Sequence record: PZ386957.1
Strand: one strand, 5' to 3'
Length of the DNA stretch: 64,000 bases
Source: a phage
How positions within the stretch are numbered: the first letter of the stretch is position 1; each line of letters opens with the position of its first letter. The translations under genes and the position numbers were made by a program. The notes under the pieces are model-generated. The model saw only the letters and a list, made by a program, of their open reading frames with translations. It made no database searches and had not been told where the DNA came from. Shown piece by piece: positions 1 through 64,000 of this stretch.

Positions 1-605
1 TTTGCGGCGTCAATAACAAGTAGTTTCTTGTACGCCTTCATTTTAACACTGTAAGTTTGCCAAATCAAGTCTTTGGCTACCTTGTCGTGTTCGTCGATTA
101 TATTTAGAAAGCTATCTAACAACATAAACGACTCAAACGATATAATCCGATTTTGCAGTAGTTTAAAAATACCGCTTGTTTCGGTTGCGGGATTATATGT
201 AATTAGCTCTTTAAGAGTAACCCCGCGTTTCTCTGAGAAGTATACCAGACTTTTAATGTCATCGTCAAATCGTGTTGCAGCATCAGTGATCTTACCGATA
301 TACTCCATGTAAAATCCGTATGCGTCAACATCAGTGATTTCACCTACCCATGCATCGGTATTAGCTACCAGATTGCTTAGGAATAGGAAGTATAATTCTC
401 TTAGATTGTACTTATCCGCTAATTTCGCGAAATAATACTTATCTCTGCGTTTATTGAATGCGGCATCAGACAACCGCATCCTCCAATTATATTTTACGCA
501 ATCATAACGCCCGTTCATATGAGCTTTCATCATGCAATATAACATATACACAGATTTAGCATTAACTCGCATATCTGGATCTGGAGGAAGACGGTTTCTG
601 ATCAT
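1..605 (-). CDS. 59: gp59 helicase loader (partial; 3' end lies beyond window start)
   Basis: Minus-strand translation from ATG at 605..603 gives MIRNRLPPDPDMRVNAKSVYMLYCMMKAHMNGRYD..., matching remembered T4 gp59 (KSVYKLY...HMNGKYD). Not in ORF track because it runs off the window edge. Confidence 0.8.
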   Translation of the reverse strand, partial: MIRNRLPPDPDMRVNAKSVYMLYCMMKAHMNGRYDCVKYNWRMRLSDAAFNKRRDKYYFAKLADKYNLRELYFLFLSNLVANTDAWVGEITDVDAYGFYMEYIGKITDAATRFDDDIKSLVYFSEKRGVTLKELITYNPATETSGIFKLLQNRIISFESFMLLDSFLNIIDEHDKVAKDLIWQTYSVKMKAYKKLLVIDAA

Positions 606-614
606 ACATACCCC

Positions 615-884
615 TTAAATATCGAGAGTGTTGGTCGGTTCGTCGATCACTCCCTTCCTGAGCGTTCTATTTACTATACATTCTTGTGTGATCTTGTCAA
701 TAATGGACACCGGAATATATTTCTGATAGTGACCATATTCTATAGAGTTTTCCTCTACAAACTGCGTTGTTGCTTCAAGATAAGTCAATCCCTCTTCAAC
801 AACCAGTTTTTCGATTGCAAGACCGTTTGCTGTTTTGTTCGCGGCTTTTACCGCATGTTCATTAAGCATTGAACACCCGATCAT
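615..884 (-). CDS. 33: gp33 late-transcription co-activator
   Basis: ORF track; segment EEGLTYLEATTQFVEENSI...IPVSIIDKI matches remembered T4 gp33; position between 59 and dsbA. True start may differ (overlaps upstream ORF). Confidence 0.75.
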   Translation of the reverse strand: MIGCSMLNEHAVKAANKTANGLAIEKLVVEEGLTYLEATTQFVEENSIEYGHYQKYIPVSIIDKITQECIVNRTLRKGVIDEPTNTLDI

Positions 885-1137
885 AGAGTTCTACCGCCTC
901 GTCGCGTTCTTCTTCGAATTGTTCGCGCTGCTGCTGGTGATACAGCTTAAACAGGATACCCCACATTTTACCGTCTACGCCCAATTCTTCTTTGGCGCGT
1001 TTCTTGATTTCCTTGATCTTATCGCCGTAGGCTTCTTGAATGGTTTTCTGATCGCTGGCTTCTTTAATCAGTTGTGCCAGGGTATTGCCGTGAATAGACT
1101 CGTCGAATACTACTTTATCTGCTTTTTGTTCAGTCAT
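862..1137 (-). CDS. dsbA: DsbA-like small dsDNA-binding protein (by size and synteny)
   Basis: 91 aa ORF directly upstream of gene 33 on minus strand, the T4 dsbA position; no motif independently recognised. Confidence 0.4.
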   Translation of the reverse strand: MTEQKADKVVFDESIHGNTLAQLIKEASDQKTIQEAYGDKIKEIKKRAKEELGVDGKMWGILFKLYHQQQREQFEEERDEAVELYDRVFNA

Positions 1138-1141
1138 AATA

Positions 1142-1744
1142 TTAACCCTCTTTACTAATTAATTGAAAACCACGTTCAGCTTTAGAAATCGTGCTAGGTT
1201 GTAAATCAGCGTTCACATATTCTAGCATCATTTCTCTGATAATGTCAAGTGCTTTTTCGTCACCTGATTTTAATTCGAACTCAAGTTCATAATGAGTATT
1301 AACAGCATCGAATTCACCATATACATCTCCATAGTAGAAATTGTCTTTGCACATTTCTACTATACCATATCCAACATCAAGTGTAAACACCCTGCGATTT
1401 GTCATTACTTGCAATCGCGGTAAAACATTATTGGAGTTTATGTCTAGACCATCAACAAACTTATCAAAATCAGAAAATGTTGAAAATGTAATTTCTTCTC
1501 GGTTGAATAACCCAGATTCACTACCACCAAACTTGACCATGATCAATTCTTTTTCAACGTCAAGTCGTGCGTAAATTCCTTTACGTCGTAGTGCTAGGTC
1601 ATCGGTGTCATAATAAAATTCGTTTTTGGTGTAGGCATTTCTGCTTACAATATGATAACCATCACACATTGCTACCCACGCATCTAATATAGAATCTTCA
1701 CCATCACATGAGCTTGCGTAGTATTTTAATTCAAGTTCTTTCAT
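1142..1744 (-). CDS. CYTH-domain (triphosphate tunnel metalloenzyme / CyaB-like) protein
   Basis: N-terminal ELELK (ExExK) motif, YYDTDDLALRRKGIYARL, and C-terminal LDVGYG...ELEFELK acidic strand pattern typical of CYTH fold; inserted between rnh and dsbA. Confidence 0.55.
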   Translation of the reverse strand: MKELELKYYASSCDGEDSILDAWVAMCDGYHIVSRNAYTKNEFYYDTDDLALRRKGIYARLDVEKELIMVKFGGSESGLFNREEITFSTFSDFDKFVDGLDINSNNVLPRLQVMTNRRVFTLDVGYGIVEMCKDNFYYGDVYGEFDAVNTHYELEFELKSGDEKALDIIREMMLEYVNADLQPSTISKAERGFQLISKEG

Positions 1745-1754
1745 ATGTCAACCC

Positions 1755-2702
1755 TTAGAATTCCCCTATTTTCTGCAACATTTTAACTAACGCATTTGTT
1801 ACAAAATAGTTATAAATTTTACCGCGTGGTGCTGGTTTAGATTTTTCCCATGACTCCAGAATCTGATTCTGGATATTGTCTGGGATCTCGTCAAAGTCAA
1901 TCAACTGACGGTTTTCATCAAATCGGCGTGCTTCTTCCTCTGTCATCAAAGACTTAGGATCTTCGGCATCGAAAATTTGCTCTAACCATTTGGTCGCAAC
2001 TGGTTTAGCTCGTTCACCTTCCAATCGAGAGATAATAAAATCACTACGGCACTTGACAGAAGCTACACCGTCTTTTGCGTCACCCTTAACACATTTTACC
2101 ATAAGGTCTTTGTACGGGCTACCATATTTGCATTTCTTCCATGCTTTTTGTACTGGTGCCCACTGCTTCACATTTTTGTATTTGTGTAACTGAGTGTAGT
2201 CACCGTCGCCGGAGTTAATAAGAACTTGACGTCCTTCAATAGAAAACTTTTTAGTTAATACAGCGATTATATCATCAGCTTCAACTTTGTCAACCTTAAT
2301 AACGTGATAAGGCATGTTTTCTTTAAACTCTTCGGTGATCTTATTGATCGCAGCAAAGATCATATCCCAATCACGCGGATCTGCGTCTCGCTTTTCCTTA
2401 CGGTTGCGCTTGTAATAAGGTGCAATATCGCGTCGCCAGTAACCTTTGCTCGAATCAAATGCAAGTACCGTAATCGGGTATTGCTCTTTGAATTTTGTCA
2501 TATTATAACGCATGGTGTCAAGGATAAGATGACGGATCATGCCTTCACTAATAGGATCTTCCGGTTTAAAGGTATGCGAGATAGTAGCAATCATAAGCTG
2601 TGACATATCAATCAAATGCACACCTTCCGGCAGTTTATCTTCTGGATCATCAAAAAAATCATTAAGTGTAGCGGTAGTTTTTGTAAACGGGTTATACGTC
2701 AT
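1755..2702 (-). CDS. rnh: RNase H (5'-3' exonuclease, FEN-1 family)
   Basis: 315 aa; GYWRRD, YYKRNR, KVEADDIIAVLTKKFS, SGDGDYTQLHKY, VKQWAP, ASVKCRSDF, PRGKIYNYF match remembered T4 RNase H. Confidence 0.92.
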   Translation of the reverse strand: MTYNPFTKTTATLNDFFDDPEDKLPEGVHLIDMSQLMIATISHTFKPEDPISEGMIRHLILDTMRYNMTKFKEQYPITVLAFDSSKGYWRRDIAPYYKRNRKEKRDADPRDWDMIFAAINKITEEFKENMPYHVIKVDKVEADDIIAVLTKKFSIEGRQVLINSGDGDYTQLHKYKNVKQWAPVQKAWKKCKYGSPYKDLMVKCVKGDAKDGVASVKCRSDFIISRLEGERAKPVATKWLEQIFDAEDPKSLMTEEEARRFDENRQLIDFDEIPDNIQNQILESWEKSKPAPRGKIYNYFVTNALVKMLQKIGEF

Positions 2703-2704
2703 AA

Positions 2705-2890
2705 TTAAGTTCTCTCCACTCTCACAACAACATATTCGCCAAACGAGCTAGATACTTCACGGTCATATCCGTACTTCTCCATAACTCGCAGAATTGCATT
2801 GTTTAATTCAGCACGAAAATAATTGTAATCCTTATCGGGGATTCTGTCAACTATCCATTTTGCACCATCTGACAAATCAACTTTAACCAT
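2705..2890 (-). CDS. hypothetical protein (61 aa)
   Basis: ORF track; stop abuts rnh start (2702/2705); no motif recognised. Confidence 0.4.
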   Translation of the reverse strand: MVKVDLSDGAKWIVDRIPDKDYNYFRAELNNAILRVMEKYGYDREVSSSFGEYVVVRVERT

Positions 2891-2925
2891 ATTATCACCC
2901 TCTTATTATTTGTCAAGTCTCATTT

Positions 2926-2933
2926 TATAAATA
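2926..2933 (+). promoter_or_regulatory. late promoter box TATAAATA upstream of gene 34
   Basis: Exact TATAAATA 29 nt upstream of gene 34 ATG, followed by AGGAG RBS. Confidence 0.7.
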
Positions 2934-2961
2934 ATCTCATACTATAACAGGAGATCATATA

Positions 2962-5900
2962 ATGGCAGATTTACTAAGTCAACATTTTAAGGCCACATTT
3001 GGCTTTGATGCTGGTAATGAAAAGGTCGTCAATGTAGCATTGGCTGATAAGAACACTCTCACCGATGCCGTTAACGTTGAATTTTTCAATTACCATAACG
3101 GTATTACGCAGTATGACACAACTCGCGGTTATGATCAATACGGTACTGCAATTTATCAAAACCGTCCTTACTATGCAAAGGAAAACATCGCGAAGCCAGC
3201 GGGAGAATTTGATCCGACTAAATGGCAAGCACTGCGTACTGATCCGCGTTGGGATTACATTGCAGCGACTTCCGGCGATACTCCCCTAAAGTCTGGTGAT
3301 TATATCGCTGCGGATTGCCAATTTGCAAACTTAACATTCTCCATGCCTACTAAGCCAGCCGAAGGCGATACTATAACAGTAAAAGATATCGGTGGCAAGT
3401 GCGGTGTAAACGAATTGTCGTTCCTCGCATCTGGTCATGAGTTCTATCATAATGGCACAGTATACAATAGAAAATGGTATTGCACAACTCCTTATTCGAT
3501 GATGTATTTCATCTTTGCTCGTGGACGTTGGCATGTATACCAGACTGGAACAGAGCCGCGCGGGGTATATGCACAGCCAGCTATTGATCCAATCCAGATG
3601 CAAAACGGAGATCAGGTATTCCGTCGCAGTTCATTAGGTAATATTGTATTGAAATTACCTAAGTTTGCAAATAACGGTGATATCATCAATACCACGGACC
3701 TGGATGGATTGACCGCAACAAATCACGTTACCATCAAGACACACGAAGGAGCGCCGGACCATTCTATTGGTGCAGTCGGTGTAAAAGAGATTGTAGGCAA
3801 ACGTAGTGGTCACGGTGTATTCATCTTTGATATTACTGAAAACTTATGGCGTGTTTGGGATGGTGATCAGTCTGTACGCTTAACGCCTATCGCATCGGAT
3901 ACCCGCTTGCTGCCTAACACGTATGTCGCTGTATTCGGTGATCGCAATGTCACTTTAACATTGCCTACTAACGTAGAGATCGGGGATCGTATTCAGGTCG
4001 CATTACAATACATGCACGGTACACAAACTTGCAAGATTGTAACGTCTGGGGCAGATACCAAAATTTTAATGCAGAAAAACATGCTGCAATTCCCTAAACG
4101 CAGCGAATATCCGTTTAATGGATCTGATACGTGGAAGGAAGTAACAGAGTTATCTTTCAGTGCTGCAACTGATTATGTTCCGTATCTGGAGTTCTCTTAT
4201 TCAGAAGGTGATGACGGTAAAAAACACTGGTTAGTAGCACATGCTCATCCTATCGTAGAACGGGTAGATCCGACTCGTAAAGATCGTGTGGGTGTAATTG
4301 CGCTGGCTACTCAAGACGAAACCAATAAAAACCATGAGCAGAATCCGAGCGACGAAGTAGCTGTTACCCCTCGTGTGTTGGCTAATAAAACCGCAACCGA
4401 AACACGACGCGGTATTGCAAGAATTGCTACGCAAGCAGAAACGCATCAAAATACTGGTTCTAACTTCCTTGATGATGTTATCGTTACACCTAAAAAATTA
4501 AATGATTGTGTTGCTACTGAATCACGTCGTGGTGTGCTGGAAATTGCAACGCAAGCAGAGACTAACGAAGGTTTAGACGATACCCGCGCTATTACTCCTA
4601 AGAAATTAGAAGAACGTCGCGCGAGTGAAACGTTGGCAGGGATTGCGGAAATTATTACGGCTGGCGGTAACGCTGCGGCAGTTCGTGGTCAAGCTGGTTC
4701 CGGTATCTACGATATCAATGACCATGCTAAAATCGTTACTCCCCATAACCTGAATGAAGTTAAAGCGACAGAAACATCTCGCGGTGTAGGTTATCTGGCA
4801 ACTGACGCAGAAGTACAGGGAGCGACCGAAGCAACACCGCAAGATGCATTGTTAATCACTACCCGTACTTTGACTAAGCGTATTGCAACAGAAACGCGCA
4901 CGGGGATCGCGGAAATCGCTACTCAAGCAGAAACCAATCAGGGGCAGCTTGATACCCATATTGTTACGCCGTTAAAACTCAATAACCGTCGTGCAACCGA
5001 AACGCTACATGGTCTAGCAGAAATCGCAACTCAGGTTGAATTTGACACAGGTCGAGATGATGCTCGCATTTCTACCCCATTGAAGATTAAAACCTTCTTT
5101 GAGAATGCACAGCGTTTGAAAGTAGATCCTACTCAGGGGCTTAACCTTACTGGCGATTTGTGGCAAGGTATTACTATTCGCGGTCTGGATGCTGACGAAG
5201 CAACTAAAGGCGTTGCTAAAGTCGCTACTGTCCAGTTAACCGACGCTGGTACTGATGATACCACAATCATTACGCCGAAGAAATTACAAGGTAAAAAAGC
5301 CACTGAAGTTAAAGAAGGTATTATTCGTGTTGGTACTCAAGCCGAAACCGTAGCAGGTATACTGGATGATGTGGCAGTATCGCCGAAGAACTTCAAATAT
5401 GTTGTTCAGGTTGATGACACATGGAAAGCAACGGAAGCGCGTCGCGGTTTTCTGAAAGTATCTACAAAAGAAAACTGTTTTGTTGGTAATGACCTTGCTG
5501 GTTCCACTCAAGCAATTGATCAATATCTGCATGATGGAATCGCAGTTACCCCGCGTGGTTTAAACTATGCACTGGCTAACTTCTTACCTAAAATGGCAAC
5601 CGCTCAGAATAGTTTGAAATTAGGCAACGTAGAAGCCGCTAAATGGGCGCGTAGAGACGTTGATCAGACTATCGAGGCCAATTACACGTTTAAGAAAAAT
5701 ATCAACGTGGAGGGTGATTTAGAGTGCTTAAAATCAGGTACGTTTGAAACACTGTATGTAACCAAAAATTCAACTGACGAGGCGAGCACCGGAAATCTGG
5801 TATTAGGTATCCGTGGTCAAAATGGTCATACCGGAATTGCATTGCATGGCACAACCGGAGATATTGAGAACTCATGGGCTATGCTCGTAGGCGGTACTGG

Positions 5901-6693
5901 TACTGGACAAATTACCAGCCCAACTGCAATTGCTTTCGGTGCGATTAGTGATATAGGGGCAATTGACCATTATGCATTCGCGGTAGAACGTAATGGTGAT
6001 GCGGCAGCATATCAGGACTTTATCGCAGGTCGTAACCTGTATGCTAAACAAGGTGGATTGTACATCGTCGATCACGAAAACGCAGCCATGACTTACTCAG
6101 GCGGTATTCTACATATTGGTCACGGTAAAGTCAATATTAAAGCTGGTTATCAGGAATTGACTACCGAAATCGCCGGACAAAAATATCAAATTGTCCATAA
6201 AGGAAACGCCGACGATGTTCTTGATCGTCAATTCGTCAAGAATGCTGGTGATACTATGGTCGGTAAACTGATTATGGACAATGCCGCAATTGTTTCTGTT
6301 AAGCATGAAGCTAGCGCAGCGACCGCCCCAGCCGTAGGTAATATCGGTTTCTGGAATATGCGCGTTACTACTCCATCAATCCGTGATTCTTATCCTGAAA
6401 AGAAAAACGGTACTTTGATGCAATGGGGTACTGATGCCGATGGTCTTACTCAGATGTGGTCGCCTGATGGTACACACAAACATTATATCCGTTCCGGTAC
6501 TGGTGGTCAATGGTCTGCGTGGGGTGAAATCTACACCAAACAGAACAAGCCTACCGCGCAGGAAATCGGTGCAATGGTTGCTGATGGCGGTTTAACCAAC
6601 TCTATGACCGTTCGAGATTGGGTTAAAATTGGTAACGTGAAAATCGTTGCAAATAACCTTACCCGGACAGTTGATTTTATTTGGGAAGATTAA
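2962..6693 (+). CDS. 34: gp34 long tail fibre proximal subunit
   Basis: 1243 aa; N-terminal NVALADK, repeated TETRRGIARIATQAET / TPKKLN motifs, C-terminal RDWVKIGNVKIV...FIWED as in T4 gp34. Confidence 0.92.
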   Translation: MADLLSQHFKATFGFDAGNEKVVNVALADKNTLTDAVNVEFFNYHNGITQYDTTRGYDQYGTAIYQNRPYYAKENIAKPAGEFDPTKWQALRTDPRWDYIAATSGDTPLKSGDYIAADCQFANLTFSMPTKPAEGDTITVKDIGGKCGVNELSFLASGHEFYHNGTVYNRKWYCTTPYSMMYFIFARGRWHVYQTGTEPRGVYAQPAIDPIQMQNGDQVFRRSSLGNIVLKLPKFANNGDIINTTDLDGLTATNHVTIKTHEGAPDHSIGAVGVKEIVGKRSGHGVFIFDITENLWRVWDGDQSVRLTPIASDTRLLPNTYVAVFGDRNVTLTLPTNVEIGDRIQVALQYMHGTQTCKIVTSGADTKILMQKNMLQFPKRSEYPFNGSDTWKEVTELSFSAATDYVPYLEFSYSEGDDGKKHWLVAHAHPIVERVDPTRKDRVGVIALATQDETNKNHEQNPSDEVAVTPRVLANKTATETRRGIARIATQAETHQNTGSNFLDDVIVTPKKLNDCVATESRRGVLEIATQAETNEGLDDTRAITPKKLEERRASETLAGIAEIITAGGNAAAVRGQAGSGIYDINDHAKIVTPHNLNEVKATETSRGVGYLATDAEVQGATEATPQDALLITTRTLTKRIATETRTGIAEIATQAETNQGQLDTHIVTPLKLNNRRATETLHGLAEIATQVEFDTGRDDARISTPLKIKTFFENAQRLKVDPTQGLNLTGDLWQGITIRGLDADEATKGVAKVATVQLTDAGTDDTTIITPKKLQGKKATEVKEGIIRVGTQAETVAGILDDVAVSPKNFKYVVQVDDTWKATEARRGFLKVSTKENCFVGNDLAGSTQAIDQYLHDGIAVTPRGLNYALANFLPKMATAQNSLKLGNVEAAKWARRDVDQTIEANYTFKKNINVEGDLECLKSGTFETLYVTKNSTDEASTGNLVLGIRGQNGHTGIALHGTTGDIENSWAMLVGGTGTGQITSPTAIAFGAISDIGAIDHYAFAVERNGDAAAYQDFIAGRNLYAKQGGLYIVDHENAAMTYSGGILHIGHGKVNIKAGYQELTTEIAGQKYQIVHKGNADDVLDRQFVKNAGDTMVGKLIMDNAAIVSVKHEASAATAPAVGNIGFWNMRVTTPSIRDSYPEKKNGTLMQWGTDADGLTQMWSPDGTHKHYIRSGTGGQWSAWGEIYTKQNKPTAQEIGAMVADGGLTNSMTVRDWVKIGNVKIVANNLTRTVDFIWED

Positions 6694-6696
6694 TTT

Positions 6697-6716
6697 AAGG
6701 GGGCTTTGCCCCCTTT
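6697..6716 (+). terminator. GC hairpin after gene 34 (weak terminator / attenuator)
   Basis: GGGGGCTTTGCCCCC followed by TTT then GGAG RBS of gene 35. Confidence 0.4.
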
Positions 6717-6725
6717 GGAGTTATT

Positions 6726-7865
6726 ATGTCAGAAGAAATCGAATTGCGCAATACAGGAATTAAATTTGCACATTTTGATCAAGATTCCGTAACATTTAAC
6801 AGCATATCAGAAAACAACTCTGTGATGTATAAGCTGGAAGTGCGCGGATCTAATAGTGATTCGACTAAACCAGCAAGGATCAGATTCAATGGCGTAGAGA
6901 TTACTGGCACTGGCTATCAAGTCGGTTTGAATTTTAAAGTGTTGACTCCAACCGGACAACTCCACGAAGAAAAGATATTCTATGGACGTGGTGCAGCCTT
7001 AGCAATGCGCGATTATCTCAATACCCTGAAAGGGGATTATATCATCGCAATGGCCTCGCATGGTAAATTGACACCTGATCCAGTAAATGATGAAATATTC
7101 AATCGATTAGGATCAGTATCATATCCAAATCATATTCTATTACAACAAATGCCGCAAGTTAGTTATGCAGCAATCTATTCTACTAAAATGGGTAAAGTCG
7201 TTTGTGAAGGTATGCAAGCATCACACGGAGAAGGGCAAGATTCATCTATACAAATAGAGAAAGTCTATGATACAATAGATGATTTGGCAATTACCGGAAT
7301 CCCTCAACGATTCTTAGATTATCCAGTGGAATATGTTAGCGAAGACGCAGAACACTTTGAATTAGTACAATGGCCTAAAAACGAAATATCCGCGCCTATG
7401 ACAGACTTTAATATCAAGGCAGGAGATAAGCTATCTATTTCATTTGAGCTATTCAGAGATGATGCAGCGGCTTCTGCTGGCGTGACCGCAAGGTTCTTCC
7501 ACAATTATTTTCTGGAAGGAACTTATAAAACTGGTGTACGTTACAATGCAACAAAACGCGATCAGTGGGAAAGGTTTGATGCGGTGTATACTGTACCGGA
7601 AGGAGTTGATAGTGTAGTAACTGGCTGTATCCGGTATCCAACTAACTCCAGTGAAGGGATTGTTAAGGTGCGCAATATTCTGATTACCCAGATTAGCGGA
7701 GTAGTCAAAACCGATGGTCCTACTTCCTTTGGTGTTAACGGTGTTAGAACTACAAGCATTCAAGATAACGGTGACTTCACTAATCCGGTTATGAGTCTGC
7801 TTAAATTACCGCGAGACAACAAACATCTTACTTCCAATAACTTTAAAGAATTTGATGTTGATTAA
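6726..7865 (+). CDS. 35: gp35 tail fibre hinge protein
   Basis: 379 aa ORF between 34 and 36, T4 gp35 size and position. Confidence 0.7.
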   Translation: MSEEIELRNTGIKFAHFDQDSVTFNSISENNSVMYKLEVRGSNSDSTKPARIRFNGVEITGTGYQVGLNFKVLTPTGQLHEEKIFYGRGAALAMRDYLNTLKGDYIIAMASHGKLTPDPVNDEIFNRLGSVSYPNHILLQQMPQVSYAAIYSTKMGKVVCEGMQASHGEGQDSSIQIEKVYDTIDDLAITGIPQRFLDYPVEYVSEDAEHFELVQWPKNEISAPMTDFNIKAGDKLSISFELFRDDAAASAGVTARFFHNYFLEGTYKTGVRYNATKRDQWERFDAVYTVPEGVDSVVTGCIRYPTNSSEGIVKVRNILITQISGVVKTDGPTSFGVNGVRTTSIQDNGDFTNPVMSLLKLPRDNKHLTSNNFKEFDVD

Positions 7866-7869
7866 CCAA

Positions 7870-7900
7870 AAAGCCGATCCTTGTGGTCGGCTTAATTTTT
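7870..7900 (+). terminator. rho-independent terminator after gene 35
   Basis: AAGCCGATCC-TTG-TGGTCGGCTT hairpin followed by AATTTTTAT. Confidence 0.65.
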
Positions 7901-8030
7901 ATGGGAATGGTTAAAACTTAACCAAAACGGTGATCTTTATTATCCTGAAAGATACACGTTTGATTAATAATTAATCATCAAACAAATAGTGCCTCCGGCA
8001 CTCGCGAAGCGATAATTTTTTACTTAATTT

Positions 8031-8038
8031 TATAAATA
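8031..8038 (+). promoter_or_regulatory. late promoter box TATAAATA upstream of gene 36
   Basis: Exact TATAAATA about 33 nt upstream of gene 36 ATG, with GAGGAAAT RBS. Confidence 0.7.
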
Positions 8039-8070
8039 CTCAGTATTATAACTAGATTTGAGGAAATCTT

Positions 8071-9561
8071 ATGGCAGATTTGAAACATGGATCTACAGTT
8101 GGTGGATCACCGATTTGGACTCAAGGTAACTTGACAATCCAACCAGCGGGAGATCAACTATTCTATAAAGGTCATAAAATATACACTGCTTCCGACCGAC
8201 CTTCTGCTGGTGATGTTGATTCGGTTAGTGCTACCGAAGGTGGTACATTTCAAAGACCAGTTCATTTCAATGAAGGATTGAGTGTAGGTAGCGCATCGGC
8301 AGGTGAGACAAAAAAGAACGGATTATTCCCCGGTCAAAGCGATGCTGCTAATTTTGACGGTGTAAGTTGGGGTTTGCATTCATGGAAGTCAATTGGCTTT
8401 GTAAATGCCCGTGATGGCGTTATAATGGCATATATTGACACAACCACAGGTGATTTTAATACTAAAGGTTCCATTAATGGTGTAAACGTCAAAGACTCAG
8501 GTCAACGCGTCTATAGTCCGGTTAATAAGCCGACAAATAATGATTTGGATTTAGTTTCTCGTCGCGGTGATACTCTCACCGGAACTTATAATCTAAACAC
8601 TGTTACCGTTAAATTGTCTGTTGATTCTAAATTGGTGGCGAGAGATCGTGATTTAATTAACTTTGATGCAAGCAAGATTTATTATGGGAATACCGTAGAT
8701 TCTTTGGTATTCCGTAGTAAAGCAGAGCCATTAATTTATGTTAATGGTAAAGAAGGTAAATTCTATCACACCAATAATAAACCGACTAAGGCCGACGTTG
8801 GTCTAGGTAATGTCACCAATGATGCACAGGTTAAGCGTGCCGGTGATATCATGGAAGGTAATTTGCAAGCGCCTAGAATGTTGGCTACAAATGATCCGGC
8901 TGGTCCTAATGAACTAGTTAGATTAAGCTATTTTGAGAAAAAATCAATGGTAGCCAATCCAACGATCATCGGTACTGCTGATTGGAATACACTTATTGAC
9001 CGTGGTATCTATCGTGTAGAGAATGCTGGTTCTGGTACTAATATACCCTCAGATAGTTATTACTATGGGGTGTTAATGATCTATCGACCAGAAGATGCAA
9101 CGGGAACTCGTCGAATTGTTCAAGTTTATTACCCAGAGTCGATTAATCATCCGGTTTGTTGGCGTTCTTGTTCTGGTACTTCGTGGACTGCATGGAACTA
9201 TGTAGATCACCGTAAATTGGCTGATGCTCGCTATGTTAATGTTACTGGCGATAAGATGTCTGGTGCTTTATCTGTTCCTGCTGGGAATGGTGTTCGTACT
9301 ATAAGCACTAACTATAACGGTGATAACTATTACGTTGGTCTTAATAGCTTAGACGGCGTTGCTATGATCGAGCGGGTGAGCGACCTTAAGGCAAAAGAGC
9401 GTTTAGGTATTACTCATGATTCTAAGATTGTATTTGTTCGTTCTAAGAACAACACACAAACACAAGAAACATTAGAATTATATCATGAAGGCCATAAACC
9501 TACTCCTGCCGAAGTTGGCGCTGTTCCGCTTAACGCAGTAATTGATTTCGGTACTTTCTAA
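8071..9561 (+). CDS. 36: gp36 tail fibre protein (enlarged, 496 aa)
   Basis: N-terminus MADLKHGSTVGGSPIWTQGN...PAGD resembles T4 gp36 N-terminus; position between 35 and 37. Confidence 0.75.
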   Translation: MADLKHGSTVGGSPIWTQGNLTIQPAGDQLFYKGHKIYTASDRPSAGDVDSVSATEGGTFQRPVHFNEGLSVGSASAGETKKNGLFPGQSDAANFDGVSWGLHSWKSIGFVNARDGVIMAYIDTTTGDFNTKGSINGVNVKDSGQRVYSPVNKPTNNDLDLVSRRGDTLTGTYNLNTVTVKLSVDSKLVARDRDLINFDASKIYYGNTVDSLVFRSKAEPLIYVNGKEGKFYHTNNKPTKADVGLGNVTNDAQVKRAGDIMEGNLQAPRMLATNDPAGPNELVRLSYFEKKSMVANPTIIGTADWNTLIDRGIYRVENAGSGTNIPSDSYYYGVLMIYRPEDATGTRRIVQVYYPESINHPVCWRSCSGTSWTAWNYVDHRKLADARYVNVTGDKMSGALSVPAGNGVRTISTNYNGDNYYVGLNSLDGVAMIERVSDLKAKERLGITHDSKIVFVRSKNNTQTQETLELYHEGHKPTPAEVGAVPLNAVIDFGTF

Positions 9562-9565
9562 TTTT

Positions 9566-9591
9566 AGCGGGGATTCTTTCCCCGCTTTTTC
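9566..9591 (+). terminator. rho-independent terminator after gene 36
   Basis: AGCGGGGA-TTCTTT-CCCCGCT followed by TTTTT. Confidence 0.65.
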
Positions 9592-9632
9592 TAAATAATA
9601 CTATTCTAATAACTGTTTAAGGATTTTATAAA

Positions 9633-12389
9633 ATGGCAGATTTAAGCAGAATCCAATTTAAACGCACTAGCACAGCCGGACGTAAACCTGATGCGAATAT
9701 TCTAACTCCGGGTGAACTTGCTATTAACCTAGCGGATCGAGAACTATATACAAAAGATGATGACAATAATGTAATTACTTTGGGACACTTTCGCGGTGAA
9801 TTGCCAACTGATGCAAATTTAGATAATTATGGACCTACTGGTAAGTTTACTGGTATTTGGTCTAAAGCAACTTCAACCAACGCTCAGCCAACACATAAAT
9901 TCCCAGAAGATAATGCTGTGGGTGTATTGGAAGTATTTGCCGCTGGACAATTTGCCGGAACTCAGCGTTATACTGTTCGGTCTGGTAACGTCTATATTCG
10001 TTCCTTATCTGCTAAATGGAATGGTGTAGATGGTCCGTGGGGTGCGTGGAGGAATATTCAAACTGGTACACGACCACTATCAACCACATTGGACTTGAAT
10101 ACTTTAGGTGATGCATCTCATTTTGGTTTATGGAGGAATAGTTCAAGTTCTATTGCATCATTTTCTCGAAATTACCCAGAAGAAGGCGGTCTCGCGCAAG
10201 GTCTTTTAGAAATTTATGAAGGCGGTAACTATTCGCGCACACAGCGTTATACTACACGTATGGGTGTTGTGTATGTTCGTTGTCTTGCTGGTGCATGGGA
10301 TTCAGAAGCACCGAATTGGGGAGCGTGGCAACAAGTTGGTAACGTGACACCAGCGACTTTCTATGACGGAGACCTTAATAATTTTCGTTCTCCTGGTTTA
10401 TATAATATTTTAGGCACTGATGCCGTTATTAACTGTCCTACAGGGGAAGGGCTACCAGCCGTTATTGTTGGTTTATTGGAAGTTAAACAACGTGCTTCTG
10501 GTGGTGCAATTTTCCAAAAATTCACTACTGCCGGAACGGGAACTACTACCCGTGGACGTATTTTCGAACGTGCGATGACCAATAATATTTGGGGTGCATG
10601 GAACGAAGTATATACGTCTTATTCTCTGCCAATTACTTTGGGTATGGGTGGTGTTAAAACTCAGTTAACCGCGCTTGACTGGCAAACTTTCGATTTTGTT
10701 CCTGGTGCTATGTATAGCGTACCGTTGAACAAGATGACCAATATACCAGCAAATATGGATTGGGGAACTATTGATGGAAACCTAGTAATGCTGGCAGTAG
10801 GTCCGAGCGAGCATACCGGAACAGGTCGCACCGTTCAGGTTTGGCGTGGTACTGTAAGTCAAGCGAACTACCGTTATTTTGTCGTTCGTGTCGCCGGTAA
10901 TCCAGGAAACAGGACTAACACTTGTCGCCGTGTTGTTGTGGAAGATGGTCGCCATACATGGACAGCACAACAAGATTTTAATGGTGCTGTTAACTTCGGT
11001 AGCTCAACAACGTTTAAATCAACTACGACATTTAATACAGAAGTTAAATTCCGCTCATCTAACGCATTTCGTATGTATGGTGGTAACTTCGGTGCATTCA
11101 TGCGCAATGACGGTGAAAGTCTTTATATTCTTTCCACCAACGAAAATGATCAAGATGGAAACTTTAACACCAATAGACCTTTCCGATATCAATTGAAAAC
11201 TGGCGATGTTACTCTTGGTGGAACTAGCGGTGCTAACGCTTTAGTATTAAAAGGTGGTTCTCTTGCTGCTACCTTTGGTGGTGACATTAACTTGAGTAAA
11301 GGATATTTGACGTTTGAGGCTGGGCGATTATATTCTCGCGATTACTTCCGGTTTAACCATTGGGGTGATAGTAATAATGCGCGTGATAACATTATTCAGT
11401 TAGAAGATAGTCAAGGAGCACATTTTTCTACTGAACGTCAAATGTCAAACGGTGCAATTAAAACTAAATTCTTTGGACAAGTTGAGTCGAATGGACGGTT
11501 AACAATCAATGCACCAGGTGATGCTATTGTATTATCAACAACTGCTGGTAATTCTTTGCATATTCGCGGTGACGTAGGCGGGAATAATAACTGGTATATT
11601 GGTAAGGGTGGTGCTGATAATTCGCTAGCATTTTATAGCTATGCTACTCAGGCGGCAGTACATATCACAAACAACGGTGAGATTGCGTTAAACCCGCAAA
11701 ATACCGCAGTGGTTAACGTTAACCGCGACCGTGTGCATATCAATGGAACAGGTTGGGTTGCCCGACATTCCGGCGCATGGGTTGGCCAATGGAGAGAAGA
11801 AGCACCATTATTCGTTGATCACGGTAACGTTGGAGAGGATAGCTATTATCCGATTTTGAAAGGAAAAAGCAACATCACGAATCAAGGATATACTACTGCC
11901 GTAGATTTTGGTATACGTCGTGTTCCTAGCAAATGGGGTCAAGCAATTATTCGAGTTGCTTCTGCGGAGGCTTCACCTGATGCTGGTCATCCTCAAGCTG
12001 TATTTGAATTTCATCATGACGGATTATTTTATTCGCCAGGTAACGGTAATTTTAACGATGTGTATATTCGTTCTGATTCTCGTCTTAAGATCAATAAAGA
12101 AGAATTGGAAGATGGTGCAGTTGAAAAGGTATGTAGACTGAAAGTTTATACCTACGATAAAGTTAAGTCTATTAAAGATCGTAGTGTTATTAAACGTGAA
12201 GTTGGTGTTCTTGCTCAAGATCTTGAAAAAGAATTGCCCGAAGCTGTATCTAAAGTTGAAGTTGATGGATCTGATGTTCTGACAATTTCTAACTCTGCTG
12301 TGAATGCTCTTTTAATTAAGGCTATTCAGGAAATGAGCGAAGAATTGAAAGCCGTTAAAGCTGAACTAGCGGAACTTAAAAAGAATTAA
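9633..12389 (+). CDS. 37: gp37 distal long tail fibre with C-terminal intramolecular chaperone (S74-like) domain
   Basis: N-terminus MADLSRIQFKRTSTAGRKPDANILTPGELAINL resembles T4 gp37; C-terminal ~110 aa (SDSRLKINKEE...VGVLAQDLEKELPEAV...coiled coil) resembles self-cleaving chaperone domains of tail fibres/endosialidases. Confidence 0.85.
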   Translation: MADLSRIQFKRTSTAGRKPDANILTPGELAINLADRELYTKDDDNNVITLGHFRGELPTDANLDNYGPTGKFTGIWSKATSTNAQPTHKFPEDNAVGVLEVFAAGQFAGTQRYTVRSGNVYIRSLSAKWNGVDGPWGAWRNIQTGTRPLSTTLDLNTLGDASHFGLWRNSSSSIASFSRNYPEEGGLAQGLLEIYEGGNYSRTQRYTTRMGVVYVRCLAGAWDSEAPNWGAWQQVGNVTPATFYDGDLNNFRSPGLYNILGTDAVINCPTGEGLPAVIVGLLEVKQRASGGAIFQKFTTAGTGTTTRGRIFERAMTNNIWGAWNEVYTSYSLPITLGMGGVKTQLTALDWQTFDFVPGAMYSVPLNKMTNIPANMDWGTIDGNLVMLAVGPSEHTGTGRTVQVWRGTVSQANYRYFVVRVAGNPGNRTNTCRRVVVEDGRHTWTAQQDFNGAVNFGSSTTFKSTTTFNTEVKFRSSNAFRMYGGNFGAFMRNDGESLYILSTNENDQDGNFNTNRPFRYQLKTGDVTLGGTSGANALVLKGGSLAATFGGDINLSKGYLTFEAGRLYSRDYFRFNHWGDSNNARDNIIQLEDSQGAHFSTERQMSNGAIKTKFFGQVESNGRLTINAPGDAIVLSTTAGNSLHIRGDVGGNNNWYIGKGGADNSLAFYSYATQAAVHITNNGEIALNPQNTAVVNVNRDRVHINGTGWVARHSGAWVGQWREEAPLFVDHGNVGEDSYYPILKGKSNITNQGYTTAVDFGIRRVPSKWGQAIIRVASAEASPDAGHPQAVFEFHHDGLFYSPGNGNFNDVYIRSDSRLKINKEELEDGAVEKVCRLKVYTYDKVKSIKDRSVIKREVGVLAQDLEKELPEAVSKVEVDGSDVLTISNSAVNALLIKAIQEMSEELKAVKAELAELKKN

Positions 12390-12431
12390 GGAAAACTCCC
12401 AGGGAAGGGAAACTACTAAGGAGAAACGGCT

Positions 12432-12671
12432 ATGGTCTATAATATCGTCATTGGTGCCTTGTCTAGTTTCGGAATGAAACTATTATCAAAGTTAATTAGT
12501 GAAAAGATGCTCACTAAAATTTTCTTCTATTGCGCTCGTCGTCTTGCGGCATATACCAATACGCCAATTGATGATCGTTTCGTGGAAGAACTTTATAAGG
12601 AGTTTAATAAAGATCAGTCAGAAGATAGCAACGAGCAGAATAAAACGGGTGACAGTCAAGTACCTAAATAA
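12432..12671 (+). CDS. hypothetical small protein with hydrophobic N-terminus (79 aa)
   Basis: Strong RBS AAGGAGAAACGGCT before ATG; occupies the T4 gene 38 position between 37 and t; no similarity to gp38 recognised. Confidence 0.5.
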   Translation: MVYNIVIGALSSFGMKLLSKLISEKMLTKIFFYCARRLAAYTNTPIDDRFVEELYKEFNKDQSEDSNEQNKTGDSQVPK

Positions 12672-12705
12672 TGGTACACTGTCATAGTTATTTTTAGGGC
12701 ATTAT

Positions 12706-13362
12706 ATGCAAGTTTCTGAAAAAGAGAAAGACTTTGCTATCTCAAATGTCCTGCGCGCTATTTTCACAACTAAAAGCACGGAGTTGCTCGTACTTCGTGT
12801 TTTTGCTGCCGTTGTGTTGTCTATATTAGCATTTGTCGTTTATAGCAAAAACGAGTTGTTTGCGCTTTATAAAGAAACTCGTTATGAGACTTATGCTCAC
12901 GTTCTCCAGGTAGAAAAAGACCGCAATTTTGATAATGCAGCACAGGAGCAGTTACAGATAGTTCATGTGTCGGCAGATGCCGATTTTTCTGCTGTTTTTA
13001 GCTTTCGTCCAAAAAACCTAAACTATTTCGTTGATTTGGTGGCATATGAAGGAAAGCTACCGCATACAATCGATGAAAAGAATTTAGGCGGATTCCCTAT
13101 CAATAAAACGAGTGAAGAATATCGTAGGCATCTTTTAGGTAAATCCTATTTTACCGATAAAGATTTCCAGTATATTCCGTCGAGGGAGAAAAAATTAGAG
13201 AATATCGATATAGGATTCATGTATTCTTGTCCTATATTCAATCTCGATAATGTCTATTCTGGTAGTATCGCCATTGCATGGAAGAATAAACCAGATATTG
13301 ACATTGAGAATTTAGATACTCTTTGTAGTCAATCTGCCAGAATCCTCGGAAGGATTAGATAA
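12706..13362 (+). CDS. t: holin T
   Basis: 218 aa; YKETRYETY, EQLQIVHVSADADFSAVFSFRPKNLNYFVD, YEGKLPHTIDEKNLGG, MYSCPIFNLDNVYSGSI, SARILGR match remembered T4 holin T. Confidence 0.95.
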   Translation: MQVSEKEKDFAISNVLRAIFTTKSTELLVLRVFAAVVLSILAFVVYSKNELFALYKETRYETYAHVLQVEKDRNFDNAAQEQLQIVHVSADADFSAVFSFRPKNLNYFVDLVAYEGKLPHTIDEKNLGGFPINKTSEEYRRHLLGKSYFTDKDFQYIPSREKKLENIDIGFMYSCPIFNLDNVYSGSIAIAWKNKPDIDIENLDTLCSQSARILGRIR

Positions 13363-13367
13363 ATTAA

Positions 13368-13400
13368 AGGGGGAGCCTTTCGGCCTCCCCTTCTTTTTTA
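13368..13400. terminator. bidirectional rho-independent terminator between t and the convergent minus-strand cluster
   Basis: AAGGGGGAGCC-TTTC-GGCCTCCCCTT with T-runs on both strands. Confidence 0.7.
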
Positions 13401-13646
13401 GTGACGCATAGAAGCGCCTGAATCGCATTTTGACGCAGTATGATGAAAACATGTGGCGTACCAGTCATCGGCTTGTTTGTCCTCGTCAGAGAACGCATAA
13501 TTTCGTTGTATGCCGTTTTCTACTTTGACCAGTGCAATAGCTGTTTCTGGAAGATCAATCAATCGGACAAAATCACCATCTTCCCACTCTACACGAGCAA
13601 TATCATAACCCATCTCAAAATATGCAATCGCTTGTTCTAATTTCAT
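13398..13646 (-). CDS. hypothetical protein (82 aa)
   Basis: ORF track; first gene of a tightly packed minus-strand array; no motif recognised. Confidence 0.45.
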   Translation of the reverse strand: MKLEQAIAYFEMGYDIARVEWEDGDFVRLIDLPETAIALVKVENGIQRNYAFSDEDKQADDWYATCFHHTASKCDSGASMRH

Positions 13647-13975
13647 TCTGGAAACTTCCCGTAAATGTTCTCTGCCAACATACGCGCATCGCTAATGATA
13701 TCTTTCATGCTATGACCGTAGTGTTCAGCCATTGAGTTGATACAATCAACAAATAAATTATAACGGCGACGGTTTAAGATTTCTTCTCTGTTATAGTTTT
13801 CATACTTGACGGTCGAGTGTGCTTTCTCGATTGCCTTAATCGCTATATTGACTTCATTAATAATGGTTTTAGCATTATATGCGCCACGACGGATCAGGAT
13901 ATTTGTCAATTCTCTTGCAATATCTTGCAATTCTTCATATTCATGTTCAAACATAATCAACCTCTCAAAATACAA
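13643..13975 (-). CDS. hypothetical protein (110 aa)
   Basis: ORF track; 4-nt overlap with neighbour; no motif recognised. Confidence 0.45.
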   Translation of the reverse strand: MYFERLIMFEHEYEELQDIARELTNILIRRGAYNAKTIINEVNIAIKAIEKAHSTVKYENYNREEILNRRRYNLFVDCINSMAEHYGHSMKDIISDARMLAENIYGKFPE

Positions 13976-13978
13976 TCC

Positions 13979-14311
13979 TTACAGATGAAAACCTGTTACG
14001 ATCACCGCATCGATCATACCGCTAGGGATAAACGGTTCGCCCTCTTTTATTTCAACTTTGAATTGATGCCATTTTGCTAATGCTTCTTCCGGTACACCCA
14101 GCGATTCGGCGTCTGCTTTAGTTTCATCCATAATCCAACTAGGCTGCATGAGGGCATAGTTTACATAGTCCATTTCTGGGGTCATGTCATCAATGTTAAT
14201 ATATTTGCAGTTGACGCGTTTCAGAATTTCAAATTCTTTATCGTCAACCTGTACCATATACAATTCAGTAGTTTCTGGAATCAGTTCCCATACAATCAGT
14301 ACATTTTTCAT
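13979..14311 (-). CDS. hypothetical protein (110 aa)
   Basis: ORF track; compact operon context. Confidence 0.45.
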   Translation of the reverse strand: MKNVLIVWELIPETTELYMVQVDDKEFEILKRVNCKYINIDDMTPEMDYVNYALMQPSWIMDETKADAESLGVPEEALAKWHQFKVEIKEGEPFIPSGMIDAVIVTGFHL

Positions 14312-14319
14312 AGTTCACC

Positions 14320-14688
14320 TCACTTAACAAAGATTTTCTTTAATGCTTTCAGGATCGTTGCTTCCGGCGCTTCTTCCGGTGGAGGAAGCAATTCTACCAC
14401 TTCCTCTTCCAACTCGATATAGTCTACCAGATATTCTACATAAAATGCAAGTGCTTCCATGAAATTAAATGCTACATCCGATTCACCGCACGCACCAACA
14501 TGCATTGTATAAACATCGCTGCGATCAAGTTTGTGGATACTGCCTAGATAGTTTCGGTTATACCAAACTTCCCACACTTTCAGTTTTCCGGTTTTGGTTG
14601 CTGTTTTATAGTCGGTTTCGTAGTGGTGCAATTGACGTTGCAGGTCATTGATAATAACACATTTTTCGTAATTGTTTTGAATTTCCAT
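14320..14688 (-). CDS. hypothetical acidic protein (122 aa)
   Basis: ORF track; compact operon context. Confidence 0.45.
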   Translation of the reverse strand: MEIQNNYEKCVIINDLQRQLHHYETDYKTATKTGKLKVWEVWYNRNYLGSIHKLDRSDVYTMHVGACGESDVAFNFMEALAFYVEYLVDYIELEEEVVELLPPPEEAPEATILKALKKIFVK

Positions 14689-14698
14689 GATGTAATCC

Positions 14699-14890
14699 TC
14701 ACTTATCGTTAAGAAGTTCTAAAACTTTCTGTCGTACTTTGTCAATATTAGTTGATTCAAAAACTGTACGGTATCCCCAGCTTTGACCGTATGATCGCGA
14801 GCAATCCCCATATCCCCATTGTTCAACCTGATAGTATTCAAGGAATGGGTGTTGCCGAACTATGATACCATCACGATTAAAAATTACCAT
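14699..14890 (-). CDS. hypothetical protein (63 aa)
   Basis: ORF track; preceded by the conserved AGAGGATTATATT-ATG style leader. Confidence 0.4.
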   Translation of the reverse strand: MVIFNRDGIIVRQHPFLEYYQVEQWGYGDCSRSYGQSWGYRTVFESTNIDKVRQKVLELLNDK

Positions 14891-14912
14891 AATATAATCC
14901 TCATGTCAAAAC

Positions 14913-15206
14913 TTATCTTCGGTTGTAATTCTGCCACTTTCGGTAATACTGCTTGTAAACCTGTTTTTCGTTTTCGCCATCTTTACTATACATGTTATCT
15001 ACCATCAAGTCAATAAGACCTTCCGGTGTCTGGTAGTTACCCGCTCGGATAAGTTCTTTAATTAAAGTGTCCTGATGATCTTTGTATACTACGTTAATGA
15101 TGGTCTTTTCTGCTTTCTTCGTCCCGATCATCCGGTGATTAGCTTTCATTGCATCCCACCAATCTTTTGTGATCTTCATGCTATTGAATTTCATAGTTAC
15201 TTGCAC
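14913..15206 (-). CDS. hypothetical protein (97 aa)
   Basis: ORF track; overlaps downstream gene start by 10 nt. Confidence 0.4.
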   Translation of the reverse strand: MQVTMKFNSMKITKDWWDAMKANHRMIGTKKAEKTIINVVYKDHQDTLIKELIRAGNYQTPEGLIDLMVDNMYSKDGENEKQVYKQYYRKWQNYNRR

Positions 15207-15961
15207 CCGTACTGGTCAATGTATGTTCTTGAATAATTTTTATGTACTTCTAAGCGAATCATATCTTGATTATCACGCCACACATAATATTTTTTGTTAT
15301 CCACTTGACCTTCATATTGCATAGCACCATTCTGATGCGTCACGGTTTTTGTTTTTGCTTTATGTGCGTTATAATTATCACGATACACAAATTCAATAAT
15401 TTCCCCGTCTTTTACTTTAAGTTTAAGTTCACCAGAGTTATAACGAGGATAACCAGGGTCTTTAACTACTTTTGTTTCTACCCCGTCGTGGATTTCCCAT
15501 TCATAGTGAACATCGCATTGTAATGTCATATCGCCTGTAAATCCTTTTGGTTTCTCTTCAACCTTCGGTTCTTCCACTACCTTTTCTTCCTGCTTTGGTT
15601 GTTCTTCAACCTTCACAGAAGTCTCTGAATCGCTCTCTGGCGATGTTTCTTCTTTAGGTAATACATTCATCAAGTTTTGGATTTGAGCGTTATACACAGC
15701 TTCCAGTGGCTGAATCTGCCCGATATTGATCATTGTATCACGAACAGTTTTATTCCAGTTGCGTTGCTCTTGTTTCAGAGACGGATCAATCTTAACAGCC
15801 TTAACATATACTTCATGGAGTTTAGAATCCAGTGCGGAGATTGACTCATTAGCACAAATAAACTTCTCTGATTTGGTAGTAGCCTTAGTGCAATCGAAGG
15901 ACGCAGCATTAGCACCGAAAGCAGTAGCAGAAAGAACTATAGCAGCGATAATGTTTTTCAT
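15197..15961 (-). CDS. secreted protein with N-terminal DUF1311 / LprI-like (lysozyme-inhibitor family) domain
   Basis: Signal peptide MKNIIAAIVLSATAFGANA; then SFDCTKATTKSEKFICANESISALDSKLHEVY...QRNWNKTVRD, the C..C...LD..L...Y...QR.W...RD pattern of DUF1311; Lys/Glu-rich linker; C-terminal beta-rich domain. Confidence 0.6.
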   Translation of the reverse strand: MKNIIAAIVLSATAFGANAASFDCTKATTKSEKFICANESISALDSKLHEVYVKAVKIDPSLKQEQRNWNKTVRDTMINIGQIQPLEAVYNAQIQNLMNVLPKEETSPESDSETSVKVEEQPKQEEKVVEEPKVEEKPKGFTGDMTLQCDVHYEWEIHDGVETKVVKDPGYPRYNSGELKLKVKDGEIIEFVYRDNYNAHKAKTKTVTHQNGAMQYEGQVDNKKYYVWRDNQDMIRLEVHKNYSRTYIDQYGCK

Positions 15962-15989
15962 AATATATTCCTCAGTGTTTTGTCTTGAT

Positions 15990-16024
15990 GGGAGTATCTT
16001 ACTACTCCCTTAATCCGGTGTCAA
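15990..16024 (-). promoter_or_regulatory. early sigma70-type promoter with inverted repeat around -10 (PeSL-like)
   Basis: Minus strand TTGACA-17 nt-TAAGAT; GGGAGTA/TACTCCC inverted repeat flanks the -10; AGGAATATATT ATG follows. Confidence 0.65.
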
Positions 16025-16031
16025 CTACTTT

Positions 16032-16187
16032 TTAAATTTCTTCTACAGTAAAGTCTTCAATGTTGTTGTGCTCGGAGAACGTTGCCAGACCAGCATCCCA
16101 CGCATCATCCTCAGAGAAGAATACACCATAACGTTCATATCCTTTAGCGCCTTCAAATTTAACCATTAATTTGTGAGTATGTTTCAT
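16032..16187 (-). CDS. hypothetical protein (51 aa; start moved to internal Met with RBS AAGGAGAATC)
   Basis: Track ORF 16032..16250 would overlap the promoter; internal ATG at 16187 has strong SD. Confidence 0.4.
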   Translation of the reverse strand: MKHTHKLMVKFEGAKGYERYGVFFSEDDAWDAGLATFSEHNNIEDFTVEEI

Positions 16188-16218
16188 TTTGATTCTCCTT
16201 CGTTGTCTTGATGAGTTC

Positions 16219-16247
16219 ATTGTAGGGGATCGGCGATCCCCTGTCAA
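16219..16247 (-). promoter_or_regulatory. early sigma70-type promoter with palindromic spacer
   Basis: TTGACA-GGGGATCGCCGATCCCC-TACAAT on minus strand. Confidence 0.6.
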
Positions 16248-16257
16248 CAACTATTTT

Positions 16258-16470
16258 TTAATTTTTACCCGCTAGTGCATTAATACGCATTTTCTGAATA
16301 GCCATGATCTGGCTTACTGCTTCTTCTTTACGTTCTTGTGTGATAACGTGACCAGATTCCGCAAACTCCCCCGCAACATCTTCTACAATCTCGCGAACTT
16401 GAGAACGTCCAAAGATGCGGTTTCCTTCGTAGCTCATAAACTCGGTCACTACTTGCTCAATAGATTTCAT
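16258..16470 (-). CDS. hypothetical protein (70 aa)
   Basis: ORF track; RBS AAAGGAGAATCATC before ATG. Confidence 0.45.
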   Translation of the reverse strand: MKSIEQVVTEFMSYEGNRIFGRSQVREIVEDVAGEFAESGHVITQERKEEAVSQIMAIQKMRINALAGKN

Positions 16471-16495
16471 GATGATTCTCCTTTCGTTTGGTATG

Positions 16496-16529
16496 GGAGT
16501 ATCTTACTACCGACGACCTTTGGCGTCAA
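16496..16529 (-). promoter_or_regulatory. early sigma70-type promoter (TTGACG-17-TAAGAT)
   Basis: Minus strand TTGACG, 17-nt spacer, TAAGAT, then ACTCCC. Confidence 0.6.
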
Positions 16530-16718
16530 CTAATTTTTATGGAATTTTAAATTATTTTCGACCTTCATCCATTCCGCGTATTCTTGCGCGGCTACTTTCG
16601 GATTTAGTCCGTCTTCGTACATTGCATCAAGTAATTCTTCGTCGGTGGGCTTATACCCTAGATAAGCCGCAACCTGATTTTTCCAAATCTTATACCAGTT
16701 CATATTATCACCAATCAA
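16530..16718 (-). CDS. hypothetical protein (62 aa)
   Basis: ORF track. Confidence 0.4.
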   Translation of the reverse strand: MIGDNMNWYKIWKNQVAAYLGYKPTDEELLDAMYEDGLNPKVAAQEYAEWMKVENNLKFHKN

Positions 16719-16980
16719 GAGCGCGTGTCTCTGCGTCTTCCCATGCTTGATTCATTACCGCCGTGAAAACATATTCTAAAGTATCATCTTTCGCAAATCC
16801 AAAGATCTTAGACGGGATATCTTCAATTGCTACTCCAGCAACTTCTGCATTACGCGCTTGGCAATAATGCAACTCTAAGTTATCGAGATAACGACCGCCT
16901 AATTTCTCCATATCATCCCAGCATTTCCAATAGCCTACTTTATCTGCGATTGCTAACACTATGCTGTTTTCGTTGTTCAT
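16708..16980 (-). CDS. hypothetical protein (90 aa; start moved to internal Met)
   Basis: Internal ATG at 16980 preceded by AGGAGAATCAAAG; track start 17046 would overlap the promoter. Confidence 0.45.
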   Translation of the reverse strand: MNNENSIVLAIADKVGYWKCWDDMEKLGGRYLDNLELHYCQARNAEVAGVAIEDIPSKIFGFAKDDTLEYVFTAVMNQAWEDAETRALDW

Positions 16981-17014
16981 CTTTGATTCTCCTAGTTCGT
17001 TTCGGTATGTGTGT

Positions 17015-17043
17015 ATTATGCAATGTTGGATTCTGGAAGTCAA
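17015..17043 (-). promoter_or_regulatory. early sigma70-type promoter (TTGACT-17-CATAAT)
   Basis: Minus strand TTGACT, 17-nt spacer, CATAAT. Confidence 0.6.
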
Positions 17044-17057
17044 CAACTTTTTTCAAA

Positions 17058-17084
17058 TAAAAAAGCCGACCACAAGGGTCGGCT
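17058..17084 (-). terminator. rho-independent terminator
   Basis: Minus strand GAGCCGACC-CTTGT-GGTCGGCT followed by TTTTTTAT. Confidence 0.7.
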
Positions 17085-17094
17085 CAATAATCAG

Positions 17095-17475
17095 TTACTT
17101 GCTAAATTTCTTTTTAGCTTCATCGACTGCATGAGATGCCAGCACCGCCGCCGCATGTGCACTTTTATCTGTGTTACAGAGAACACCCAGATAAACATCA
17201 CGCCAAAGTTTAATCATCTCATAGATCATATCAATATCATTTTCTTGCTTGTTGGCGATGGTATTCGTCGTTATCTGGTACGGTGACGGCTTAACCTGTG
17301 CTGGATCTGCCATCGGGCTAATCGGTGTCGAATCAGTCATAGGCTTTACTTTAAATACGTCATCATACCACGGTTTAACGGTTGTACCGTACAGTTTATA
17401 AGGATTTTTGTCTGGATCAACCATCCATGTATGATGAATATCTAAACCATTTGAAGTAATGCGTCGCTCAGTCAT
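17095..17475 (-). CDS. hypothetical protein (126 aa)
   Basis: ORF track; 4-nt overlap with upstream ORF. Confidence 0.45.
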   Translation of the reverse strand: MTERRITSNGLDIHHTWMVDPDKNPYKLYGTTVKPWYDDVFKVKPMTDSTPISPMADPAQVKPSPYQITTNTIANKQENDIDMIYEMIKLWRDVYLGVLCNTDKSAHAAAVLASHAVDEAKKKFSK

Positions 17476-17681
17476 GTTTTGCCCCCCTCTGATAATTCTT
17501 TCATCAAATTGTCAATCTTTGCTCGGTGTTCTGGTGTGTTTGTTATCTCTGCTAATTTGTTCAGAGATTCAATGGTGATGCGGTTTGCCTCTTCCATCGT
17601 TTCAACAACCATTGGCACGATCTTTTTATTGTTTAATAAGAAAGCGACATACCCACCAACCGGATAATCTTTCATAATCAC
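17472..17681 (-). CDS. hypothetical protein (69 aa)
   Basis: ORF track; 4-nt overlap with gene 52. Confidence 0.45.
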   Translation of the reverse strand: MIMKDYPVGGYVAFLLNNKKIVPMVVETMEEANRITIESLNKLAEITNTPEHRAKIDNLMKELSEGGKT

Positions 17682-19036
17682 CCCTTCAATTCTTTAAGGT
17701 CTTTCTTATACTCTTTCAAAGATGTGGTTTTCATCCAATAATCATATTCCTTATGGTGTTTTTCTGCATCTTTGACCAGTCGATCATATTCTTCTTGCGT
17801 TACGCTGTACAGTGGCATAGAAACGAGTTTATCAGCGTACTGGCGCAGTTTTTCGTGTTCCTTGATGGATTGCATTACCTCGGTCTTTTTCTTTCCCTGT
17901 AACGCGATCTCGCCCTTAATTACGCGATCAATAAATTCGGCTTTAGCCATTGCATAATTGTAGGCTTCGAGTGTCTCCGCTTGCATATGCTCAATTCGTT
18001 TATCGACATACCCTAAACGAATCTCGACAAATCGACGAATTAGGTCGCTTGCTTTCTCGAATACCTCTACTCGTCCACGTTCATTAACAACGACTATATT
18101 TTGTGCGACAAGCTGTGTCAGCTTAAAATCTTTCATGATCTGCTCATGTCGATGATCTTCGTTGTCGCTTTTGAAGTAGTCACGTTTCAGAGTAACTTCA
18201 AACCGAAAACCTTCTTTAGAGCACCGATCATTATATGAGACAATAGCGCCTTTTTCTTCCAGTACATCAAGTACAGCGACATAGCTTTCACGGTCAAACT
18301 TATAGGGAACTTCTGTTATTGTCAGCTTAGTTTTGCCGTTTAGTTCATATGTACCCTCTAGAATAACACCATCTCGGTCATCACGCGGGATAACTTTACC
18401 AGTAAATTTCGGGAATTGAACACTAGGTTCTTTATCCAGTTTTCCGGCTAGTGCTAGCTCTGTGCATTCAATAAGGCTTTCCAGTGAATGCGGTAAAATG
18501 TCAGTTTTATACCCTGTAGCAATACCACTAACACCATTAGCTAATACCATTGGCACAACTGGCAAGTAGAACGCTGGCGGAATATGTTCTAAATCTTCGT
18601 GCTTTGGTGCGCATTCCATATCTTTATAGATTTTAAAGAAGTTTTCATGCACACGAGCGAAGATATAACGTGCTGCACCTGCTTTCTGGACTAAACGCGA
18701 TCCAAAGTTCCCTTGACCGTCAAGCAGTGGAGTATTATTGCTCCACGTATTCGCCATGAGTGATCCTGCTTCTACGGCATTAGTTTCCCCGTGGTGATAA
18801 CCTAACTCAGCGACACCCGATCCAATATCTGCCATCTTACGGAATTTCTTACGGTCGCCTTTACTCTTTTGTAAAGCACATTCCATAACAAAGCGTTGCA
18901 CTGGTTTAAGTCCATCTACTAATTGAGGAATACCGCGTTCCTCTGCGGAATAGATCGCATATTCCTTAGCTTCATTATGTACAATGCTTTCAAGGCTGCG
19001 GTAAGTAACTGATTTATTCATCTTCACCTCATACAC
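17678..19036 (-). CDS. 52: DNA topoisomerase II medium subunit gp52 (GyrA-like)
   Basis: 452 aa; PQLVDGLKPVQRFV, GNFGS, ARYIFARV, GVSGIATGYKTDILPH are GyrA/ParC-type motifs as in T4 gp52. Confidence 0.92.
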   Translation of the reverse strand: MYEVKMNKSVTYRSLESIVHNEAKEYAIYSAEERGIPQLVDGLKPVQRFVMECALQKSKGDRKKFRKMADIGSGVAELGYHHGETNAVEAGSLMANTWSNNTPLLDGQGNFGSRLVQKAGAARYIFARVHENFFKIYKDMECAPKHEDLEHIPPAFYLPVVPMVLANGVSGIATGYKTDILPHSLESLIECTELALAGKLDKEPSVQFPKFTGKVIPRDDRDGVILEGTYELNGKTKLTITEVPYKFDRESYVAVLDVLEEKGAIVSYNDRCSKEGFRFEVTLKRDYFKSDNEDHRHEQIMKDFKLTQLVAQNIVVVNERGRVEVFEKASDLIRRFVEIRLGYVDKRIEHMQAETLEAYNYAMAKAEFIDRVIKGEIALQGKKKTEVMQSIKEHEKLRQYADKLVSMPLYSVTQEEYDRLVKDAEKHHKEYDYWMKTTSLKEYKKDLKELKG

Positions 19037-19391
19037 GCTTACAAATCACATTCTTTACTTTATCAGATTTATCAGCCCAATCCAATAGCCATTTTAACGG
19101 AAGGATTGACACAATAAACGGGGCAGCAATCAAAGCAAACATGATACACCGGATAATCAAGAAAACGCAAGTAACAAAGCTAGCGATAGTGATCCCGACA
19201 AAACAAAATACCATAGAAAACAGAGTAATGATATAGAAAGGCCAGAATACCCACTCCCGCATCTTAACGCCTTTGTATTCCCTGAATTGCTTAAAATCTA
19301 CAAACAATTCTCGGATAGACGCATACAGGACCGAAAAATCATCTTTCATTGCTCGAAATGAGCAATCTTCTATTTTGGAATGACCTAGCAT
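19029..19391 (-). CDS. small membrane protein (2-3 predicted TM helices)
   Basis: Hydrophobic stretches WVFWPFYIITLFSMVFCFVGITIASFVTCVFLII and FALIAAPFIVSILPL; real start may be internal Met. Confidence 0.45.
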   Translation of the reverse strand: MLGHSKIEDCSFRAMKDDFSVLYASIRELFVDFKQFREYKGVKMREWVFWPFYIITLFSMVFCFVGITIASFVTCVFLIIRCIMFALIAAPFIVSILPLKWLLDWADKSDKVKNVICKRV

Positions 19392-19393
19392 TA

Positions 19394-19687
19394 TTAACCG
19401 CCTTTCATCATTGATACTGGAATTGTTTTCTGATTTGTGTATAAGTGGCCTACTTCAAATTTTTCCTGAATCACCACAACGTTACAATATCCACTGTCTT
19501 TAAGTTTTCTGATAATGTCTCGCTTTTGTTCGTCGGTGATAGGATTGACGGTTCTCACCAATTCACCGCAAATAATAGCACCATCTTTACAATTACCAGT
19601 AACTTTCATGCTACGACCGTGAACAACAACCACATCACCGTAAATCACATTTTCGTCGTCGTATTTGGTAATAATCGTGACCGTCAT
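19394..19687 (-). CDS. hypothetical protein (97 aa)
   Basis: ORF track. Confidence 0.4.
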   Translation of the reverse strand: MTVTIITKYDDENVIYGDVVVVHGRSMKVTGNCKDGAIICGELVRTVNPITDEQKRDIIRKLKDSGYCNVVVIQEKFEVGHLYTNQKTIPVSMMKGG

Positions 19688-19732
19688 AATGTATTCCCTC
19701 TAAGAAAGGCCGCGCAAAGCGGCCTATGTTGA

Positions 19733-20050
19733 TTATTGTTCTACAGTATAGCCGTTGTTTTCAAGCCATGCAATAACAATCTTTTCACCAATTTCATCGA
19801 GCATTTCATCAGCGCCATATTCTTTAATGAAAGTCGATGGATCGTTATTGCTTACTACGTGCTGAATAACAACATGTTCAGGGATTGCATCTAGCAGTTC
19901 GCTATGATCATACTCATTAACGATATCTTCAACGGTAACATTATTAGCCAGATCCACATCGTCTAAAGTCACCGTAACGCGTCGAGATGTATATACTACC
20001 TGTTCTACTTCAACATGTGCACTTTCGCAAGTGACCTTCATATCAATCAT
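19733..20050 (-). CDS. hypothetical acidic protein (105 aa)
   Basis: ORF track. Confidence 0.4.
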   Translation of the reverse strand: MIDMKVTCESAHVEVEQVVYTSRRVTVTLDDVDLANNVTVEDIVNEYDHSELLDAIPEHVVIQHVVSNNDPSTFIKEYGADEMLDEIGEKIVIAWLENNGYTVEQ

Positions 20051-20064
20051 AATTAATTCCTCTA

Positions 20065-21066
20065 TTAGTAATGGCTAAAACCTTCGGTTACATCTTCAAC
20101 CACATAGTAACGATGACAGCGCATTTTGGCATTCGCATAATCTTTCGGGATACTTACAACGTGACGCGGATCAACTTTGCATTTAATGATTCGGCCTCGC
20201 CCACCGCCATAGTGCGGAATATAGTGTTTCGCTGCAACGTGGAGGCCATTAGAGCAAGTACGGTCATCATCTGGGTCCACATCTTTACGTTTCATTTTAA
20301 CCGTTCGTCCTGGGCTATTATCAAACGTATGCGTAAAGAAATCTTTATAATCAACATCAACACGTTTCCATGCATAGAAACAACCGTCTTCCACGATCTC
20401 AATGTCGTTGTGCTCTAAGAAGTCAAACAAACGATCTACAGCCTTACGGCTAGGGTTTTTCTTGCACTTCTCAAAGAAGTTCAGATAGTGCGTATATGGC
20501 TTATTCTCTTTAATCGACTCCACAACTCGACGAGTCAGATTATTATCAAGAACAATATTATGATAATACACAATACCATTTTCGATACGGAAAGCACCGT
20601 GATAATATACTTCAACCGCTTTCTTAATGTCAATCAGCGTAATTGCTTTAATGAAATCATTCTGCTTAACTGCCTCCAGTGCTTCATTAAAGTTAACATG
20701 TGATGGATCAGCAGTATAAACAATGTCACCACATGTAATAGTAATAAATTTAGATGAGGCTATTGCTACGATTTTTGAGGAAGTAGTCACGGGCTTTTTT
20801 GCGCGTTCACCACCTTTTCCTTTACTGGTTTTACGGCGTGTTTTACGGTTTTCTAGTGCCTTGCGACCTTCCGCTACTGCGTCTTTCTGAATCAGTAATA
20901 CACGGGAGGCAGTGCGACGAGATACGCCAAATGCTGCCGCAAGTGCTTCGCGGGTAGTAAACTTACCTTCGCCCCACTGTTTAGCCAGTTTGATTTGTTT
21001 TGCAGAGTCCAGACATTGAACGTTACGGTCAGAGACGGTGATTTTTGCTTTAGTCATATTATTCAT
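20065..21066 (-). CDS. rIIB: RIIB lysis-inhibition / rapid-lysis protein
   Basis: 333 aa; N-terminal HTH (TTREALAAAFGVSRRTASRVL) and C-terminal CSNGLHV...KVDPRHVVSIPKDYANAKMRC...VVEDVTE resemble remembered T4 rIIB; immediately downstream of rIIA. Confidence 0.75.
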   Translation of the reverse strand: MNNMTKAKITVSDRNVQCLDSAKQIKLAKQWGEGKFTTREALAAAFGVSRRTASRVLLIQKDAVAEGRKALENRKTRRKTSKGKGGERAKKPVTTSSKIVAIASSKFITITCGDIVYTADPSHVNFNEALEAVKQNDFIKAITLIDIKKAVEVYYHGAFRIENGIVYYHNIVLDNNLTRRVVESIKENKPYTHYLNFFEKCKKNPSRKAVDRLFDFLEHNDIEIVEDGCFYAWKRVDVDYKDFFTHTFDNSPGRTVKMKRKDVDPDDDRTCSNGLHVAAKHYIPHYGGGRGRIIKCKVDPRHVVSIPKDYANAKMRCHRYYVVEDVTEGFSHY

Positions 21067-21119
21067 TCCTCTATTAGTTGGGCGACTCTCGCCGCCCGAT
21101 TCACATCATTATACCAGAA

Positions 21120-21251
21120 TTATTTTGCTTCTACAACCTTGCGGATTGTGCGGTCTGATACATTATAGATTCGTGCCAGTTCGCCTTTAGTCAAGCCGCG
21201 AGCGTATTGTTTACGGATGGTTTCTTTCTGGATAGCGGTCAGTTTAGTCAT
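21120..21251 (-). CDS. small HTH protein (43 aa) between rIIA and rIIB
   Basis: Not in ORF track (<60 aa). ATG 11 nt after rIIA stop, SD AAGAGGTGA; MTKLTAIQKETIRKQYARGLTKGELARIYNVSDRTIRKVVEAK, an HTH resembling the rIIB N-terminus. Confidence 0.5.
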   Translation of the reverse strand: MTKLTAIQKETIRKQYARGLTKGELARIYNVSDRTIRKVVEAK

Positions 21252-21262
21252 AATATCACCTC

Positions 21263-23371
21263 TTAAAATTTAACATTCTTAACCAGTTTCATAAAGTCTT
21301 GTGCGCGTTTGTCGTTATGTAGAATACGATACCAGTTATCTACAATATCATACAGTAACGGGCTATTCTCTTTAAACTTCGCACAGACTGCTTTAATTCG
21401 TTCGTTTGCTGCCGTGAATTTTTCATCACAGATCTTTTTAGTTTCTTCGTCCATAATCCAACGAGTACGAAGGAGTAACTTGGAAACCTCTTTATTATAA
21501 TGACGACCGTACAGTCTGTCAATAAATTCTGGAATACAGCGTTCTAATTCATCGTCATGATACAGCATAGTGATCACGCCCAGATATTCGCCATACCCCA
21601 GATGGTTGGTCTTAACCTTCTTAGCCAGACCAGCCAGCTTACCGCGAACAAATTCTAGCGCACATTCCAGTTGTTCGTCAACGAGATATTTTTGTGTCTC
21701 GTTACGGGTAATAATATACTTTGTTACCCCGAAGTAGTCAAGCGCCTTGTGTAAGGTATCTTCATTGTAAATCGATTGACGGCTGCGGCTTTCAAATGCA
21801 TCACCTACACGGAACATATGCAAACCGGACAGTTCGCGGATCTCAGCCGCTTTCATGTGATGGCTGGTTTGGTGCCAATCATCACCAATCTTTTCCATGA
21901 TATACACGTTAGGCAGCTTAGGAGTCGTTTCACGCTGTGTACGCTCGGTCTTCTCCGGCTTAACTGCTTTAGCACGCAGATCATCGGCCTCAGACACTTT
22001 AATCACGGTCATTTCCGATTCATCATAATACTGTTTGATATACTCGAAAGTCTCCATGTGTTTTTCGTTGCTCTGACGGAACACCAGTACTTTTTTATTG
22101 ATGCCGTATTCCTGGACCATGCCGTTAAGAGTCAGTGCACGCAATTTCGGTTTATCGGTATCATCAATTACACACAGAATATCTTCTTTATGAATCCATA
22201 CAAAGTGCGTAATGTTGTATTGACTGCTAACGAAAGCAGGGCGCAATTTGCTGATCGTGTGTCGAGTACGATACAGAGTATACACTTGACCTTCTACGTC
22301 ATTAGGTGAATCTTTACCAGCATTCACAAACTTATTATAGATTTCTACCGGGTCATCCCACTGTCCGATCTTACCCATCTTGCTAATAATATTACGTTGA
22401 GTCGATGAATACTCGCTCATAAATTGCGCAAGTTTACGCTCTGTTTTAATGTTGGCGATCTTCTCTTTAACCTTTTCCAACATCATTTCATTGATTTCTG
22501 CAATGCGTTTTTCGATGTTCGCTTTAGTCTCAATTGACAAGTGAACTTCTTCACGCGATGGCATCAGGTCCAGATCACCTAACTCGAAATTGATGTAAAT
22601 GGTCTGGTGCTGGCGGTTTACAGCTTCTAACCATGTCCCGCGAACATATTCATACGGGATCGGATACTGGATCTTACCCATGATTGCATATACCACGTAG
22701 GAATCGTTATCACGTCCATCACAAACATAATAATTATCAAAGCTAGGGAAATAATTAATTTCGATTGCATTGATATTAGGTTTGTGTTCCCCAAAATGAC
22801 GCAGTACAAATTGCGCTTCTCGATGCCATGTCTGAATGTCTTTTTCTTTCACTGGAATAGTGATTTTCAGACCATTGTCTTCATCGGTCGGTTCGTCGAA
22901 AATCTGCACCATTTTCGGCATAGAGTTTTGCACAAATGCCGTAAAGCCATAAGCGCGACCATTGTAATAGTTTACGATTGTAAAGGTGTCGGTGTAGCTA
23001 TACGCAGATTTCGCACCTAAACCAAAAGATCCAATATAATCATTAGTCTGGTCTTTTGTTGATTCAAAGTAAACCGTAAACAGTTTTTCTAATTCCTTCT
23101 TAGATACAATGCCAGTACCATAGTCACGCACAGAGAAATAAGGTTCAATTGCGGTAGGCAAATGAATATCAAACGGACGATCTAAGGTTCCGGCTTCTTT
23201 GTGAGTGTCGGTAGCATTGCATGAATACTCACGGACGCAAGCACGCTCACAATATTGATAAGTGTTCTTAGAAAGCACCATAAAAGCCTTGCTGCTTGCT
23301 TTCAGAGAAAAATCAACCGCACCGCTCAGATCACTGCCAAATACTTCTTCATTATCAATATGCATTTTCAT
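21263..23371 (-). CDS. rIIA: RIIA protein (GHKL-type ATPase domain)
   Basis: 702 aa; SVRDYGTGI, DYIGSFGLGAKSAYSYTDTFTI, YGFTAF and overall architecture match remembered T4 rIIA. Confidence 0.88.
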   Translation of the reverse strand: MKMHIDNEEVFGSDLSGAVDFSLKASSKAFMVLSKNTYQYCERACVREYSCNATDTHKEAGTLDRPFDIHLPTAIEPYFSVRDYGTGIVSKKELEKLFTVYFESTKDQTNDYIGSFGLGAKSAYSYTDTFTIVNYYNGRAYGFTAFVQNSMPKMVQIFDEPTDEDNGLKITIPVKEKDIQTWHREAQFVLRHFGEHKPNINAIEINYFPSFDNYYVCDGRDNDSYVVYAIMGKIQYPIPYEYVRGTWLEAVNRQHQTIYINFELGDLDLMPSREEVHLSIETKANIEKRIAEINEMMLEKVKEKIANIKTERKLAQFMSEYSSTQRNIISKMGKIGQWDDPVEIYNKFVNAGKDSPNDVEGQVYTLYRTRHTISKLRPAFVSSQYNITHFVWIHKEDILCVIDDTDKPKLRALTLNGMVQEYGINKKVLVFRQSNEKHMETFEYIKQYYDESEMTVIKVSEADDLRAKAVKPEKTERTQRETTPKLPNVYIMEKIGDDWHQTSHHMKAAEIRELSGLHMFRVGDAFESRSRQSIYNEDTLHKALDYFGVTKYIITRNETQKYLVDEQLECALEFVRGKLAGLAKKVKTNHLGYGEYLGVITMLYHDDELERCIPEFIDRLYGRHYNKEVSKLLLRTRWIMDEETKKICDEKFTAANERIKAVCAKFKENSPLLYDIVDNWYRILHNDKRAQDFMKLVKNVKF

Positions 23372-23385
23372 AATATAATCCTCAA

Positions 23386-23643
23386 TTAATTAAACTCTTC
23401 TTTGTCCATTTCTGCGTAGATTACATCCCACGCCCACAAATCAACAAATGCATTATATGTCACTGTGCAATCGTTGTCAATCACTTCTTTCGCATATTTC
23501 TTGATGTTTTGGTAGGAAATTTGCGAATCAATTTTGTGCTTACGAAGGTGCGCATATTCAAACCTCAAGCATTTCATAAACAAATCCATTGATTTCTTGT
23601 CTCTGTTGTGATGCGAGACCATAAAATCAAAACTTCGATTCAT
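23386..23643 (-). CDS. hypothetical protein (85 aa)
   Basis: ORF track; upstream of rIIA. Confidence 0.4.
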   Translation of the reverse strand: MNRSFDFMVSHHNRDKKSMDLFMKCLRFEYAHLRKHKIDSQISYQNIKKYAKEVIDNDCTVTYNAFVDLWAWDVIYAEMDKEEFN

Positions 23644-23654
23644 TTTTCTACTCC

Positions 23655-23849
23655 TTATACATTTTCAATCACCCATTGCAGATGGGCTTCTGCGTCAACC
23701 AGTTCAGCGCGGCTTTTCTCTAAGCACTTGCTGTATTCTTTACGTTCCCAATCAGCAATTTCGTTATTCAGGACTTCTTCATAGTAAGCAATTACGCCTT
23801 TCAGGTCTGAAACTTTACGGCTTGCCAGTTCGATGTAATGGTTACGCAT
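23655..23849 (-). CDS. hypothetical protein (64 aa)
   Basis: ORF track. Confidence 0.4.
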   Translation of the reverse strand: MRNHYIELASRKVSDLKGVIAYYEEVLNNEIADWERKEYSKCLEKSRAELVDAEAHLQWVIENV

Positions 23850-23887
23850 TTTGATTCTCCTACTTGGTATCTCGTTTCGATGGGGAC

Positions 23888-23916
23888 ATTATGATATATC
23901 CCCGATCCAGTGTCAA
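23888..23916 (-). promoter_or_regulatory. early sigma70-type promoter (TTGACA-17-CATAAT)
   Basis: Minus strand TTGACA, 17-nt spacer, CATAAT, flanked by GGGGA/TCCCC. Confidence 0.55.
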
Positions 23917-23924
23917 CAACTTTT

Positions 23925-24224
23925 TTAATCTTTTTTCAGTGCATCCATTACTCGCTCTGCGATCAGTTCTCTTAAGCACTGATAACCATGATATTTGATT
24001 GCAATGTCACGCAGATCATTAACCAGTTCCCGTACTTCATGGTCTTTCAAATCGTCTCTGTATTTCGATTTAACCGTGTCTTTAGGTGGATTGCGGATAA
24101 CCTGAAAACCTTGTTCTGCAATCACTGCGGCTTCTCGTTGGCGTTCATGCTGTACGGTGTTTTTGATCAAATCAGCTTCCATGAACTTTAATACATTAGC
24201 CATCATATTACCTTTCTTACTCAT
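23925..24224 (-). CDS. hypothetical protein (99 aa; start moved to internal Met MSKKGN)
   Basis: Track start 24305 overlaps the promoter and gene 60 end; internal ATG at 24224 has SD GAGGA. Confidence 0.45.
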   Translation of the reverse strand: MSKKGNMMANVLKFMEADLIKNTVQHERQREAAVIAEQGFQVIRNPPKDTVKSKYRDDLKDHEVRELVNDLRDIAIKYHGYQCLRELIAERVMDALKKD

Positions 24225-24258
24225 TGTTAAATCCTCATAAAATAAAAGGGAGACTCTC

Positions 24259-24286
24259 ATTATAGAGAATCTCCCTTGTATGTCAA
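24259..24286 (-). promoter_or_regulatory. early sigma70-type promoter with inverted repeat around -10
   Basis: TTGACA-16-TATAAT with GGGAGATTCTC / GAGAGTCTCCC flanking the -10. Confidence 0.6.
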
Positions 24287-24289
24287 GTG

Positions 24290-24815
24290 TTATGATTGCA
24301 TCCAATCACGGCGTAAACTTGGATCATCGCCGTAGAGCATATCGAATAGCTCTTTGTAATTTTCTGGTAAAGTGATAATTTCCGTAACTGGTTCGTTAAT
24401 CACCTTGTGATAGTCTGATTCAGTCAAAGATGCCAACCCTTTGATGTATCGAATGTTATAACCTTTGATGTTATCACGGTCGGCTTCAAAGTCGTCAAGG
24501 CTATAGTACCAGCGTACATCATCACCTTTCTTTGGTTCCGCAATGATAATAGGTGTTTTCACAAACTTAATTCTACCTTCCTCGAACATTTCAGGCCAGC
24601 GAGCAAAGAAAGAAATAAGAGACGGTTTAATAGACCCTAAGCCAATAATCTCGATGTAAAGTTAGTTAGCCCGAAGGCTAACCATCGGTATCTGCGTCAG
24701 TCATTATCGCGATGTTTTTATACATTGTCGTTGGAGTCCGACGACGGCGTACATTCGTTTGCGCTTTGTATGCTACCATGTTCACATTCTGTGTGTCGAT
24801 TTTCTTTAATTTCAT
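24290..24815 (-). CDS. 60: gene 60 topoisomerase II subunit (GyrB C-terminal-like) with programmed translational bypass (coding gap)
   Basis: Segment 1 (24815..24681) encodes MKLKKIDTQNVNMVAYKAQTNVRRRRTPTTMYKNIAIMTDADTDG then TAG; after a 37-nt gap the frame resumes at GGC 24643 as LGSIKPSL...RYIKGLASL...DWMQS (track ORF 24290..24589). Both halves align with remembered T4 gp60 either side of its hop. Confidence 0.8.
24644..24680 (-). other. translational bypass (hop) coding gap with take-off hairpin
   Basis: Take-off GGT (24683..24681) followed by UAG and hairpin AGCC-UUCG-GGCU, as at the T4 gene 60 take-off site; landing GGC at 24643..24641. Confidence 0.75.
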
Positions 24816-25650
24816 CGATATACCTCACTAATTCTTCGTCATTATATGGATTATAACCATCTTTAAATCTGTCAAACATCTTAACGACCGATTTTCTAGG
24901 ACAGCTAAGGTTTAACGCTTTATGACATTTAGCCGCGCCAGTAGCTTTAAATCGATTAGGATCGTAGTTTGACACAAACCAATCATAAATGTCAATCGTG
25001 TGGATAATCGCTTCTTTTGGTGTTAATGGTTGTTTATACCATTTCATGCTACGCATTACAGCAGCACCAGCAAGAGACGCTTTTCTAATTAATTCTTTGT
25101 TGTGTTTGTTTATTCCGTAGAACTCACCTGATAGAACAAGCGGATCATCGACCGCTAATTGTCTACGTTCGCCTTTATCGTTGATATAGATTGTTCTGCC
25201 TTTTGCTTTCTTATTATCAAAGTGTCGGCCTTTATTCAGTCCTACATAAAGATCCTTGTTTTGTTTGTATTCCTCTTTAGAAATTATAACACATTTACCA
25301 TCACTGACGCGTTTAACAGACAAACGACCTACCATCATTTCTTTAGAGAAGTTGGAAACTACTGTTCTATGTTGTTCTCTCGCGAATTGGTACATTGCAC
25401 CTGTCTTATATTTTCCGCTATTTGTCATGCGGTTTAAGGCGTAGTGCATTTTTCTGTTGTTATAAATCTTGGTTAACAGTATATGAGCAAGAAAGTGCTC
25501 TCTATATGTAAACGAAACAAGATTGGAATCGTCATCACTCCCACCCATAGATTTGGGTAGGATGTGATGAACTTCGATACCTTTATCACGAACGAGACCT
25601 CGTAACCGGCCTTTTTCTACTAGTTGGTTATAGATCTTTTGATAATTCAT
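24718..25650 (-). CDS. HNH homing endonuclease (MobA-like) inserted between gene 39 and gene 60
   Basis: 310 aa; EVHHILPKSMGGSDDDSNLVSFTYREHFLAHIL is an HNH motif; 4-nt overlap with gene 39 stop; 3' end overlaps gene 60 segment 1 in another frame. Confidence 0.8.
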   Translation of the reverse strand: MNYQKIYNQLVEKGRLRGLVRDKGIEVHHILPKSMGGSDDDSNLVSFTYREHFLAHILLTKIYNNRKMHYALNRMTNSGKYKTGAMYQFAREQHRTVVSNFSKEMMVGRLSVKRVSDGKCVIISKEEYKQNKDLYVGLNKGRHFDNKKAKGRTIYINDKGERRQLAVDDPLVLSGEFYGINKHNKELIRKASLAGAAVMRSMKWYKQPLTPKEAIIHTIDIYDWFVSNYDPNRFKATGAAKCHKALNLSCPRKSVVKMFDRFKDGYNPYNDEELVRYIDEIKENRHTECEHGSIQSANECTPSSDSNDNV

Positions 25651-27185
25651 AACATTCTCTTAACCTCCACCCATTCACCGTTAATCAATACTTCATCGTT
25701 AATATTAACAATAATTTTCTCACCTTGCAAGTCTAGCTCGAAAAACTCACCATCTACCATTTCTTCGGAGGTGGGAACACCAAACTGTAAACCAGTGATC
25801 GCCATAATGTTAAAAATTTCGGCATTTTTAACAATTGCAGTTTCTGGTTGTCCCCACGTTGTAAGAGTTTTACCTCGCAACGGGAAACCGCCATGTAAAT
25901 CTTGATCACGTACAGAGATCAGATAGTTGATCGCGGAATCACCTTCCGTCAAAAACAGGGTAGTTTCTGCGTCAGTTCCAATAAGGTTAGCTTTAACGTG
26001 TTTTGCTACCTTAGCCCGTTTTGCTGCCTTTGCTGCCTTAGTCGCTGCCGCTTTATCTGCTGCCTCTTTGCGTGCCAATACGACCGCGATAATAGGCATG
26101 ATAATATTTTCTTTCTTCGCAATGACTTTAGCCAGCTTTTTAAAATCCAGATCAATGTGACGCTTGATATCACCAGTAGGGTTAGTCAAACGTTCTTTCG
26201 TCTGGGAATCAAAACGCAAGTTAGGCAATTCACGAACAATCAAAATACAGGTCAAACCAGACTTAACCGCAGCTTTAGTAACATCAACTTTATATTCTTT
26301 CTTGATTCGTTTTACAATTTCCTCACATAGATCATCTGTTACATAGTCTACGTGTGTTCCCCCGTTTTTGGTAAACAGACCATTAGCAAAGGATACTGAT
26401 TTAAAACCTTCACCTTCAACCGCAGGAACTAGAGCAAGTGAAAAGTTTTTATCCTCGATGACAAACGGATCATCATTGTAGAGTTTAGCATACTCTTTGA
26501 ACTTGCTGGTGATTCTCTTTCCGTTAAACTTAAACGTGATTTTAGGAAAGATAACACTCAAAGAATACAGACGGTCACAAATCACATCTGCAATCTCTTG
26601 TGACATAATCATCCCTTCAAAATGATCAAAATCAGGACAAAATGTAACCTTTGTTCCCTTTAATTTTGATGGCTTAGATGACCATGTAATATTTTCCGCA
26701 CCGTTGGTACATTGTACGGTTAATTCATTCTCGCCATCGCACGTTACACCCGTAAACCATGCGGAGAAGTATGCAGTTAACGCGCTGCCGATCCCATTCA
26801 TTCCCATAGTAACGCGGTTGGTATCATCAAAGTTAGATCCGGCTTTAGCTCGTGTCCATGCAGCGACTGGTTGCGGGATCTGTTTTCCTTCCGGTGTCGT
26901 TACGATATGTTGAGGAATACCGCGACCATTATCCGTTACCGATACAATGTTATCTTGAATATCTACGCTGATTACATTAGCAAAATCAAAATTTGTTCGG
27001 ATTGCTTCGTCTACAGAGTTGTCGATGATCTCATCGATGATTTTAACTAGCCCAGGAACATATGATACAGTTGTCCATTTACCATACAGGAATCTATTAT
27101 GTGATTCGTATGTAGTAGACCCGATATACATCGATGGTCTCTTAAGGCAGTGAGCACGATCATCTAAGAGTAAAAATTCACTCAT
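25647..27185 (-). CDS. 39: DNA topoisomerase II large subunit gp39 (GyrB-like ATPase/Toprim)
   Basis: 512 aa; IIDNSVDEA, DNGRGIP, GKQIPQ, GLTCILIV and Toprim region typical of GyrB-type ATPase, as in T4 gp39. Confidence 0.92.
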   Translation of the reverse strand: MSEFLLLDDRAHCLKRPSMYIGSTTYESHNRFLYGKWTTVSYVPGLVKIIDEIIDNSVDEAIRTNFDFANVISVDIQDNIVSVTDNGRGIPQHIVTTPEGKQIPQPVAAWTRAKAGSNFDDTNRVTMGMNGIGSALTAYFSAWFTGVTCDGENELTVQCTNGAENITWSSKPSKLKGTKVTFCPDFDHFEGMIMSQEIADVICDRLYSLSVIFPKITFKFNGKRITSKFKEYAKLYNDDPFVIEDKNFSLALVPAVEGEGFKSVSFANGLFTKNGGTHVDYVTDDLCEEIVKRIKKEYKVDVTKAAVKSGLTCILIVRELPNLRFDSQTKERLTNPTGDIKRHIDLDFKKLAKVIAKKENIIMPIIAVVLARKEAADKAAATKAAKAAKRAKVAKHVKANLIGTDAETTLFLTEGDSAINYLISVRDQDLHGGFPLRGKTLTTWGQPETAIVKNAEIFNIMAITGLQFGVPTSEEMVDGEFFELDLQGEKIIVNINDEVLINGEWVEVKRML

Positions 27186-27284
27186 TATTAAACCTCTTCA
27201 TAACATATCCATAACTTACTGCAACCGACACAAAGACGGCTGCAACAATCATATTAAAAATTGAGTGATTGTCAAGTATATGAC

Positions 27285-27458
27285 TCATGATACGCGAACA
27301 TTTTTATCATAATACCCGCCATTGATACCGCGCGGGGCAGTTAATCCCTGTTTGCATTCTTTACCACATTCAGGGCATTCTGCCTTTTCACGCTCTGAAA
27401 TTTTGCGGATTTTCTGAAACTGACCGTGTTCTTCACAAGAATAATCATATAACGGCAT
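27285..27458 (-). CDS. FmdB-type zinc-ribbon protein (57 aa; start at internal Met)
   Basis: MPLYDYSCEEHGQF...CPECG; CxxC...CxxC zinc ribbon; ATG right after dexA stop with SD AAGGGGA. Confidence 0.5.
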   Translation of the reverse strand: MPLYDYSCEEHGQFQKIRKISEREKAECPECGKECKQGLTAPRGINGGYYDKNVRVS

Positions 27459-27459
27459 A

Positions 27460-28128
27460 TTATCCCCTTTGTTTCTTAACTGAATTTGGATCTGGATTTT
27501 CTGGTAGGTCTTCCAGACCCATAGCATAACGTTGTGCATAGATTAGCATAAGAATATCGCGAGCGCAATCATGAATTGCATCATGCGCGATAAATCCGTC
27601 TAGCGTACCCATTGGTAAAGGACATTCACACATACCACGATGCATTAATGTACGCTCAATGGCGGTACGAACATCTCGGATATTCCAGAATCGCACAGGT
27701 TCAAGATTGAACGTCTCACGGGTATTATGAGCACGTCGAATCATATCAACTAGCAACGGAATATCAAAAGCATTACCGCGTGACCACATTACGGATTTAA
27801 CCGGATCTACCCCTATAGACTCACAGAAAGCGTTAAAACGAGCTAATCCGGTGTTGGTTGATACTTCCGTACCATTTGTGATTAATTGCTTTCTCATGCC
27901 TTCTGAGGCGGTATTCTTCCACCATTCAACCACACCATGATCAAACACCCTTACACCTTTCTGGGAAGGAATATCAAATTTTACCAGAAAGGAATTATCA
28001 ACCAGTTCTTTAAAAGTCGGTGGATTGTGCGGATCTTCTTTAAAACCAATTGCAGCCATATTGATTACCGCTCCATCAGGCGGATAACCTAGACTTTCAA
28101 AGTCAATCATTAAATCCACTGGAAGCAT
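27460..28128 (-). CDS. dexA: exonuclease A (DnaQ-like 3'-5' exonuclease)
   Basis: 222 aa; IDFESLG, VEWWKN, NAFDIPLL, LEPVRFWNIRDVRT, CPLPMGTLDGFIAHDAIHDCARDI, YAQRYAMGLED match remembered T4 DexA. Confidence 0.9.
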   Translation of the reverse strand: MLPVDLMIDFESLGYPPDGAVINMAAIGFKEDPHNPPTFKELVDNSFLVKFDIPSQKGVRVFDHGVVEWWKNTASEGMRKQLITNGTEVSTNTGLARFNAFCESIGVDPVKSVMWSRGNAFDIPLLVDMIRRAHNTRETFNLEPVRFWNIRDVRTAIERTLMHRGMCECPLPMGTLDGFIAHDAIHDCARDILMLIYAQRYAMGLEDLPENPDPNSVKKQRG

Positions 28129-28371
28129 TTAAATATCCTCCGCGATGTGTCGGCATAACTCCAGATCGTTTTTATCCAGAATGAAACCGCTACAATCAAT
28201 AATTCCTTTACCGTAATTATCGGCTAACAGTCGGTCCGTTGCCATGTATGCGCGTACCTTGTTGTTAAAATTCATTACATGTTGTGCATAATCACAATGA
28301 ATCTTTTGACGGTTCCACGCAACAATTGATTGTAGATGTATTACATTAGCCATATCATTAATAACAACCAT
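28129..28371 (-). CDS. hypothetical protein (80 aa)
   Basis: ORF track; abuts dexA. Confidence 0.4.
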   Translation of the reverse strand: MVVINDMANVIHLQSIVAWNRQKIHCDYAQHVMNFNNKVRAYMATDRLLADNYGKGIIDCSGFILDKNDLELCRHIAEDI

Positions 28372-28372
28372 A

Positions 28373-28555
28373 TCAAAAACCTCGCTTAGTGAAATGTTCG
28401 ATCATTTTATTGATACATGCAGCTTCACTATCGCCGGACACGTTCCAGCCGTATAGACCCCATCTAAAACACATGGTAACAGTTCCATTGTGACGGCTGA
28501 CCGTCACATTATCAAATTCTGGGATACTTCGCATAATCATAATAATATTCCTCAA
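28373..28555 (-). CDS. hypothetical protein (60 aa)
   Basis: ORF track; 4-nt overlap with dda. Confidence 0.35.
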   Translation of the reverse strand: MRNIIMIMRSIPEFDNVTVSRHNGTVTMCFRWGLYGWNVSGDSEAACINKMIEHFTKRGF

Positions 28556-29943
28556 ATATAGTCTACACGATACCGCGCACGGGTAACACCGACATATAAT
28601 AACTGCATTGCCAATTCAAAGTCAACATTATCTGTACACATGCAAGGAGTATACAGGAACACGCGGTCTACGCTGATCCCTTGTGACTTATGAATGGTGC
28701 AAGCTGGCAATGCTTTTACATTCAAGAACATACGTTTCATCGTCCAGAAGGAATCCCAATCTGGTTTAAATTTTGGATTCTCTTTCTTCATTTCGCGATA
28801 TTGTCCGGCGACCGTATTCAGATAGATATAGAAAATGTTCTTCTGACGTTGTTCTGTCAGAATGTTGATTTCTACCAAATCTGGTTTATCTGTAGTGATT
28901 CCGACTGCATCTAAACCGACTTTCTGATTTAGGATTTCTTTGTCTTCGTCATCATCGACGCTTTCCACTTTCAGAGTATAGCCTAAAACTGGTTGCGGAT
29001 CTACCCCCGTGCAACGTAATGTAAATTCGCGCGGGATAACCTCTTTAACTCGGATCATCTCACCATTGTTAAAAATAACATTGGGAATCTTCTTCCCGCG
29101 TTCATCTCGCAGATATTCGATCAACGGTTCCTGAGTAACCAGAATTTCATCTACAATCACGGGTTCATCGGTGTTATAAACGCGCTTACGCACAATTTCA
29201 TTGAGTTTTTCGACGCTCTTGTTAGTGTAGGCCAGAATACGGTTTTCCAGCAAGTCTTCCGGCGTTTTAACGGCTTCAAAATAATGCTTCATGAACTCTG
29301 GCAGCGTTGAGCTATGGAATACACCCTCGTTGTCGCACTGCTTTTCGAATACCCATTTACCATTACGGACAGCGGTCGCCACATCAATTATTGGTGCATT
29401 GGATCGTTTAATCTCTGTAAGTTCTACATTCTGGAACTTTTCATCCGTGAAGAAAGGAGAAATTGACGTTGCACCACTCGGATCGACTGGTCGCAACTGG
29501 TGCGGATCTCCTACTGCAATAACCACAATTCGCCCGTTGATACTCTTCATGAGGATATCAAATAGTTTCTTATCGACCATACTCGCTTCATCAACAATGA
29601 TGATCTGCACATCATCAAGTTTAGGAGTATCTTTTTGCTCAAATACTTGAGTGTCTTCATAGTTGGTCGGATTGAGTCGCAGAAGTGCATGTAAGGTAAA
29701 CGCTTGACGGCCTACCGCTTTACTCAAAACCTTTTTAGCCTGGTGGGTAGGTGTTGCCAAAACCACACCAGTTACACCACGGCGGACCATTTCTTGAACA
29801 ATGAATTTCATCATTGCAGTTTTACCAGTACCAGCCGCACCACGGACCGTTGTGTGCTTCTTTTGTTCAATGCGTTTCATTAGAACATCAAAAGCATGTT
29901 TTTGTCCGTCTGTCAACATATCGAAAGTTAATACTCTGCTCAT
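28552..29943 (-). CDS. dda: Dda DNA helicase (SF1B)
   Basis: 463 aa; GAAGTGKT, ATPTHQAKKVLSK, VDEASMVD, GDPHQLRPV, ISPFFT, EIKRSNAPIIDVATAVRNGKW, LYVGVTRAR match remembered T4 Dda. Confidence 0.92.
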   Translation of the reverse strand: MSRVLTFDMLTDGQKHAFDVLMKRIEQKKHTTVRGAAGTGKTAMMKFIVQEMVRRGVTGVVLATPTHQAKKVLSKAVGRQAFTLHALLRLNPTNYEDTQVFEQKDTPKLDDVQIIIVDEASMVDKKLFDILMKSINGRIVVIAVGDPHQLRPVDPSGATSISPFFTDEKFQNVELTEIKRSNAPIIDVATAVRNGKWVFEKQCDNEGVFHSSTLPEFMKHYFEAVKTPEDLLENRILAYTNKSVEKLNEIVRKRVYNTDEPVIVDEILVTQEPLIEYLRDERGKKIPNVIFNNGEMIRVKEVIPREFTLRCTGVDPQPVLGYTLKVESVDDDEDKEILNQKVGLDAVGITTDKPDLVEINILTEQRQKNIFYIYLNTVAGQYREMKKENPKFKPDWDSFWTMKRMFLNVKALPACTIHKSQGISVDRVFLYTPCMCTDNVDFELAMQLLYVGVTRARYRVDYI

Positions 29944-30257
29944 TATCCTAAAATCCTCACCTTGCGAACACAGATAGTATTGAGTTCTCGTCGTACCCGT
30001 TCTTTTTCATATTCAGGAATTTTGTATTCTATACCATCCCGAACAATTTCAGAAGACCGGATTATACCAAATTTTCGTTTAGGTACAACCTTGTATTTCG
30101 GTTCACCCGCCAATAGACTCTCACAATAATCTATCTGATCACACATTGACGCTAACGCAGCATCATGTGTTTCGCAAGTTAGGACGCGACCTTTAGCGTC
30201 CACCGAGTATTGAAAGAATCCGTCTTTATCACGATAACATACAGCAAATACATGCAT
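29943..30257 (-). CDS. hypothetical protein (104 aa)
   Basis: ORF track; start overlaps dda stop. Confidence 0.4.
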   Translation of the reverse strand: MHVFAVCYRDKDGFFQYSVDAKGRVLTCETHDAALASMCDQIDYCESLLAGEPKYKVVPKRKFGIIRSSEIVRDGIEYKIPEYEKERVRRELNTICVRKVRILG

Positions 30258-31012
30258 TATAAACCTACCTTCGCTTTCATCAATTCAATCCACGACGCAT
30301 CAATCGGAAGCCCGTATTTCACGCGTTCTTTTTGTGCTGGCGTTAAGTTCTCATACTTAGAAAGAGATTCAATCAAAACGCTGGTATATTTTAGCACGAT
30401 TTCGGTATTGTTTGCAATAGCCTTAAGTTTTTCCTCTTTCTTGTTTATTTCGCTAAGGGCTTGCTTGAGATCTGCGATTTTCTGATAACGTTCCTCCATA
30501 CGGAAGAGAGTATTTTTAATCGCTCTTTCTGCTGCCTCTGCTTTCTCCGGTTCGTTGTGCTTTTTGTGGCGCTCGATTGCTAATTTCTTTTCTTCGATCG
30601 CCATTTCCTGATTCTTAATGCGACTCTCGTTAAGTTCGATCCATTCGATGTACTTCGCACGTAGGGCAATTTCATCATCAGAAAGTTTACCGTTAGTTCC
30701 TAGTTCCTGGATCTCTTTAAGAGATTCGATAGTGTGATTACCACGGAAAGAATTGTATTTCAGTTTAACCGGAATTACGTTGCCATCAACATAGCCCAGA
30801 TTGCAATCAATGCGCTCTAAGGAGAGTCCATCATCACCTTCACCGAAAGCCTCACCGGAATAGGCGCAATGAGTCTGACGGTAAATGTTGCGAACAGTGA
30901 CTAAGCTCATAGAGAAGTCTTTGTTACGACGTGAAGCGCCAGCCATGATAGAGTTCAGACGGAAAACAACCAGCGCCAATTCTTCGTTAGATTTAAAAGC
31001 AAACAGTTTCAT
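30257..31012 (-). CDS. srd: Srd-like protein (tentative, by size and position after dda)
   Basis: 251 aa with long C-terminal coiled coil; located where srd lies in T4. Assignment is from synteny and size only. Confidence 0.35.
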   Translation of the reverse strand: MKLFAFKSNEELALVVFRLNSIMAGASRRNKDFSMSLVTVRNIYRQTHCAYSGEAFGEGDDGLSLERIDCNLGYVDGNVIPVKLKYNSFRGNHTIESLKEIQELGTNGKLSDDEIALRAKYIEWIELNESRIKNQEMAIEEKKLAIERHKKHNEPEKAEAAERAIKNTLFRMEERYQKIADLKQALSEINKKEEKLKAIANNTEIVLKYTSVLIESLSKYENLTPAQKERVKYGLPIDASWIELMKAKVGL

Positions 31013-31073
31013 AATTGATTCTCCTTAGTTGGTATGTGTGTATTATTGTCTATCTGGTTTGTGTTGTCAACAC

Positions 31074-31577
31074 TTAAATTAAAGAAAATTTGTAAATTTC
31101 TATCAGGTCGCCGTTGCACGCGTAAACTTCCTCGATCTCATCTAAGATCATGGTCGTTCCGATCTTGTAAATGCACTCTCGCTCATCCGCTAACATCGCA
31201 TACAGAGACAAACGGGTAGTCGGGTTATCATATTCTTTCGACACCACGCGATCAATAGCATGTTCGTAATAATTCATGCAAGGCTTAGTTGGTTTTATTG
31301 CAATAACCTTCCCGGTTGCATAAACATCTGTTGCAAAGTCTTCTGCTGTTGATTGTAGTGGCGTAAAGCTCATAGGACGCTCTACAACGAAAGAATCACC
31401 CACAATTAAGGTATCCAGCTTACGACCTTCTCTTTTGCTCACACCGCGATACAGGGCTTCGTGGTGCACTAATCTTTCTGTCTTCTCAATAAGTGAATTA
31501 AGGATGTTCATGTCGATGTTATCCTTAGAGTTCATCACTTCATCAATAACATTAAGTTCTTCCGGTGTAAATTGCAT
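31074..31577 (-). CDS. putative ADP-ribosyltransferase (ModA/ModB-like), tentative
   Basis: R (LYRGVS), S-T (PLQSTAEDF) and E-x-E (ADERECIY) elements in ART-like order; start moved to Met with SD GGAGG. Low confidence. Confidence 0.35.
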   Translation of the reverse strand: MQFTPEELNVIDEVMNSKDNIDMNILNSLIEKTERLVHHEALYRGVSKREGRKLDTLIVGDSFVVERPMSFTPLQSTAEDFATDVYATGKVIAIKPTKPCMNYYEHAIDRVVSKEYDNPTTRLSLYAMLADERECIYKIGTTMILDEIEEVYACNGDLIEIYKFSLI

Positions 31578-31644
31578 AATAAAAAGCCTCCAATCTTTCG
31601 ACTGGAGGCATGATAAAACCATTATAGAGTAGTGTCAACTAATT

Positions 31645-32169
31645 TTAGTAGCCGCGTTCTTGACGGGCGAAATTTTCGGCATTTTTCAGGTAATACAGAA
31701 TAAACAATTCTTTAGCATCAATGCCCAACGGAATCAACTTAGACAAAATGAAATGGAGTGCGTCCACGGCCTCAAATTTCGCCTCAAGTTGGTCTTCTGG
31801 TGACAGTTCGGAGAATTTACGCGCTCGCGCTTCCCCGTGGTTCTTTTTCCATACTTTCCAAACCGCGCTTGCATCTTTACCGTTAGACATTCCACCTAGT
31901 GATGTGTAAAGCTCTCGTGTTTCGTCTGCGATTGCGTCATCCATCAGGCGCATCCAATCAAGGATTTCACCACAAGTCTCTAGCTTAGTTGGGTTCGCCA
32001 CCCAATCAAATTTTTCTGATAAAGAAACCTGTAGACCTGTTTGCATGTCCAGCATCACCTGAAACGGATCTTTACCGTCCATAATCGCACCATGATAAGC
32101 GGCGATTGCCGCATCGAGATCTTTTTCGTTAACCAGTTTAGCGCAAGAATTAAATTCTGACATATTCAC
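31645..32169 (-). CDS. 56: dCTP pyrophosphatase gp56
   Basis: 174 aa; DPFQVMLDMQ, ASAVWKVWKK, SPEDQLEAKFE, LYYLKNAENFARQERGY match remembered T4 gp56. Confidence 0.85.
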   Translation of the reverse strand: MNMSEFNSCAKLVNEKDLDAAIAAYHGAIMDGKDPFQVMLDMQTGLQVSLSEKFDWVANPTKLETCGEILDWMRLMDDAIADETRELYTSLGGMSNGKDASAVWKVWKKNHGEARARKFSELSPEDQLEAKFEAVDALHFILSKLIPLGIDAKELFILYYLKNAENFARQERGY

Positions 32170-32173
32170 CTCA

Positions 32174-33202
32174 TTAAAATTTACAATATTTCATAAACCG
32201 CATTTTAGCCATCAGACCTTGTACGGTGTTCTCTTTGATATATTCCATGATCTGGTCGCGTGTAGCGCCCTCGTCCTGAATCATGGCGTTAACGTCTTTA
32301 GAATGCCACGGGCAACGATCCCACAAAACAATCTTTTCCCCCGCATTGATAAACTTTTCCAGTCGGTGCATTGTATCGGCTGACCGTGGTTCCGCATCAA
32401 GTACAAACACTCGCTGGTCTGGGAAAGGGATTTCATCTAATCCCAGAGTACCGCCAGTAATTGCACACCCGTTATCAATAAACAATGAATCGATCGGACC
32501 TTCTAAGAAATACACTGGCTTACTCGGATCGGCGCGTTCAAGACCATAGACCTTACTCGCTAACTCGTGAGTTTTAATCGTCATATATTTGGTCTTTCCG
32601 TAATCCTTTCTCAATGCTCGCCCCTGAATGGATTCTATCTTGTTCTCGCGGTTAAAGATAGGAATCACTAAACGCGGTTCAGGTTGTGGATTCTTGAAAG
32701 TATCAGCCTTAATGTGATTTGCTACCTTTTGCCATTCTCTCGTGAAATACAGAAGATCCCATTTATCGTGGGGAATGCAACGATCACTGACATACTTTAT
32801 TATAGGATGATTAGCCGGAAGAGTATCTAATCTTTCACAGAAAGGCAATGTTTGCACTTTCTTAATTTCCGGCTTTTCAACTTTTTTCAGTGGTTTAAAC
32901 GTAGTGCTTTTATGATCGCCTTGTTCTTTTCGTCTTTCCATAAGCCATTCCCTGAATAGGTCCGGCTTATACTGCTTGAGGAACTCCCCTAGCGGCTGAT
33001 TATAGTTACAGTTGAAACAGCCGCATCGCAAACTATCTTTATATGTATAGATACGGAATCGCGCTTGAGTATGATTTTTCTTTGAGTCACCGCAGATCGG
33101 ACAACTTGCTACCAGTGTAAATGAGCTAGTATGCAACCGTTTAAAATTTCGTTCGCCGTATATGGCTTTTTCCGCTATTTCATAATCTGCGTAGTAAATC
33201 AT
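32174..33202 (-). CDS. 61: DNA primase gp61
   Basis: 342 aa; N-terminal zinc ribbon CPICGDS...CGCFNC, Toprim FLEGPIDSLF and VLDAEPR; T4 gp61 size. Confidence 0.9.
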   Translation of the reverse strand: MIYYADYEIAEKAIYGERNFKRLHTSSFTLVASCPICGDSKKNHTQARFRIYTYKDSLRCGCFNCNYNQPLGEFLKQYKPDLFREWLMERRKEQGDHKSTTFKPLKKVEKPEIKKVQTLPFCERLDTLPANHPIIKYVSDRCIPHDKWDLLYFTREWQKVANHIKADTFKNPQPEPRLVIPIFNRENKIESIQGRALRKDYGKTKYMTIKTHELASKVYGLERADPSKPVYFLEGPIDSLFIDNGCAITGGTLGLDEIPFPDQRVFVLDAEPRSADTMHRLEKFINAGEKIVLWDRCPWHSKDVNAMIQDEGATRDQIMEYIKENTVQGLMAKMRFMKYCKF

Positions 33203-33211
33203 AATAACCTC

Positions 33212-33415
33212 TTATAGCTCAAATTTCATGAAAGTTCCCACACTTTCATTTTCATTCTCTCCGTTTTCATCTAAGCCAAATTTGTAGACACTACCATCTG
33301 GCGATGTGTAAGAGAATACACGAAAACGGCCTACCGGATCAAGTTCTTCAAGAACATATTCTTTTCCGGCTTCAAAAAGTGCATATGTGCTTTTAAGACA
33401 TTTCATCGTAATCAT
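33212..33415 (-). CDS. hypothetical protein (67 aa)
   Basis: ORF track. Confidence 0.4.
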   Translation of the reverse strand: MITMKCLKSTYALFEAGKEYVLEELDPVGRFRVFSYTSPDGSVYKFGLDENGENENESVGTFMKFEL

Positions 33416-33603
33416 TTAAGCGCCACCGACAACAGAATGAGAACTACACCAACATACATTGTGATCTCGGATAACTTTTCTGTTTTTGTTTTGTGTCCAG
33501 ATAATCCGAAAACAACAACACCGATAATAGCGGACAGCAAGCCAACGATAAACATGATGATACTAAGCACCGTCTTTCTCCTTCTTGCGTTTTTCTTTAC
33601 CAA
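33412..33603 (-). CDS. small membrane protein (63 aa, two TM helices)
   Basis: Basic N-terminus then LSIIMFIVGLLSAIIGVVVFGL and ITMYVGVVLILLSVAL hydrophobic helices. Confidence 0.45.
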   Translation of the reverse strand: MVKKNARRRKTVLSIIMFIVGLLSAIIGVVVFGLSGHKTKTEKLSEITMYVGVVLILLSVALK

Positions 33604-33735
33604 CTACACTAGGTCCACGATTGGTAATAGATCCGCTCGTTTCCCCTGCTGCGATCTTCTCAGGATTGCCGCCAGCATCGCCAGCGGTCATATCTTCTTT
33701 GAGTTTATTTTCTTCAACAAACTGTTTAAAGCCAA

Positions 33736-34110
33736 TCATAGAATAATCTCTTTCAGTAAGTCAACAATCTGGTCTTTCGTCAGTTTATCCTGATTCTCTA
33801 CAATCTTGATAACACAAGCGTTAACGTCTTTTCGAGTCACGCGGGAGATCGTTTTAATACGATGAAACGGTTCGTAGAAATATACTGCTTCATTATAGAG
33901 CGCAGCAATTTTTCGACGCATTTGATCTTTATCCGCCAGAAAAACAATTGCAGTTTTCGGATCTACACCAGCCACATCATAAAGTTCGGCGACTCCCCAG
34001 CGTCCTTCCGGTTCAACCATACCAGCATGTTTACCGTTAATGAAGATGAGAACATCCCCGTTGTTCGCGGTTTTAAATGCTACATCTTCCGGCGTAATCA
34101 TATTTTTCAT
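33736..34110 (-). CDS. hypothetical protein (124 aa)
   Basis: ORF track. Confidence 0.4.
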   Translation of the reverse strand: MKNMITPEDVAFKTANNGDVLIFINGKHAGMVEPEGRWGVAELYDVAGVDPKTAIVFLADKDQMRRKIAALYNEAVYFYEPFHRIKTISRVTRKDVNACVIKIVENQDKLTKDQIVDLLKEIIL

Positions 34111-34140
34111 AATATAGTCTCCTTAGAGTTTCATTATAGA

Positions 34141-34776
34141 TCAATCGAATGTAGAAAGCAAATGTTTTGTTTCTTTCAGTTGTCGTTCAAGATCTTTGCG
34201 TTTCTCTTTAAGTTGCATTTTAGCATTATTTCGCTCTCTTGTAACCTCTTTATCAATGCTCTTATTCCACTTATCAATATCAGAATAAGTTGGCATACCC
34301 AATTCTAGACCTAATGCGGTTGGATACAGGGTAACAGTCCATAAACCGCTAATCTTCTTAAATAGGTCGGGGTGTAGTGTACTATCTACATCTTCCGGTG
34401 TCAACTCTTTTTCTTCTTTCAGTGGTGGGATCTCGTCATATGGTTCCAGTGCATTTACTTTAATATCAGATACCTCATCAAAGAATCCGCGTACATCCGC
34501 AGGAAATACACAAGCAATTTCCCAACCGTGATCACGCAGAGAAGTAATATTTTTCACTCCCCCACCATGTGTGATGATTGATGTGACATTGCCATCAAGG
34601 TCCACCGAATTTACGAGAAATGGCTTATCGTCTGTCAGATCATTATAAAACTGTGCTTCGGCTGTAGTCATCTCCAGAAACAGATCTCGGATCGGACGAC
34701 CATCAGGTGCGTTACCTTCCTTGAGAGTATAAAAGCGACTTACGATCCATTTTTGCGGTAAAGCATTAGCGATCAT
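34141..34776 (-). CDS. hypothetical protein (211 aa)
   Basis: ORF track; C-terminal coiled coil. Confidence 0.45.
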   Translation of the reverse strand: MIANALPQKWIVSRFYTLKEGNAPDGRPIRDLFLEMTTAEAQFYNDLTDDKPFLVNSVDLDGNVTSIITHGGGVKNITSLRDHGWEIACVFPADVRGFFDEVSDIKVNALEPYDEIPPLKEEKELTPEDVDSTLHPDLFKKISGLWTVTLYPTALGLELGMPTYSDIDKWNKSIDKEVTRERNNAKMQLKEKRKDLERQLKETKHLLSTFD

Positions 34777-34826
34777 GTTATATCTCCTATCAAATCATTC
34801 ACCAGCGCCCCGTAGGGCGCATTTTA

Positions 34827-36239
34827 TTAGAAAGTCATGTTATTTGCTAGCTCGTCGAGTTTTTCGCGTTTCTCGGCTTGCTGTGCGCTTTGTGGTTTAA
34901 TTTGTGCGTTCTCCTGGTCGGCGATCTGGTTTGGAACTTCATACCAACGCTGATTTCCTTTTTTCACACCAACGTTAAAGCGAGAATAATAGTTCTTATC
35001 GCCGTAACGAGATTTGATCTGCTTGAGCAGTTGAACGCCCATTTTTGCAAGGTCTTCGGTTTCAATCACACCCAACATAAAATCGGCTGTAGCCGGAAGA
35101 CCTGCGGATTCAGCGGTATCACTCATGTTAAGGTCCGATGCATCCCATCCCGCGCGAGTAGTCTGTGCCGCAGTCCAGCCAACAACATCCCACTTAACAA
35201 AAAATCCTCGCAGTTCTTCCGCAATAGCCTTAACTAGTGTGTAACTGTTTTCAGAGTATACACGCAAACGAGACGATGCGCAAATCCCCAGATAGTCAAC
35301 AATTACAACATCAGGTTTAAACTGTTTCTTGAGTCGCAATTCATTCATTAACGCCTCAAAGTGGTTGGAGTTCGCGCCACCAGTCGGATATTGCTTGATC
35401 ATCAGCTTGCCGATTGGACGTTCTCCGGCTTTCTTATTCTTAACACGTTTCATACGTGCCGAATATTCAGCAAAAGAAACATTACCATTATCCAATTCAT
35501 CTAAGGTAATGTCAAGCAAGTTTGCGTCAATACGTTTTGCTACTACGTGCTCTGCCATCTCCATTGAGATATACAGGACATTATAACCACATTCCATATA
35601 ATCGGCAGCGAGAGAACATAAGCCCAATGATTTACCAACGTTTACACCAGCAAGCAACACATTCAAGGTCTTTTTCTCTGCCCCACCTTTCGTTATTTTA
35701 TTCAGACTAGGCAGCTTAAACGGGATCTTATTCGCTTTAGTCTGATATAACAAGAATCGTTTTTCAAAGTCATTAAACCAGTCATGACCTACATCAGAAT
35801 CAAACGTAATGGATAGTGCCTCCTGCATGATCTCAGGAATAGCGCCCTCGCCTGGCAATTTCTTATTCTGTTTTTCTTTTGGTAGCTGTGCGTTCGCCTG
35901 AATCTCTAGCGCCCGTGACATTGCATTATACATAGCACGGTCACGAATAAATTTTTCTGTTTCCTTCATTAACCAATCAAGGTCTTCCGGTGTATTCTCC
36001 AAAGAATCAAGAAGAGTTTTAGCCCCTTCATATGTTGTCTGATTGCCTCTCTCCTTGTCTAAAGCAATCTGTAATGCTGTAGGGGTAGGAATATTGGAAT
36101 ATTCGTCTACATGCTTTTTAATCAGCTTATAAATCAGTTTTTCTTCGTCTTCGGTGAAGTAGTCCGCTTTAAGATGAGGCCATACATTCGTGAAGAATGT
36201 GCCATTATAAATCAACTGTGAAAAGATAGTTTTAATCAT
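34827..36239 (-). CDS. 41: replicative DNA helicase gp41 (DnaB-like)
   Basis: 470 aa; Walker A GVNVGKS, VLYISMEM, PDVVIVDYLG, RecA-like core as in T4 gp41. Confidence 0.9.
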   Translation of the reverse strand: MIKTIFSQLIYNGTFFTNVWPHLKADYFTEDEEKLIYKLIKKHVDEYSNIPTPTALQIALDKERGNQTTYEGAKTLLDSLENTPEDLDWLMKETEKFIRDRAMYNAMSRALEIQANAQLPKEKQNKKLPGEGAIPEIMQEALSITFDSDVGHDWFNDFEKRFLLYQTKANKIPFKLPSLNKITKGGAEKKTLNVLLAGVNVGKSLGLCSLAADYMECGYNVLYISMEMAEHVVAKRIDANLLDITLDELDNGNVSFAEYSARMKRVKNKKAGERPIGKLMIKQYPTGGANSNHFEALMNELRLKKQFKPDVVIVDYLGICASSRLRVYSENSYTLVKAIAEELRGFFVKWDVVGWTAAQTTRAGWDASDLNMSDTAESAGLPATADFMLGVIETEDLAKMGVQLLKQIKSRYGDKNYYSRFNVGVKKGNQRWYEVPNQIADQENAQIKPQSAQQAEKREKLDELANNMTF

Positions 36240-36241
36240 AC

Positions 36242-36553
36242 TTAGCCTCCAACTACACGCATAACAAAGGTCTTGAGTTTATACCAGAAAGTTTCTTTTT
36301 TCAACTTTTCTTCTGCTTCTTTGATCTGCGCGGTTAACGCCTTAATGACGTGAGGATATACCACATCACGATCTGACGGCGTGGAGTAGTCGACCACAAT
36401 ACCTTTAGTGTCTGGATCGTATTCAACATTATGAATATAGACAATATGATGCTCTCCCTCTTCATCAACAATTATCAGTTCCTGAATAACTGTCTTCATT
36501 GCTTCTTGAATCAAGCCGTGTGCTTCTTCTAAACTCGTTGGTTTCTTATCCAT
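36242..36553 (-). CDS. 40: gp40-like head vertex assembly protein (tentative, by synteny)
   Basis: 103 aa between 41 and uvsX as in T4; hydrophobic C-terminus. Confidence 0.45.
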   Translation of the reverse strand: MDKKPTSLEEAHGLIQEAMKTVIQELIIVDEEGEHHIVYIHNVEYDPDTKGIVVDYSTPSDRDVVYPHVIKALTAQIKEAEEKLKKETFWYKLKTFVMRVVGG

Positions 36554-36575
36554 AATATAATCCTCTCTAGATATG

Positions 36576-36598
36576 AAAAAGGGGCACGTAGCCCCTTT
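36576..36598 (-). terminator. rho-independent terminator downstream of uvsX
   Basis: Minus strand AAAGGGGC-TACGT-GCCCC followed by TTTTT. Confidence 0.65.
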
Positions 36599-36608
36599 AC
36601 TACCATTG

Positions 36609-37679
36609 TTATGCTAACATATCTTCGATTTCTTTGTCAACTGCTTCGTCGCTGATCACTTGCCCCAGCTTATAATGGTCATTGATTGCTTCGTTAAACT
36701 TATCGTTTGTCAGAAGTGGTTTCCAGAACTCAATGCTGTTGGTTTCTTTAGCACGGAACTTTCGTTCTTCGGTTTCCATCTCTCCGGTCTCAGTATTCAG
36801 GATGGAACGAGAATACCAGCCGTTTGACGGTTTCACTACCCAACCTAACTCTACAGCCAATTCTAGCAAACCGGAATAAGGATCGATACCACCGCTAAAG
36901 GTTACGCTAATCGGGAACTTAGATTTTTCTTTAACGGTTCGTGATTTTTCCGCATTCAGGATAAAATCATAACCAGTAATTTCGGTTCCTTCTTTCTGTT
37001 GACGACGACCGATAATAAAGCATTCGTTGGCGCTGTACATTGCGCCCGTACCACCGGACATAACGGTCTTGCTAAACATTTCTTGCGTTTCGTATGTGTG
37101 GTTAATCGCAATGCACGGAATGTCATTCATAGTCAGATATGGTGTAATCATACGGAACAAGCCTTTAAGTGCTTTAGCTCGCGTCATATCCTGCGCCGAT
37201 TTCTCATTAATCGCGTCTTCAACTTCTTTTTTGCTTGCTAAGTTACCGATTGAGTCAATAAAGATGATCACTTTATCTTCACGGGTAATTTGCTCAAGCT
37301 GGTTCATGATCTCAAATTTAAGTTCTTCGATGTTCTTGATTGGAACGTGTACCACGCGATCAGGATCTACACCCATAGATGACAGATATGCGGAAGTAAT
37401 ACCAAACTCAGAATCAAAGAACAAACAAGCCGCATCAGGATTCTGTTTCATGTATGCACTAACACAAGTTAATCCCATGTTTGATTTAAAGTGCTTAGAT
37501 GGACCAGCAAAGAAAATCAGACCAGATTGAAAGCCTTTTTTAAGATCACCAGAAAACGCAATATTCAGCATCGGGATCTTAGTGCGAGTATTTGTTTTTT
37601 CGTTAAAGAAGCTGGATTTAGACAGTACCGCAGTAGTTTTCAGGGTAGAGTTCTTTTTCAGTTTTTCCAGTACAGACAT
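36609..37679 (-). CDS. uvsX: UvsX recombinase (RecA-like)
   Basis: 356 aa; TKIPMLNIAFSG, GPSKHFKSN, FDSEFGIT, CIAINHTYETQEMFSKTVMSGGTG, EKSRTVKEKSKF match remembered T4 UvsX. Confidence 0.92.
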   Translation of the reverse strand: MSVLEKLKKNSTLKTTAVLSKSSFFNEKTNTRTKIPMLNIAFSGDLKKGFQSGLIFFAGPSKHFKSNMGLTCVSAYMKQNPDAACLFFDSEFGITSAYLSSMGVDPDRVVHVPIKNIEELKFEIMNQLEQITREDKVIIFIDSIGNLASKKEVEDAINEKSAQDMTRAKALKGLFRMITPYLTMNDIPCIAINHTYETQEMFSKTVMSGGTGAMYSANECFIIGRRQQKEGTEITGYDFILNAEKSRTVKEKSKFPISVTFSGGIDPYSGLLELAVELGWVVKPSNGWYSRSILNTETGEMETEERKFRAKETNSIEFWKPLLTNDKFNEAINDHYKLGQVISDEAVDKEIEDMLA

Positions 37680-37690
37680 TATTAATACCT

Positions 37691-37918
37691 CTATTCAGTT
37701 AATCCGTAATACTTTAATTGCTTCATTGTTATTCGATCTTTGTAGTGCTCTTGAATTAACTTTTTCATCGCATCAACATCGATCGTCACAAATACTTCGT
37801 TGCTGTGATTTCCGTGAACTTTCTTGAAGTGCTCTATCGCGTCCTCTCGTTCACGTCTAATCTTTTCGATATCTCTCATAGTATATTTCTCACGCTGGCG
37901 GGTATCGTCACCCAACAC
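37691..37918 (-). CDS. hypothetical protein (75 aa)
   Basis: ORF track; only ORF between uvsX and polymerase 43B. Confidence 0.4.
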   Translation of the reverse strand: MLGDDTRQREKYTMRDIEKIRREREDAIEHFKKVHGNHSNEVFVTIDVDAMKKLIQEHYKDRITMKQLKYYGLTE

Positions 37919-37940
37919 CCGCCATTATACACACTTTATC

Positions 37941-39380
37941 TTAAATGTCAAACAGGTCCGTAAGCGATGCCACTTTTTCATATTGCAGCTTTGCAGCCGT
38001 GGTAATGTTCTCCAGTGGTTTGACGAAAGTCTTATTGAACAACAAAGACCAGTCCAACCACTTTAACACCTCTGATTCAATTTCTGGAGGAATACGAGTA
38101 CCAGACAACCAACCAAAACAGATTTCTCCAAACGGATTTCGATCTTTGAGCGGTACGATCATAACTTTCTCGCCCTCACGAATCGGATCTAGTCCAAATT
38201 TTCGAGCATTACGATTATAACACAATACGCTCTTAACCGCATACGGACAGCCCTTAATCGGATACCCGTTTGAATCGCTGTATTTCTGTAGGTTGTTTGC
38301 AGATGATACCGCAGCAACCTCAAGATAGTCAAGTTTTCTAAATTCTTGCTCAAAAATACCGTAGTATTCCTGCAATGACTCTTCACCTTCCTGCAACATA
38401 CGACGAATACATTCTTTCAGTGATTTCTGACATGCTTTAGGTGTAGAACTACGTTGCGTTTCTAAGCCCATGATTTTTAGCTTAGGTTCAGCAAAGCGAG
38501 TTCCTTCCATATCCCAAACATTAAGAGCATAACGCTTTTTACCAGTCCAGAATCCACCGATACCCGCAGATTTCAACGGAGGACCAGCAATTGCCTCACG
38601 GTCCATAAACATCAAGTGCTCATAGTTGTTCATGTACTCGCATAACTCGCGATATCCCTTGTCGATAATAGGTTCCATTCGATGTTTACCGAAATTATCA
38701 AGGAAGTCAACAAGTTTTTCGGTATCGTCGAAACGGTCTTCCCCACCAACCTTATCAACAACATTGTTAACCAGCACATAAACGGAGTCAGTATCACAAT
38801 AACGAACATATGCAAAATCGGTTGTTCCGCAAAGTTCGTTTAAGTATTCGTTAATCTTACGCTCAATCCACTGAATTGCAAGCTGACCGAACAAAGTGAT
38901 CGCACTAGCATTACGCAGATCATACAAACGAAATTTCGGATTTCCTACATATTTTCAATGAGTCGCGCAACCAACTCACCCGCCGTTAGGCTGCTGCATA
39001 TCGCTATGCAGATAAGACTATATCACCTATCAACCGAAGTCAATAGCCCACCATTTCGAGCGCCATTAGCTTGCACCCTACACCGTTACACTCATCACGG
39101 TTAGTCGTTAGGCATTTACAGCATTATAGCTGATTTAGCACGGGATTGTCAACCAGTCCGTATACGTTGATATTCCCCGTTTAGATGGGTTTAAGGTGCG
39201 CTAGGATGTTTACGCACCATAAAGGCTGTTAATCAATACCTTTCGTGAAAGTTGGTTTGTGTTACATAGAATAGACTCGTCTTGACATATCGCTAGATGC
39301 CGTTCTAATTCCTCGATTGGTAACGAATCAAGATAGGCCAATTCTTCATCGGTGAAGTCTTTACGATGATCTATATTCAT
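37941..39380 (-). CDS. 43: DNA polymerase subunit 43B (motifs B and C), interrupted by a group I intron; exon 1 39380..39212, exon 2 38947..37941
   Basis: Exon 1 from ATG 39380 encodes MNIDHRKDF...CNTNQLSRKVLINSLYGA (motif B); spliced to exon 2 gives YGA-LGNPKFRLYDLRNAS...YCDTDSVYV (motif C). Track ORF 37941..38927 is the exon 2 part. Confidence 0.8.
38948..39211 (-). ncRNA. group I self-splicing intron (td-like, subgroup IA2-type core), ORF-less, 264 nt
   Basis: Minus strand has ACGGGGAA, GACAATCCCGTGCTAAAT, TAAATGCCTAACGACTA, TAGGGTGCAAG, CTCGAAA, GATATAGTCT, CTGCAT...ATGCAG as in the T4 td intron; P1 pairs exon GGUGCGU with GCGCACC (U.G at splice site); ends in G. Confidence 0.8.
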
Positions 39381-40198
39381 GATATATCTTTCTCCTTAAG
39401 CCGACAATTGTTAAAATGCCAGCGTTTTAAAGACTGTGCAACTCCAGATTTACCGCAATGTGGACATACAGCAATAATTTTCTTGCTTTCTTCCCAGCGT
39501 TTCTTTGCGGCTTCTTTCATCTTTTCTTTAGAGTCGTCAGACATTTTCTTACCTTTCATGCCCTTAACGCAATCTGGATTTTCTGCTATTCTAGCAAGCA
39601 TTCTTTGTCTTTGCAACTCTTTTTTCTCGTCGCTCCACCCTGCGGATATTTTATCACGTTCTTCCTGTGATAGCGTCTTACCAACTTGTTTGTGTGGATT
39701 TTTAGAATAATATTCTTTTAATCCTTTAGCGATCTTTGCCTTTGTATCATCAGAGTGAGATTTGTCAATATCTTTGTTGCTATTATACTTCTCGATGTTT
39801 CTTTTTGAAACGGCATCATAAAATTCTTTGTTTGACTTTCTCGTCTTTTTGATACCGTTAGAAACTTTGACAGCAATTACCGGATTTTTCATCGGGTTAT
39901 TGTCGCCGGAAGTGTCGATGTGATAGAAGCCACCGACACCGCCTAACGTGATGTTATATGTATCAGACCGCTTTAGAAAGTCTTCGTTTACGATCTCGGC
40001 CTCTTTGTCATAAGCGTCTTTCTCGTTATCATATTCAAACAGAATATCTTTATGGAAGTTTTCGACCCCATACTTCGCGATAGCTCGTTTGATATGAATA
40101 CCGCTACCCATATATGAATCATCTGGGTCGTCGGTCTTGTGTACACCAACATAGATCATATTGTTTATCTTATTTGTGATCCGATACACATAATACAT
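39377..40198 (-). CDS. GIY-YIG homing endonuclease (Seg-like), free-standing between 43A and 43B
   Basis: 273 aa; N-terminal YYVYRITNKINNMIYVGVHKT...YMGSG GIY-YIG motif, basic C-terminal region with CPHCG zinc finger; ATG overlaps 43A stop (TAATG), stop overlaps 43B ATG (ATGA). Confidence 0.85.
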   Translation of the reverse strand: MYYVYRITNKINNMIYVGVHKTDDPDDSYMGSGIHIKRAIAKYGVENFHKDILFEYDNEKDAYDKEAEIVNEDFLKRSDTYNITLGGVGGFYHIDTSGDNNPMKNPVIAVKVSNGIKKTRKSNKEFYDAVSKRNIEKYNSNKDIDKSHSDDTKAKIAKGLKEYYSKNPHKQVGKTLSQEERDKISAGWSDEKKELQRQRMLARIAENPDCVKGMKGKKMSDDSKEKMKEAAKKRWEESKKIIAVCPHCGKSGVAQSLKRWHFNNCRLKEKDIS

Positions 40199-41715
40199 TA
40201 TTCACCTCGTCGTTTCTTTAACATCTCCTTAATCTTTTCAGCATTACGGTCACACGCCAACATCATGTTTTTGTACTGTTTACGCTGGTCGAACACCTTT
40301 TTGATTTCAATCGGTACTACACCCTGAATATCTTTTCGATACATCCAACCGTTAGGAGAACATGAGTATTCATCGCTAGGCCGTTCCGCTGTTTTATTAA
40401 TATAGTCGATCATTGGCGCGGTGTCAAATGATCCAGCTATAGTTTCCGGCGAAATGTTAACCTGTCGGATGATAGACGGATACAGACTTGTTAAGTCAAA
40501 GCTCATCATCCAACGGTAAGCATTAGGTACTGGTTCTTTTACAAAAGCACCTGGATACGTCTGCTTAGGCTGTATCTTATTTTCCGGTACTACTTTACCC
40601 TCAGCTTTCAGAGATCCGAAGATAATAGCATCCCATACCTTCATCGGGTTATACACATGGTTAAATTTAATCTTTGCATAGTAGCATAGACTATACACAA
40701 GATCGATAAATCCGCGCTTTTTATCAATCGCCAATACACGATCAACGTCGCCGATGTTATAATCGATGTAAAGTTGATGGTTGTCATCACGCAATTTCTT
40801 TAACGGACCATCATAATCAACCTTACCGATTCCTGTCTCATATTCAGCAACATAATCTAATGCATATGTTGGTTGAGTCGTAAAGCTGAATTTCTTGTAC
40901 AGGTCAATGTAATCAAGGCTTTCGATCCCCATGATCGTAAATGCTTCACGCTCGTTGCCAAAATCATCCTGTGAGATTCGGGATTTAATCTTACCGCACG
41001 GGCTTAATCGGTTTGCCGTTCGACTTCCAAACTTATTACTGATACGCTTAATGATATACGGGATATCGAATGTTTCTGTGTTCCAGCCAGTGAAACCAAC
41101 TGGTCGATTTTCCTCAAAGAATCGGATGTATTCTAACAGCAATTCATCTTCCGTATCGTAGACGTTATAAACAACACGCTCTACTATATCAGGTCGAAGA
41201 ATAGACTTTCTTGCTTCCCATATTTCACCGTTTTTGCCTTTCAAATCAAAGACAAAGAAACGATCATGTACGGAATCATAATGCGTAATTGCATCAATAG
41301 GATATTTTGCTTCTTCTGGCTTCGGGAATTCCGGCGCAGTAACCTCAATATCAACCCATGCTACACGGATTTTATTTCGGTCATATCGAATCTCACCCTT
41401 GTATGTGTCGGATAGATAGGAGATGATAAAATCATCCATTCCTAACGCCTCTTGCCCCATCTCTCCCATCTTTTTACGCCATTTGTTGGCCTCGTTCATA
41501 GATGGGAATTTTTTAGCAATGCAAGGCTTGCCATAGATATCTTTATAATTAGTAACCATACCAGGCGCGGCATGATGAAATAAAGTTGGCGTATACTCAA
41601 CGTAACGCTCTTGTTCTTGTCCGGTATCATCAATATAACGCTCGTAGATCTTATCACCTACTCTCTCACATGACAGAAAATACATAATATAAACTCCTTC
41701 ACTTACGAAAGACAC
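40198..41715 (-). CDS. 43: DNA polymerase subunit 43A (3'-5' exonuclease domain and polymerase motif A)
   Basis: 505 aa; exo motifs (VAWVDIEV, YNIGDVD) and motif A SFDLTSLYPSII; ends ~60 residues before motif B relative to remembered T4 gp43. Confidence 0.88.
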   Translation of the reverse strand: MSFVSEGVYIMYFLSCERVGDKIYERYIDDTGQEQERYVEYTPTLFHHAAPGMVTNYKDIYGKPCIAKKFPSMNEANKWRKKMGEMGQEALGMDDFIISYLSDTYKGEIRYDRNKIRVAWVDIEVTAPEFPKPEEAKYPIDAITHYDSVHDRFFVFDLKGKNGEIWEARKSILRPDIVERVVYNVYDTEDELLLEYIRFFEENRPVGFTGWNTETFDIPYIIKRISNKFGSRTANRLSPCGKIKSRISQDDFGNEREAFTIMGIESLDYIDLYKKFSFTTQPTYALDYVAEYETGIGKVDYDGPLKKLRDDNHQLYIDYNIGDVDRVLAIDKKRGFIDLVYSLCYYAKIKFNHVYNPMKVWDAIIFGSLKAEGKVVPENKIQPKQTYPGAFVKEPVPNAYRWMMSFDLTSLYPSIIRQVNISPETIAGSFDTAPMIDYINKTAERPSDEYSCSPNGWMYRKDIQGVVPIEIKKVFDQRKQYKNMMLACDRNAEKIKEMLKKRRGE

Positions 41716-41767
41716 TCATTATAGGGGAATCGACTTAGTTTGTCAATACCCCTATCCCATCAGTATC

Positions 41768-42130
41768 TTAGCGTCCGATCTGATACTTTTCGATCAGTGT
41801 CCATTCTTCTTTCTGTTTGAAAGACAGAACACGGAAGTTATTCACTTCGGTAGTTTCAAAATCACTATCAATCAGGGTACACAGATTCCACTGCGCAAGA
41901 AGTTTTGCAATGTTATTACGGCGTAACTCATCTTCCCACGTCATTTTAACACTACGACCATCTAATTTCAATAACTCCTTGAAGTGAACGATATAATAGC
42001 GCCCTTTCTTCTGGAGAATATGACAAGATTGATACAGTGTCTTGTCTCGATTATTGGCAATGCCGCAGCGGGTTAAAGTCTCCTTAATTTTAAGGAAGTT
42101 TTCAGGATTAATCAAATTAATTTCAATCAT
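41768..42130 (-). CDS. regA: RegA translational repressor
   Basis: 120 aa; PENFLKIKETLTRCGIANNRDKTLYQSCHILQKKGRYYIVHFKELL...NNFRVLSFKQK matches remembered T4 RegA. Confidence 0.92.
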   Translation of the reverse strand: MIEINLINPENFLKIKETLTRCGIANNRDKTLYQSCHILQKKGRYYIVHFKELLKLDGRSVKMTWEDELRRNNIAKLLAQWNLCTLIDSDFETTEVNNFRVLSFKQKEEWTLIEKYQIGR

Positions 42131-42131
42131 T

Positions 42132-42710
42132 TTACCACCTTTCTATAATCTTTTTAAGTCGTTTCCTTTCTGTTTGGTTCTTAGTAACACCCGCCAAAAG
42201 TTCATCGGTCGCATACGGTTTAATGTGCTTCAATAACTTGTCCATATATCCCTTTTCATTAGCCAAATCGAGATAAAACCGGGCGTCATCCATATTTACA
42301 CAATATGCTTTCGCCACTGCCATTAAAACCAATTTTTGGTCCAATTCTTCTGTTAGTTTAGCCCATTTACCGTATCGTTTCCCCTTAGAAATACTCTGTA
42401 AGAGATAATCAAAATGCATTTGATCTGGGAGGCCATGACCGATTAAATTCATCACATACGCGCTATATAGGCAATCTGCGTGCTGGGAAAGAGCGGTGTT
42501 AATCCATCTCTGGTTATATGCAGAATTGTTTCCCACATTAACGTGCTGTTTATCTAAGGTGATATGATCCATCAGAGCAAATAATGCATTGTCGGTTTTC
42601 TCGGTGAATGTATCCGCTAATTCAGACACCTTTTCCCAATCACGAGAGCGCCATGCAATTTCATGCTCGTTTAATTGTGTATCATCTTCACCGAAAAATT
42701 GACCTAACAT
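42132..42710 (-). CDS. 62: clamp loader small subunit gp62
   Basis: 192 aa between regA and gene 44; size and synteny of T4 gp62. Confidence 0.75.
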   Translation of the reverse strand: MLGQFFGEDDTQLNEHEIAWRSRDWEKVSELADTFTEKTDNALFALMDHITLDKQHVNVGNNSAYNQRWINTALSQHADCLYSAYVMNLIGHGLPDQMHFDYLLQSISKGKRYGKWAKLTEELDQKLVLMAVAKAYCVNMDDARFYLDLANEKGYMDKLLKHIKPYATDELLAGVTKNQTERKRLKKIIERW

Positions 42711-43699
42711 TATACGAACTCCAATTCAACCATTAATTGCATTAACAAAAAGACAATGTGAATCTCTTTATCAGCCGCGTGCGCAAACATCTGATTATTT
42801 TCACCGATAATCTCAGTGAGACGAATAATAGACGCTGGCTTAACTTGAGTATACAACTCATTATAAAGTTTCTTGACAAATTGAGCGTATGTATTGGTAT
42901 AGCGTGGTGCGAGTTTACGCACATTAGCAAACTGTTTAGTTTTAAGTGCTTCCACCACATCGGTTACTTCGGTATTGCTACTTTCGATAACCATGCTCAA
43001 TACGCCAGCATCAATTTTACCATGTTTAGCGTAGCGGTCCAAAAGTTTCATTACGCGTCGGAAGTCTGGGAAGTTCTGCTTAACCAGTTCCGCCAATACG
43101 CGCATTTCTTCTACTGGCACACCTTCTTTATCAAGAATTGCTTTGCACCGGACGATCATTTCTTTCATCATGCGAAGCTGATCATCTTTAGTCGGAGATC
43201 CAAACGTGATGGGATCAAATCGAGATCGCAACGCTGGGATAATACCTTCTAGATCGTTTGCTGTGATAATGAATGTCACGTTGTTTGAGTATGCCTCAGA
43301 GAAACTACGCAAGTGTCTTTGAGCGTCAGCCAACCCCGCTCGGTCATACTCATCGATAATAACAACTTTGCCTTTTTCTCGTTTTTCTTCATCGAGTGAT
43401 ACACTCTGCGCAAAGCGTGTAATCTCATCGCGGATAAAATCAATCTTACAATCTGCGCCGTTAACAAACAGATAATCAACACCCACATCTTCGCAAAGCG
43501 CCTTAGCAACGGTTGTTTTACCAGTACCCGGCGATGGGCTATGCAGGATCATAGAAGGGATTCGGCCTTGCTTAACAATCTGCGCGAAGATCTTTTTATC
43601 TGCTTCCGGCAGAATACATTCAGAAATTGATTTCGGACGGTATTTCTGTTCCCACTGAAACTCATTTTCATTAACACTCAGCATATAATCACCTCTCAC
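42710..43699 (-). CDS. 44: clamp loader large subunit gp44 (AAA+)
   Basis: 329 aa; Walker A SPSPGTGKTT, Walker B VIIDEYD, arginine finger region; T4 gp44 size. Confidence 0.9.
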   Translation of the reverse strand: MRGDYMLSVNENEFQWEQKYRPKSISECILPEADKKIFAQIVKQGRIPSMILHSPSPGTGKTTVAKALCEDVGVDYLFVNGADCKIDFIRDEITRFAQSVSLDEEKREKGKVVIIDEYDRAGLADAQRHLRSFSEAYSNNVTFIITANDLEGIIPALRSRFDPITFGSPTKDDQLRMMKEMIVRCKAILDKEGVPVEEMRVLAELVKQNFPDFRRVMKLLDRYAKHGKIDAGVLSMVIESSNTEVTDVVEALKTKQFANVRKLAPRYTNTYAQFVKKLYNELYTQVKPASIIRLTEIIGENNQMFAHAADKEIHIVFLLMQLMVELEFV

Positions 43700-43749
43700 A
43701 AATTACATCATTAAAACGGGGAGTATTTACACTCCCCACAAACATTATA

Positions 43750-44439
43750 TTAGTCGGTGTAGCTGGAGTCAAGGTCACACGCGATCATATAAGATACGGT
43801 TTCACTTGCCAGCCATACAGCCTTACGGCGAGTGAAGCTCAATTTGTAATCGCCGAAGTCGGTAGCAACCAGTTTCATGTTATCTTTACGAATAAAGAAA
43901 TGGAAGTCTGCGGTTCCGGCATATTCGCCCATATCAAGACAAAACATCTCATTCGGATTATTTTTGTCAATTTCTTCCCAACCTTTGATCATAAGACGAC
44001 CATCAATCGGTAGAAACTCAAGGCGATCCACTTTAAGCTGATTGCTCATTTTCATAAGCTGTTTCAGATCGTCGTTGCTCAGTTCGTAATCTACATCGCT
44101 TGCAGGTGGAGTAACTCGGCCTTTCGGTGATACGATAGCAGCAGCACTAGCACCAGGATAATTAATTTTCAGACGATCGTTAGACACACGAATGTTACCA
44201 GTGCGGTTATCAACCGTAATATCTGCTTCATCGCCTACCAGATTCAGGATACCCAAGAAAGAGTTAAGATCATAGATCCCGATTTCGTGTTCCAGTTCTT
44301 GATTCAGAGTCGCTTCACCATATACAACGTTTGTCATGTTTTTGGTGATCAGGACGTTTCCTTTTTTCAGGATGATACCTGGGTTAATAGCGGAAAAGTT
44401 TTTCAGGGTAGCAATGGTTTCTTTAGTCAGTTTCATCAA
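43750..44439 (-). CDS. 45: sliding clamp gp45
   Basis: 229 aa directly downstream of 44 on minus strand; T4 gp45 size. Confidence 0.85.
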   Translation of the reverse strand: MMKLTKETIATLKNFSAINPGIILKKGNVLITKNMTNVVYGEATLNQELEHEIGIYDLNSFLGILNLVGDEADITVDNRTGNIRVSNDRLKINYPGASAAAIVSPKGRVTPPASDVDYELSNDDLKQLMKMSNQLKVDRLEFLPIDGRLMIKGWEEIDKNNPNEMFCLDMGEYAGTADFHFFIRKDNMKLVATDFGDYKLSFTRRKAVWLASETVSYMIACDLDSSYTD

Positions 44440-44466
44440 ATCACCTTTATCATGTTAATCAATTAA

Positions 44467-44871
44467 TTACGGGTTTACTTCGTGTTCGTTACGAATCTTG
44501 AGCATTTTGTTTTGGAAGTTTTCCGCAGCTTGCTCATCAATAGTATGAGTATACTTAAATCCAATGTATGCTGTCAAGTATTGTTGCAGAGCATAGACAG
44601 TAACAGGATTCTTTGCGGTCTTCTTGCCTTCTAGATATACCAGATCACCACGAACATCAAACGCAAGTTTACGACGAATCACATTATCAACAAACTCATC
44701 AACAACAAAATGCCAAATGTTGCTATCGGTTCCAATATCAAAATTAATCACACAGCCTTGTTTGACATAATCAAACGGTATCGGGAATAGTTTATAGTCA
44801 AGTTCGATAAACATTAATTGTTCTTTTAAGCTCATACGTTTCATTCTATCACTTCCCATCAGCAATTGCAA
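44467..44871 (-). CDS. hypothetical protein (134 aa; possible RpbA by position)
   Basis: ORF track; between 45 and 46 where rpbA lies in T4; no motif recognised. Confidence 0.4.
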   Translation of the reverse strand: MQLLMGSDRMKRMSLKEQLMFIELDYKLFPIPFDYVKQGCVINFDIGTDSNIWHFVVDEFVDNVIRRKLAFDVRGDLVYLEGKKTAKNPVTVYALQQYLTAYIGFKYTHTIDEQAAENFQNKMLKIRNEHEVNP

Positions 44872-45241
44872 TCAGACGAGTTACCACTACGCTAGCGGCT
44901 TCAATCAGCAGTTCATCGGTGTCAATCTGATAACCCTTTTCGAGAATATCTTTACCACGAATAGTTTTAGCGCCTTTAGCAATTGAATCATCGTAATACT
45001 TGCGCATTGCCGCGATCCATTCTTTTTGTACCATATCATCAATATGCGCGTACAGTTCAAAGCGTGCTTGCTGCGGGATAACCTTCATTTTAGCTTTCTC
45101 GCTTTCCGGCATTTGCAGTACCCACGCTTTACGGATCTTGTTCATTGCTCGGTCAAATTCGAGGCTGGTTTTCTTGTTCTGAATGTCTGCTACAGTAATT
45201 TTAGCCAGGTTTGCGGAAGTAGTCATAATATTAATCTCCAA
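44849..45241 (-). CDS. hypothetical protein (130 aa)
   Basis: ORF track. Confidence 0.4.
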   Translation of the reverse strand: MEINIMTTSANLAKITVADIQNKKTSLEFDRAMNKIRKAWVLQMPESEKAKMKVIPQQARFELYAHIDDMVQKEWIAAMRKYYDDSIAKGAKTIRGKDILEKGYQIDTDELLIEAASVVVTRLIAIADGK

Positions 45242-45256
45242 AATAAAATCAGTATA

Positions 45257-45487
45257 TCACGTTCTAAAGTTTGTTGCAACCCCAGCATCAGGGTAATCAA
45301 GTTTATCAAAGTTGGGGACCAGCATAAACTCATGATGACGACAAGACAACATTTTTGTTATGTCTTCATCGCTGTATATGCTGTTTTTCATATCCCCCAT
45401 ACTAACGACATATTCTTCACCGGAATATAGATTGATTAAGGTATACAATTCTAACTCCGGCTGCGTTACTCTGTCAAATGTTAACAT
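45257..45487 (-). CDS. hypothetical protein (76 aa)
   Basis: ORF track. Confidence 0.4.
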   Translation of the reverse strand: MLTFDRVTQPELELYTLINLYSGEEYVVSMGDMKNSIYSDEDITKMLSCRHHEFMLVPNFDKLDYPDAGVATNFRT

Positions 45488-47171
45488 TCATTTCAGTGAA
45501 TCGCCCACGTTTAACCATCTTGAGATGACGGCTAAAATCATCAGGGTTATGGTCACGATGGCTGATAATATACACGTTATCATCTAACTTGTCAATGATG
45601 GAATCAAGTGCTTTTACGCCTTGAACGTCCGTAGCCCCATCATAAATTTCGTCGAGTACCAACAAAGAAATATTAGTACCAGATACTTTACCAGCAACAT
45701 CACGCCACGTAAAGAGCATCGCAAGATCAATACGTGCTTTTTCGCCTTGACTGAATGATGTATACGAAAACGATTCACGCCCCCGTGATTTAATTGTTTC
45801 GTTAAACTCTTCATCTAACGTAAAGATATAATCCGCTTCCATGATATCAAGATAATACGCAATCCGATCATTGAAATATGGAATATATTTCTTGACGATA
45901 GACGCCTTAACACCGGAATCCTTCAACATTTCTGTCACAAATCCACGATGATATTTTTCAAGAACTAGCTTTGATTTTTCATTAGTGATCTCTACCAGTT
46001 CGTGTTCCAGTTTAGCAAGTTCTTCGGAATTGTCAACCCTTTCTTTTTGCAATTCCTGCATTGCTTTCTGAATCTGTTTAGCACGACCTACAGATGCCGT
46101 TAAATTCGCTCTCTGCGACTCTATAGCGCGTTTAATTTCCAAGACCTTAGTTTGTGCTGTCTGGAAAGAATTGGCTTTCTCTGCGTATTCTACGCGTTTC
46201 TCGTCAATCAGAGACAGTTTATGTTCCGCTTGTGCTTTTTGTTCGCGTACAGCTTGATCATTACCTTGAATGATCGGTTGTGTGCACGTAGGACAGACCC
46301 CGCCTTTCTCATGCATATGAATAACACGGTCAAAGTTCTGGATCTGCGCACCAATCTGTGCGATAGCCGTATTAATTTTAGCCAATGCCGCGCTAGGATC
46401 TTCCGGCATAACAACAGCCAATAGCTCATCGGTCAAGCGAGTTTCTTCGGCTTTAAATGCTTTAGCCGATTCTACCTCTTTATCATACATATTCTGTAAA
46501 CGCTGGAGATTCTCGGCACTCGCCTTGCCAGCGTCTTCTATGTACTTTTTATGAGTGTTGATTTGTTGCTGAACGTGATTAGCTTTCATTTCCTGCATTT
46601 GGATATTCTGGGTTATCTCGCGCACATACGCTTTATTCAGTTTATCCATTTCGCCTAGCGTAGCAATATCAAGCAAATCCTCGACCAGTTTACGGCGACC
46701 CGCTGCCGGAAGACTCATAAACGGAACATAACCAGCAGTGCCTAAAACAACGATCTGTTTAAAGCTGGCTAGGTTCATGCCTATGATACCTTCAAAATAT
46801 TCCTGAAAGTCTTTGGTGCTTGCGCTCTCGTCGATCTTTTGACCGTCGCGATGCACTTCGAATACTTCCGGTTTTTGACCACGTTTGATGTAAAACTCTT
46901 TCCCGTCCAGTTCAAACCAGACTTCGACTAACAGTTTCTTTTTGTTGACGCTGTTAATCAATTGGCCTTTCTTGATACTACGAAACGGTTTACCGAACAA
47001 CACAAAGCAAAGCGCCTCGATCATTGTTGATTTACCAGCACCGTTAACACCAGTGATTAGTGTCTTTTTGAATCCGTCTAGCTGAATCTCAACAGGTTCA
47101 GCACCCACGCTCATTATATTTTGATAGCGCAAGGTTTTAAAATTTAACTTTGCCATTAATCCACTCCGCAA
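45474..47171 (-). CDS. 46: recombination endonuclease subunit gp46 (SbcC/Rad50-like ATPase)
   Basis: 565 aa; Walker A GVNGAGKST, long central coiled coil with CPTC zinc hook, C-terminal signature/Walker B LLVLDE. Confidence 0.9.
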   Translation of the reverse strand: MRSGLMAKLNFKTLRYQNIMSVGAEPVEIQLDGFKKTLITGVNGAGKSTMIEALCFVLFGKPFRSIKKGQLINSVNKKKLLVEVWFELDGKEFYIKRGQKPEVFEVHRDGQKIDESASTKDFQEYFEGIIGMNLASFKQIVVLGTAGYVPFMSLPAAGRRKLVEDLLDIATLGEMDKLNKAYVREITQNIQMQEMKANHVQQQINTHKKYIEDAGKASAENLQRLQNMYDKEVESAKAFKAEETRLTDELLAVVMPEDPSAALAKINTAIAQIGAQIQNFDRVIHMHEKGGVCPTCTQPIIQGNDQAVREQKAQAEHKLSLIDEKRVEYAEKANSFQTAQTKVLEIKRAIESQRANLTASVGRAKQIQKAMQELQKERVDNSEELAKLEHELVEITNEKSKLVLEKYHRGFVTEMLKDSGVKASIVKKYIPYFNDRIAYYLDIMEADYIFTLDEEFNETIKSRGRESFSYTSFSQGEKARIDLAMLFTWRDVAGKVSGTNISLLVLDEIYDGATDVQGVKALDSIIDKLDDNVYIISHRDHNPDDFSRHLKMVKRGRFTEMNVNI

Positions 47172-47400
47172 TCACACATTCCATAATATTAAATGCTAAC
47201 ACATCTTCATCAATGTTGTAAACACTTGCCGCCTTCACTTTAACTAATGTGTCTCTGCGATCTGGCAGCATGATCACATAATCCAGTGTCGCAGGGTCAT
47301 ATGTCATAAAGGGATCAATGTAAATCCCTTTATTCAATGCCAGATATTCGCGAAGACCTTCTATAACCCTGTGTCTAAGGTAGGTCATCGATAGAATCAT
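47137..47400 (-). CDS. hypothetical protein (87 aa)
   Basis: ORF track; between 46 and 47. Confidence 0.4.
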   Translation of the reverse strand: MILSMTYLRHRVIEGLREYLALNKGIYIDPFMTYDPATLDYVIMLPDRRDTLVKVKAASVYNIDEDVLAFNIMECVIAEWINGKVKF

Positions 47401-47981
47401 TTTAGTTTATGTTCCTCTAAAAATTCTTCAATTTCACCTTGCAGGTCTTCCGCTTGCTGTTCCAGAATATCGCGAAACTCACCTACACTCAAGCGGTAAT
47501 CACATTTCACCAGTCGATGCGGGAGAATATACCCTTTATACATCGTCTCTGACGCTTCCAGGAATACCCCGCTATGCATAACAGAGATCCACCCTGTTAA
47601 CGTCAAAGGTGTATTCGGAAAATAATATTTGCTGGATTGTTTCCACTGGACGAAAGCACCATATACAATCGGATTATATTCACCGACAACACTCTTAATA
47701 ATGGATTCTACCCTGTCTTTTACAAAGTCGCCAATGTCCATAGTCACCATCAACTCTTGTGGGTGAATCACTTTAAGGTAACGACGATAATCATCATCAT
47801 AGTACAGCTTAACCACTGGTCCACCCCACATAGACGAAATATTCGCTTTCAGATATCCATAAATCGGATTCTTATCATAGGATTGTTTTAGCGTGTAGTT
47901 ATGCAACAGCGTAATAAAATGTTGCATCACCTCAACCGCGCCCGTAATCGTATTCATAATATGTCCCCCTTTCAATTTCAT
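47397..47981 (-). CDS. hypothetical protein (194 aa)
   Basis: ORF track. Confidence 0.45.
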   Translation of the reverse strand: MKLKGGHIMNTITGAVEVMQHFITLLHNYTLKQSYDKNPIYGYLKANISSMWGGPVVKLYYDDDYRRYLKVIHPQELMVTMDIGDFVKDRVESIIKSVVGEYNPIVYGAFVQWKQSSKYYFPNTPLTLTGWISVMHSGVFLEASETMYKGYILPHRLVKCDYRLSVGEFRDILEQQAEDLQGEIEEFLEEHKLK

Positions 47982-48276
47982 ATTGTTTCAGGTCTTCTAA
48001 AAGCTCATCCATTGCTTGTTTCAGCACATGACGCAGAGTAAAGTAATAGCTTTCATCAAATTCTATTTCCGCGCGAGGGATAGAGCGAATCTTACACTTA
48101 ACGGTAGTATCAGTGAGTCGCTTTTCGACCATCATCCGAACTTCTTCATGCTCTTTGGAATACCATACATCAACGGAGATCCCCTTACGTCGAGCAAACA
48201 TAGGCAAAGCTGCATTAAATTCTACTACTTTTTGTGCAAGTGTTTTCATTTTACATACTCCACGATTCACGGGCAA
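47932..48276 (-). CDS. hypothetical protein (114 aa)
   Basis: ORF track. Confidence 0.4.
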   Translation of the reverse strand: MPVNRGVCKMKTLAQKVVEFNAALPMFARRKGISVDVWYSKEHEEVRMMVEKRLTDTTVKCKIRSIPRAEIEFDESYYFTLRHVLKQAMDELLEDLKQYEIERGTYYEYDYGRG

Positions 48277-48496
48277 TCACATTCTGGGTAATATCAGCAA
48301 TCTTACGGGATACGATGTTTGTTAGCCCCTCTTTGGTGATATTTTCACGATCAAATGGGATTTCGTCATGAGTCCATAACCCAGAGTTAGACCGAAATGA
48401 TAGCATATACTGACCATCTCGTACAACCTCAAATACATGGATCTTAGTGAACTTCGCTAAACCTTCGTTGATTTTGTTCAGTGCATCAGTAATCAT
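48251..48496 (-). CDS. hypothetical protein (81 aa; start moved to ATG with SD GGAGG)
   Basis: Track start is a non-ATG codon; ATG at 48496 preceded by GGAGGTTATATT. Confidence 0.4.
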   Translation of the reverse strand: MITDALNKINEGLAKFTKIHVFEVVRDGQYMLSFRSNSGLWTHDEIPFDRENITKEGLTNIVSRKIADITQNVIARESWSM

Positions 48497-48523
48497 AATA
48501 TAACCTCCAATCAATTTTTAGAG

Positions 48524-48552
48524 AGTATAACGGGGATTTCTCCCCGCGTCAA
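48524..48552 (-). promoter_or_regulatory. early sigma70-type promoter with inverted-repeat spacer
   Basis: TTGACG-CGGGGAGAAATCCCCGT-TATACT on minus strand. Confidence 0.55.
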
Positions 48553-49578
48553 CTAATTTTTTGCGCTATTTACTTCGGCTAAAAGTTCATCAGAAATACG
48601 CTTGACCGCCGCAAGTTCTTCCGGTTCTAGGTTTTGTTCTTCCAGATATTCATAGACCATCTGAATAGTGCTTTTAACCTCAATAACACCAGTTTCCTGT
48701 GATGCGCTACTCTCCAGCTTATGGACCACTTTTAGCTTGTGTACAACGGCCTCTAACGCGCTTTCTAACTTAGTTAACCCATTATCAGCGACCGTTGCGA
48801 TAAGACGCACACTAAGCCCCTTATAGCGTTCTACATCGATTTTATCATCTGACGGGTAAGTGATACGCACATGATAAGTTTTGTCGTTCTGGATAAACTC
48901 TTTTTTGTGTGTATCGGTATCAAATACCCAAAAACCACGCGGATCATTTTCGTCACCAGCCGTTAGTGTGTATGGTGTACCGATATACGTTACGTTACCG
49001 CCATCACTGATAGTATGAAAGTGACCAGAAAACACTTCACGGTATTTCTTGAGGAAGTCCGCGCTATAACCTTCGGATTTTAACCCTTTATAGAAATAGT
49101 AACCGGACAATTCCCAATGACCTACACAATATTCGCTAAATGAATTTTGAATAAACTCTAAAACCTCGGATTTATTGTCATCACAAAACCACGGGAACAG
49201 GTCGAATGATACCCCGTCAAAGCTAACGGTTTCCGGCTTATCAATGACCTTAATGCAATCATACTGGCTTAACACTTCACGCGGTGCGTTAGGCTGGATC
49301 TTGTTTCGTTTAAACATATCATGATTGCCTACCGTGATATAACAGGTGATTCCTGCCTCTTCCAGTAATGGGATGACCTTAGTACGGTTAAATTTCATGG
49401 TTTCATGAGTTATCGCCTTGCGGCAATCAAACCAATCCCCTGTCTGAATCCATGTCTTAATATCATGTTCTTTTGAGTATTCAACCGCTTTCTTGATGGT
49501 ATCAAGAATATAATCATGTACCCACGGATCATCGCCACCGATACCAGTATGCAGATCACCCAAAAGCAAAATTTTCAT
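48553..49578 (-). CDS. 47: recombination endonuclease subunit gp47 (SbcD/Mre11-like phosphoesterase)
   Basis: 341 aa; MKILLLGDLH, GDWFD, VGNHD, GHFH metallophosphatase motifs. Confidence 0.9.
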   Translation of the reverse strand: MKILLLGDLHTGIGGDDPWVHDYILDTIKKAVEYSKEHDIKTWIQTGDWFDCRKAITHETMKFNRTKVIPLLEEAGITCYITVGNHDMFKRNKIQPNAPREVLSQYDCIKVIDKPETVSFDGVSFDLFPWFCDDNKSEVLEFIQNSFSEYCVGHWELSGYYFYKGLKSEGYSADFLKKYREVFSGHFHTISDGGNVTYIGTPYTLTAGDENDPRGFWVFDTDTHKKEFIQNDKTYHVRITYPSDDKIDVERYKGLSVRLIATVADNGLTKLESALEAVVHKLKVVHKLESSASQETGVIEVKSTIQMVYEYLEEQNLEPEELAAVKRISDELLAEVNSAKN

Positions 49579-49668
49579 AGTCTCTTCCTCTCTTCGTTTT
49601 CGATGCTCTCACTATATCATAGAAAAATAAAAAGGGAAACCCCTTTCAGAGTCTCCCTTATAAAGCCA

Positions 49669-49956
49669 TTACAGCATACTTAATACCGTTTGACGTGTAC
49701 TAACCCACATAGCGGAAAGCAGTTCTGGAGTGTGTGGCTGTTTGTAGATATCACGTAATTTTCCGATAGCGTAGATATACGCATCACGGTTATCATCGAT
49801 GATAGCTTGTTCAGCCCACCGCTTAAGGCGTGCAATCTCTCGCGAGTTCTTACGCAAGATCTTTTCCGCTTTCTTAGCGGCTTTCGCCTCTAGTTCTGCT
49901 TGTACTTTGTCTACTTCATTCACTACAATCTGGTCATGTTGTTCATCGTAAGTCAT
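49669..49956 (-). CDS. hypothetical protein (95 aa)
   Basis: ORF track; between 47 and 55. Confidence 0.4.
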   Translation of the reverse strand: MTYDEQHDQIVVNEVDKVQAELEAKAAKKAEKILRKNSREIARLKRWAEQAIIDDNRDAYIYAIGKLRDIYKQPHTPELLSAMWVSTRQTVLSML

Positions 49957-49957
49957 A

Positions 49958-50191
49958 TTATTTTCCTTCTGGGATATAGTCGATGATTAAAGAAAATTCA
50001 TCTTCTGATACATTATAGCTATGTGAGATTGTACCCGTCAAGACCTCAAGATCCGGTGACTTGATATTACACGGATCGATAATCACCGGAACGCCGCAAT
50101 CTCTCAAAAATAATTTGGCGAAATACGGCACAAGGTCAGTTTCAAACTCTGCTTCTTCCAGCAAACGGGAAATATTAATTTTCAATCTCAT
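49958..50191 (-). CDS. hypothetical protein (77 aa)
   Basis: ORF track. Confidence 0.4.
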
Positions 50192-50708
50192 AGAATTGGT
50201 CCAGGCTAGGCAATTCCTCGGTCAATACATCTTCAACCTTCGGCGCTTTCGGCTTATTGACCGATTCCTCGTAATTGTTGATCTTATCGTAAATGTCCTG
50301 AATGAATGCCTCATCAGCAATCTGGCACATATCAGCGTCGCGTTCGTCATATACATGATGCACAAAATACTTATATTTTGCGGCTGTCGCTGTTCTTTCT
50401 TTTTTAATGCGCTGTACAAAGGCATTAAAGCACGCTTGCGTAATGTAAGCATGAGGATTTTTATACTTTGTCTCGTCAAAATTAATCAAACCTTTGACCG
50501 CCGCTTCGATTCCATCGTCGATCATTTCTTCGCGCCATGTTTGACTATAACCAGAAAAGTTAAAACGCCGTGATAGATTTTTAGAGATTTGCATAATTGC
50601 TAGACCGATTTGATCGCTCATTGGAACTTGTCGACCTTCGGCTGCAATTCGCTGTTTCCAACGACAAATTTCTTCGTAAAGTTCTTTATTGTTTACATAA
50701 TCAGACAC
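50175..50708 (-). CDS. 55: late sigma factor gp55
   Basis: 177 aa; [76 protein letters not shown] match remembered T4 gp55. Confidence 0.92.
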
Positions 50709-50748
50709 TTCGCACCCTCGCTATTATTTAGGAAATAACCCTTTCGGG

Positions 50749-52221
50749 CTATCTCCATTCTCGTTTATATTTGCGGTCTTTATCAATCCACTGTTGCACC
50801 ATCTCTATTGATTCAGGATCATTTTCATCAAGGGTAAACCCTTTCTTCTTCATGCGGTATTTGAAACCATCAAATCTTTTAGCCTCATCACTGGTCATAT
50901 TATGTTTCTTTTTAAATGATTGCTTACTCTTACGTTGACCACAATCAAGCTGAATCATTTTATCAGTGATAATTTTTGCATTAGGGAAAAATTCTTTGAT
51001 GTATTCAGCCAAAGGCCAATCAGGAACATAGAGATTTACTTCCTGTGTTGATTCGTTATCACGCAAATTGCTACGGAGACACAACTGAAAAGCCGAATCA
51101 AGATAATCGGTTAAATGACGCGCATCAACAAAATCATTGACAGGAAGATCACAACTACGTGCTAATCCGCGAAGAATATCAATTTCCCACGGACGAGCGT
51201 TATAGCTATACAATACCGCAACATTAGTATGATGTATATAATAGTTAAGACCATGTGGACCATATGATAAGCGAACACCTTTACCGCGTGTTGCGTATTC
51301 ACGGTCTTTGTTTACTGTATAGATGAAATTATCACCACATTCATTTATAACCAGGTCAATCATCTTTTCAAATGTACCATTAACCTTAGATTGATTTCGT
51401 GACCATCTCTCGGAATCGGTCATCAAAATGATGTTAACCCGGTGAGTATTCTTATACTCAGTAAAATACAATCTAGATCTTAACTCACTTTCGACAAATT
51501 CGCAACCAACATAATGTTTAAGATACTTCCCGCTATATGTTCGTTCCAGTTCAGCACTTGCTATAGTGACTTTCTTGAAATTTTCCCATACATGATGCTT
51601 TGTGTCGTTCAGGAAAATAACCCGTGATCCATTTTCTCGATGGCCATCATTATGCTTCACCATAACGCGAATCTTACTATTCAATAACGCTCCATAAAGC
51701 GATGTAAGCGCACTATCGATATAATCTAACCCTTTCTTACCCTCATCTAGTTTTTGCTTGATATAGGGCGTTTCAGAAGGTTTTAGAATTAATTCCTGCA
51801 TATCTTCCGATTTATCGGCTATTGGTTCGCAATATTTCAGAATCATACCCAAATTAGATTTAAGTGCGCATTCTTCAAACTCAACCAATTTAGGAACTTC
51901 GTCAATATAAAGGCTATAATCATTGAATAGCTTAGAAGGTTCCAGCGAGGCAAGCGCGTTATGTGTAATAAACAACACATCAATATCATCTCTAAGAGAT
52001 TGAATAATAGACGCTTGCACTGTCATGTAACTTTTTAGTTTGCTGTCACTATCAATCAAGACAGCACGACCGCCTAACTTCATAAACTTATTGTAAGATT
52101 GTTCACTTAAAACACGCGTTGGTGAAGCAATAACCGCTTTTTCTTTTGTCTCTAGGACGTGGGAAAGAATTGCGTCAGTCTTCCCCGCTGCTGGTAATGC
52201 GATTAATGTTTCAATTTTCAT
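50749..52221 (-). CDS. helicase-like P-loop NTPase (Walker A, motif Ia-like, DE-box)
   Basis: 490 aa; ALPAAGKT (Walker A), SPTRVLSEQ (motif Ia-like), LYIDEVP (Walker B/DExx), basic C-terminal tail; no T4 counterpart recognised. Confidence 0.5.
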   Translation of the reverse strand: MKIETLIALPAAGKTDAILSHVLETKEKAVIASPTRVLSEQSYNKFMKLGGRAVLIDSDSKLKSYMTVQASIIQSLRDDIDVLFITHNALASLEPSKLFNDYSLYIDEVPKLVEFEECALKSNLGMILKYCEPIADKSEDMQELILKPSETPYIKQKLDEGKKGLDYIDSALTSLYGALLNSKIRVMVKHNDGHRENGSRVIFLNDTKHHVWENFKKVTIASAELERTYSGKYLKHYVGCEFVESELRSRLYFTEYKNTHRVNIILMTDSERWSRNQSKVNGTFEKMIDLVINECGDNFIYTVNKDREYATRGKGVRLSYGPHGLNYYIHHTNVAVLYSYNARPWEIDILRGLARSCDLPVNDFVDARHLTDYLDSAFQLCLRSNLRDNESTQEVNLYVPDWPLAEYIKEFFPNAKIITDKMIQLDCGQRKSKQSFKKKHNMTSDEAKRFDGFKYRMKKKGFTLDENDPESIEMVQQWIDKDRKYKREWR

Positions 52222-52526
52222 TAGAAACCCTTACGTCGTGCTTTCTGGCATTTCTTGATCGCCTTATCCGAAATTTCACGTTTCGGGGCGATCTCTTTAA
52301 CGCCAAATGCTTTCACTCCAAATTCAGAAAGAATATATTCTACCATCAATTCACGCACACGCGCTTTACCGATATTCACACCATTATTTTTCAGATATTG
52401 CTGGCCTTCTACTTGCATAAGGTCCAGATCTGCATCAGTGATATTAATCTCTTCCATGCGTCCAAATCGAGAGTAAACCATGTGTGCGATTGCATTGTGT
52501 ACTAACATAATATATTCCTCACTCAA
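52221..52526 (-). CDS. hypothetical protein (101 aa)
   Basis: ORF track; start overlaps upstream ORF stop. Confidence 0.4.
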   Translation of the reverse strand: MSEEYIMLVHNAIAHMVYSRFGRMEEINITDADLDLMQVEGQQYLKNNGVNIGKARVRELMVEYILSEFGVKAFGVKEIAPKREISDKAIKKCQKARRKGF

Positions 52527-52529
52527 GAA

Positions 52530-52688
52530 TTACTTAATGATACTTACTTTACCAGATCCGTGACAATGAGCGCAACACCCATCACCACGCAATCCTGTTC
52601 CGTTACAGTGTTTACACTTCTTCAAAGGTAAAGCCATTATGGCAAATAAAGCAATAATGAACACCGAAACTAAATTCTCAATAATCAT
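52530..52688 (-). CDS. small membrane-anchored zinc-ribbon protein (52 aa; not in ORF track)
   Basis: MIIENLVSVFIIALFAIMALPLKKCKHCNGTGLRGDGCCAHCHGSGKVSIIK: one hydrophobic helix then two CxxCxGxG DnaJ-like units; SD GAGGG; alternative start at internal ATG 52637. Confidence 0.4.
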   Translation of the reverse strand: MIIENLVSVFIIALFAIMALPLKKCKHCNGTGLRGDGCCAHCHGSGKVSIIK

Positions 52689-52947
52689 AAATCGCCCTCA
52701 GTTCTTTATAGCCTCCAATGTGCTCGTTGTCAATGAATATCTGGGGGTATACAAATCGGAGGCTGTCTTTACCCAACCTCCCCGCCAGTTCTTCAATCAT
52801 ATCACGGTCGGGAATAATGTCAACCCCGACCTGCTTGAATACTGGTTTAAGTGTATACGGAATACCCAGATCATCCAGTAGCTTCATTGCACTAATACAA
52901 CCATAACAATGATAAGCCTCTTTCGGTATACCGTATATCTCGATCAT
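52678..52947 (-). CDS. glutaredoxin-like protein (NrdH-like)
   Basis: 89 aa; CYGC active site near N-terminus and VYPQIFIDNEHIGGYKEL glutaredoxin C-terminal motif. Confidence 0.75.
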   Translation of the reverse strand: MIEIYGIPKEAYHCYGCISAMKLLDDLGIPYTLKPVFKQVGVDIIPDRDMIEELAGRLGKDSLRFVYPQIFIDNEHIGGYKELRAIYDY

Positions 52948-53420
52948 TTCTCAGCCTTTAATCTTTCCAGTTCTTCTTCCAGTTCCTTGATGCGTTGTTC
53001 TCGTTCAAAATCACGCTGTAACTTAGTGGCGAATACTCGTTTAAACTGATTGTAATCATCGATTTTAAACACTTCTTCTTCGCCATAGCGACGTACAGAA
53101 ACTTCGTAGTTATTGAAGAATTGTTGCATCATTGCTTCGGATGATAGTTCTGCTGATACTACTTTAAAATATTGATCTTCTGTAGGCGAAAACCAATTGC
53201 AAGCATAAAGATAAACCTTTTCATTGTCTGGACACTGGTAAGCCTTACCATCGATTTCAATCACAGAAACATATTCAGGTATAGTAGATGAATCAATAGC
53301 TAAGACTTTAAACTGACGGTCCCCGATAAACTCGGAGATCGCACGATTCGCATCACTGATCGCAAATGCTTTACGCGCTTGTTCGTTTTTCCACTGATAG
53401 GTCATGCCAACAACAAACAT
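52944..53420 (-). CDS. member of repeat-containing paralogous family (one N-terminal repeat unit plus coiled-coil tail)
   Basis: MTYQWKNEQARKAF...FKVLAIDSS...IEIDGKAY resembles the repeat unit in neighbouring genes; start moved to Met with SD GAGG. Confidence 0.5.
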   Translation of the reverse strand: MFVVGMTYQWKNEQARKAFAISDANRAISEFIGDRQFKVLAIDSSTIPEYVSVIEIDGKAYQCPDNEKVYLYACNWFSPTEDQYFKVVSAELSSEAMMQQFFNNYEVSVRRYGEEEVFKIDDYNQFKRVFATKLQRDFEREQRIKELEEELERLKAEK

Positions 53421-53421
53421 A

Positions 53422-54255
53422 TTACCAACCTCGCTCTTTACCAATCAAAAATTCAACTTCACGACGTTTAATGTCTTCTTGAAGGTCTTTAATCTTCTGG
53501 CGATCTTGCATGATTTCGTCCATTTTGTCAAGTGCTGCGATGAAATCATCGAAACGTTCAAAGGTTTTACCTTCATTTGCTTCGCCAAATTTAACCATTG
53601 TCAGGCCGTAACGACTACTAAACAGACGTTTCAACTGTCCAACGACCTTAGAATCATCGTTCACCTTTTCTTCTGGTTCTTTCACTGTTTCAACTTCACG
53701 AAAATATTTTCGTTCAAGCCCAACAAACCACACAGCATCAACATCATCATCAACACCCGCCGAATGAGGATTAAATGTTCCACAAGCATTATCATTATTG
53801 ACGTCGATCATAGTAACGAAACCAACAGAATCAACGGAAGATACCGTAAAAGTCTCATCTCCTATCCAATCAGCAATTTTACGGTTGATATTAGAACAGT
53901 GAGAAAACGTCACTTTTGCGTTTACATCTTTCCAAGTATAAGTTTTACCAACTTCCCATTTAGGAGGAACTTCTTCAACTTCACGAAAGAATTTTCTATC
54001 GAATGGACTAAAGAAATATGTTGATGTCCAAATGTCTTTTCCTGTAGCAGTTTTCGCCGTATGATAAACACCGTCTAGCTCTATTGCATCAATCCAACCG
54101 TTACCCTCGATCTCGATGATGGTAAATGGCTTGTCACCAATAGCTACACTAATATCGCTGTTAAGTGGAGAAAGACAACCGTCTACGTTAGTAATAAACT
54201 CAGTTTTAGCGTTTTCGTCTTTCCAAGTGTAAGTTTTACCAATTTCCCATTTCAT
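53422..54255 (-). CDS. member of repeat-containing paralogous family (two tandem repeat units)
   Basis: KWEIGKTYTWKDENAKTEF...RKFFREV and KWEVGKTYTWKDVNAKVTF...RKYFREV; preceded by AGAGGATTATATT-ATG. Confidence 0.55.
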   Translation of the reverse strand: MKWEIGKTYTWKDENAKTEFITNVDGCLSPLNSDISVAIGDKPFTIIEIEGNGWIDAIELDGVYHTAKTATGKDIWTSTYFFSPFDRKFFREVEEVPPKWEVGKTYTWKDVNAKVTFSHCSNINRKIADWIGDETFTVSSVDSVGFVTMIDVNNDNACGTFNPHSAGVDDDVDAVWFVGLERKYFREVETVKEPEEKVNDDSKVVGQLKRLFSSRYGLTMVKFGEANEGKTFERFDDFIAALDKMDEIMQDRQKIKDLQEDIKRREVEFLIGKERGW

Positions 54256-54267
54256 AATATAATCCTC

Positions 54268-54732
54268 TTAACCGATTTTATCAAGTTCGTTTAATGCTTT
54301 CTCTGCTTCCTGTATAGCTTGCACCCTTTCCGGCATTTTGTCAAGAAAATCTTTCAACTCTTCAAAACTGGAGATATGACGCAAGGCGTTAGCACCGATA
54401 GCCGCATGTGATTTGCATTCAAAGCGAATTTTATAATTATCCATCGCCAACTTGAGAAGATCAATTAGTTTAGATTCTTCTGGAATAATAATTTCTTCAA
54501 ATCTGCTACGGTCATGATCCAGAAACCAACAAGATAGACCTACATCGGTTGAACTCATATAAGTTCCATCATGAAGATATACAGACCGCACGTATCCTTT
54601 TTTCGCATCAACCGACGCAACTTTAAACGGTAATCTCAGATATTTCAAATAATCAACATCATACCATTTAAAAAATTGGTTTGCATCTTTTACATCTTTC
54701 CACGCATAGGTCTTACCAGCTTCCCATTTCAT
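54268..54732 (-). CDS. member of repeat-containing paralogous family
   Basis: MKWEAGKTYAWKDVKDANQFF... plus conserved C-terminal helical module (FLDKMPERVQAI). Confidence 0.5.
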   Translation of the reverse strand: MKWEAGKTYAWKDVKDANQFFKWYDVDYLKYLRLPFKVASVDAKKGYVRSVYLHDGTYMSSTDVGLSCWFLDHDRSRFEEIIIPEESKLIDLLKLAMDNYKIRFECKSHAAIGANALRHISSFEELKDFLDKMPERVQAIQEAEKALNELDKIG

Positions 54733-54736
54733 AATA

Positions 54737-55267
54737 TCATCTCTCATTTTTGATACGTGATTCTAATTGGATCATACGGTCGCGCGTTTGCTTGTATTCA
54801 CGGATAGCACCGATCCGGCTAGGCATACCATCTAGGACGCTCTTAATCCCTTCTAGGGTAGTGATTTTAGCAATGCTATTATGTAACCCCATCTTATCGA
54901 TCAACTGAATGTCGTAGGCTTCCATAAGCAGTCCCAGACGTTCTAAGGTTAAATCTTGTTCTTTATCTTCTTCCGATTCTGGAATCTTAGGTTCAATAGT
55001 AACTTCGGTAAAGAAACGACGCTCACCACCCCAAAACCACACACCGGAACAGTCAATAGGGGATTCTTTTAAAGTCATGGAGTCGAAATCACTACCAATA
55101 ATAGTAATTTCTCTAACATCACCATCGTCGTCAATGTCTTCTACCTTAAACGGGCGACCAGCCAACAGGTCCATAATACATCTGTTAATACCAGACGAAA
55201 ATTTAGTCAGTTCGGCTTTCGACGCTTCGCATTCAATCTTGTAAGTTTTACCAACTTCCCATTCCAT
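54737..55267 (-). CDS. member of repeat-containing paralogous family
   Basis: MEWEVGKTYKIECEASKAELTKF...GERRFFTEV plus C-terminal helical module (VLDGMPSRIGAI). Confidence 0.5.
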   Translation of the reverse strand: MEWEVGKTYKIECEASKAELTKFSSGINRCIMDLLAGRPFKVEDIDDDGDVREITIIGSDFDSMTLKESPIDCSGVWFWGGERRFFTEVTIEPKIPESEEDKEQDLTLERLGLLMEAYDIQLIDKMGLHNSIAKITTLEGIKSVLDGMPSRIGAIREYKQTRDRMIQLESRIKNER

Positions 55268-55277
55268 AATAATCACC

Positions 55278-55787
55278 TCAAATAATTTTCACTGGAATAC
55301 TATTAACAATCTTGTATTGTACTTGATTGTCAGACCCCCGCCACGGCTTCTTCGTTGGCATATCTTTAATATAACGCCCATCGATGAACATGTCAACTGA
55401 TTCTACAATTTTTCTTTGCTCATCATTCAATTGGTCAAGGGTATAACCGGACCATAGCCAAATATCTTTATTTGGCATCCATGATTTTACTTCATCGATG
55501 ATCCGCTGTACACCCTTTAAATTGCGTTTATACAGTGGATCACCACCTAAGAATGTTAGCCCCTGAATAAAATCAGGTCTAAGCAGATCCAGAATCAATC
55601 CCATTGTATCATCGGTGAATGGTTCCCCGTTCTTAGGATTGAGTAGGCTAGCATTAAAGCAACCATCACATGCGTGTGAACATCCGGTAACGTAAAGGGA
55701 GACTCTCACTCCCTCACCGTTAACCATATCACAATCTTTAATATCGGCATAGCGTAGTTTGCCGTATGTATCAGAACTCATATTCAA
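55278..55787 (-). CDS. nrdG: anaerobic ribonucleotide reductase activating protein NrdG (radical SAM)
   Basis: 169 aa; CSHACDGC cluster motif (CxxxCxxC), GLTFLGGDPL; adjacent to the nrdD region. Confidence 0.88.
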   Translation of the reverse strand: MNMSSDTYGKLRYADIKDCDMVNGEGVRVSLYVTGCSHACDGCFNASLLNPKNGEPFTDDTMGLILDLLRPDFIQGLTFLGGDPLYKRNLKGVQRIIDEVKSWMPNKDIWLWSGYTLDQLNDEQRKIVESVDMFIDGRYIKDMPTKKPWRGSDNQVQYKIVNSIPVKII

Positions 55788-55923
55788 TTACCCCGAACTC
55801 GTTTACAATCTGCGCTTTATAGTAACCACCGCGAGATGCTAATAGATAAGCTGGGCTTAGGTATTCGTATTCACGGATTTCTACTTGTGCGTTTTCAGTT
55901 TCCCAAATCAGTAAAGTCCACAT
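55771..55923 (-). CDS. hypothetical protein (50 aa; start moved to internal Met)
   Basis: ATG at 55923 preceded by AGGAGAATCAAAT and an upstream promoter. Confidence 0.35.
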   Translation of the reverse strand: MWTLLIWETENAQVEIREYEYLSPAYLLASRGGYYKAQIVNEFGVIEYEF

Positions 55924-55965
55924 ATTTGATTCTCCTGTAAAGTTGTATCTCGTCTTGATGAATAT

Positions 55966-55994
55966 AGTATAGGGGATCTCGCGATCCCCGTCAA
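55966..55994 (-). promoter_or_regulatory. early sigma70-type promoter with palindromic spacer
   Basis: TTGACG-GGGATCGCGAGATCCCC-TATACT on minus strand. Confidence 0.6.
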
Positions 55995-55998
55995 GCAT

Positions 55999-56547
55999 TT
56001 ATTTTAAATTTTTTCGAATGTATTCAGACCATTCCTTCCCTGTCAGTTCGGTCCCATTCTGGAAACTGAAATATTCATACGGCATCGAGTCAAGATAAAA
56101 CAGGATCATACATCGCGCCATATAATACCAATCACGATTAAAGTAAACTACGTTATCACCAGTACCATCAACCCCTTTATCATAACCATCGCTGGTACGG
56201 GCGACCCATTGAATAGTATCATTTTTCTCACGGATAGTCACAGGTTCCCAATATCCAGCACATCCAGCATGACCACACGAACAAGTAAGGAAATATTGCC
56301 CTTTTGCTTTGTTGTCATCCCATTCACGATGGATTGGTTCGATCTCGTGAAACAGTGCCAAACAATCATGATTATGCAACACTGGCTTACCATCAATCAA
56401 TGCATGGAATGTATACAAACGACCCGTAGACAAATAGCTATCCTCACGCTCAACCAGTTCAATAGCAATCTTTTTAGCTCGTTCTTTGTGTCGTTGTGCT
56501 TTACGCTTACGGTTTAATGATTTCATATTCACCTCACACATTATCAA
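55999..56547 (-). CDS. hypothetical Cys-rich protein (182 aa)
   Basis: ORF track; HNHDCLALFH and CSCGHAGCAGYW could bind metal; function unknown. Confidence 0.45.
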   Translation of the reverse strand: MIMCEVNMKSLNRKRKAQRHKERAKKIAIELVEREDSYLSTGRLYTFHALIDGKPVLHNHDCLALFHEIEPIHREWDDNKAKGQYFLTCSCGHAGCAGYWEPVTIREKNDTIQWVARTSDGYDKGVDGTGDNVVYFNRDWYYMARCMILFYLDSMPYEYFSFQNGTELTGKEWSEYIRKNLK

Positions 56548-57083
56548 AGGTCGCGATATAGTACATTATGAAAATGAGAACTTGCATTACCAATATTGTA
56601 GATAACAAATTCTTCATCCGGCGCTTGCGCTACAAATTGAGTATGAGCAACCGCTACGACTTTAAAAATACGATCCGTGATCTTGTGCTTAATTTCTGCC
56701 CCTACTTCCATAGGAACATATTCATTTGTTTCTGTTTCAGTCGCAAAACAGCCATCTTCTTCATAAGCACGAACAAATCGGTCGCAATCAGTACGCTTAA
56801 CAAATTCAAGAGTATATAATTCTCGTGAATTGTCGGTATAGACCAATACAGAATTATTATGATAGCGAATCACATACAGGTTATTATCATCGTCAATTAC
56901 GCAAAAGCTACGGATTCCTTCGCCTTGACTCCAGCAGATATTAACCACCGTTCCTCTAATAAAAAAACTTTCCTTTAAATTAAAACTAGTCAATGTGCTA
57001 GCGTGCATTTTAACAACAACACCATCACCAATTTCCAGTTTACGAAGTTTAACTTCTTTGCTCAGTACACAAAACATCATCAT
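56544..57083 (-). CDS. hypothetical protein (179 aa; start moved to MMMF Met)
   Basis: ATG at 57083 preceded by AGAGAGGACAAT and promoter TTGACA-16-TATAAT. Confidence 0.45.
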   Translation of the reverse strand: MMMFCVLSKEVKLRKLEIGDGVVVKMHASTLTSFNLKESFFIRGTVVNICWSQGEGIRSFCVIDDDNNLYVIRYHNNSVLVYTDNSRELYTLEFVKRTDCDRFVRAYEEDGCFATETETNEYVPMEVGAEIKHKITDRIFKVVAVAHTQFVAQAPDEEFVIYNIGNASSHFHNVLYRDL

Positions 57084-57111
57084 ATTGTCCTCTCTTTGTT
57101 TCGATGTGAGC

Positions 57112-57139
57112 ATTATACATGAGCTAATCATGTTGTCAA
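57112..57139 (-). promoter_or_regulatory. early sigma70-type promoter (TTGACA-16-TATAAT)
   Basis: Minus strand consensus -35 and -10. Confidence 0.6.
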
Positions 57140-57150
57140 CACCCCAAAAC

Positions 57151-57177
57151 GAAAAAGCCGACCCTTTCGGATCGGCT
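57151..57177 (-). terminator. rho-independent terminator downstream of nrdD
   Basis: Minus strand AGCCGATCC-GAAA-GGGTCGGCT followed by TTTTC. Confidence 0.7.
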
Positions 57178-57182
57178 AAAAA

Positions 57183-59045
57183 TTACATGTGCTTAACGCG
57201 GTTTACCATCTCGGAGTGTTTCCCGTGGTTAAATGGACGCAGATCAACAGATCCAAGATATCCACTAACGCGGCGGATAACATTCATCTTTTCCAGATTG
57301 TCATTGCCGCAATCAGGGCAAACAAAACCAGACTCGGTCGCTCTCATTTCCTTATTAGATCCGCATACATGACATACATCAGAAGGAGTATTAACACCGA
57401 AGTAGTGCAATTTATCCATTGCATAGTCTACTACAGTTTCAAGACCTTTCAGGTTGTTTTTCATGTCTGGGAACTCAACATAAGAGATCATGCCACCGGA
57501 CGCCAGACAGTGATAATCTTTCTCAAAGTCGATTTTCTCAAACGGTGTAACCTTCCGGTCTACGTCAAGGTGGAATGAGTTGGTGTACCAGTCTTTATCG
57601 GTAGCACCCTTAACAATACCAAATTGCTCTCGGTCCAGTCGATTAAATCGATAGCAAAGGCTCTCGGCTGGCGTACCGTAAAGACTAAAACCAAGTCCGG
57701 TTTCGTCCTTCCATTTTTCAGTATAATGACGCAAGATCTTAAGAATATGTTTACCGTATCGCTGCGCATCTTCCGAATCAAACGGATGAACACCAAACAG
57801 GACGCTCAATACCTCATGTAAACCAATATACCCAAGAGAGATACTAGCGCGACCATCTTTCAGCACTTCCAAAATTTCATCGTTTTGATGAATACGGAAA
57901 AATGCACCTTCGGTATACAGTACAGGGGCAACATTGGCTTTAGCACCTTTTAAAGCGTCTACGCGACTCATGAGAGCATCAAAACAAATAGGCATACGAT
58001 TAGCTAGCTCTTGTTCGAATAGCTCAATTCTGCGCATTACAGACGCTTTACCAGCACGACGCGCGGCAATAAGGGCAATACGCGGAAGATTCAGAGTCAC
58101 AACACCCAAGTTATTACGTCCGTCTAATACTTCTTCGCCTTTCTCATTATGCCACACACCCAGGAAGCTACGACAACCCATCGGGCTAACCGGAACACTA
58201 GATCCGGTGATACTACGGTTATTCTTCGCAGAGATATAATCAGGGTAAAGACGCTTACTAGAACATTCCAATGCAAGTTGCTTAATGTCGTAGTTCGGAT
58301 CTTCCGGTTTAAGGTTTAATCCTTCTTCTAAGAACATCACCAGCTTAGGAAACACCGGAGTTATACCATCTTTACCTAAACCTTTAGTTCGAACTTTCAG
58401 GATCGCTTTCTGAATCAGTTTTTCTTCCCAGCTAGTACCCATACCAAAGGTTAAAGTCACAAAAGGCGTTTGACCGTTGGTGGAGAACAAAGTGTTGATT
58501 TCATATTCCAACGCTTGATACCCGTCTAAAGTTTCTTTTTCTGTCTTCTCTTGTGCATAGAGAGTATCAGCTTTGATTCCGTAGGTTTCGGCATCAGCAA
58601 GGTGTTTATGATATGTTTTCTCAACATACGGTGCTAACACCTGATCGATGTTTGCAATTGTGGTCCCGCCATATTGATGACTTGCCACCTGTGCGATAAT
58701 TTGAGCGGTTACAGCACAAGCAACGCCGATTGATCTCGGACTTTCGATTTGTGCACTACCCAATTTAAAACCATTCTCTAACATGTCCTTGAGATTAACA
58801 AGACAGCAGTTAGTAAACGGCATAGCGGGTGCATAATCCATATCATGATAATGAATATCACCGTCTACATGCGCTTTATAGATGTGCTCAGGTAACACGG
58901 TTTTAGCAATCTGTTTAGACACAGCGCCAGCAATCAGATCTCGACGTGTCGGGAATGTTCGCGCGTCTTTGTTCGCGTTCTCTTTGCTTACTTCGTTTTC
59001 TTTACCCGTTGCAATCTCTGTAATGTCTTTGATTAGTTTTTCCAT
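57183..59045 (-). CDS. nrdD: anaerobic ribonucleoside-triphosphate reductase NrdD (glycyl radical enzyme), uninterrupted
   Basis: 620 aa; C-terminal zinc ribbon CHVCGSN...CPDCG and glycyl radical motif RRVSGYLG; T4 NrdD size without intron. Confidence 0.92.
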   Translation of the reverse strand: MEKLIKDITEIATGKENEVSKENANKDARTFPTRRDLIAGAVSKQIAKTVLPEHIYKAHVDGDIHYHDMDYAPAMPFTNCCLVNLKDMLENGFKLGSAQIESPRSIGVACAVTAQIIAQVASHQYGGTTIANIDQVLAPYVEKTYHKHLADAETYGIKADTLYAQEKTEKETLDGYQALEYEINTLFSTNGQTPFVTLTFGMGTSWEEKLIQKAILKVRTKGLGKDGITPVFPKLVMFLEEGLNLKPEDPNYDIKQLALECSSKRLYPDYISAKNNRSITGSSVPVSPMGCRSFLGVWHNEKGEEVLDGRNNLGVVTLNLPRIALIAARRAGKASVMRRIELFEQELANRMPICFDALMSRVDALKGAKANVAPVLYTEGAFFRIHQNDEILEVLKDGRASISLGYIGLHEVLSVLFGVHPFDSEDAQRYGKHILKILRHYTEKWKDETGLGFSLYGTPAESLCYRFNRLDREQFGIVKGATDKDWYTNSFHLDVDRKVTPFEKIDFEKDYHCLASGGMISYVEFPDMKNNLKGLETVVDYAMDKLHYFGVNTPSDVCHVCGSNKEMRATESGFVCPDCGNDNLEKMNVIRRVSGYLGSVDLRPFNHGKHSEMVNRVKHM

Positions 59046-59089
59046 TGTATCACCTATGAAAAAGCGGGATTTCTCCCGCTCGTTGATAG

Positions 59090-59584
59090 TTATTTTACCA
59101 GTTCTGCTAATTCTTTTTCCGCCGCTTCCAGTTCAGCTTTCAGTTGTTTGATCTCTTGTCGCTTCTTATTAGCGGCTTCCTGCTTACTATTTCGGATAAC
59201 CTGATCTAGATACAACTCCCAATCCTGAATATTTTTGATAATGTAGCCGTCAACATTAATTGGTCGGAGATTCAGTACAGCTTCCAGTTTAGTTGCAAAA
59301 ACTTTAATTGCTGGGGTGAAGTATTCATATTCGTTATCTTCAAACCAATAACCTAGACTTGCATTCTCAATACGAAGATGAAGTTTAAGATCAAGGTCTT
59401 TATCATCGGTATATAGGTCTTTTACACACCCCATAGAATTAACAACAACTTTAAAACGAATTTTATCTACACCACCAAAAACATCTTCAAGAATATCAGC
59501 AATTGAGCTATTAGCGCAAGATTGGTCGCTGAATGCGTCAAGGTTTTCTTTAGTTACAGTATACCAAACATCTTGTACCCACAT
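59090..59584 (-). CDS. hypothetical protein with C-terminal coiled coil (164 aa)
   Basis: ORF track; AGAGGATTATATT-ATG leader. Confidence 0.45.
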   Translation of the reverse strand: MWVQDVWYTVTKENLDAFSDQSCANSSIADILEDVFGGVDKIRFKVVVNSMGCVKDLYTDDKDLDLKLHLRIENASLGYWFEDNEYEYFTPAIKVFATKLEAVLNLRPINVDGYIIKNIQDWELYLDQVIRNSKQEAANKKRQEIKQLKAELEAAEKELAELVK

Positions 59585-59614
59585 AATATAATCCTCTCGT
59601 TGTTAAGTGGGAGT

Positions 59615-59642
59615 ATTATAGCATACTCCCTTCGCATGTCAA
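59615..59642 (-). promoter_or_regulatory. early sigma70-type promoter with inverted repeat around -10 (PeSL-like)
   Basis: TTGACA-16-TATAAT with GGGAGTA/TACTCCC flanking the -10. Confidence 0.65.
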
Positions 59643-60817
59643 GCACTAACTTTTTTCTTTACTGCTTTCACCTTCTGGCGAATTGCTCGAATCTCTTCGA
59701 TCTCTTTTTCAGTCTCTTTAACAATTTCTTTGCGATTCTGAATATCTGTATCGAGATTATCATCAAGTTTAGGCAGCATGTCAATCAAGAACTTTTTAAA
59801 GTCTTTCAGGTTTCGAATAACAGCACCTTCGCCCATTACCGCAACACCCACACCATCCGGCAGATCACCAAACAGCTTAACCAGTTCAGACAGATGATCA
59901 TGATCTTCTAGTGCTTCTTCCGGTTCAGATGGCAGTTCAACAAAGTTATAACGTTCATCATTGCTGATCAAGTGATACCAGCAAAGCCCGAAAGATTTCG
60001 GTGTATATTCTACACCATCAATTTCAACCGCGTCAACACTTCCATAATCATCTACTTTAGTTACCTTAAATCCTTGTCCCAGCTTTTGAACAATTTCAAC
60101 AACATGACTTGATACAGTTTCAGCGGTAAACCAATATGGCAAATTATGCTGATTTGGCTTGTAGCGTTCACCTACTTTAAATCTCTGACCATCCGCTTGC
60201 ATAGAATGAAATTGTTGTTTCGTGATTTCCGCGAAGTATTCAAATTCGCCACCATCAAACACACAAGCCCATTGATCACAAAAACGATCTGCCTTAACAG
60301 TTTCACCTTTCGCGGTGATCATGGTAGCTGATCCGTGCAATTCTTCTTCAACTAAAAAGCCATATTCGACAAAATCAACAAGTTTCATAGCTTCTTTGTG
60401 ATCTGGATCATGCTCTCCCCAGAATCGCTTAAATTCTTGCAAACCTTCTGGGGTAAACGAATAACATTTACCTTTTTCAAAGTAAGTCGGCATTGCATCC
60501 TCTTTCTTGTTCATCGCTTCGTATGCCTCTTTTGAGATGCGTTTAAAGTATTTACGCTCATTGTGCATAATCATAGTAGCCCAATAATCAACAATATCAT
60601 TAGCGGAATAAACTACATCTCCAGCTTCAATAGTAATAACATGACCGTGGTCATCTTTTTCTAATACTTTAAAGCCCTTTTCTACGATTTCAGCAACCCG
60701 AATATGACCACGGCGCGAAGCATCGGTCAGAATAATTGAATAGCGAGAAAAGTCTAGAAACTCATCTTTACCGCCTTCACGGAATGCATAGTAATGACCT
60801 TCAAAGAATTTAGCCAT
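59639..60817 (-). CDS. member of repeat-containing paralogous family (three or more repeat units plus C-terminal helical module)
   Basis: 392 aa; repeated units around NERKYFKRISKEAYEAM, GKCYSFTPEGLQEFKRFW, GFKVLEKDD, GFKVTKVDDYGSVDAVEIDGVEY; C-terminal LKDFKKFLIDMLPKL module. Confidence 0.55.
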   Translation of the reverse strand: MAKFFEGHYYAFREGGKDEFLDFSRYSIILTDASRRGHIRVAEIVEKGFKVLEKDDHGHVITIEAGDVVYSANDIVDYWATMIMHNERKYFKRISKEAYEAMNKKEDAMPTYFEKGKCYSFTPEGLQEFKRFWGEHDPDHKEAMKLVDFVEYGFLVEEELHGSATMITAKGETVKADRFCDQWACVFDGGEFEYFAEITKQQFHSMQADGQRFKVGERYKPNQHNLPYWFTAETVSSHVVEIVQKLGQGFKVTKVDDYGSVDAVEIDGVEYTPKSFGLCWYHLISNDERYNFVELPSEPEEALEDHDHLSELVKLFGDLPDGVGVAVMGEGAVIRNLKDFKKFLIDMLPKLDDNLDTDIQNRKEIVKETEKEIEEIRAIRQKVKAVKKKVSA

Positions 60818-60848
60818 AATATAATCCTCTCGTTGTTTAGATGGGAGT

Positions 60849-60877
60849 ATCTTACTACTCCCGTTTCATCATGTCAA
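60849..60877 (-). promoter_or_regulatory. early sigma70-type promoter with inverted repeat around -10 (PeSL-like)
   Basis: TTGACA-17-TAAGAT with GGGAGTA/TACTCCC flanking the -10. Confidence 0.65.
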
Positions 60878-61440
60878 GCGTTAAATGACTTTTGGATCTC
60901 TTTCAGTTCAGCTACTTTATCGGCGCTATATTTTGCTTGATGTTCCATGCGCTTAAGCTCACCTTTGATATAGGTTTCTAGCTTAGGTTTATTCTCAATC
61001 AGAAAATCTTTCAAGTCATCGGCATTTTTAAAGTATAGCTGATTATCAAAGCTAAAATCTTCCAGCGTCAAGGATACCAAAGAAGATTTCGCAAACAAGT
61101 TAATCAGATCTTCCAGAGATTCTTCTTTCTTAACTGGTTTCATTTCTTCAAACTGCTTTTTAGTGATGCGTTTAAAGTATTTGCGCTCGTTTGCAGCAAT
61201 CAGAACAGATGCACCTTCATACCCATGAGTTTCTACCAGATACACACGCCCCATCGCATCAACAGTGAGAACTTTAAAGCCGTTACAAAGCACGTCATAC
61301 AAGAACTTATTATGTTGCGGACATCGTTTGATAAATTCTGCGGCTGTTTCTGCACTACGGAAAGTGTAATAACGACCTCGTTCAAAAGCAGCATCATTTG
61401 AAGACTTAGCCGGATACAATTTATACGTTTTCTGTACCAT
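60874..61440 (-). CDS. member of repeat-containing paralogous family
   Basis: GRYYTFRSAETAAEF...GFKVLTVDAMGRVYLVE...NERKYFKRITKKQFEEM plus C-terminal LKDFLIENKPKL module; start moved to Met with AGAGGATTATATT leader. Confidence 0.5.
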   Translation of the reverse strand: MVQKTYKLYPAKSSNDAAFERGRYYTFRSAETAAEFIKRCPQHNKFLYDVLCNGFKVLTVDAMGRVYLVETHGYEGASVLIAANERKYFKRITKKQFEEMKPVKKEESLEDLINLFAKSSLVSLTLEDFSFDNQLYFKNADDLKDFLIENKPKLETYIKGELKRMEHQAKYSADKVAELKEIQKSFNA

Positions 61441-61454
61441 AATATAATCCTCTA

Positions 61455-61727
61455 TCATTTCACTAATTGAACAGCACGAAACAGAATGCGGTCACACGGA
61501 AGAAGCATAAATTCCCAACGCGGATCAAAGTCTTTAGCGGTATATGTTTTCCCATCAACCGAGATTTCACTTACATAACCAATAGGTGACACTTTAAGAA
61601 CAGTAAACCCATTCTTGATGACTTCGTAGGTATCTTTCAAACCTTCGTAGTCATCCTCTAGGAAGTCTTTACGTGCTTGCTCAGATTTAAAAACATAGGC
61701 CACACCGGATTTAAACATCTTACGCAT
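61455..61727 (-). CDS. member of repeat-containing paralogous family (single repeat unit, 90 aa)
   Basis: MRKMFKSGVAYVFKSEQARKDFL...GFTVLKVSPIGYVSEISVDGKTY; start moved to Met with AAGGAGAATCAACA leader. Confidence 0.5.
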   Translation of the reverse strand: MRKMFKSGVAYVFKSEQARKDFLEDDYEGLKDTYEVIKNGFTVLKVSPIGYVSEISVDGKTYTAKDFDPRWEFMLLPCDRILFRAVQLVK

Positions 61728-61757
61728 TGTTGATTCTCCTTCTTGATTAGATGGGAG

Positions 61758-61786
61758 TATTTTACTACTCCCATTTCTTATTGTCA
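61758..61786 (-). promoter_or_regulatory. early sigma70-type promoter with inverted repeat around -10 (PeSL-like)
   Basis: TTGACA-17-TAAAAT with GGGAGTA/TACTCCC flanking the -10. Confidence 0.65.
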
Positions 61787-61790
61787 ACTA

Positions 61791-62279
61791 CTATCTTAAT
61801 CTTTGTATAAATTGTTTCTTATACTTCTTCGTGATCTCTTCTCTTGTATCAGCGTCACAGTAATCGAAACCTTCTGCGTCCATAATAGCAACCATCTCCG
61901 CGCGTGTCAAGCGTGAAAATCGTTTTACTTTATCAACAGCATATTGAGGATGTAAATGATTGTTGGTGTAGTCTCCTTTGATGTAATTAACATAGTTTGT
62001 AGCCCAAACAACGAAATCAGCACCTAAAGCACCAACACCAAACCGTTTAAAGTCTCCGGTCAACGATCCTTCTAGGCGGTTGCAACACGAATGAAGCAAT
62101 CCCCTTACGCGGCCTTGCCCTTTACCATCTAGATCGTGGTCGTGGTCAAGATGGTTTTTGCTCATATCCTCAAAAAGTGGCAATTGACAAAGGGGGCAAA
62201 TGCCCCCCTGTTTTTCGAATAGTTCTTGTTTGTACTCTTTAGCACTCTTAGCAGTCAGTAACATAAATTCACCCTCCAA
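61791..62279 (-). CDS. 49: endonuclease VII (Holliday junction resolvase) gp49
   Basis: 162 aa; CPLCQ...NHLDHDHDLDG...GRVRGLLHSCCN zinc-binding/HNH-like core and C-terminal helix match remembered T4 endo VII. Confidence 0.9.
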   Translation of the reverse strand: MEGEFMLLTAKSAKEYKQELFEKQGGICPLCQLPLFEDMSKNHLDHDHDLDGKGQGRVRGLLHSCCNRLEGSLTGDFKRFGVGALGADFVVWATNYVNYIKGDYTNNHLHPQYAVDKVKRFSRLTRAEMVAIMDAEGFDYCDADTREEITKKYKKQFIQRLR

Positions 62280-62288
62280 AGAAGGTAT

Positions 62289-62582
62289 TTAACCATGAAT
62301 CTTGTTTTTGACTACAAAGGATCGGAACTCATCAAAGCCACCAATATAATCACCATCATAGAAAATCTGCGGCATGGTGGCAATAACTTCTACCCCTGCG
62401 CGATCCTGAATATCGGCAATGATAGAATCAATCTTTACAGGGCGACCGTTTTCGTCCACACCATCATTAACCGGAATGTAGATGTAAGGGATCTTACGCG
62501 CTTCACAAAGGCGCTTTGCATTCTGGCAATACTTACAGTTGTAACCTTCAAAACCAAAAATTTCTACCATGTTATACCTCAA
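62289..62582 (-). CDS. nrdC: thioredoxin/glutaredoxin NrdC
   Basis: 97 aa; CKYCQNAKRL active site and MPQIFYDGDYIGGFDEF match remembered T4 NrdC. Confidence 0.88.
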   Translation of the reverse strand: MRYNMVEIFGFEGYNCKYCQNAKRLCEARKIPYIYIPVNDGVDENGRPVKIDSIIADIQDRAGVEVIATMPQIFYDGDYIGGFDEFRSFVVKNKIHG

Positions 62583-63391
62583 TCTACGTTAGTTACATAA
62601 ACTTCTTGCGTATCAGAAGACTTGCCACCTGAACGATCTAGGCAATAGGTCTTATTCAACAGGACGCAGTTTAAATCATTCCGCTTGATAAAATCAAGCA
62701 AATGGTTGTTAACTTTCCCTTTGTGGTGAGTAACATTGCTTAATCCAAACTTAGTACCGCTAGACATTAATGATTCTATCCACATGTAGAATTTAATCTC
62801 TTCTTCTTCACTCCAGAACTTATTATATTCTGCCGACGTGATCCAATATGGCGGGTCCAAATAAACGAAATCACCGGGCAAGATCTCGATCTCGTCATAA
62901 CGACCAGACGTAAAATTGATTCGACCGTCTTTGTTTTCTTCTTTAAAATTCAGGACACGCTCTACCGCGTTTTCGTTAAAAGTCCGGCGACCAAAATTAG
63001 CATTAAATTCGCCCTTTCGGTTATGGCGGTTAATGTTGCTAAAACTATGCTGAATCAGAACAAACAGAGATAGCGGATCTGGATTCTCGTTATACTTCTT
63101 GCGGAATGCCATATAAGAATCTTTATCATCACGAGACAAACCATTCTCGGCAATAATCCGCTTGATCGTAGAAACCGGATCAGGGCACTCGTCAATCGCT
63201 TTGTAAGCATCAATTAAGCGGTGATCATAGTCATTAGCCAGAACATCCCCTTCGACGTACAGAGACACGCTCAAACCGCCACAAAAGGCATCGACAAAGC
63301 GGTTATAGTGCTTAGGGAAATACTTACTAACACCTGGCAATAACTTTTCCTTATTGCCAGTATAGGGAATTAAACCTAATGCTTTCTTCAT
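62579..63391 (-). CDS. dam: DNA adenine methyltransferase Dam
   Basis: 270 aa; AYTGNK-like N-terminus (PYTGNKEKLLP), RFVDAFCGGLSVSL (motif I), DFVYLDPPY (motif IV), YNKFWSEEEE match remembered T4 Dam. Confidence 0.9.
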   Translation of the reverse strand: MKKALGLIPYTGNKEKLLPGVSKYFPKHYNRFVDAFCGGLSVSLYVEGDVLANDYDHRLIDAYKAIDECPDPVSTIKRIIAENGLSRDDKDSYMAFRKKYNENPDPLSLFVLIQHSFSNINRHNRKGEFNANFGRRTFNENAVERVLNFKEENKDGRINFTSGRYDEIEILPGDFVYLDPPYWITSAEYNKFWSEEEEIKFYMWIESLMSSGTKFGLSNVTHHKGKVNNHLLDFIKRNDLNCVLLNKTYCLDRSGGKSSDTQEVYVTNVD

Positions 63392-63822
63392 TATCCCTTC
63401 CTCAAATAAGTTCTTTCAATTTCTACCAGTTCGAAAAATTCATCCCAATCACACGGAAAATTGCAGTTTCCGAAATGATCCTCTTTGTAAAGTTCTTTAC
63501 CGGATGGCAGCTTAATATCTGTTACGCTGTAGTATCCGCAACAATCGCAATCACCATCTGTATATTCTGTTTTGGTAGGAATATCCATCATTGCCAGATA
63601 CAAAGGTACATCGTCTTGCTCAAAGTTCATGTAACCTTCATGGTCGAATGAAACAAAGTTATCATCGCCACCGAAAGGGATATAGTGGTCATAATCGGTT
63701 ACAGGTTGACCGTGCAATTCCCATTCTACAATTTTAACATTACCGCTAAACTTGATACCCATAATTTCAACAAGAAAATGAGTATCGTCAATGTAAATCT
63801 TACTAGGAGTTGGATAAACCAT
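63391..63822 (-). CDS. hypothetical Cys-rich acidic protein (143 aa)
   Basis: ORF track; DGDCDCCGYY and GNCNFPCDW Cys clusters; leader GAGGATTATATA-ATG. Confidence 0.45.
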   Translation of the reverse strand: MVYPTPSKIYIDDTHFLVEIMGIKFSGNVKIVEWELHGQPVTDYDHYIPFGGDDNFVSFDHEGYMNFEQDDVPLYLAMMDIPTKTEYTDGDCDCCGYYSVTDIKLPSGKELYKEDHFGNCNFPCDWDEFFELVEIERTYLRKG

Positions 63823-63832
63823 TATATAATCC

Positions 63833-64000
63833 TCATATCTCAGAGAATAGAATCTCTGTTAGCTTCACTGACTGCTCTCTGAATGTTAGCGTATACTCGA
63901 AAGGAAAGTCAACACCCAATTTCAGAAGAGAATAGCCTACCGCCTCTTTATGCTTGTCGGTTAGGGCGATCCTAACCAATTCCCGTTGAATCTCTTTAGG
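63833..64000 (-). CDS. hypothetical protein, C-terminal fragment (5' end beyond window)
   Basis: Open minus-strand frame to window edge ending ...FREQSVKLTEILFSEI with stop at 63833; its stop abuts the RBS of the next gene. Confidence 0.3.
   Translation of the reverse strand, partial: PKEIQRELVRIALTDKHKEAVGYSLLKLGVDFPFEYTLTFREQSVKLTEILFSEI

Follow-up and report, generated by a model that had tools for sequence, protein, structure and literature searches.

The 64,000-nt stretch of phage DNA analyzed here (sequence record PZ386957.1; the window) raises the question why so many of its genes begin directly behind one of two almost identical leaders. A sequence-only reading had ascribed these leaders to a shared translational operator, possibly of the RegA type, or to cassettes borne by recombination. 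The window belongs to an RB49-like T4-type coliphage (Krischvirus) that is ~93% identical to RB49 and, over 14 kb, 93–94% identical to phages of the RB49 group. On balance, our analysis favors the view that the two words are two stereotyped ribosome-binding leaders of Krischvirus early-strand genes, class B being the end of a PeSL cassette and a probable RegB site, and class A a preferred free-standing ribosome-binding site (RBS).

Class A reads (A/T)GAGGATTATATT-ATG. A search with CATAATATAATCCTCT and up to two mismatches returned 10 copies in the window, compared with 0.07 expected from shuffles. All 10 matches lie on the plus strand, i.e. the word is sense on the minus strand, and they start at positions 14888, 15959, 23369, 36551, 52506, 54253, 59582, 60815, 61438, and 63820. 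Class B (AGGAGAATCA-n-ATG), searched for as the exact word TGATTCTCCT, is present in seven copies (0.17 expected) at 16190, 16473, 16984, 23852, 31016, 55927, and 61731. All copies of both classes are on the early-gene strand, immediately 5′ of starts that agree with the RB49 annotation. The recurrence of near-identical leaders was thus borne out, although the sequence-only reading had misplaced three class A copies by 3–10 nt (given as 14881, 36541, and 54250) and had overlooked those at 15959 and 52506; of class B it had listed five copies, those at 23852 and 31016 having been missed. As for its relocation of gene starts, the start defined by the motif equals the RB49-annotated start at all 17 class A and B genes. 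Mechanical ORF calling placed the start upstream of the RB49-annotated one in 35 of 91 window genes, including 6 of these 17.

Both words are specific for start codons. In the RB49 genome, exact matches to GAGGATTATATT coincide with annotated starts in 11/11 cases (20/21 with at most one mismatch) and those to GGAGAATCA in 26/27 cases, and 22 of the 24 occurrences of TATATTATG are annotated starts. Hence, the motif is not equally frequent away from starts, a possibility that the sequence-only reading had raised against itself. In the window, the shorter core TATATT-ATG (CATAATATA on the plus strand) occurs 12 times (1.26 expected), each time at a gene start. The conservation also exceeds the needs of a Shine-Dalgarno (SD) sequence, as had been proposed: among the 45 RB49 genes with GAGG at −12 to −9, the exact spacer ATTATATT occurs in 11, compared with 0.55–2.6 expected under a position-independent model.

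A generic strong RBS shares several features with these leaders, namely a short purine SD, a 7–9 nt A/U-rich spacer, few predicted pairs, and AUG. The T7 gene 10 leader, AAGGAGAUAUACAU-AUG, is an example of a strong RBS with an A/U-rich spacer. What differs is the reuse of one exact 12–13-mer on 7–10% of the genes in one lineage. No comparable recurrent start word was found in the syntenic 50-kb regions of T4 and RB69, where the top 12-mer occurs twice among 86 and once among 93 genes, respectively, whereas the top 12-mer of the window recurs seven times in 91 genes. T4 and RB69 lack the class A word although they depend on the same host ribosome, so that an optimal fit to this E. coli ribosome cannot by itself account for the restriction of class A to one lineage; a factor specific to the phage may play a part, or simply a history of copying. 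A description of the class A word was not found in the literature searched. We regard class A as a lineage-specific ribosome-binding word and the preferred free-standing form in RB49-like phages.

Class B is largely already known, as the end of a published cassette. PeSLs, described from RB49 and phi1 (Arbiol et al. 2010, PMC2839356; Comeau et al. 2014, PMC4122927), consist of a sigma-70 promoter, a stem-loop, and a short leader whose 3′ extremity is formed by the SD and start codon (PMC2839356), and have been published as mobile regulatory cassettes (PMC2839356, PMC4122927). All seven class B copies in the window form the 3′ end of such cassettes, downstream of a sigma-70-type promoter, and 25 of 26 copies in RB49 lie downstream of such a promoter. 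The window cassettes share the PeSL architecture (an AT-rich UP region, a TTGACA-N16-18-TAnnnT promoter, and mostly a G/C stem-loop), precede small ORFs, and can be aligned from the UP region through the ATG; an independent promoter scan recovered the same promoters. From the end of the −10 element to the ATG, the class B cassettes measure 29–42 nt. In the accessible parts of the two PeSL papers, the SD figures only as the cassette end, and neither the near-invariant SD-spacer word nor a link to RegB is reported (PMC2839356, PMC4122927).

All class B cassettes of the window are on the minus strand. PeSL cassettes are located at 16185..16247 (AAGGAGAATCAAA-ATG; SD word 16190–16199, promoter 16247–16219, stem-loop GGGGATCGCCGATCCCC, 51-aa ORF), 23847..23916 (TAGGAGAATCAAA-ATG; 23852–23861, promoter 23916–23888, 64-aa ORF), 55921..55994 (CAGGAGAATCAAAT-ATG; 55927–55936, promoter 55994–55966, stem-loop GGGGATCGCGAGATCCCC, 50-aa ORF), and 61725..61787 (AAGGAGAATCAACA-ATG; 61731–61740, promoter 61787–61759, stem-loop GGGAGTAGTAAAATACTCCC, 90-aa ORF orthologous to p060). 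A degraded PeSL cassette at 16468..16529 (AGGAGAATCATC-ATG; 16473–16482) retains a promoter-like site at 16529–16501 ahead of a 70-aa ORF. Promoter cassettes precede a 90-aa ORF (16978..17043, TAGGAGAATCAAAG-ATG; 16984–16993, promoter 17043–17015), with a terminator-like hairpin upstream at 17085–17063, and srd (251 aa; 31010..31070, AAGGAGAATCAATT-ATG; 31016–31025, promoter 31070–31042).

Three of the ten class A copies, likewise on the minus strand, also form the 3′ ends of PeSL promoter/stem-loop cassettes. These belong to the orthologues of p262 (254 aa; variant TGAGGAATATATT-ATG, cassette 15959..16024, motif 15959–15974, −35 TTGACA 16024–16019, −10 TAAGAT 16001–15996, stem-loop GGGAGTA..TACTCCC), p057 (164 aa; exact word, cassette 59582..59642, motif 59582–59597, a 12/12 sigma-70 promoter at 59642–59615, stem-loop GGGAGTAT..ATACTCCC), and frd.2/goF-like (392 aa; exact word, cassette 60815..60877, motif 60815–60830, promoter 60877–60849).

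At the other seven class A copies, a convincing promoter cassette is absent, which the sequence-only reading had not noticed, and five of them lack any sigma-70-like match; without a convincing promoter or stem-loop, they are not PeSLs. The word TGAGGATTATATT-ATG precedes both the p260 orthologue (63 aa; 14888..14903), for which no promoter was found within 100 nt, and rIIA (702 aa; 23369..23384), where it follows the stop codon of the upstream gene. AGAGGATTATATT-ATG is found at gene 40 (103 aa; 36551..36566), directly after a G+C-rich hairpin and T-run at about 36576–36598, and as the exact word at the orthologues of p049 (277 aa; 54253..54268) and p059 (188 aa; 61438..61453), the latter again after an upstream stop codon and without a promoter. 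The variants at the orthologues of gene 55.2 (95 aa; TGAGGAATATATT-ATG, 52506..52521) and p064 (143 aa; TGAGGATTATATA-ATG, 63820..63835) have only weak 9/12-type promoter matches (sites 52508 and 63822), which may be due to chance. Related minus-strand leaders precede dc1 (34108..34125, AAGGAGACTATATT-ATG, a GGAG SD followed by the 3′ half of class A), the first cistron of gene 43 (41683..41700, AAGGAGTTTATATT-ATG), and the p038 orthologue (48494..48510, GGAGGTTATATT-ATG), whose start in RB49, Sf20, and Skers reads GGAGGTTGTT-ATG. The DNA polymerase gene 43 is interrupted by a GIY-YIG endonuclease gene and a group I intron.

Class A thus occurs with or without a promoter, provided that at least 10 non-coding bases are available. 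None of 20 class A copies has an intergenic gap below 10 nt, whereas about half of the other genes overlap or abut their upstream neighbor. Among the genes with gaps of 10–30 nt, 12 of 47 carry class A, and it was found in none of the 46 plus-strand genes, which are mostly late.

The identical words could have only ordinary SD function and be hitch-hikers of recent copying, in which PeSL shuffling and short-patch gene conversion would have distributed one or two ancestral leaders over the genome too recently for divergence. Recombination at PeSLs is documented, and its crossovers have been located to the interval from the −10 element to the SD or ATG (PMC2839356); the junction of an indel relative to RB49 (p004) coincides with a class B SD (window 23861/23875). 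The cassette proposal of the sequence-only reading accordingly holds for class B and three of ten class A copies, but not for the seven class A copies without a convincing cassette, which upon alignment showed no upstream similarity past the 13–16 nt word. In the p260 orthologue, a remnant −35-like TTGAC of a PeSL directly adjoins the class A SD, which is in line with copying. So is the polymorphism of class A across four genomes, which by hand tally (~5/130 positions) is about equal to that of the flanks (~8/170); because of this similarity, the data do not establish that the exact word is under strong purifying selection. However, copying accounts neither for the restriction to free spacers of at least 10 nt nor for the exact distance between class A and the ATG, and in the class B cassette alignment the SD and the next 7 nt are invariant beside a leader that varies in length and sequence. 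The genes behind the leaders are not all unrelated, contrary to what had been assumed: four of them, three of class A and one of class B, are distant paralogues. The three class A genes, p049, frd.2, and p059, have leaders identical over 16 nt despite amino-acid identities of only 23–32%, which argues that the leader identity was maintained and is not left over from duplication. One directional change was observed as well. In the window, p049 has the exact class A leader, compared with GGGGAATATATT in the three other Krischvirus records read directly; a 50-nt query around this start was identical to the window in 2 of 59 Krischvirus records and differed by two bases in 57, so that the window carries a derived double substitution toward class A. 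We therefore consider recent copying alone an unlikely explanation.

Less probable still is that class A is a translational operator, where RegA, or a different RNA-binding protein of the phage, would compete with the 30S subunit and hold down a regulon of ~20 early genes together. The regA gene lies inside the window (41768–42130), and its product, 65% identical to T4 RegA, conserves the RNA-binding residues K14, T18, R21, W81, and F106; deletion of the T4 residues R91-T92, in contrast, speaks against an operator. Known RegA sites are A+U-rich and unstructured and either occupy the interval from SD to AUG or extend over the AUG (PMC3014915). Class A is likewise placed between SD and AUG, with a spacer wholly of A/U, ahead of many early genes, and shares AUUAUG with the RegA operators of T4 rIIB and gene 44. 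As the SELEX consensus already differs between the 78% identical RegA proteins of T4 and RB69 (PMC3014915), a 65% identical RegA could prefer AUUAUAUU. An operator would also suit the lineage specificity of class A despite the common host ribosome, and its excess over the position-independent expectation. On the other hand, known RegA sites of T4 and RB69 show no clear sequence conservation and class A is far more uniform. Sister genomes tolerate variants of the word. Class A also has no poly(A) tract at its 5′ side, in contrast to the RegA sites of T4 (PMC3014915), and thus matches a T4-like specificity poorly. Such a specificity is suggested by the regA leader GGUAAA-AUG-AUU, which is conserved between T4 and the window phage. 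Leaders other than class A precede regA itself and the orthologues of 44, 45, rIIB, and dexA, which a review gives as RegA targets in T4/RB69 (PMC3014915), and class A leaders were predicted to be neither less structured nor more accessible than other start regions. The proposed RegA-type operator is unsupported rather than refuted. An antisense promoter that uses the perfect TATAAT −10 hexamer in the reverse complement of class A is very improbable, since the 10/12 plus-strand matches at three sites (23352–23379, 54235–54263, and 61420–61448) have weak, non-conserved −35 halves within unrelated coding sequence, promoter-like matches total close to shuffle expectation (37 vs 26.8 and 60 vs 50.3), and conservation that runs into the SD at a fixed distance from the ATG is sensible only for translation.

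For class B, the favored ribosome-binding reading includes a role in RegB shut-off, a fit that the sequence-only reading had missed. The target of RegB/S1 is the single-stranded 11-nt sequence GGAGRAYARAA, in which positions 5, 6, and 9 must not be C (PMC1702504, PMC3014915). The class B 11-mer GGAGAAUCAAA agrees with this T4-derived consensus at 10/11 positions (GGAG, A5, A6, U7, A9, A10, and A11); GGAGAATCAAA likewise scores 10/11, with positions 5, 6, and 9 free of C. In RB49, 27 of the 36 GGAG 11-mers that score at least 10/11 are in start regions. Class B sites occupy intergenic start regions on early transcripts driven by sigma-70, their leaders are predicted to be more unpaired than other start regions (0.56 vs 0.49, P = 0.003), and the lineage encodes regB, which is carried by the RB49 genome. 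In contrast, position 8 of class B is C, whereas T4 RegB sites strongly prefer A (optimum GGAGAAUAAAA; Durand et al. 2006, PMC1702504), and the RegB of RB49 belongs to the divergent members of the family (PMC3014915). Based on the 10/11 fit, the class B SD sites are probably RegB shut-off sites. Class A contains GGAU and no GGAG and would be a poor RegB substrate under T4 rules; its resistance is uncertain because of this GGAU and because RegB reportedly cuts the SD of RB49's own regB (GGAUAAUAAAA; PMC3014915).

In the arrangement that we propose, class B (AGGAGAAUCAAA-AUG) would be the last ~15 nt of a PeSL cassette, in which a near-consensus sigma-70 promoter behind an AT-rich UP region is followed by a G/C stem-loop and a 20–35 nt CA-rich, G-poor 5′ UTR, and would have been copied and shuffled along with this cassette ahead of small early ORFs. 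Class A ((A/U)GAGGAUUAUAUU-AUG) has GAGG as a 4-nt SD, then a spacer of eight nucleotides, all A or U and with UAUAUU at its end, before the AUG; its translational efficiency is presumably high. It would be placed wherever a non-coding spacer of at least 10 nt exists, behind a promoter cassette or right after an upstream stop codon; selection would keep or recreate the word, and short-patch conversion between copies may add to this. The class B SD sites would most likely double as RegB cleavage sites, through which early mRNAs would be inactivated soon after infection.

Two leader words recur in front of many early genes on the minus strand of the window. In class A, a GAGG Shine-Dalgarno (SD) sequence is followed by an all-A/U spacer that abuts the ATG (10 copies), and in class B, a GGAG-type SD word is followed by n-ATG (seven exact copies). 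With up to two mismatches, the 16-mer CATAATATAATCCTCT matched the window 10 times, always on the plus strand, compared with 0.07 expected matches. Exact matches to TGATTCTCCT occurred seven times (0.17 expected), and the core CATAATATA (TATATT-ATG in the sense direction) was found 12 times (1.26 expected). This enrichment confirms the recurrent, near-identical leaders on many genes that had been described in a sequence-only reading of this DNA, whose coordinates were correct to within 10 nt, although four copies had been missed (15959, 52506, 23852, and 31016). A start codon adjoins every copy and coincides in the alignment with the start annotated for the RB49 orthologue, so that the gene starts which that reading had set by the motif agree with the annotated ones. 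The whole RB49 genome, rebuilt with its 278 annotated CDS, served as the annotated reference. There, the words were not equally common away from starts, but were located almost exclusively at annotated starts: 11 of 11 exact copies of GAGGATTATATT and 20 of 21 copies with ≤1 mismatch, 26 of 27 exact copies of GGAGAATCA, and 22 of 24 copies of TATATTATG. With these last two genome-wide frequencies, both words are very reliable start-codon markers for the annotation of RB49-like phages and settle the ambiguous starts of many small ORFs. Neither word was found on plus-strand genes (46, mostly late), and all copies lie on the early-gene strand.

The uniformity of class A is more than that of a Shine-Dalgarno site, as had been proposed from the sequence. 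The exact spacer ATTATATT was present in 11 of the 45 RB49 genes with GAGG at positions −12 to −9, compared with 0.55 (motif genes excluded) or 2.6 (motif genes included) expected under a position-independent model. For comparison, we took the 50-kb regions of T4 and RB69 that are syntenic with the window; both phages infect the same host. The commonest 12-mer leader occurred seven times in the 91 genes of the window, but only twice in 86 genes of T4 and once in 93 genes of RB69, and ATATT-ATG stands directly 5′ of 17 of the 91 window genes. Because recurrence in T4 and RB69 is so low, we regard the leader stereotypy as specific to the RB49-like lineage. AATAAT was the top spacer hexamer in both T4 and RB69, where it was found in only 3–5 of about 90 genes, and comparing the top spacer word of each phage with its own RegA SELEX consensus gave no discriminating signal. 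The leaders of T4 rIIA and gene 44 are identical over the 18-mer AATGAGGAAATT-ATG-ATT. No other 12-mer leader recurs within the first 50 kb of the T4 genome, and the gene 44 RegA operator sequence is part of this 18-mer. When the leader words themselves were searched for in the literature, only unrelated primer sequences turned up. Among the matches listed for the exact 15-mer GAGGATTATATTATG in IMG/VR, there were only single ones on scattered contigs, and these say nothing on taxonomic breadth because a 15-mer recurs by chance at that database size.

Class B is the 3′ end of an already published cassette. The SD and start codon of the gene that follows form, by definition, the end of the promoter-early stem-loop (PeSL) elements of RB49 and phi1 (PMC2839356). 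PeSLs have been shown to recombine, at crossover points that lie between the −10 element on one side and the SD or ATG on the other (PMC2839356; PMC4122927). A sigma-70-type promoter was located upstream of class B at all seven window copies and at 25 of 26 copies in RB49. In the window, the −10 element ends 29–42 nt 5′ of the ATG, and the same promoters were recovered by an independent promoter scan. RB49 class B copies usually also have a G/C stem-loop, along with a CA-rich leader that is conserved (...ACACCCAUACCGAAACGAA..AGGAGAAUCAAA-AUG). In the window, the stem-loop is present in the cassettes at 16187, 23849, 55923, and 61727; at 16470, 16980, and 31012 it is degraded or missing. The cassettes align from an AT-rich UP region through to the ATG, ending in SD and start codon, and within the leader, variation is lowest in the SD and the next 7 nt. 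The earlier suggestion of recombination-borne cassettes thus holds for class B as the ends of published PeSLs. For class A it applies to only three of the 10 window copies (15961, 59584, and 60817), where a PeSL with a clear promoter and a stem-loop ends in the class A word. In one clear case, RB49 gene p004 is missing from the window and the junction (23861/23875) lies at the class B SD inside the cassette, which illustrates PeSL recombination.

Class B may have a second role as a target of the early mRNA endonuclease system RegB/S1. The RegB/S1 target, in which the RegB- and S1-dependent cut is expected between G and A, is the 11-mer GGAGRAYARAA without C at positions 5, 6, and 9, and the T4 RegB optimum is GGAGAAUAAAA (PMC1702504; PMC3014915). 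We considered as targets single-stranded, intergenic sites in early transcripts with an invariant GGA and G (rarely U) at position 4. RB49 encodes regB. GGAG is present in every class B copy, and GGAGAAUCAAA scores 10/11 against the consensus, which was derived from T4, the RegB of RB49 being divergent. The 3′ part AAUCAAA agrees with RAYARAA at six of seven positions, with C instead of A at position 8 and no C at positions 5, 6, and 9. In RB49, 27 of the 36 GGAG 11-mers scoring ≥10/11 are located in start regions, and class B leaders were predicted to be slightly more single-stranded, with a mean unpaired probability of 0.56 (other start regions, 0.49; P = 0.003). From the presence of regB in RB49, the consensus fit, the clustering in start regions, and the unpairedness, we infer that class B sites are RegB sites. 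It is plausible that the class B SDs double as predicted RegB cleavage sites which would shut off early mRNAs; a statement of this link was not found in the literature searched. Class A is predicted to be a poor RegB substrate under T4 rules, because it lacks GGAG, its GGAU followed by UAUAUUA scores only 7/11 against the consensus, and GGAU is cut by the T4 enzyme only before a strict A-rich consensus (PMC1702504). The mean predicted unpaired probability of class A showed no excess (0.47 vs 0.49 for other start regions). The SD of the regB gene of RB49 itself, GGAUAAUAAAA, was reported to be cut by RegB (PMC3014915).

In RNA form, class A reads GAGGAUUAUAUU-AUG, compared with GAGGAAAUU-AUG for a T4-type leader. 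Beyond the three copies that end a PeSL, the gene 40 copy has a promoter-like site and a terminator-like hairpin upstream, and the other copies directly follow the stop codon of the upstream gene, with flanks that lack similarity. None of 20 class A genes has a gap of less than 10 nt to the upstream gene, whereas about half of the other genes overlap or nearly abut their neighbor. Among the 47 RB49 genes with a gap of 10–30 nt, 12 carry class A, 13 carry GGTGA (the extended anti-SD complement), and 22 have other leaders. The intergenic gap is the most informative correlate of class A, and based on these counts we read class A as the modal leader of start regions on which no coding constraint acts. 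Genes 43, dc1, frd, and p038 have the 3′ half of class A, (U)AUAUU-AUG, behind an SD of the GGAG type. In the p260 leader (14904–14926), a PeSL-type −35 context (AAGTTGTTGAC in RB49, AAGTTTTGAC in the window) runs straight into the class A SD without a −10 element or a stem-loop, and this leader looks like a half-PeSL left by deletion or recombination.

The 59 Krischvirus records form a tight cluster, with <72% identity to the next relatives, so that the evolution of the word was compared within the cluster, with little power. The p049 leader in the window is an exact class A word. With a 50-nt query around the p049 start, two of the 59 records were identical to the window and 57 differed by exactly two bases; the leader read directly in RB49, Sf20, and Skers is GGGGAATATATT. 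Given these differences in 57 of 59 records, the double change in the window is considered derived, with both bases changed toward the consensus. The class A word can be regained, as in p049. Variants in sister genomes are GAGGATCATATT at rIIA in Sf20, and TATACT at p059 and TATATG at p064 in Skers. Polymorphism was similar in the class A word and its flanks across the four genomes compared; the word tolerates change and is not inviolable.

The window orthologues of p049, frd.2, p059, and p060 (53422–54255, 59639–60817, 60874–61440, and 61455–61727, respectively) are neighboring or nearby distant paralogues, which share a repeated domain of about 50–130 aa at 23–34% identity. The first three have identical class A leaders at a protein identity of only 23–32%, and the fourth, p060, carries a class B leader. 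Two of the four orthologues are labeled ‘goF mRNA metabolism modulator’ in RefSeq. A residue of gene duplication was rejected as the origin of most leader copies, as only these four genes are paralogous.

Class B is reasonably well explained by a history of pure copying without any function. Such a history is a poor fit to the class A copies that lack a cassette, to the dependence of class A on an intergenic gap, and to the identical leaders on diverged paralogues. The RegA-type translational operator that had been put forward for these leaders is, for class A, an unlikely explanation. What agrees with it is the position and A/U-richness of the spacer AUUAUAUU, which is A/U at 8/8 positions and directly abuts the AUG, and the presence of regA in the window, whose product is 65% identical to T4 RegA and retains the RNA-binding residues K14, T18, R21, W81, and F106 (R91-T92 of the T4 protein are deleted). 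AUUAUG is common to class A and the T4 rIIB and gene 44 operators (PMC3014915), and the strongest point is that class A is specific to the lineage even though the phages use the same ribosome. However, class A lacks the 5′ poly(A) tract of T4-type RegA sites, its spacer alternates A and U, and neither regA itself nor any orthologue of the known targets 44, 45, rIIB, and dexA carries the word in the window or in RB49. Furthermore, the regA leader GGUAAA-AUG-AUU is the same in T4 and the window, which suggests a T4-like RegA specificity. Most other leaders differ between the two phages, and the identity of this one (42131–42144) is consistent with a conserved autoregulatory RegA site. We give little credence to a broader scheme, in which class A would be the operator of a Krischvirus-specific regulon, controlled by a shifted RegA or another phage protein, and would form together with a RegB-sensitive class B a two-channel post-transcriptional timing system that partly substitutes for MotA/AsiA. 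No genes for MotA/AsiA middle-mode transcription are annotated in RB49. An antisense promoter using the TATAAT in the reverse complement of class A is very unlikely, as promoter matches based on this hexamer were obtained at three class A sites but have weak and unrelated −35 boxes, and a late-promoter reading was rejected, as none of the 20 class A genes and none of the 30 class B genes has TATAAATA upstream.

The genomic background of the leaders is that of the RB49 group. The last 14 kb of the window matched 59 RB49-group phages (Krischvirus, Straboviridae) at 90–95% identity, with 93.4% for RB49, and the window is equivalent to RB49 coordinates of about 141,400–164,018 plus 1–41,343. The tail-fibre genes lie on the plus strand, and after them the minus strand carries an extended series of early and replication genes (rIIB, rIIA, 39, dda, 61, 41, 40, uvsX, 43, regA, 62, 44, 45, 46, 47, 55, nrdG, nrdD, 49, and dam). 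Tail-fibre genes 34–37 (1–12400) are about 81–83% identical to RB49, with unaligned stretches at 9739–11246 and 11474–12039, compared with 87–96% identity outside this region; this divergence is typical of a host-range module. Apart from the absence of p004, the indels relative to RB49 are homing-endonuclease insertions. Gene 43 (DNA polymerase; 37941–41715, minus strand) is fragmented relative to RB49 into an N-terminal first cistron of 495 aa (40198–41685), a GIY-YIG endonuclease ORF of 273 aa (39377–40198), a short cistron of 56 aa ending in ...KVLINSLYGA (KxxxNSxYG motif; 39210–39380), a group I intron (38994–39245; RF00028, 52 bits with a gathering threshold of 50, E = 3e-12), and a C-terminal part that extends down to about 37941, all on the minus strand. 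The window has 1294 nt in place of 228 nt in RB49, in a layout that presumably resembles the 43A/homing-endonuclease gene/43B-intron arrangement of Aeromonas phage 25. A whole-window Rfam scan at the gathering threshold gave no hits, and the intron was found above its gathering score by a local scan of 38700–39450; therefore, the speed filters of a large Rfam scan can miss real RNAs here. Gene 39 (topoisomerase II large subunit; 24290–27185, minus strand) is split into parts of 512 aa (HATPase_c and DNA_gyraseB) and 99 aa (TOPRIM_C), reminiscent of the 39/mobA/60 split of T4. Between the two parts lies an HNH-like ORF of 310 aa (24718–25650), whose match to HNH is weak and does not reach the Pfam cutoff (E = 6e-4), and the window has 1138 nt in place of 66 nt in RB49. 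The RB49 HNH endonuclease gene p040 (RB49 26380–26934) is missing from the window with a junction (49575–49579) exactly at the gene 47 ATG, and window gene 47 uses the leader standing before p040 in RB49. Hence, p040 of RB49 sits between a leader and the original ATG of that leader.

Altogether, the observation made from the sequence alone was confirmed and its interpretation was right in part: class A is a ribosome-binding word of unusual uniformity that is specific to this lineage, and class B belongs to the PeSL cassettes. The leaders are a modest refinement of T4-type gene expression, which neither overturns current views nor represents a new kind of system. Class A could serve as a portable strong ribosome-binding site or point to a lineage-specific translational regulator. 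If the class B sites are RegB targets, the mobile PeSLs would combine promoter, terminator, and ribosome-binding site with a built-in mRNA shut-off site, and would thus provide genes that are newly acquired with a complete expression module that includes an off-switch.

What the first reader, a model, noticed from the sequence alone, without database searches (positions are those of the whole stretch)
15990..16529. Dispersed early-promoter cassettes with an inverted repeat around the -10 box (PeSL-like elements)
At least twelve intergenic sites on the minus strand share TTGAC(A/G/T), a 16-17-nt spacer and a TA..AT -10 box. In many, a GC-rich inverted repeat (GGGAGTA...TACTCCC or GGGGATCG..CGATCCCC) brackets or fills the spacer and -10. 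Sites: 15990-16024, 16219-16247, 16496-16529, 17015-17043, 23888-23916, 24259-24286, 48524-48552, 55966-55994, 57112-57139, 59615-59642, 60849-60877, 61758-61786. The hairpin could terminate upstream transcription or occlude the -10, and the repeats offer homology for gene shuffling. Similar promoter-early stem-loops have been described in some T4-type phages.
Basis: partly seen in the sequence, partly recalled or inferred. Interest (0 to 1): 0.7.

Follow-up and report, generated by a model that had tools for sequence, protein, structure and literature searches.

The report
Known early promoter–hairpin cassettes (PeSLs)
The repeated promoter-plus-hairpin motifs are real, but they are the already described "PeSL" regulatory cassettes of RB49-like T4-type coliphages, here found in a new member of that genus and again sitting at the junctions where related phages have gained or lost small genes.

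Summary
All 12 listed minus-strand sites have a TTGAC -35 box, a 16-17-nt spacer, a -10 box, an AT-rich upstream stretch and a downstream SD plus ATG. The stringent motif occurs 16 and 9 times against about 1 expected. Nine of the 12 carry a hairpin of -10 kcal/mol or stronger overlapping the promoter, against 5% of background windows.

The window is a Krischvirus, about 94% identical to RB49, Phi1 and JSE. This is the genus in which Arbiol et al. (2010) defined PeSLs as sigma70 early promoter plus stem-loop cassettes, with reporter evidence for promoter and terminator activity and for recombination between copies. The window's cassettes are orthologous to RB49/Phi1 sites. At least four more with hairpins exist (41746, 37951, 31638, 43772).

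Three cassette-level gene gains or losses among seven genomes have their junctions at cassettes 16247, 16529 and 17043. Cassette 16529 is a recombinant mosaic. The rare stem changes keep pairing.

Two side finds look more interesting. Gene 39 is split by a MobA homing endonuclease with a T4 gene-60-type translational bypass of 40 nt. Gene 43 is split by a GIY-YIG endonuclease gene and carries a group I intron.

The parts
15990..16024 (-). PeSL upstream of the ORF262 homolog. TTGACA-17-TAAGAT, with the 7-bp stem GGGAGTA/TACTCCC bracketing the -10 box (-10-in-loop class).
   Evidence: Ortholog in RB49, Phi1, Brandy, SSG23, JK32 and JSE. JK32 has the compensatory variant TGGAGTA/TACTCCA.
16219..16247 (-). 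PeSL upstream of the ORF263 homolog. TTGACA-17-TACAAT, with the stem GGGGATCG/CGATCCCC filling the spacer (spacer class).
   Evidence: The insertion of Phi1-specific ORF263.1 maps to window 16261-16268, the AT-rich edge of this cassette.
16495..16529 (-). Mosaic PeSL upstream of the ORF264 homolog. TTGACG-17-TAAGAT. The 3' arm TACTCCC is kept and the 5' arm is replaced by ccaaaggtcgtcggtag, so there is no hairpin.
   Evidence: The spacer equals that of Brandy_4344/SSG23_4339, where it encodes the C-terminus of an ORF absent from the window. The flanks are RB49-type.
17015..17085 (-). PeSL upstream of the ORF266 homolog. A U-tract terminator hairpin (17063-17085) lies upstream of TTGACT-17-CATAAT (17015-17043).
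   Evidence: Brandy, SSG23 and JK32 have an extra 68-aa ORF flanked by two cassettes at this position.
23882..23916 (-). PeSL. TTGACA-17-CATAAT, with the 8-bp stem GGGGATAT/ATGTCCCC (one G.U pair) bracketing the -10 box.
   Evidence: The 193 nt of extra ORF004 in RB49/Phi1 join the window at 23861-23875, in this cassette's leader.
24236..24286 (-). PeSL. TTGACA-16-TATAAT inside the loop of a 13-bp hairpin followed by a T-run, which makes it a canonical intrinsic terminator shape.
   Evidence: (dG -22.1, z -8.2).
48524..48552 (-). PeSL. TTGACG-17-TATACT, with the stem CGGGGA/TCCCCG in the spacer.
55966..55994 (-). PeSL. TTGACG-17-TATACT, with the stem GGGGATC/GATCCCC in the spacer.
   Evidence: It is 100% identical to RB49 over 220 nt.
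57112..57169 (-). PeSL downstream of nrdD. A terminator hairpin lies upstream (about 57150-57169), then TTGACA-16-TATAAT.
59609..59642 (-). PeSL. TTGACA-16-TATAAT, with the 8-bp stem GGGAGTAT/ATACTCCC bracketing the -10 box.
60843..60877 (-). PeSL. TTGACA-17-TAAGAT, with the GGGAGTA/TACTCCC stem.
61751..61787 (-). PeSL. TTGACA-17-TAAAAT, with the 9-bp stem TGGGAGTAG/ATACTCCCA (core GGGAGTA/TACTCCC).
   Evidence: Phi1 has a wobble variant, TGCTCCC.
41718..41755 (-). TTGACA-17-TATAAT, with a long stem spanning the -35 box and the spacer.
   Evidence: (dG -16.6). RB49 annotates an early promoter here. The 2010 paper states that gene 43 is flanked by PeSLs.
37895..37951 (-). TTGACA-16-TATAAT, with a hairpin downstream of the -10 box.
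   Evidence: core identical in RB49 and Phi1; annotated early promoter.
31580..31638 (-). Promoter-like box TTGACA-17-TATCAT followed by a 10-bp hairpin and a T-run (downstream-of--10 class).
   Evidence: (dG -17.7). RB49 and Phi1 have a weaker -10 box here, so promoter status is uncertain.
43719..43772 (-). TTGACT-17-TATAAT at the end of the gene 45 homolog, followed by the hairpin GGGGAGT/ACTCCCC and a T-run.
   Evidence: RB49 annotates early and late promoters here.

Best explanation
These are PeSLs (promoter-early stem-loops), the composite regulatory cassettes that precede many small early genes in RB49-like (Krischvirus) phages.

Each cassette holds, in about 90-100 bp:
- the stop codon of the upstream gene in an AT-rich stretch;
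- a near-consensus sigma70 -35/-10 pair used by unmodified host RNA polymerase right after infection;
- a G-run/C-run hairpin placed in the spacer, around the -10 box, across the -35 box, or just upstream or downstream;
- the SD and ATG of the next gene.

The promoter starts transcription at the A of a conserved C|AT motif, immediately 3' of the hairpin arm. Transcripts made from the cassette therefore lack the complete hairpin. Transcripts reading in from upstream contain it and are attenuated, terminated or 3'-stabilised there. This insulates each small gene as its own unit.

Because the cassettes share 20-60 nt of near-identical sequence, the phage's recombination system exchanges between them. 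That deletes, inserts or swaps the genes they flank.

What is shown here: the motif, its enrichment and strand bias, the hairpins, orthology to RB49/Phi1, and indel junctions and a mosaic cassette at these sites. What is published for other PeSLs of RB49/phi1: promoter and terminator activity, and mini-circles. What is inferred: the start site at these particular sites and the fate of read-through transcripts.
For: - Identity of the genome: 90-94% identity to RB49, Phi1, JSE and Brandy.
- Published definition and experiments: PMC2839356 and PMC4122927.
- Motif enrichment.
- All 12 sites show an AT-rich upstream region (mean 76% AT against 59.5% for the window), sigma70 boxes, SD and ATG.
- Hairpins: 9 of 12 at -10 kcal/mol or stronger, against 5.2% of background windows, P = 5e-10. 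All five published positional classes are present.
- Orthology: cassette cores are 94-100% identical to RB49/Phi1 at syntenic positions.
- Stem variants keep pairing: JG32-type compensatory G-C to T-A in JK32, and G.U wobbles in Phi1 at two sites and in RB49/Phi1 at 24286.
- Strand test: sense-strand folds are stronger at 10 of 13 sites, with 8 G.U pairs in sense against 3 in antisense.
- Start site: 10 of 12 sites have C at -1 and AT at +1/+2 right after the 3' arm. This matches the RB49 early-promoter consensus (C at -3 to -1), which the authors say agrees with 5'-end mapping (PMC1524935).
- Shuffling: 3 of the 4 indel junctions in the holin-to-gene 52 region lie at cassettes, P about 0.004. 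Brandy, SSG23 and JK32 have cassette-ORF-cassette where the window has one cassette. Cassette 16529 is a mosaic of two cassette types.
Against: - No transcript data exist for this genome. Promoter and terminator activities were measured only for other PeSLs (193/192, 206/205, 211/210) in RB49/phi1.
- The hairpins inside the finding's own span (16024, 16247) and the other GGGAGTA copies lack a U-tract, so canonical intrinsic termination is not predicted for them.
- The GGGAGTA-N6-TACTCCC unit is conserved as sequence across paralogs. Covariation evidence therefore rests on only a few variants.
- Not all indels are at cassettes: 13768-13977, 28368-28425 and the homing-endonuclease insertions are not.
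Confidence: 0.9

Rival explanations
1. The inverted repeats act as duplex-DNA palindromes. They would be binding sites for a dimeric phage or host protein, either a repressor that shuts off early promoters or a recombination protein that targets the cassettes, rather than RNA hairpins.
For: GGGAGTA-N6-TACTCCC is conserved at the sequence level in many paralogous copies and is restricted to Krischvirus-like genomes. It overlaps the -10 box, where an operator would sit. The 2010 authors raise a GGGG...CCCC-binding recombination protein as a possibility.
Against: At least five unrelated stem sequences occupy different registers relative to the promoter, which does not fit one DNA-binding specificity. 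Stems contain G.T pairs that pair only in the sense strand (8 against 3), and sense folds are more stable at 10 of 13 sites. The few stem variants preserve pairing rather than sequence. No candidate protein has been identified.
Confidence: 0.1
2. The hairpins are not terminators but RNA 3'-end stabilisers or processing marks. Read-through transcripts would be trimmed back to the hairpin, which protects the upstream mRNA from 3' exonucleases and sets message half-lives.
For: Most hairpins lack a U-tract. They sit immediately after the upstream stop codon. The sense-strand bias fits an RNA role.
Against: One PeSL stem-loop (211/210) reduced downstream lacZ expression about as much as rrnB T1 in vivo. 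This fits termination, although a reporter cannot separate termination from processing. Several window cassettes do have full terminator shape: 24286, 31638, and the hairpins upstream of 17043 and 57139.
Confidence: 0.2
3. The 3' arm is simply the promoter's own GC-rich discriminator, since C at -3 to -1 is part of the RB49 early consensus. On this view the 5' arm complementarity tunes promoter melting or strength at the DNA level, with no role for an RNA hairpin.
For: C-rich -3 to -1 is a general feature of RB49 early promoters. ACTCCC|A is shared even by the stemless cassette 16529.
Against: This does not explain the hairpins lying wholly in the spacer, across the -35 box, or upstream or downstream of the promoter. 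It also does not explain the compensatory and wobble changes.
Confidence: 0.07
4. The repeats have no function of their own. They would be copies of one promoter spread by duplication, and the palindromes would be chance.
For: Several copies are near-identical.
Against: Hairpins of this strength are about 15 times rarer in background windows, and z-scores against shuffles run from -3.3 to -8.2. Independent stem sequences all pair. Cassette cores are conserved at or above the genome average.
Confidence: 0.02

Closest known systems
PeSLs of coliphages RB49 and phi1 (Arbiol, Comeau, Kutateladze, Adamia, Krisch 2010, Genome Biol Evol 2:140; PMC2839356)
   Same: The genus is the same, as are the genomic positions (orthologous sites with 94-100% identical cores) and the architecture: an AT-rich upstream region with the stop codon, sigma70 -35/-10 boxes, a G-run/C-run stem-loop in the same five positional classes, and SD plus ATG. 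The link with gain and loss of small ORFans is also the same, including the published pattern of an ORF flanked by two PeSLs in one genome against a single chimeric PeSL in another.
   Different: Nothing essential differs. This genome is a roughly 94%-identical lineage with its own cassette complement in the holin-to-gene 52 region: 4 cassettes, against 5-6 in JK32, Brandy and SSG23. Cassette 16529 is a mosaic whose spacer is a relic of coding sequence from an ORF this phage lacks.
PeSL-like promoter-terminator motifs of T4/PST and KVP40/nt-1 (Comeau, Arbiol, Krisch 2014; PMC4122927)
   Same: They are composite early-promoter plus stem-loop elements in hyperplastic regions, implicated in indels between closely related phage pairs.
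   Different: Those elements are analogs built on each group's own early-promoter consensus and, in T-evens, on weaker AT-rich stems. The window's cassettes are sigma70-consensus, G/C-stem elements of the RB49 type.
Rho-independent (intrinsic) terminators
   Same: Both have a GC-rich hairpin directly after a stop codon. Five window hairpins also carry the U-tract: 24286, 31638, 43772, and the ones upstream of 17043 and 57139.
   Different: The GGGAGTA/TACTCCC and GGGGATC/GATCCCC hairpins, including those in the finding's span, have no U-tract, and they are interleaved with a promoter's -10 box or spacer.
Morons (Hendrix) and integron gene cassettes
   Same: All are small accessory genes that travel with their own expression signals. 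The PeSL authors themselves compare PeSL plus ORFan units with integron cassettes.
   Different: No integrase or attC-type site is known for PeSLs. Exchange appears to use general homologous recombination between the regulatory sequences themselves.

Membership tests
PeSL (RB49/phi1 type) | Near-consensus sigma70 -35 and -10 hexamers with a 16-18-nt spacer, oriented with the early genes | tested here: met
   All 12 sites meet this. Enrichment is 16 against 0.96 and 9 against 1.07 expected, with 24 of 25 matches on the minus strand.
PeSL (RB49/phi1 type) | [quoted passage not shown] | tested here: met
   The 20 nt upstream average 76% AT, against 59.5% for the window. Upstream ORF stop codons lie within about 0-50 nt of the -35 box.
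PeSL (RB49/phi1 type) | Stable stem-loop, often G-run then C-run, in one of five positions relative to the promoter | tested here: met
   Nine of the 12 listed sites have a hairpin overlapping the promoter. Two have it upstream of the -35 box. One (16529) has lost it. All five published classes occur in the window.
PeSL (RB49/phi1 type) | Shine-Dalgarno sequence and start codon of the downstream gene at the 3' end | tested here: met
   GGAG or GAGG plus ATG lies 27-42 nt after the -10 box at all 12 sites.
PeSL (RB49/phi1 type) | Location mainly in hyperplastic regions upstream of ORFans, and flanking plastic genes such as gene 43 and nrdD | tested here: met
   The downstream genes are 'hypothetical protein' in the RB49 and Phi1 annotation. 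Cassettes flank gene 43 (41746, 37951) and follow nrdD (57139).
PeSL (RB49/phi1 type) | Homology or orthology to the cassettes of RB49 and phi1 | tested here: met
   Syntenic sites in RB49 and Phi1 have 94-100% identical cores for 11 of the 12 listed sites; at 23916 the match breaks in the leader at the ORF004 junction. The same cassettes occur in Brandy, SSG23, JK32 and JSE.
PeSL (RB49/phi1 type) | Association with insertion, deletion or replacement junctions between related genomes | tested here: met
   Junctions lie at 16261-16268, 16546-16548, 16976-17017 and 23861-23875. There is a mosaic cassette and a cassette-ORF-cassette arrangement in relatives.
PeSL (RB49/phi1 type) | Early promoter activity and attenuation or termination of upstream transcription | not testable with these tools
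   This is published for PeSL206/205 (promoter) and PeSL211/210 (stem-loop) in lacZ reporters. There are no data for the window's sites.
PeSL (RB49/phi1 type) | [quoted passage not shown] | not testable with these tools
   Shown by PCR and physical evidence in the 2010 paper for ORF192 and ORF210. It needs wet-lab work here.
Intrinsic (Rho-independent) terminator | GC-rich hairpin followed directly by a U-tract | tested here: not met
   Not met for the hairpins in the finding's span (16024, 16247) or for the other GGGAGTA, GGGGATC and 23916 copies: only 1-2 T (up to 5, in the -10 box) in the 10 nt after the stem. Met at 24286 and 31638, upstream of 17043 and 57139, and approximately at 43772.

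The most novel reading that the evidence does not exclude
The GGGAGTA-N6-TACTCCC palindrome is conserved as sequence across paralogous cassettes and is confined to Krischvirus-like genomes. It could be the recognition site of a dedicated phage-encoded DNA-binding or recombination protein. PeSL plus ORFan units would then be integron-like, site-specifically mobile cassettes rather than passive patches of homology.
Probability: 0.08. Interest if true: 0.6.

Novelty: already known. Interest (0 to 1): 0.2.

Why it matters
PeSLs are a concrete mechanism for modular evolution of large lytic phage genomes. The same roughly 100-bp unit insulates and expresses a small accessory gene, and it also provides the homology that lets the gene be deleted, inserted or swapped. 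This window adds an independent replication of the 2010 model in a new Krischvirus lineage: cassette-bounded indels among seven genomes and a mosaic cassette. It adds no new principle. For annotation, the practical value is that these sites mark early transcription units and likely recombination hot spots.

Tried and rejected
- A loose sigma70 consensus scan (9 of 12) is not enriched (64 against 55 expected). Only the stringent motif and the strand bias carry signal.
- My first greedy gene caller mis-assigned several loci. I replaced it with a context test requiring promoter, SD, start codon and ORF.
- Many relaxed TTGAC...TA...T matches are intragenic and lack hairpins, so I did not count them.
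- The strong sigma70-like match at 39152-39123 looked like a cassette inside gene 43 but lies in the core of a group I intron. I rejected it.
- Ortholog-level covariation has little power because stems are almost invariant between genomes. The GGGAGTA class is conserved as sequence among paralogs, so I did not run a formal covariation statistic. I report the few variants individually.
- Rfam has no family matching the cassettes.
- The supplement of the 2010 paper, which holds the PeSL list and reporter figure, is not held. One-to-one naming of window sites as published PeSL numbers was therefore not possible.
- The junction at 49575-49579, where RB49 has an HNH gene, has a terminator hairpin but no -35 box. 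It is explained by endonuclease homing, not by PeSL exchange.

Full report
**What the window is.** Megablast of window 15000-19000 and 40000-64000 against the phage collection finds only RB49-like phages (genus Krischvirus: RB49, Phi1, JSE, Brandy, Sf20 and others). Identity is about 90-92% in the first segment and about 94% in the second. The window runs from rnh and the long tail-fibre genes (plus strand, 2962-13362) into the minus-strand early region. That region holds the holin-proximal hyperplastic region, then genes 52, rIIB, rIIA, 39, dexA, dda, 61, 41, uvsX, 43, 45, 46, 47, 55, nrdG, nrdD and dam, by synteny with the RB49 and Phi1 annotation.

**Checking the observation.** All twelve sites are present on the minus strand. 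Each has TTGAC(A/G/T), a 16- or 17-nt spacer, a -10 hexamer, an AT-rich stretch upstream that holds the previous gene's stop codon, and a GGAG/GAGG plus ATG 27-42 nt downstream.
- The stringent pattern TTGAC-N18-TANNAT occurs 16 times against 0.96 expected, all on the minus strand. The N17 version occurs 9 times against 1.07, with 8 on the minus strand.
- Requiring a downstream SD, start codon and ORF leaves 29 minus-strand candidates and 1 plus-strand candidate.
- The 20 nt upstream of the -35 box average 76% AT, against 59.5% for the window.
- A loose consensus scan is not enriched (64 against 55 expected), but all nine sites matching at least 11 of 12 lie on the minus strand.
- Small corrections: four of the twelve -10 boxes are CATAAT or TATACT rather than TA..AT, and one coordinate is off by one base.

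**The inverted repeats.** For each cassette I searched for the best single hairpin between 30 nt upstream of the -35 box and 25 nt downstream of the -10 box.
- Nine of the twelve listed sites have a hairpin of -10.4 to -22.1 kcal/mol overlapping the promoter, with z-scores of -3.3 to -8.2 against dinucleotide shuffles.
- Only 5.2% of tiled 83-nt windows of the same strand reach -10 kcal/mol, giving a binomial P of 5e-10.
- The hairpins fall into classes. Those bracketing the -10 box are GGGAGTA/TACTCCC at 16024, 60877 and 61787; GGGAGTAT/ATACTCCC at 59642; GGGGATAT/ATGTCCCC at 23916; and a 13-bp stem plus T-run at 24286.
- Those filling the spacer are at 16247, 55994 and 48552. One spans the -35 box (41746). 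Those downstream of the -10 box are at 31638, 43772 and 37951. U-tract terminators upstream of the -35 box occur at 17043 and 57139.
- Site 16529 keeps only the 3' arm. Sites 31070 and 27275 have no hairpin.

**What they are.** The literature search returns Arbiol et al. 2010 (PMC2839356) and Comeau et al. 2014 (PMC4122927).
- The 2010 paper defines PeSLs in RB49 and phi1. [quoted passage not shown] The motif is bounded by the upstream stop codon and by the downstream SD and start codon.
- About 52 PeSLs occur per genome, mostly in hyperplastic regions upstream of ORFans, and on both sides of gene 43.
- The authors showed high promoter activity for PeSL206/205. They showed a drop in lacZ expression comparable to rrnB T1 for the stem-loop of PeSL211/210. 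They also showed that 10 of 14 differential ORFans are contiguous to a PeSL, and that recombination between neighbouring PeSLs yields mini-circles.
- The window's cassettes meet every sequence-level criterion and are positional orthologs. In RB49 and Phi1 the same cassettes sit at the syntenic sites with near-identical cores, for example 100% over 220 nt at 55994. Brandy, SSG23, JK32 and JSE carry the same cassettes in the holin-to-gene 52 region.
- The exact TTGAC-N10-GGGAGTAGTANNATACTCCC unit is found in only three IMG/VR contigs, two of them Krischvirus-sized.

**Structure or sequence?** Between orthologs the stems hardly change. Among paralogs the GGGAGTA-N6-TACTCCC unit is conserved as sequence. 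Covariation evidence is therefore thin, but it is consistent.
- JK32 has TGGAGTA/TACTCCA, a compensatory G-C to T-A change.
- Phi1 has TACTCTC and TGCTCCC, and RB49/Phi1 have an A-to-G change at 24286. All three create G.U pairs.
- One RB49/Phi1 change at 31638 breaks an internal G.U pair.
- Different cassettes use unrelated stems that all pair.
- Folding both strands shows the sense strand more stable at 10 of 13 sites, with 8 G.U pairs in sense against 3 in antisense. This favours a role in the transcript, or in the sense single strand, over a duplex palindrome.

**Geometry.** In 10 of 12 sites the six bases after the -10 box end in C and are followed by AT. Nolan et al. 2006 report a preference for C at -3 to -1 in RB49 early promoters. 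[quoted passage not shown]
- The predicted start is therefore the A immediately after the 3' arm in the -10-in-loop class.
- It follows, by inference, that transcripts initiated at a cassette lack the full hairpin, while read-through transcripts from upstream contain it.
- Only 24286, 31638, 43772 and the hairpins upstream of 17043 and 57139 have a U-tract. The hairpins in the finding's own span do not. For them 'terminator' remains an extrapolation from the published 211/210 test. A role as a 3'-end stabiliser or processing mark is a live, non-exclusive alternative.

**Gene shuffling.** Aligning the window to RB49 and Phi1 and the holin-to-gene 52 region to six relatives places the gene-content junctions as follows.
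- Phi1-specific ORF263.1 joins at window 16261-16268, the AT-rich edge of cassette 16247.
- Brandy and SSG23 carry about 507 extra nt joining at 16546-16548, the upstream edge of cassette 16529.
- Brandy, SSG23 and JK32 carry an extra 68-aa ORF joining at 16976-17017, in the leader of cassette 17043. In those genomes the ORF is flanked by two cassettes. This is the arrangement drawn for ORF192 in the 2010 paper.
- RB49 and Phi1 ORF004 joins at 23861-23875, in the leader of cassette 23916.
- Three of the four indel junctions in the holin-to-gene 52 region are thus at cassettes that occupy about 10% of it (P about 0.004).
- The alignment shows that cassette 16529 is a mosaic. Its flanks and leader are RB49-type. 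Its spacer is the Brandy_4344/SSG23_4339 type, and in Brandy that spacer encodes the C-terminus (...LVDAKGHR*) of a 74-aa ORF the window lacks.
- Other differences are not cassette-linked: the gp37 variable region, 13768-13977, 28368-28425, and the homing-endonuclease insertions.

**Verdict.** The elements are already described for this very genus. The window contributes an independent confirmation of cassette-mediated shuffling and one mosaic cassette, but no new kind of element.

**Noticed on the way.**
- Gene 39 is split as in T4. ORF1 runs 27185-25647. A 310-aa HNH ORF runs 25650-24718 and is only about 40% identical to the MobA-type endonucleases of Aeromonas, Acinetobacter and Proteus phages.
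- The gene 60-like ORF has the N-terminal peptide MKLKKIDTQNVNMVAYKAQTNVRRRRTPTTMYKNIAIMTDADTDG, homologous to T4 gp60 residues 1-46. It ends in GGT TAG, followed by the T4-identical hairpin TAGCCTTCGGGCTA, then GAG-N6 and a GGC landing codon 37 nt downstream. From there RB49 gp39 residues 491-607 resume in another frame.
- This is a gene-60-type translational bypass with a 40-nt gap, against 50 nt in T4. Manning and Atkins (bioRxiv 10.1101/2022.08.31.505936) list six phage clades with such cassettes and do not name RB49-like phages in the text. No phage record covers the element.
- Gene 43 is split by a GIY-YIG endonuclease ORF (40198-39377). A 56-aa exon follows that is only 58% identical to RB49. 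Then comes a group I intron (RF00028, 52 bits, E = 6e-12, 39245-38994) inserted after ...NSLYGA of polymerase motif B.
- The sigma70-like box at 39152 lies inside that intron.

Noticed in passing
window 24290-25776, minus strand (take-off GGT 24683-24681, TAG 24680-24678, landing GGC 24643-24641, HNH ORF 25650-24718): The topoisomerase II large-subunit gene is split, as in T4 genes 39 and 60, by a MobA-type HNH endonuclease cassette that carries a gene-60-type translational bypass element. The N-terminal peptide is homologous to T4 gp60 residues 1-46. The take-off hairpin TAGCCTTCGGGCTA is identical to T4's, and GAG lies 6 nt before the landing codon. The take-off and landing codons are GGU/GGC, and the gap is 40 nt instead of 50. 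RB49 and Phi1 have the fused gene. No phage record covers the element, and the MobA ORF is only about 40% identical to known ones. RB49-like phages are not named among the clades in the text of Manning and Atkins 2022.
   Followed up: partly
window 37944-41685, minus strand (GIY-YIG ORF 40198-39377; 56-aa exon 39380-39210; intron about 39212-38949, Rfam hit 39245-38994): DNA polymerase gene 43 is in pieces. A free-standing GIY-YIG endonuclease ORF splits it after residue ~495. A 56-aa exon follows that is only 58% identical to RB49, while the flanks are 97-99% identical. Then an ORF-less group I intron (RF00028, 52 bits) interrupts motif B (KxxxNSxYG). The closest GIY-YIG relatives (37-47% identity) sit in the split polymerase genes of Aeromonas phages and in E. 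coli phage G2285. No phage record covers the 1.3-kb insertion.
   Followed up: partly
window 39123-39152, minus strand: A near-perfect sigma70-like match (TTGACA-18-TATAAT) lies inside the conserved core of the group I intron. It is a false positive for the cassette family.
   Followed up: yes
window 1-64000 against 38800-40300: The whole-window Rfam search at gathering threshold returned nothing. A targeted search of 1.5 kb then found the group I intron at 52 bits, above its gathering score of 50. The fast filters on the long input lost a true hit.
   Followed up: yes
window 23452-23480 and 21494-21522, minus strand: Two perfect-consensus TTGACA-17-TATAAT promoters lie inside coding sequence, upstream of rIIA and near the 3' end of rIIA. 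Neither has a hairpin or an AT-rich upstream block. They are probably internal early promoters of a different build from the cassettes.
   Followed up: no
window 9761-12040, plus strand: The distal long tail-fibre gene (gp37 homolog) has a segment with little or no nucleotide similarity to RB49 and Phi1, while the flanks align. This is probably a swapped receptor-binding region.
   Followed up: no
window 49575-49669, minus strand: RB49's HNH/AP2 homing endonuclease gene (ORF040) is absent here, as it is in Phi1. The intergenic region has a terminator-shaped hairpin plus T-run but no -35 box.
   Followed up: partly
window 15198-15557, minus strand: A 360-nt stretch inside the 254-aa signal-peptide ORF (RB49 ORF262 homolog) has no detectable nucleotide similarity to any of six relatives, while both flanks are 89-97% identical. 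This is an intragenic mosaic segment.
   Followed up: no
whole window: The phage is only about 94% identical (90-92% in the hyperplastic region) to every Krischvirus in the 2025 phage collection. It probably represents a separate species-level lineage.
   Followed up: partly

What the first reader, a model, noticed from the sequence alone, without database searches (positions are those of the whole stretch)
21120..21251. Unannotated 43-aa HTH mini-gene between rIIA and rIIB that resembles the rIIB N-terminus
Eleven nucleotides after the rIIA stop, with SD AAGAGGTGA, a 43-codon ORF encodes a helix-turn-helix peptide (GLTKGELARIYNVSDRTIRKVV). The full rIIB that follows begins with a similar HTH (FTTREALAAAFGVSRRTASRVL). 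This looks like a partial duplication of the rIIB N-terminus or a small regulatory protein, inserted at the classical rIIA-rIIB junction.
Basis: seen in the sequence. Interest (0 to 1): 0.5.

Follow-up and report, generated by a model that had tools for sequence, protein, structure and literature searches.

The report
Free-standing rIIB-type HTH mini-gene
A real, strongly conserved 43-codon gene lies between the classic rIIA and rIIB genes of RB49-like phages and encodes a free-standing copy of the helix-turn-helix module that normally forms the start of rIIB; databases already list it as a hypothetical protein and its role has never been tested.

Summary
The ORF exists as described, on the minus strand (21251->21120). 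It starts 11 nt after the rIIA stop and has a GAGGTGA Shine-Dalgarno. It is a genuine gene. All 59 cultured Krischvirus genomes carry it, 54 with an identical protein. Three uncultured lineages carry it in the same position. Their rIIA is only 36-43% identical between lineages, while the mini-protein stays 71-77% identical (dN/dS 0.13-0.36, changes mostly at codon position 3). AlphaFold gives a confident three-helix HTH (pLDDT 90.7). It is not unannotated: it is RB49p274 and PHROG 15481, function unknown. BLASTP finds no similarity to the phage's own rIIB N-terminus. A profile of canonical rIIB N-termini from 70 other lineages scores it at 33 bits (E 2e-12), higher than the resident rIIB HTH (9-19 bits). 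It also occupies exactly the position where rIIB starts in T4 (rIIA stop + 11 nt + ATG). The best reading is a detached or duplicated rIIB N-terminal module, co-translated with rIIA and working with the rII system. An origin from a homing-endonuclease-type HTH is not excluded. Function is untested. Interest is moderate.

The parts
21263..23371 (-). rIIA (702 aa); its stop TAA (21265-21263) directly precedes the mini-gene Shine-Dalgarno
   Evidence: ORF list; annotated RIIA in relatives; weak GHKL ATPase (HATPase_c_3) hit
21256..21262 (-). Shine-Dalgarno GAGGTGA of the mini-gene, 4 nt before the ATG. The whole 11-nt rIIA-mini gap is invariant in 16 Krischvirus sequences.
   Evidence: GAGGT is also present in L022 and L024; L021 has GGTGA.
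21120..21251 (-). Mini-gene: 43 codons, basic (pI 10.4) three-helix HTH protein; family RB49p274 / phrog_15481
21108..21136 (-). Sigma-70-type promoter-like element for rIIB: -35-like TTGTAG (21136-21131, inside mini-gene codons 39-41), 17-nt spacer, perfect extended -10 TGGTATAAT (21116-21108)
   Evidence: Read from sequence. The same site is annotated as a promoter in GEC-3S, and TTGTAG-17-TGGTATAAT is conserved in L021. The consensus scanner did NOT call it, because the -35 matches only 3/6. Inferred, not shown.
21080..21097 (-). Hairpin GGGCGGC-GAGA-GUCGCCC (7 bp, tetraloop) with no U-tract. The stem is invariant and the loop variable in Krischvirus.
   Evidence: Hairpins of different sequence occur at the same place in L021, L022 (z -4.6) and L024 (z -3.2). 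No terminator call and no Rfam match.
20065..21066 (-). rIIB (333 aa from the first ATG). SD spacing favours the second ATG at 21057 (330 aa), which is what most records annotate.
   Evidence: phrog_609 RIIB E 2e-106
20890..21006 (-). Resident rIIB N-terminal HTH (residues 21-59 of the 333-aa form), a divergent copy of the same module
   Evidence: AF2 helices 21-32, 39-45, 50-59 with pLDDT ~96; rIIB-N profile best domain 18.6 bits; alignment A1

Best explanation
The ORF is a functional early gene encoding a 43-residue, strongly basic, three-helix helix-turn-helix protein.

It is translated from the rIIA transcript by coupling to the rIIA stop codon. Its Shine-Dalgarno abuts the stop, with a 4-11 nt gap in every lineage.

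The protein is a free-standing copy of the HTH module that forms the first ~45 residues of rIIB in T4 and most relatives. It sits at the very position where rIIB starts in T4.

It most likely arose in the common ancestor of Krischvirus and a few uncultured relatives by partial duplication or fission of the 5' end of rIIB. After that event the downstream rIIB kept a second, now divergent, HTH and gained its own promoter region.

I infer that it acts in trans as the nucleic-acid-binding or partner-binding module of the rIIA/rIIB system.

Shown here: real gene, purifying selection, fold, family homology, positional equivalence. Inferred: the origin, DNA binding, and cooperation with rIIA/rIIB.
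For: Gene reality:
- 59/59 cultured Krischvirus genomes carry it; 54 have an identical protein and 5 differ by one residue.
- Within Krischvirus there are 6 synonymous and 3 non-synonymous changes, two of them at the penultimate residue; binomial P = 0.008.
- Homologues at 86, 77 and 69% identity are all 43-45 aa and all lie between rIIA and rIIB.
- Between lineages the mini-protein is 71-77% identical, rIIA 36-43% and rIIB 40-62%. dN/dS is 0.13-0.36.
- Differences by codon position are, for example, 7/2/22 and 8/7/27, and one Ser codon switches between TCA and AGC.
- An 11-nt deletion in phage G37-3 keeps the stop codon.

Fold:
- AF2 pLDDT 90.7 with helices 6-18, 22-28, 33-41.
- The layout matches the rIIB N-terminus, helices 21-32, 39-45, 50-59.
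- Foldseek returns DNA-binding tri-helical HTHs: IstA, resolvase, CENP-B, NarL.

Homology to rIIB-N:
- The best non-self tblastn hits are residues 3-42 of rIIB in Jiaodavirus, Karamvirus and Winklervirus.
- A profile of 70 rIIB N-termini from outside the clade gives 27.8-32.8 bits to the mini-proteins, 9.4-18.8 to the resident HTHs and 48 to T4.
- That profile hits only this ORF and rIIB in the six-frame window.

Position:
- T4 reads rIIA-TAA + 11 nt + ATG(rIIB); this window reads rIIA-TAA + 11 nt + ATG(mini).

Module duplication is active in this clade:
- rIIB of L021 has three tandem HTH modules.
Against: - No expression, binding or genetic data exist for this ORF.
- With the mini-HMM, the HTH modules of HNH and GIY-YIG homing endonucleases from a 1.84-billion-protein library score 39-49 bits. 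rIIB N-termini score 25-33 bits. rIIB is therefore not uniquely the nearest relative.
- About 40 residues cannot resolve the phylogeny.
- The mini-gene and rIIB are in different reading frames in all lineages, so there is no simple stop-codon fission scar.
- A 43-aa monomeric HTH with no dimerisation element may bind DNA only weakly on its own.
- The mechanism of rIIB is itself unknown.
Confidence: 0.55

Rival explanations
1. The mini-protein is an HTH captured from elsewhere, for example the DNA-binding domain of an HNH or GIY-YIG homing endonuclease that once sat at the rIIA-rIIB junction. It was then domesticated. Its likeness to rIIB-N only reflects membership of the same broad HTH subfamily.
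For: The highest single-module scores to the mini-HMM are endonuclease HTHs: P0095 NUMOD4+HNH_3 at 48.8 bits, P0113 HNH_3 at 46.8, P0146 GIY-YIG at 42.2. BLOSUM module scores are 87-111 against these and at most 90 against rIIB modules. T4-like genomes are known to be rich in homing endonucleases (general knowledge).
Against: - Those endonucleases were picked as the extremes of 1.84e9 proteins. They sit in unrelated phages, not at rII loci.
- Among 50,697 phage genomes the best non-self hits are rIIB N-termini, not endonucleases.
- No nuclease remnant fits between rIIA and the 53-nt spacer in any of the four lineages.
- An endonuclease HTH is C-terminal and would need a new start. This ORF instead starts exactly where rIIB starts in T4, with an rIIA-coupled SD.
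- No other gene in the window has this HTH.
Confidence: 0.2
2. Whatever its origin, the protein is an autonomous small transcription regulator, for example of the rIIB promoter that overlaps its own 3' end or of other early genes. On this reading it is not a working part of the rIIA/rIIB machinery.
For: - Basic DNA-binding-type HTH.
- PHROG neighbours include transcriptional regulators and a late activator.
- A promoter-like TTGTAG-17-TGGTATAAT overlaps the gene end.
- Iyer et al. regard rIIB itself as a specific transcription factor (PMC7824862).
Against: - No operator-like repeat was identified.
- The promoter geometry is not conserved in L022 and L024 while the protein is.
- Strict linkage and translational coupling to rIIA in all lineages argues for a shared function.
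- There is no dimerisation element.
Confidence: 0.2
3. The ORF is not translated. The stretch is conserved as a nucleotide-level 5' leader or promoter region of rIIB, or is a decaying gene fragment.
For: - The 3' end of the ORF overlaps a promoter-like -35.
- The junction is slightly more conserved (97-99%) than the 3.4-kb region (95-96%) within Krischvirus.
- Synonymous divergence between the window and L021 is lower than in the neighbouring genes (pS 0.49 vs 0.71).
Against: - Across lineages nucleotide identity falls to 62-76% while the protein stays 71-77% identical, with changes concentrated at codon position 3.
- Length (43-45 aa), start context and stop are kept in four lineages.
- The mini-HMM's best match to another kind of protein in 1.84e9 sequences is 49 bits, so the sequence is protein-like.
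- AF2 pLDDT is 90.7.
- dN/dS is 0.13-0.36.
Confidence: 0.04

Closest known systems
N-terminal HTH module of T4 RIIB (NP_049889.1 residues ~3-50; PHROG 609; precedes the Pfam PF26926 Phage_T4_rIIB core)
   Same: - Same three-helix HTH with the same helix spacing.
- Shared signature: (K/C)L(T/S)..QK..I...Y..G.TK.ELA..Y.VS..TIR.V.
- Same genomic position, starting 0-11 nt after the rIIA stop with an SD at the stop.
- 51% identical to the Jiaodavirus rIIB N-terminus.
   Different: - It is a separate 43-aa polypeptide, not fused to the rIIB core.
- It is separated from rIIB by a stop, a promoter-like element and a hairpin, and lies in another reading frame.
- It coexists with a second, divergent HTH at the N-terminus of the resident rIIB.
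C-terminal or N-terminal HTH DNA-binding modules of phage homing endonucleases (NUMOD4/HNH_3, GIY-YIG, T5orf172)
   Same: Same HTH subfamily; these give the highest single-module scores to the mini-protein profile, 39-49 bits.
   Different: No nuclease domain is present or has room to be present. The matching endonucleases are in unrelated phages and contexts.
Generic tri-helical HTH domains of Pfam clan HTH (CENP-B_N PF04218, HTH_7 resolvase, HTH_23/28, Sigma70_r4)
   Same: Fold and sequence pattern match. CENP-B_N scores 26 bits, above its threshold. Foldseek TM 0.72-0.79 to IstA, resolvase, CENP-B and NarL HTHs.
   Different: Those domains are parts of larger enzymes or regulators. Here the HTH is the whole protein. 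All families except CENP-B_N are below their thresholds.
RB49p274 / phi1p274 / PHROG 15481 (hypothetical protein)
   Same: It is this family: full-length match, E 3e-34, and 100% identical to the RB49 protein.
   Different: Nothing differs. The family has no assigned function, and no link to rIIB was found in the records or papers searched.

Membership tests
rIIB N-terminal HTH module | Significant match to a profile built from rIIB N-termini | tested here: met
   Profile of 70 rIIB N-termini from outside the clade: 32.8 bits, E 2.4e-12 for the single comparison; 2000 shuffles reach at most 9.9 bits. In the six-frame window scan it scores 34.1 bits, E 9.8e-10, the top hit.
rIIB N-terminal HTH module | Three-helix HTH fold with the same helix lengths and spacing | tested here: met
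   Mini-protein H6-18/H22-28/H33-41, pLDDT 90.7; window rIIB H21-32/H39-45/H50-59, pLDDT ~96. No direct structural superposition was run.
rIIB N-terminal HTH module | Starts immediately downstream of the rIIA stop with a coupled ribosome-binding site | tested here: met
   Gap of 11 nt here and in T4; 11, 10 and 4 nt in L022, L024 and L021
rIIB N-terminal HTH module | Covalently continuous with the rIIB core (PF26926) | tested here: not met
   Stop codon, 53-62-nt spacer, and a different reading frame in all four lineages. It is therefore a homologue of the module, not part of an rIIB protein.
rIIB N-terminal HTH module | rIIB modules are its nearest relatives (common descent rather than shared subfamily) | tested here: inconclusive
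   rIIB N-termini are nearest among cultured phage genomes. In the 1.84e9-protein library, endonuclease HTHs score higher.
PHROG 15481 / RB49p274 family | Full-length match to the family profile | tested here: met
   E 3e-34, 117.7 bits, positions 1-43 of 43
Pfam CENP-B_N (PF04218), tri-helical HTH | Score above the curated gathering threshold | tested here: met
   26.0 bits against a cutoff of 21.2. This is a fold-class assignment only and says nothing about function.
Sigma-70 region 4 / resolvase HTH_7 / HTH_28 / HTH_23 | Score above the curated gathering threshold | tested here: not met
   21.1 vs 24.1; 18.3 vs 23.8; 20.4 vs 25; 17.6 vs 24.6
Homing endonuclease (HNH_3/NUMOD4 or GIY-YIG) | Nuclease catalytic domain | tested here: not met
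   The protein is 43 aa of HTH only. The flanks are rIIA and a 53-nt spacer, and the layout is the same in four lineages.
DNA-binding transcription regulator | Sequence-specific DNA binding and an effect on transcription | not testable with these tools
   Only composition (pI 10.4, 11 K/R) and fold class bear on it.

The most novel reading that the evidence does not exclude
The mini-protein is a third, trans-acting component of the rII system. On this reading the N-terminal HTH of rIIB has an important function of its own. That stretch corresponds to the start of the B cistron, which classical T4 genetics treated as dispensable (recalled knowledge, not verified here). The function can be supplied by a separate 5-kDa protein, and it is under stronger constraint than rIIA or rIIB themselves. 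Candidate roles are tethering or targeting the rIIA/rIIB complex to DNA, or tuning how host defences (RexAB, rIIB-sensing gasdermin/CARD systems) see it.
Probability: 0.25. Interest if true: 0.65.

Novelty: new variant of a known kind. Interest (0 to 1): 0.42.

Why it matters
rIIA and rIIB are among the most famous genes in genetics, yet their molecular mechanism is still unknown. This analysis gives three results:
- The first ~45 residues of rIIB are an autonomous HTH module.
- One phage clade encodes that module as a separate gene.
- The separate gene is more conserved than rIIA or rIIB.

Together they give a clean genetic handle. The module can be deleted, swapped or supplied in trans without touching the rIIB core. 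That makes it directly testable whether the module binds DNA, binds rIIA/rIIB, or affects recognition by defences such as RexAB and the rIIB-triggered gasdermin system.

On the practical side, it supports renaming a 'hypothetical protein' present in every Krischvirus genome. Phages of this genus are candidates for therapy.

Tried and rejected
With rIIB as query, IMG/VR gave only two near-identical loci. I therefore used GenBank phage records and metagenome look-ups instead.
- BLASTP of the mini-protein against the resident rIIB gave nothing.
- The consensus promoter/terminator scan did not call the TTGTAG-17-TGGTATAAT element or any terminator at the hairpin, so the promoter stays an inference. 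Rfam found no match.
- Hairpin as a 5' stabiliser of rIIB mRNA: doubtful. In L021 and L022 the -10-like hexamer lies too close to the stem or inside the loop.
- Endonuclease-remnant idea: the contexts of the best-matching endonucleases (P0095, P0113) are unrelated phages.
- Small standalone HTH P0204 and the five-module array P0077 are not at rII loci.
- A simple read-through or stop-codon fission scar was rejected: the mini-gene and rIIB are out of frame in all lineages (coordinates).
- Literature searches for RB49p274, r1589 and Krischvirus essentiality gave nothing specific.
- hhalign of the two small alignments gave 90.5% probability, but with a poorly handled gap region. I rely on the HMMER scores instead.

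Full report
**What is there**

The window is a Krischvirus, an RB49-like member of Straboviridae. A 3.4-kb query across the locus matches 59 phage records at 90-96% identity.

All genes of the locus are on the minus strand:
- rIIA: 21263-23371, 702 aa.
- The 43-codon ORF: 21120-21251.
- rIIB: 20065-21066, 333 aa.

The rIIA stop TAA is followed by 11 nt, GAGGTGATATT, and then the ORF's ATG.

**Annotation status**

The ORF is not unannotated in public data.
- It is a CDS called 'hypothetical protein' in nearly all Krischvirus records: RB49p274 NP_891845.1, KFS-EC YP_010097294.1 and UPWr_E1.
- Phage W115 calls it 'DNA binding HTH domain protein'.
- PHROGs holds a dedicated 43-position family, phrog_15481, function unknown, matched at E 3e-34.
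- I found no paper that discusses it.

**Is it a real gene?**

*Within Krischvirus:*
- tblastn finds the protein in 59 records. Of these, 54 are identical and 5 differ by one residue.
- In 16 aligned genomes I count six synonymous and three non-synonymous changes. Two of the non-synonymous changes are at the penultimate residue. The 11-nt SD gap is invariant.
- Three or fewer non-synonymous changes out of nine has P = 0.008 under neutrality.
- Phage G37-3 has an 11-nt deletion just past the ORF that still preserves its stop codon.

These genomes are too similar for a strong test, so divergent copies matter more.

*Divergent copies:*
- The 5.8-billion-protein search returned five clusters at 98, 86, 86, 77 and 69% identity, all exactly 43 aa.
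- Their contigs show the same order, rIIA - mini-ORF - rIIB (- topoisomerase), in L021 and L022.
- A further lineage, L024/L025, has a 45-aa version.

*Between lineages:*

| Protein | Identity between lineages |
|---|---|
| mini-protein | 71-77% |
| rIIA | 36-43% |
| rIIB | 40-62% |

- dN/dS for the mini-gene is 0.13-0.36.
- Nucleotide identity falls to 62-76%, with differences concentrated at codon position 3, for example 7/2/22 and 8/7/27 at positions 1/2/3.
- One serine is encoded by TCA in two lineages and by AGC in another.

This is protein-level purifying selection. The 'nucleotide-only leader' alternative is essentially excluded.

**Fold**

- AlphaFold2 on the family alignment gives pLDDT 90.7, with helices at 6-18, 22-28 and 33-41.
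- Foldseek returns only DNA-binding tri-helical HTH domains at TM 0.7-0.8: IstA transposase, gamma-delta resolvase, CENP-B and NarL/LuxR. No E-value is significant, as expected for 43 residues.
- Pfam CENP-B_N is above its threshold (26 vs 21.2 bits). Other HTH families are below theirs.
- The protein is very basic: pI 10.4, with 11 K/R against 4 D/E.

**Relation to rIIB**

- BLASTP finds nothing.
- Identity in alignment is 30%.
- The mini-HMM gives 2 bits.

The family-level relationship, however, is solid.
- **Cultured phages.** The best non-self tblastn hits among 50,697 phage genomes are residues ~3-42 of rIIB in Jiaodavirus, Karamvirus (CC31) and Winklervirus. Identity is 44-52%.
- **Mini-HMM against rIIB.** The HMM finds a full-length module at residues ~5-45 of most of 75 rIIB proteins, scoring up to 33 bits.
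- **Reciprocal profile.** I built a profile from the N-termini of 70 rIIBs outside the mini-gene clade:

| Target | Score (bits) |
|---|---|
| mini-proteins | 27.8-32.8 |
| resident rIIB HTHs of the mini-carrying lineages (best domain) | 9.4-18.8 |
| T4 rIIB residues 3-50 | 48 |

  The mini-protein score has E 2.4e-12 for the single comparison, and 2000 shuffles reach at most 9.9 bits.
- **Whole window.** In a six-frame scan of all 64 kb, this profile picks out only two segments: the mini-ORF (34.1 bits) and rIIB.
- **Structure.** The AF2 model of the window's rIIB has an N-terminal three-helix module (21-32, 39-45, 50-59) with the same layout. A long helix, a disordered linker and the core follow it.

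So the mini-protein looks more like a canonical rIIB N-terminus than the N-terminus of its own phage's rIIB does.

**Position**

- In T4 the junction reads rIIA-TAA, 11 nt (TAAGGAAAATT), ATG of rIIB.
- Here it reads rIIA-TAA, 11 nt (GAGGTGATATT), ATG of the mini-gene.
- The gap is 11, 10 and 4 nt in L022, L024 and L021. It is 0 nt for rIIB in the Jiaodavirus Kpn6N.

The mini-gene therefore occupies the ancestral start position of rIIB and keeps its coupling to rIIA. The resident rIIB lies further downstream, behind these elements:
- **A promoter-like element.** TTGTAG-17-TGGTATAAT is annotated as a promoter in GEC-3S and conserved in L021. The consensus scanner did not call it.
- **A GC-rich hairpin.** It lacks a U-tract and is present with a different sequence in all four lineages.

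The next outgroup, L026, has no mini-gene. Its 83-nt gap holds a hairpin and then a TTTACA-17-TATAAT promoter.

**Origin**

The simplest history is a partial duplication or fission of the rIIB 5' end in the ancestor of this clade.
- Module duplication is demonstrably active there. The 459-aa rIIB of L021 carries three tandem HTH modules, two of them close paralogues.
- An rIIB of 775 aa with several modules also exists.

This origin is not proven. In an unbiased hmmsearch of 1.84 billion representatives, the family itself is compact. By best single module, the top outsiders are the HTH domains of HNH/NUMOD4, GIY-YIG and T5orf172 homing endonucleases. They score 39-49 bits, against 25-33 bits for rIIB N-termini.

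Those endonucleases are extremes drawn from an enormous pool. They sit in unrelated phages, not at rII loci, and there is no room for a nuclease remnant here. I therefore rate an endonuclease-derived origin at about 0.2. Forty residues cannot settle it.

**Function**

Nothing has been tested experimentally.
- The mechanism of rIIA/rIIB is itself unknown. rIIB is required to overcome RexAB, and it is also the trigger of a bacterial gasdermin/CARD system. Iyer et al. consider it a transcription factor (PMC7824862).
- From memory, not verified here: classical T4 work (the r1589 fusion and the Crick-Brenner frameshift region) treated the start of the B cistron as dispensable for B function. That stretch would correspond to this HTH.
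- The BASEL paper only shows that an r1589-like fusion phage is Rex-sensitive. That result is uninformative about the HTH, because A function is lost in that fusion.

My committed reading is as follows. The mini-protein is the detached nucleic-acid-binding or partner-binding module of the rII system. It is made together with rIIA and acts in trans. Its constraint, higher than that on rIIA or rIIB, indicates that the module has an important function of its own. An autonomous small regulator remains a serious alternative.

**Verdict**

- The gene is already catalogued but uncharacterised.
- As far as the searched sources show, three points are new: the link to the canonical rIIB N-terminus, the positional equivalence with the T4 rIIB start, and the unusually strong conservation.

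This is a three-gene variant of the classical rII locus, of moderate interest.

Noticed in passing
window 21080-21097 (-); L021 4634-4653; L022 2722-2745; L024 3964-3981; L026 ~3922-3941: A 7-9-bp GC-rich hairpin with no U-tract sits between the mini-gene and rIIB in all four lineages. Each has a different sequence. Within Krischvirus the stem is invariant and the loop varies (GAGA/GATA/AATA/GTTA). In the outgroup L026 the hairpin lies before the promoter instead of after the -10. Its role is unknown; it could mark a 3' end, a processing site or a stabiliser.
   Followed up: partly
L021 4685-6064 (protein P0009): This uncultured relative's rIIB is 459 aa. It carries three tandem HTH modules (about aa 1-48, 58-105, 145-195) ahead of the conserved core, in addition to the separate mini-gene. 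Modules 2 and 3 are close paralogues. Another rIIB (P0137, L036) is 775 aa with several modules.
   Followed up: partly
L010 (phage vB_EcoM_G37-3), equivalent to window ~21109-21119: An 11-nt deletion between AAATAAT / GTATAAT repeats removes the TGGTATAAT extended -10 but leaves the mini-gene stop codon intact.
   Followed up: no
window 21055-21066 (-): rIIB has two in-frame ATGs (MNNM...). The GAGGA Shine-Dalgarno abuts the first ATG and lies 9 nt before the second. The 330-aa form starting at 21057, used by most records, is therefore more likely than the 333-aa ORF.
   Followed up: partly
window 21242-21252 and 21048-21058 (-): The mini-gene and rIIB (second ATG) share the 10-mer TATGACTAAA, so both begin Met-Thr-Lys in Krischvirus. 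The match is weaker or absent in the other lineages. It could be a vestige of duplication, gene conversion or chance.
   Followed up: no
proteins P0077-P0109 etc. (e.g. L035 4073-4903): Many metagenomic proteins consist of 4-7 tandem copies of this HTH module and have no rIIB core. P0077 (5 modules) sits in a virus-like contig with ThyX and ankyrin genes, not at an rII locus. Function is unknown.
   Followed up: partly
L003 (KpV477 NC_031087) vs L004 (Kpn6N): The RefSeq rIIA CDS of KpV477 is annotated as overlapping rIIB by 178 nt. In the near-identical Kpn6N, rIIA ends right before the rIIB ATG. This is probably an annotation inconsistency.
   Followed up: no
L012 (Ec_Makalu_001) and Ec_Makalu_003 records: Many Krischvirus records are linearised exactly between the rIIA stop and the mini-gene SD, following the T4 convention. 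The Makalu_001 and Makalu_003 records appear to start inside the mini-gene (their matches begin 9-21 nt later than in the other records), and no CDS is annotated for it there.
   Followed up: no
window 21263-23371 (-): rIIA gives only a weak, sub-threshold HATPase_c_3 (GHKL ATPase) hit at residues 77-139. This is consistent with the published GHKL assignment for rIIA (PMC7824862).
   Followed up: no
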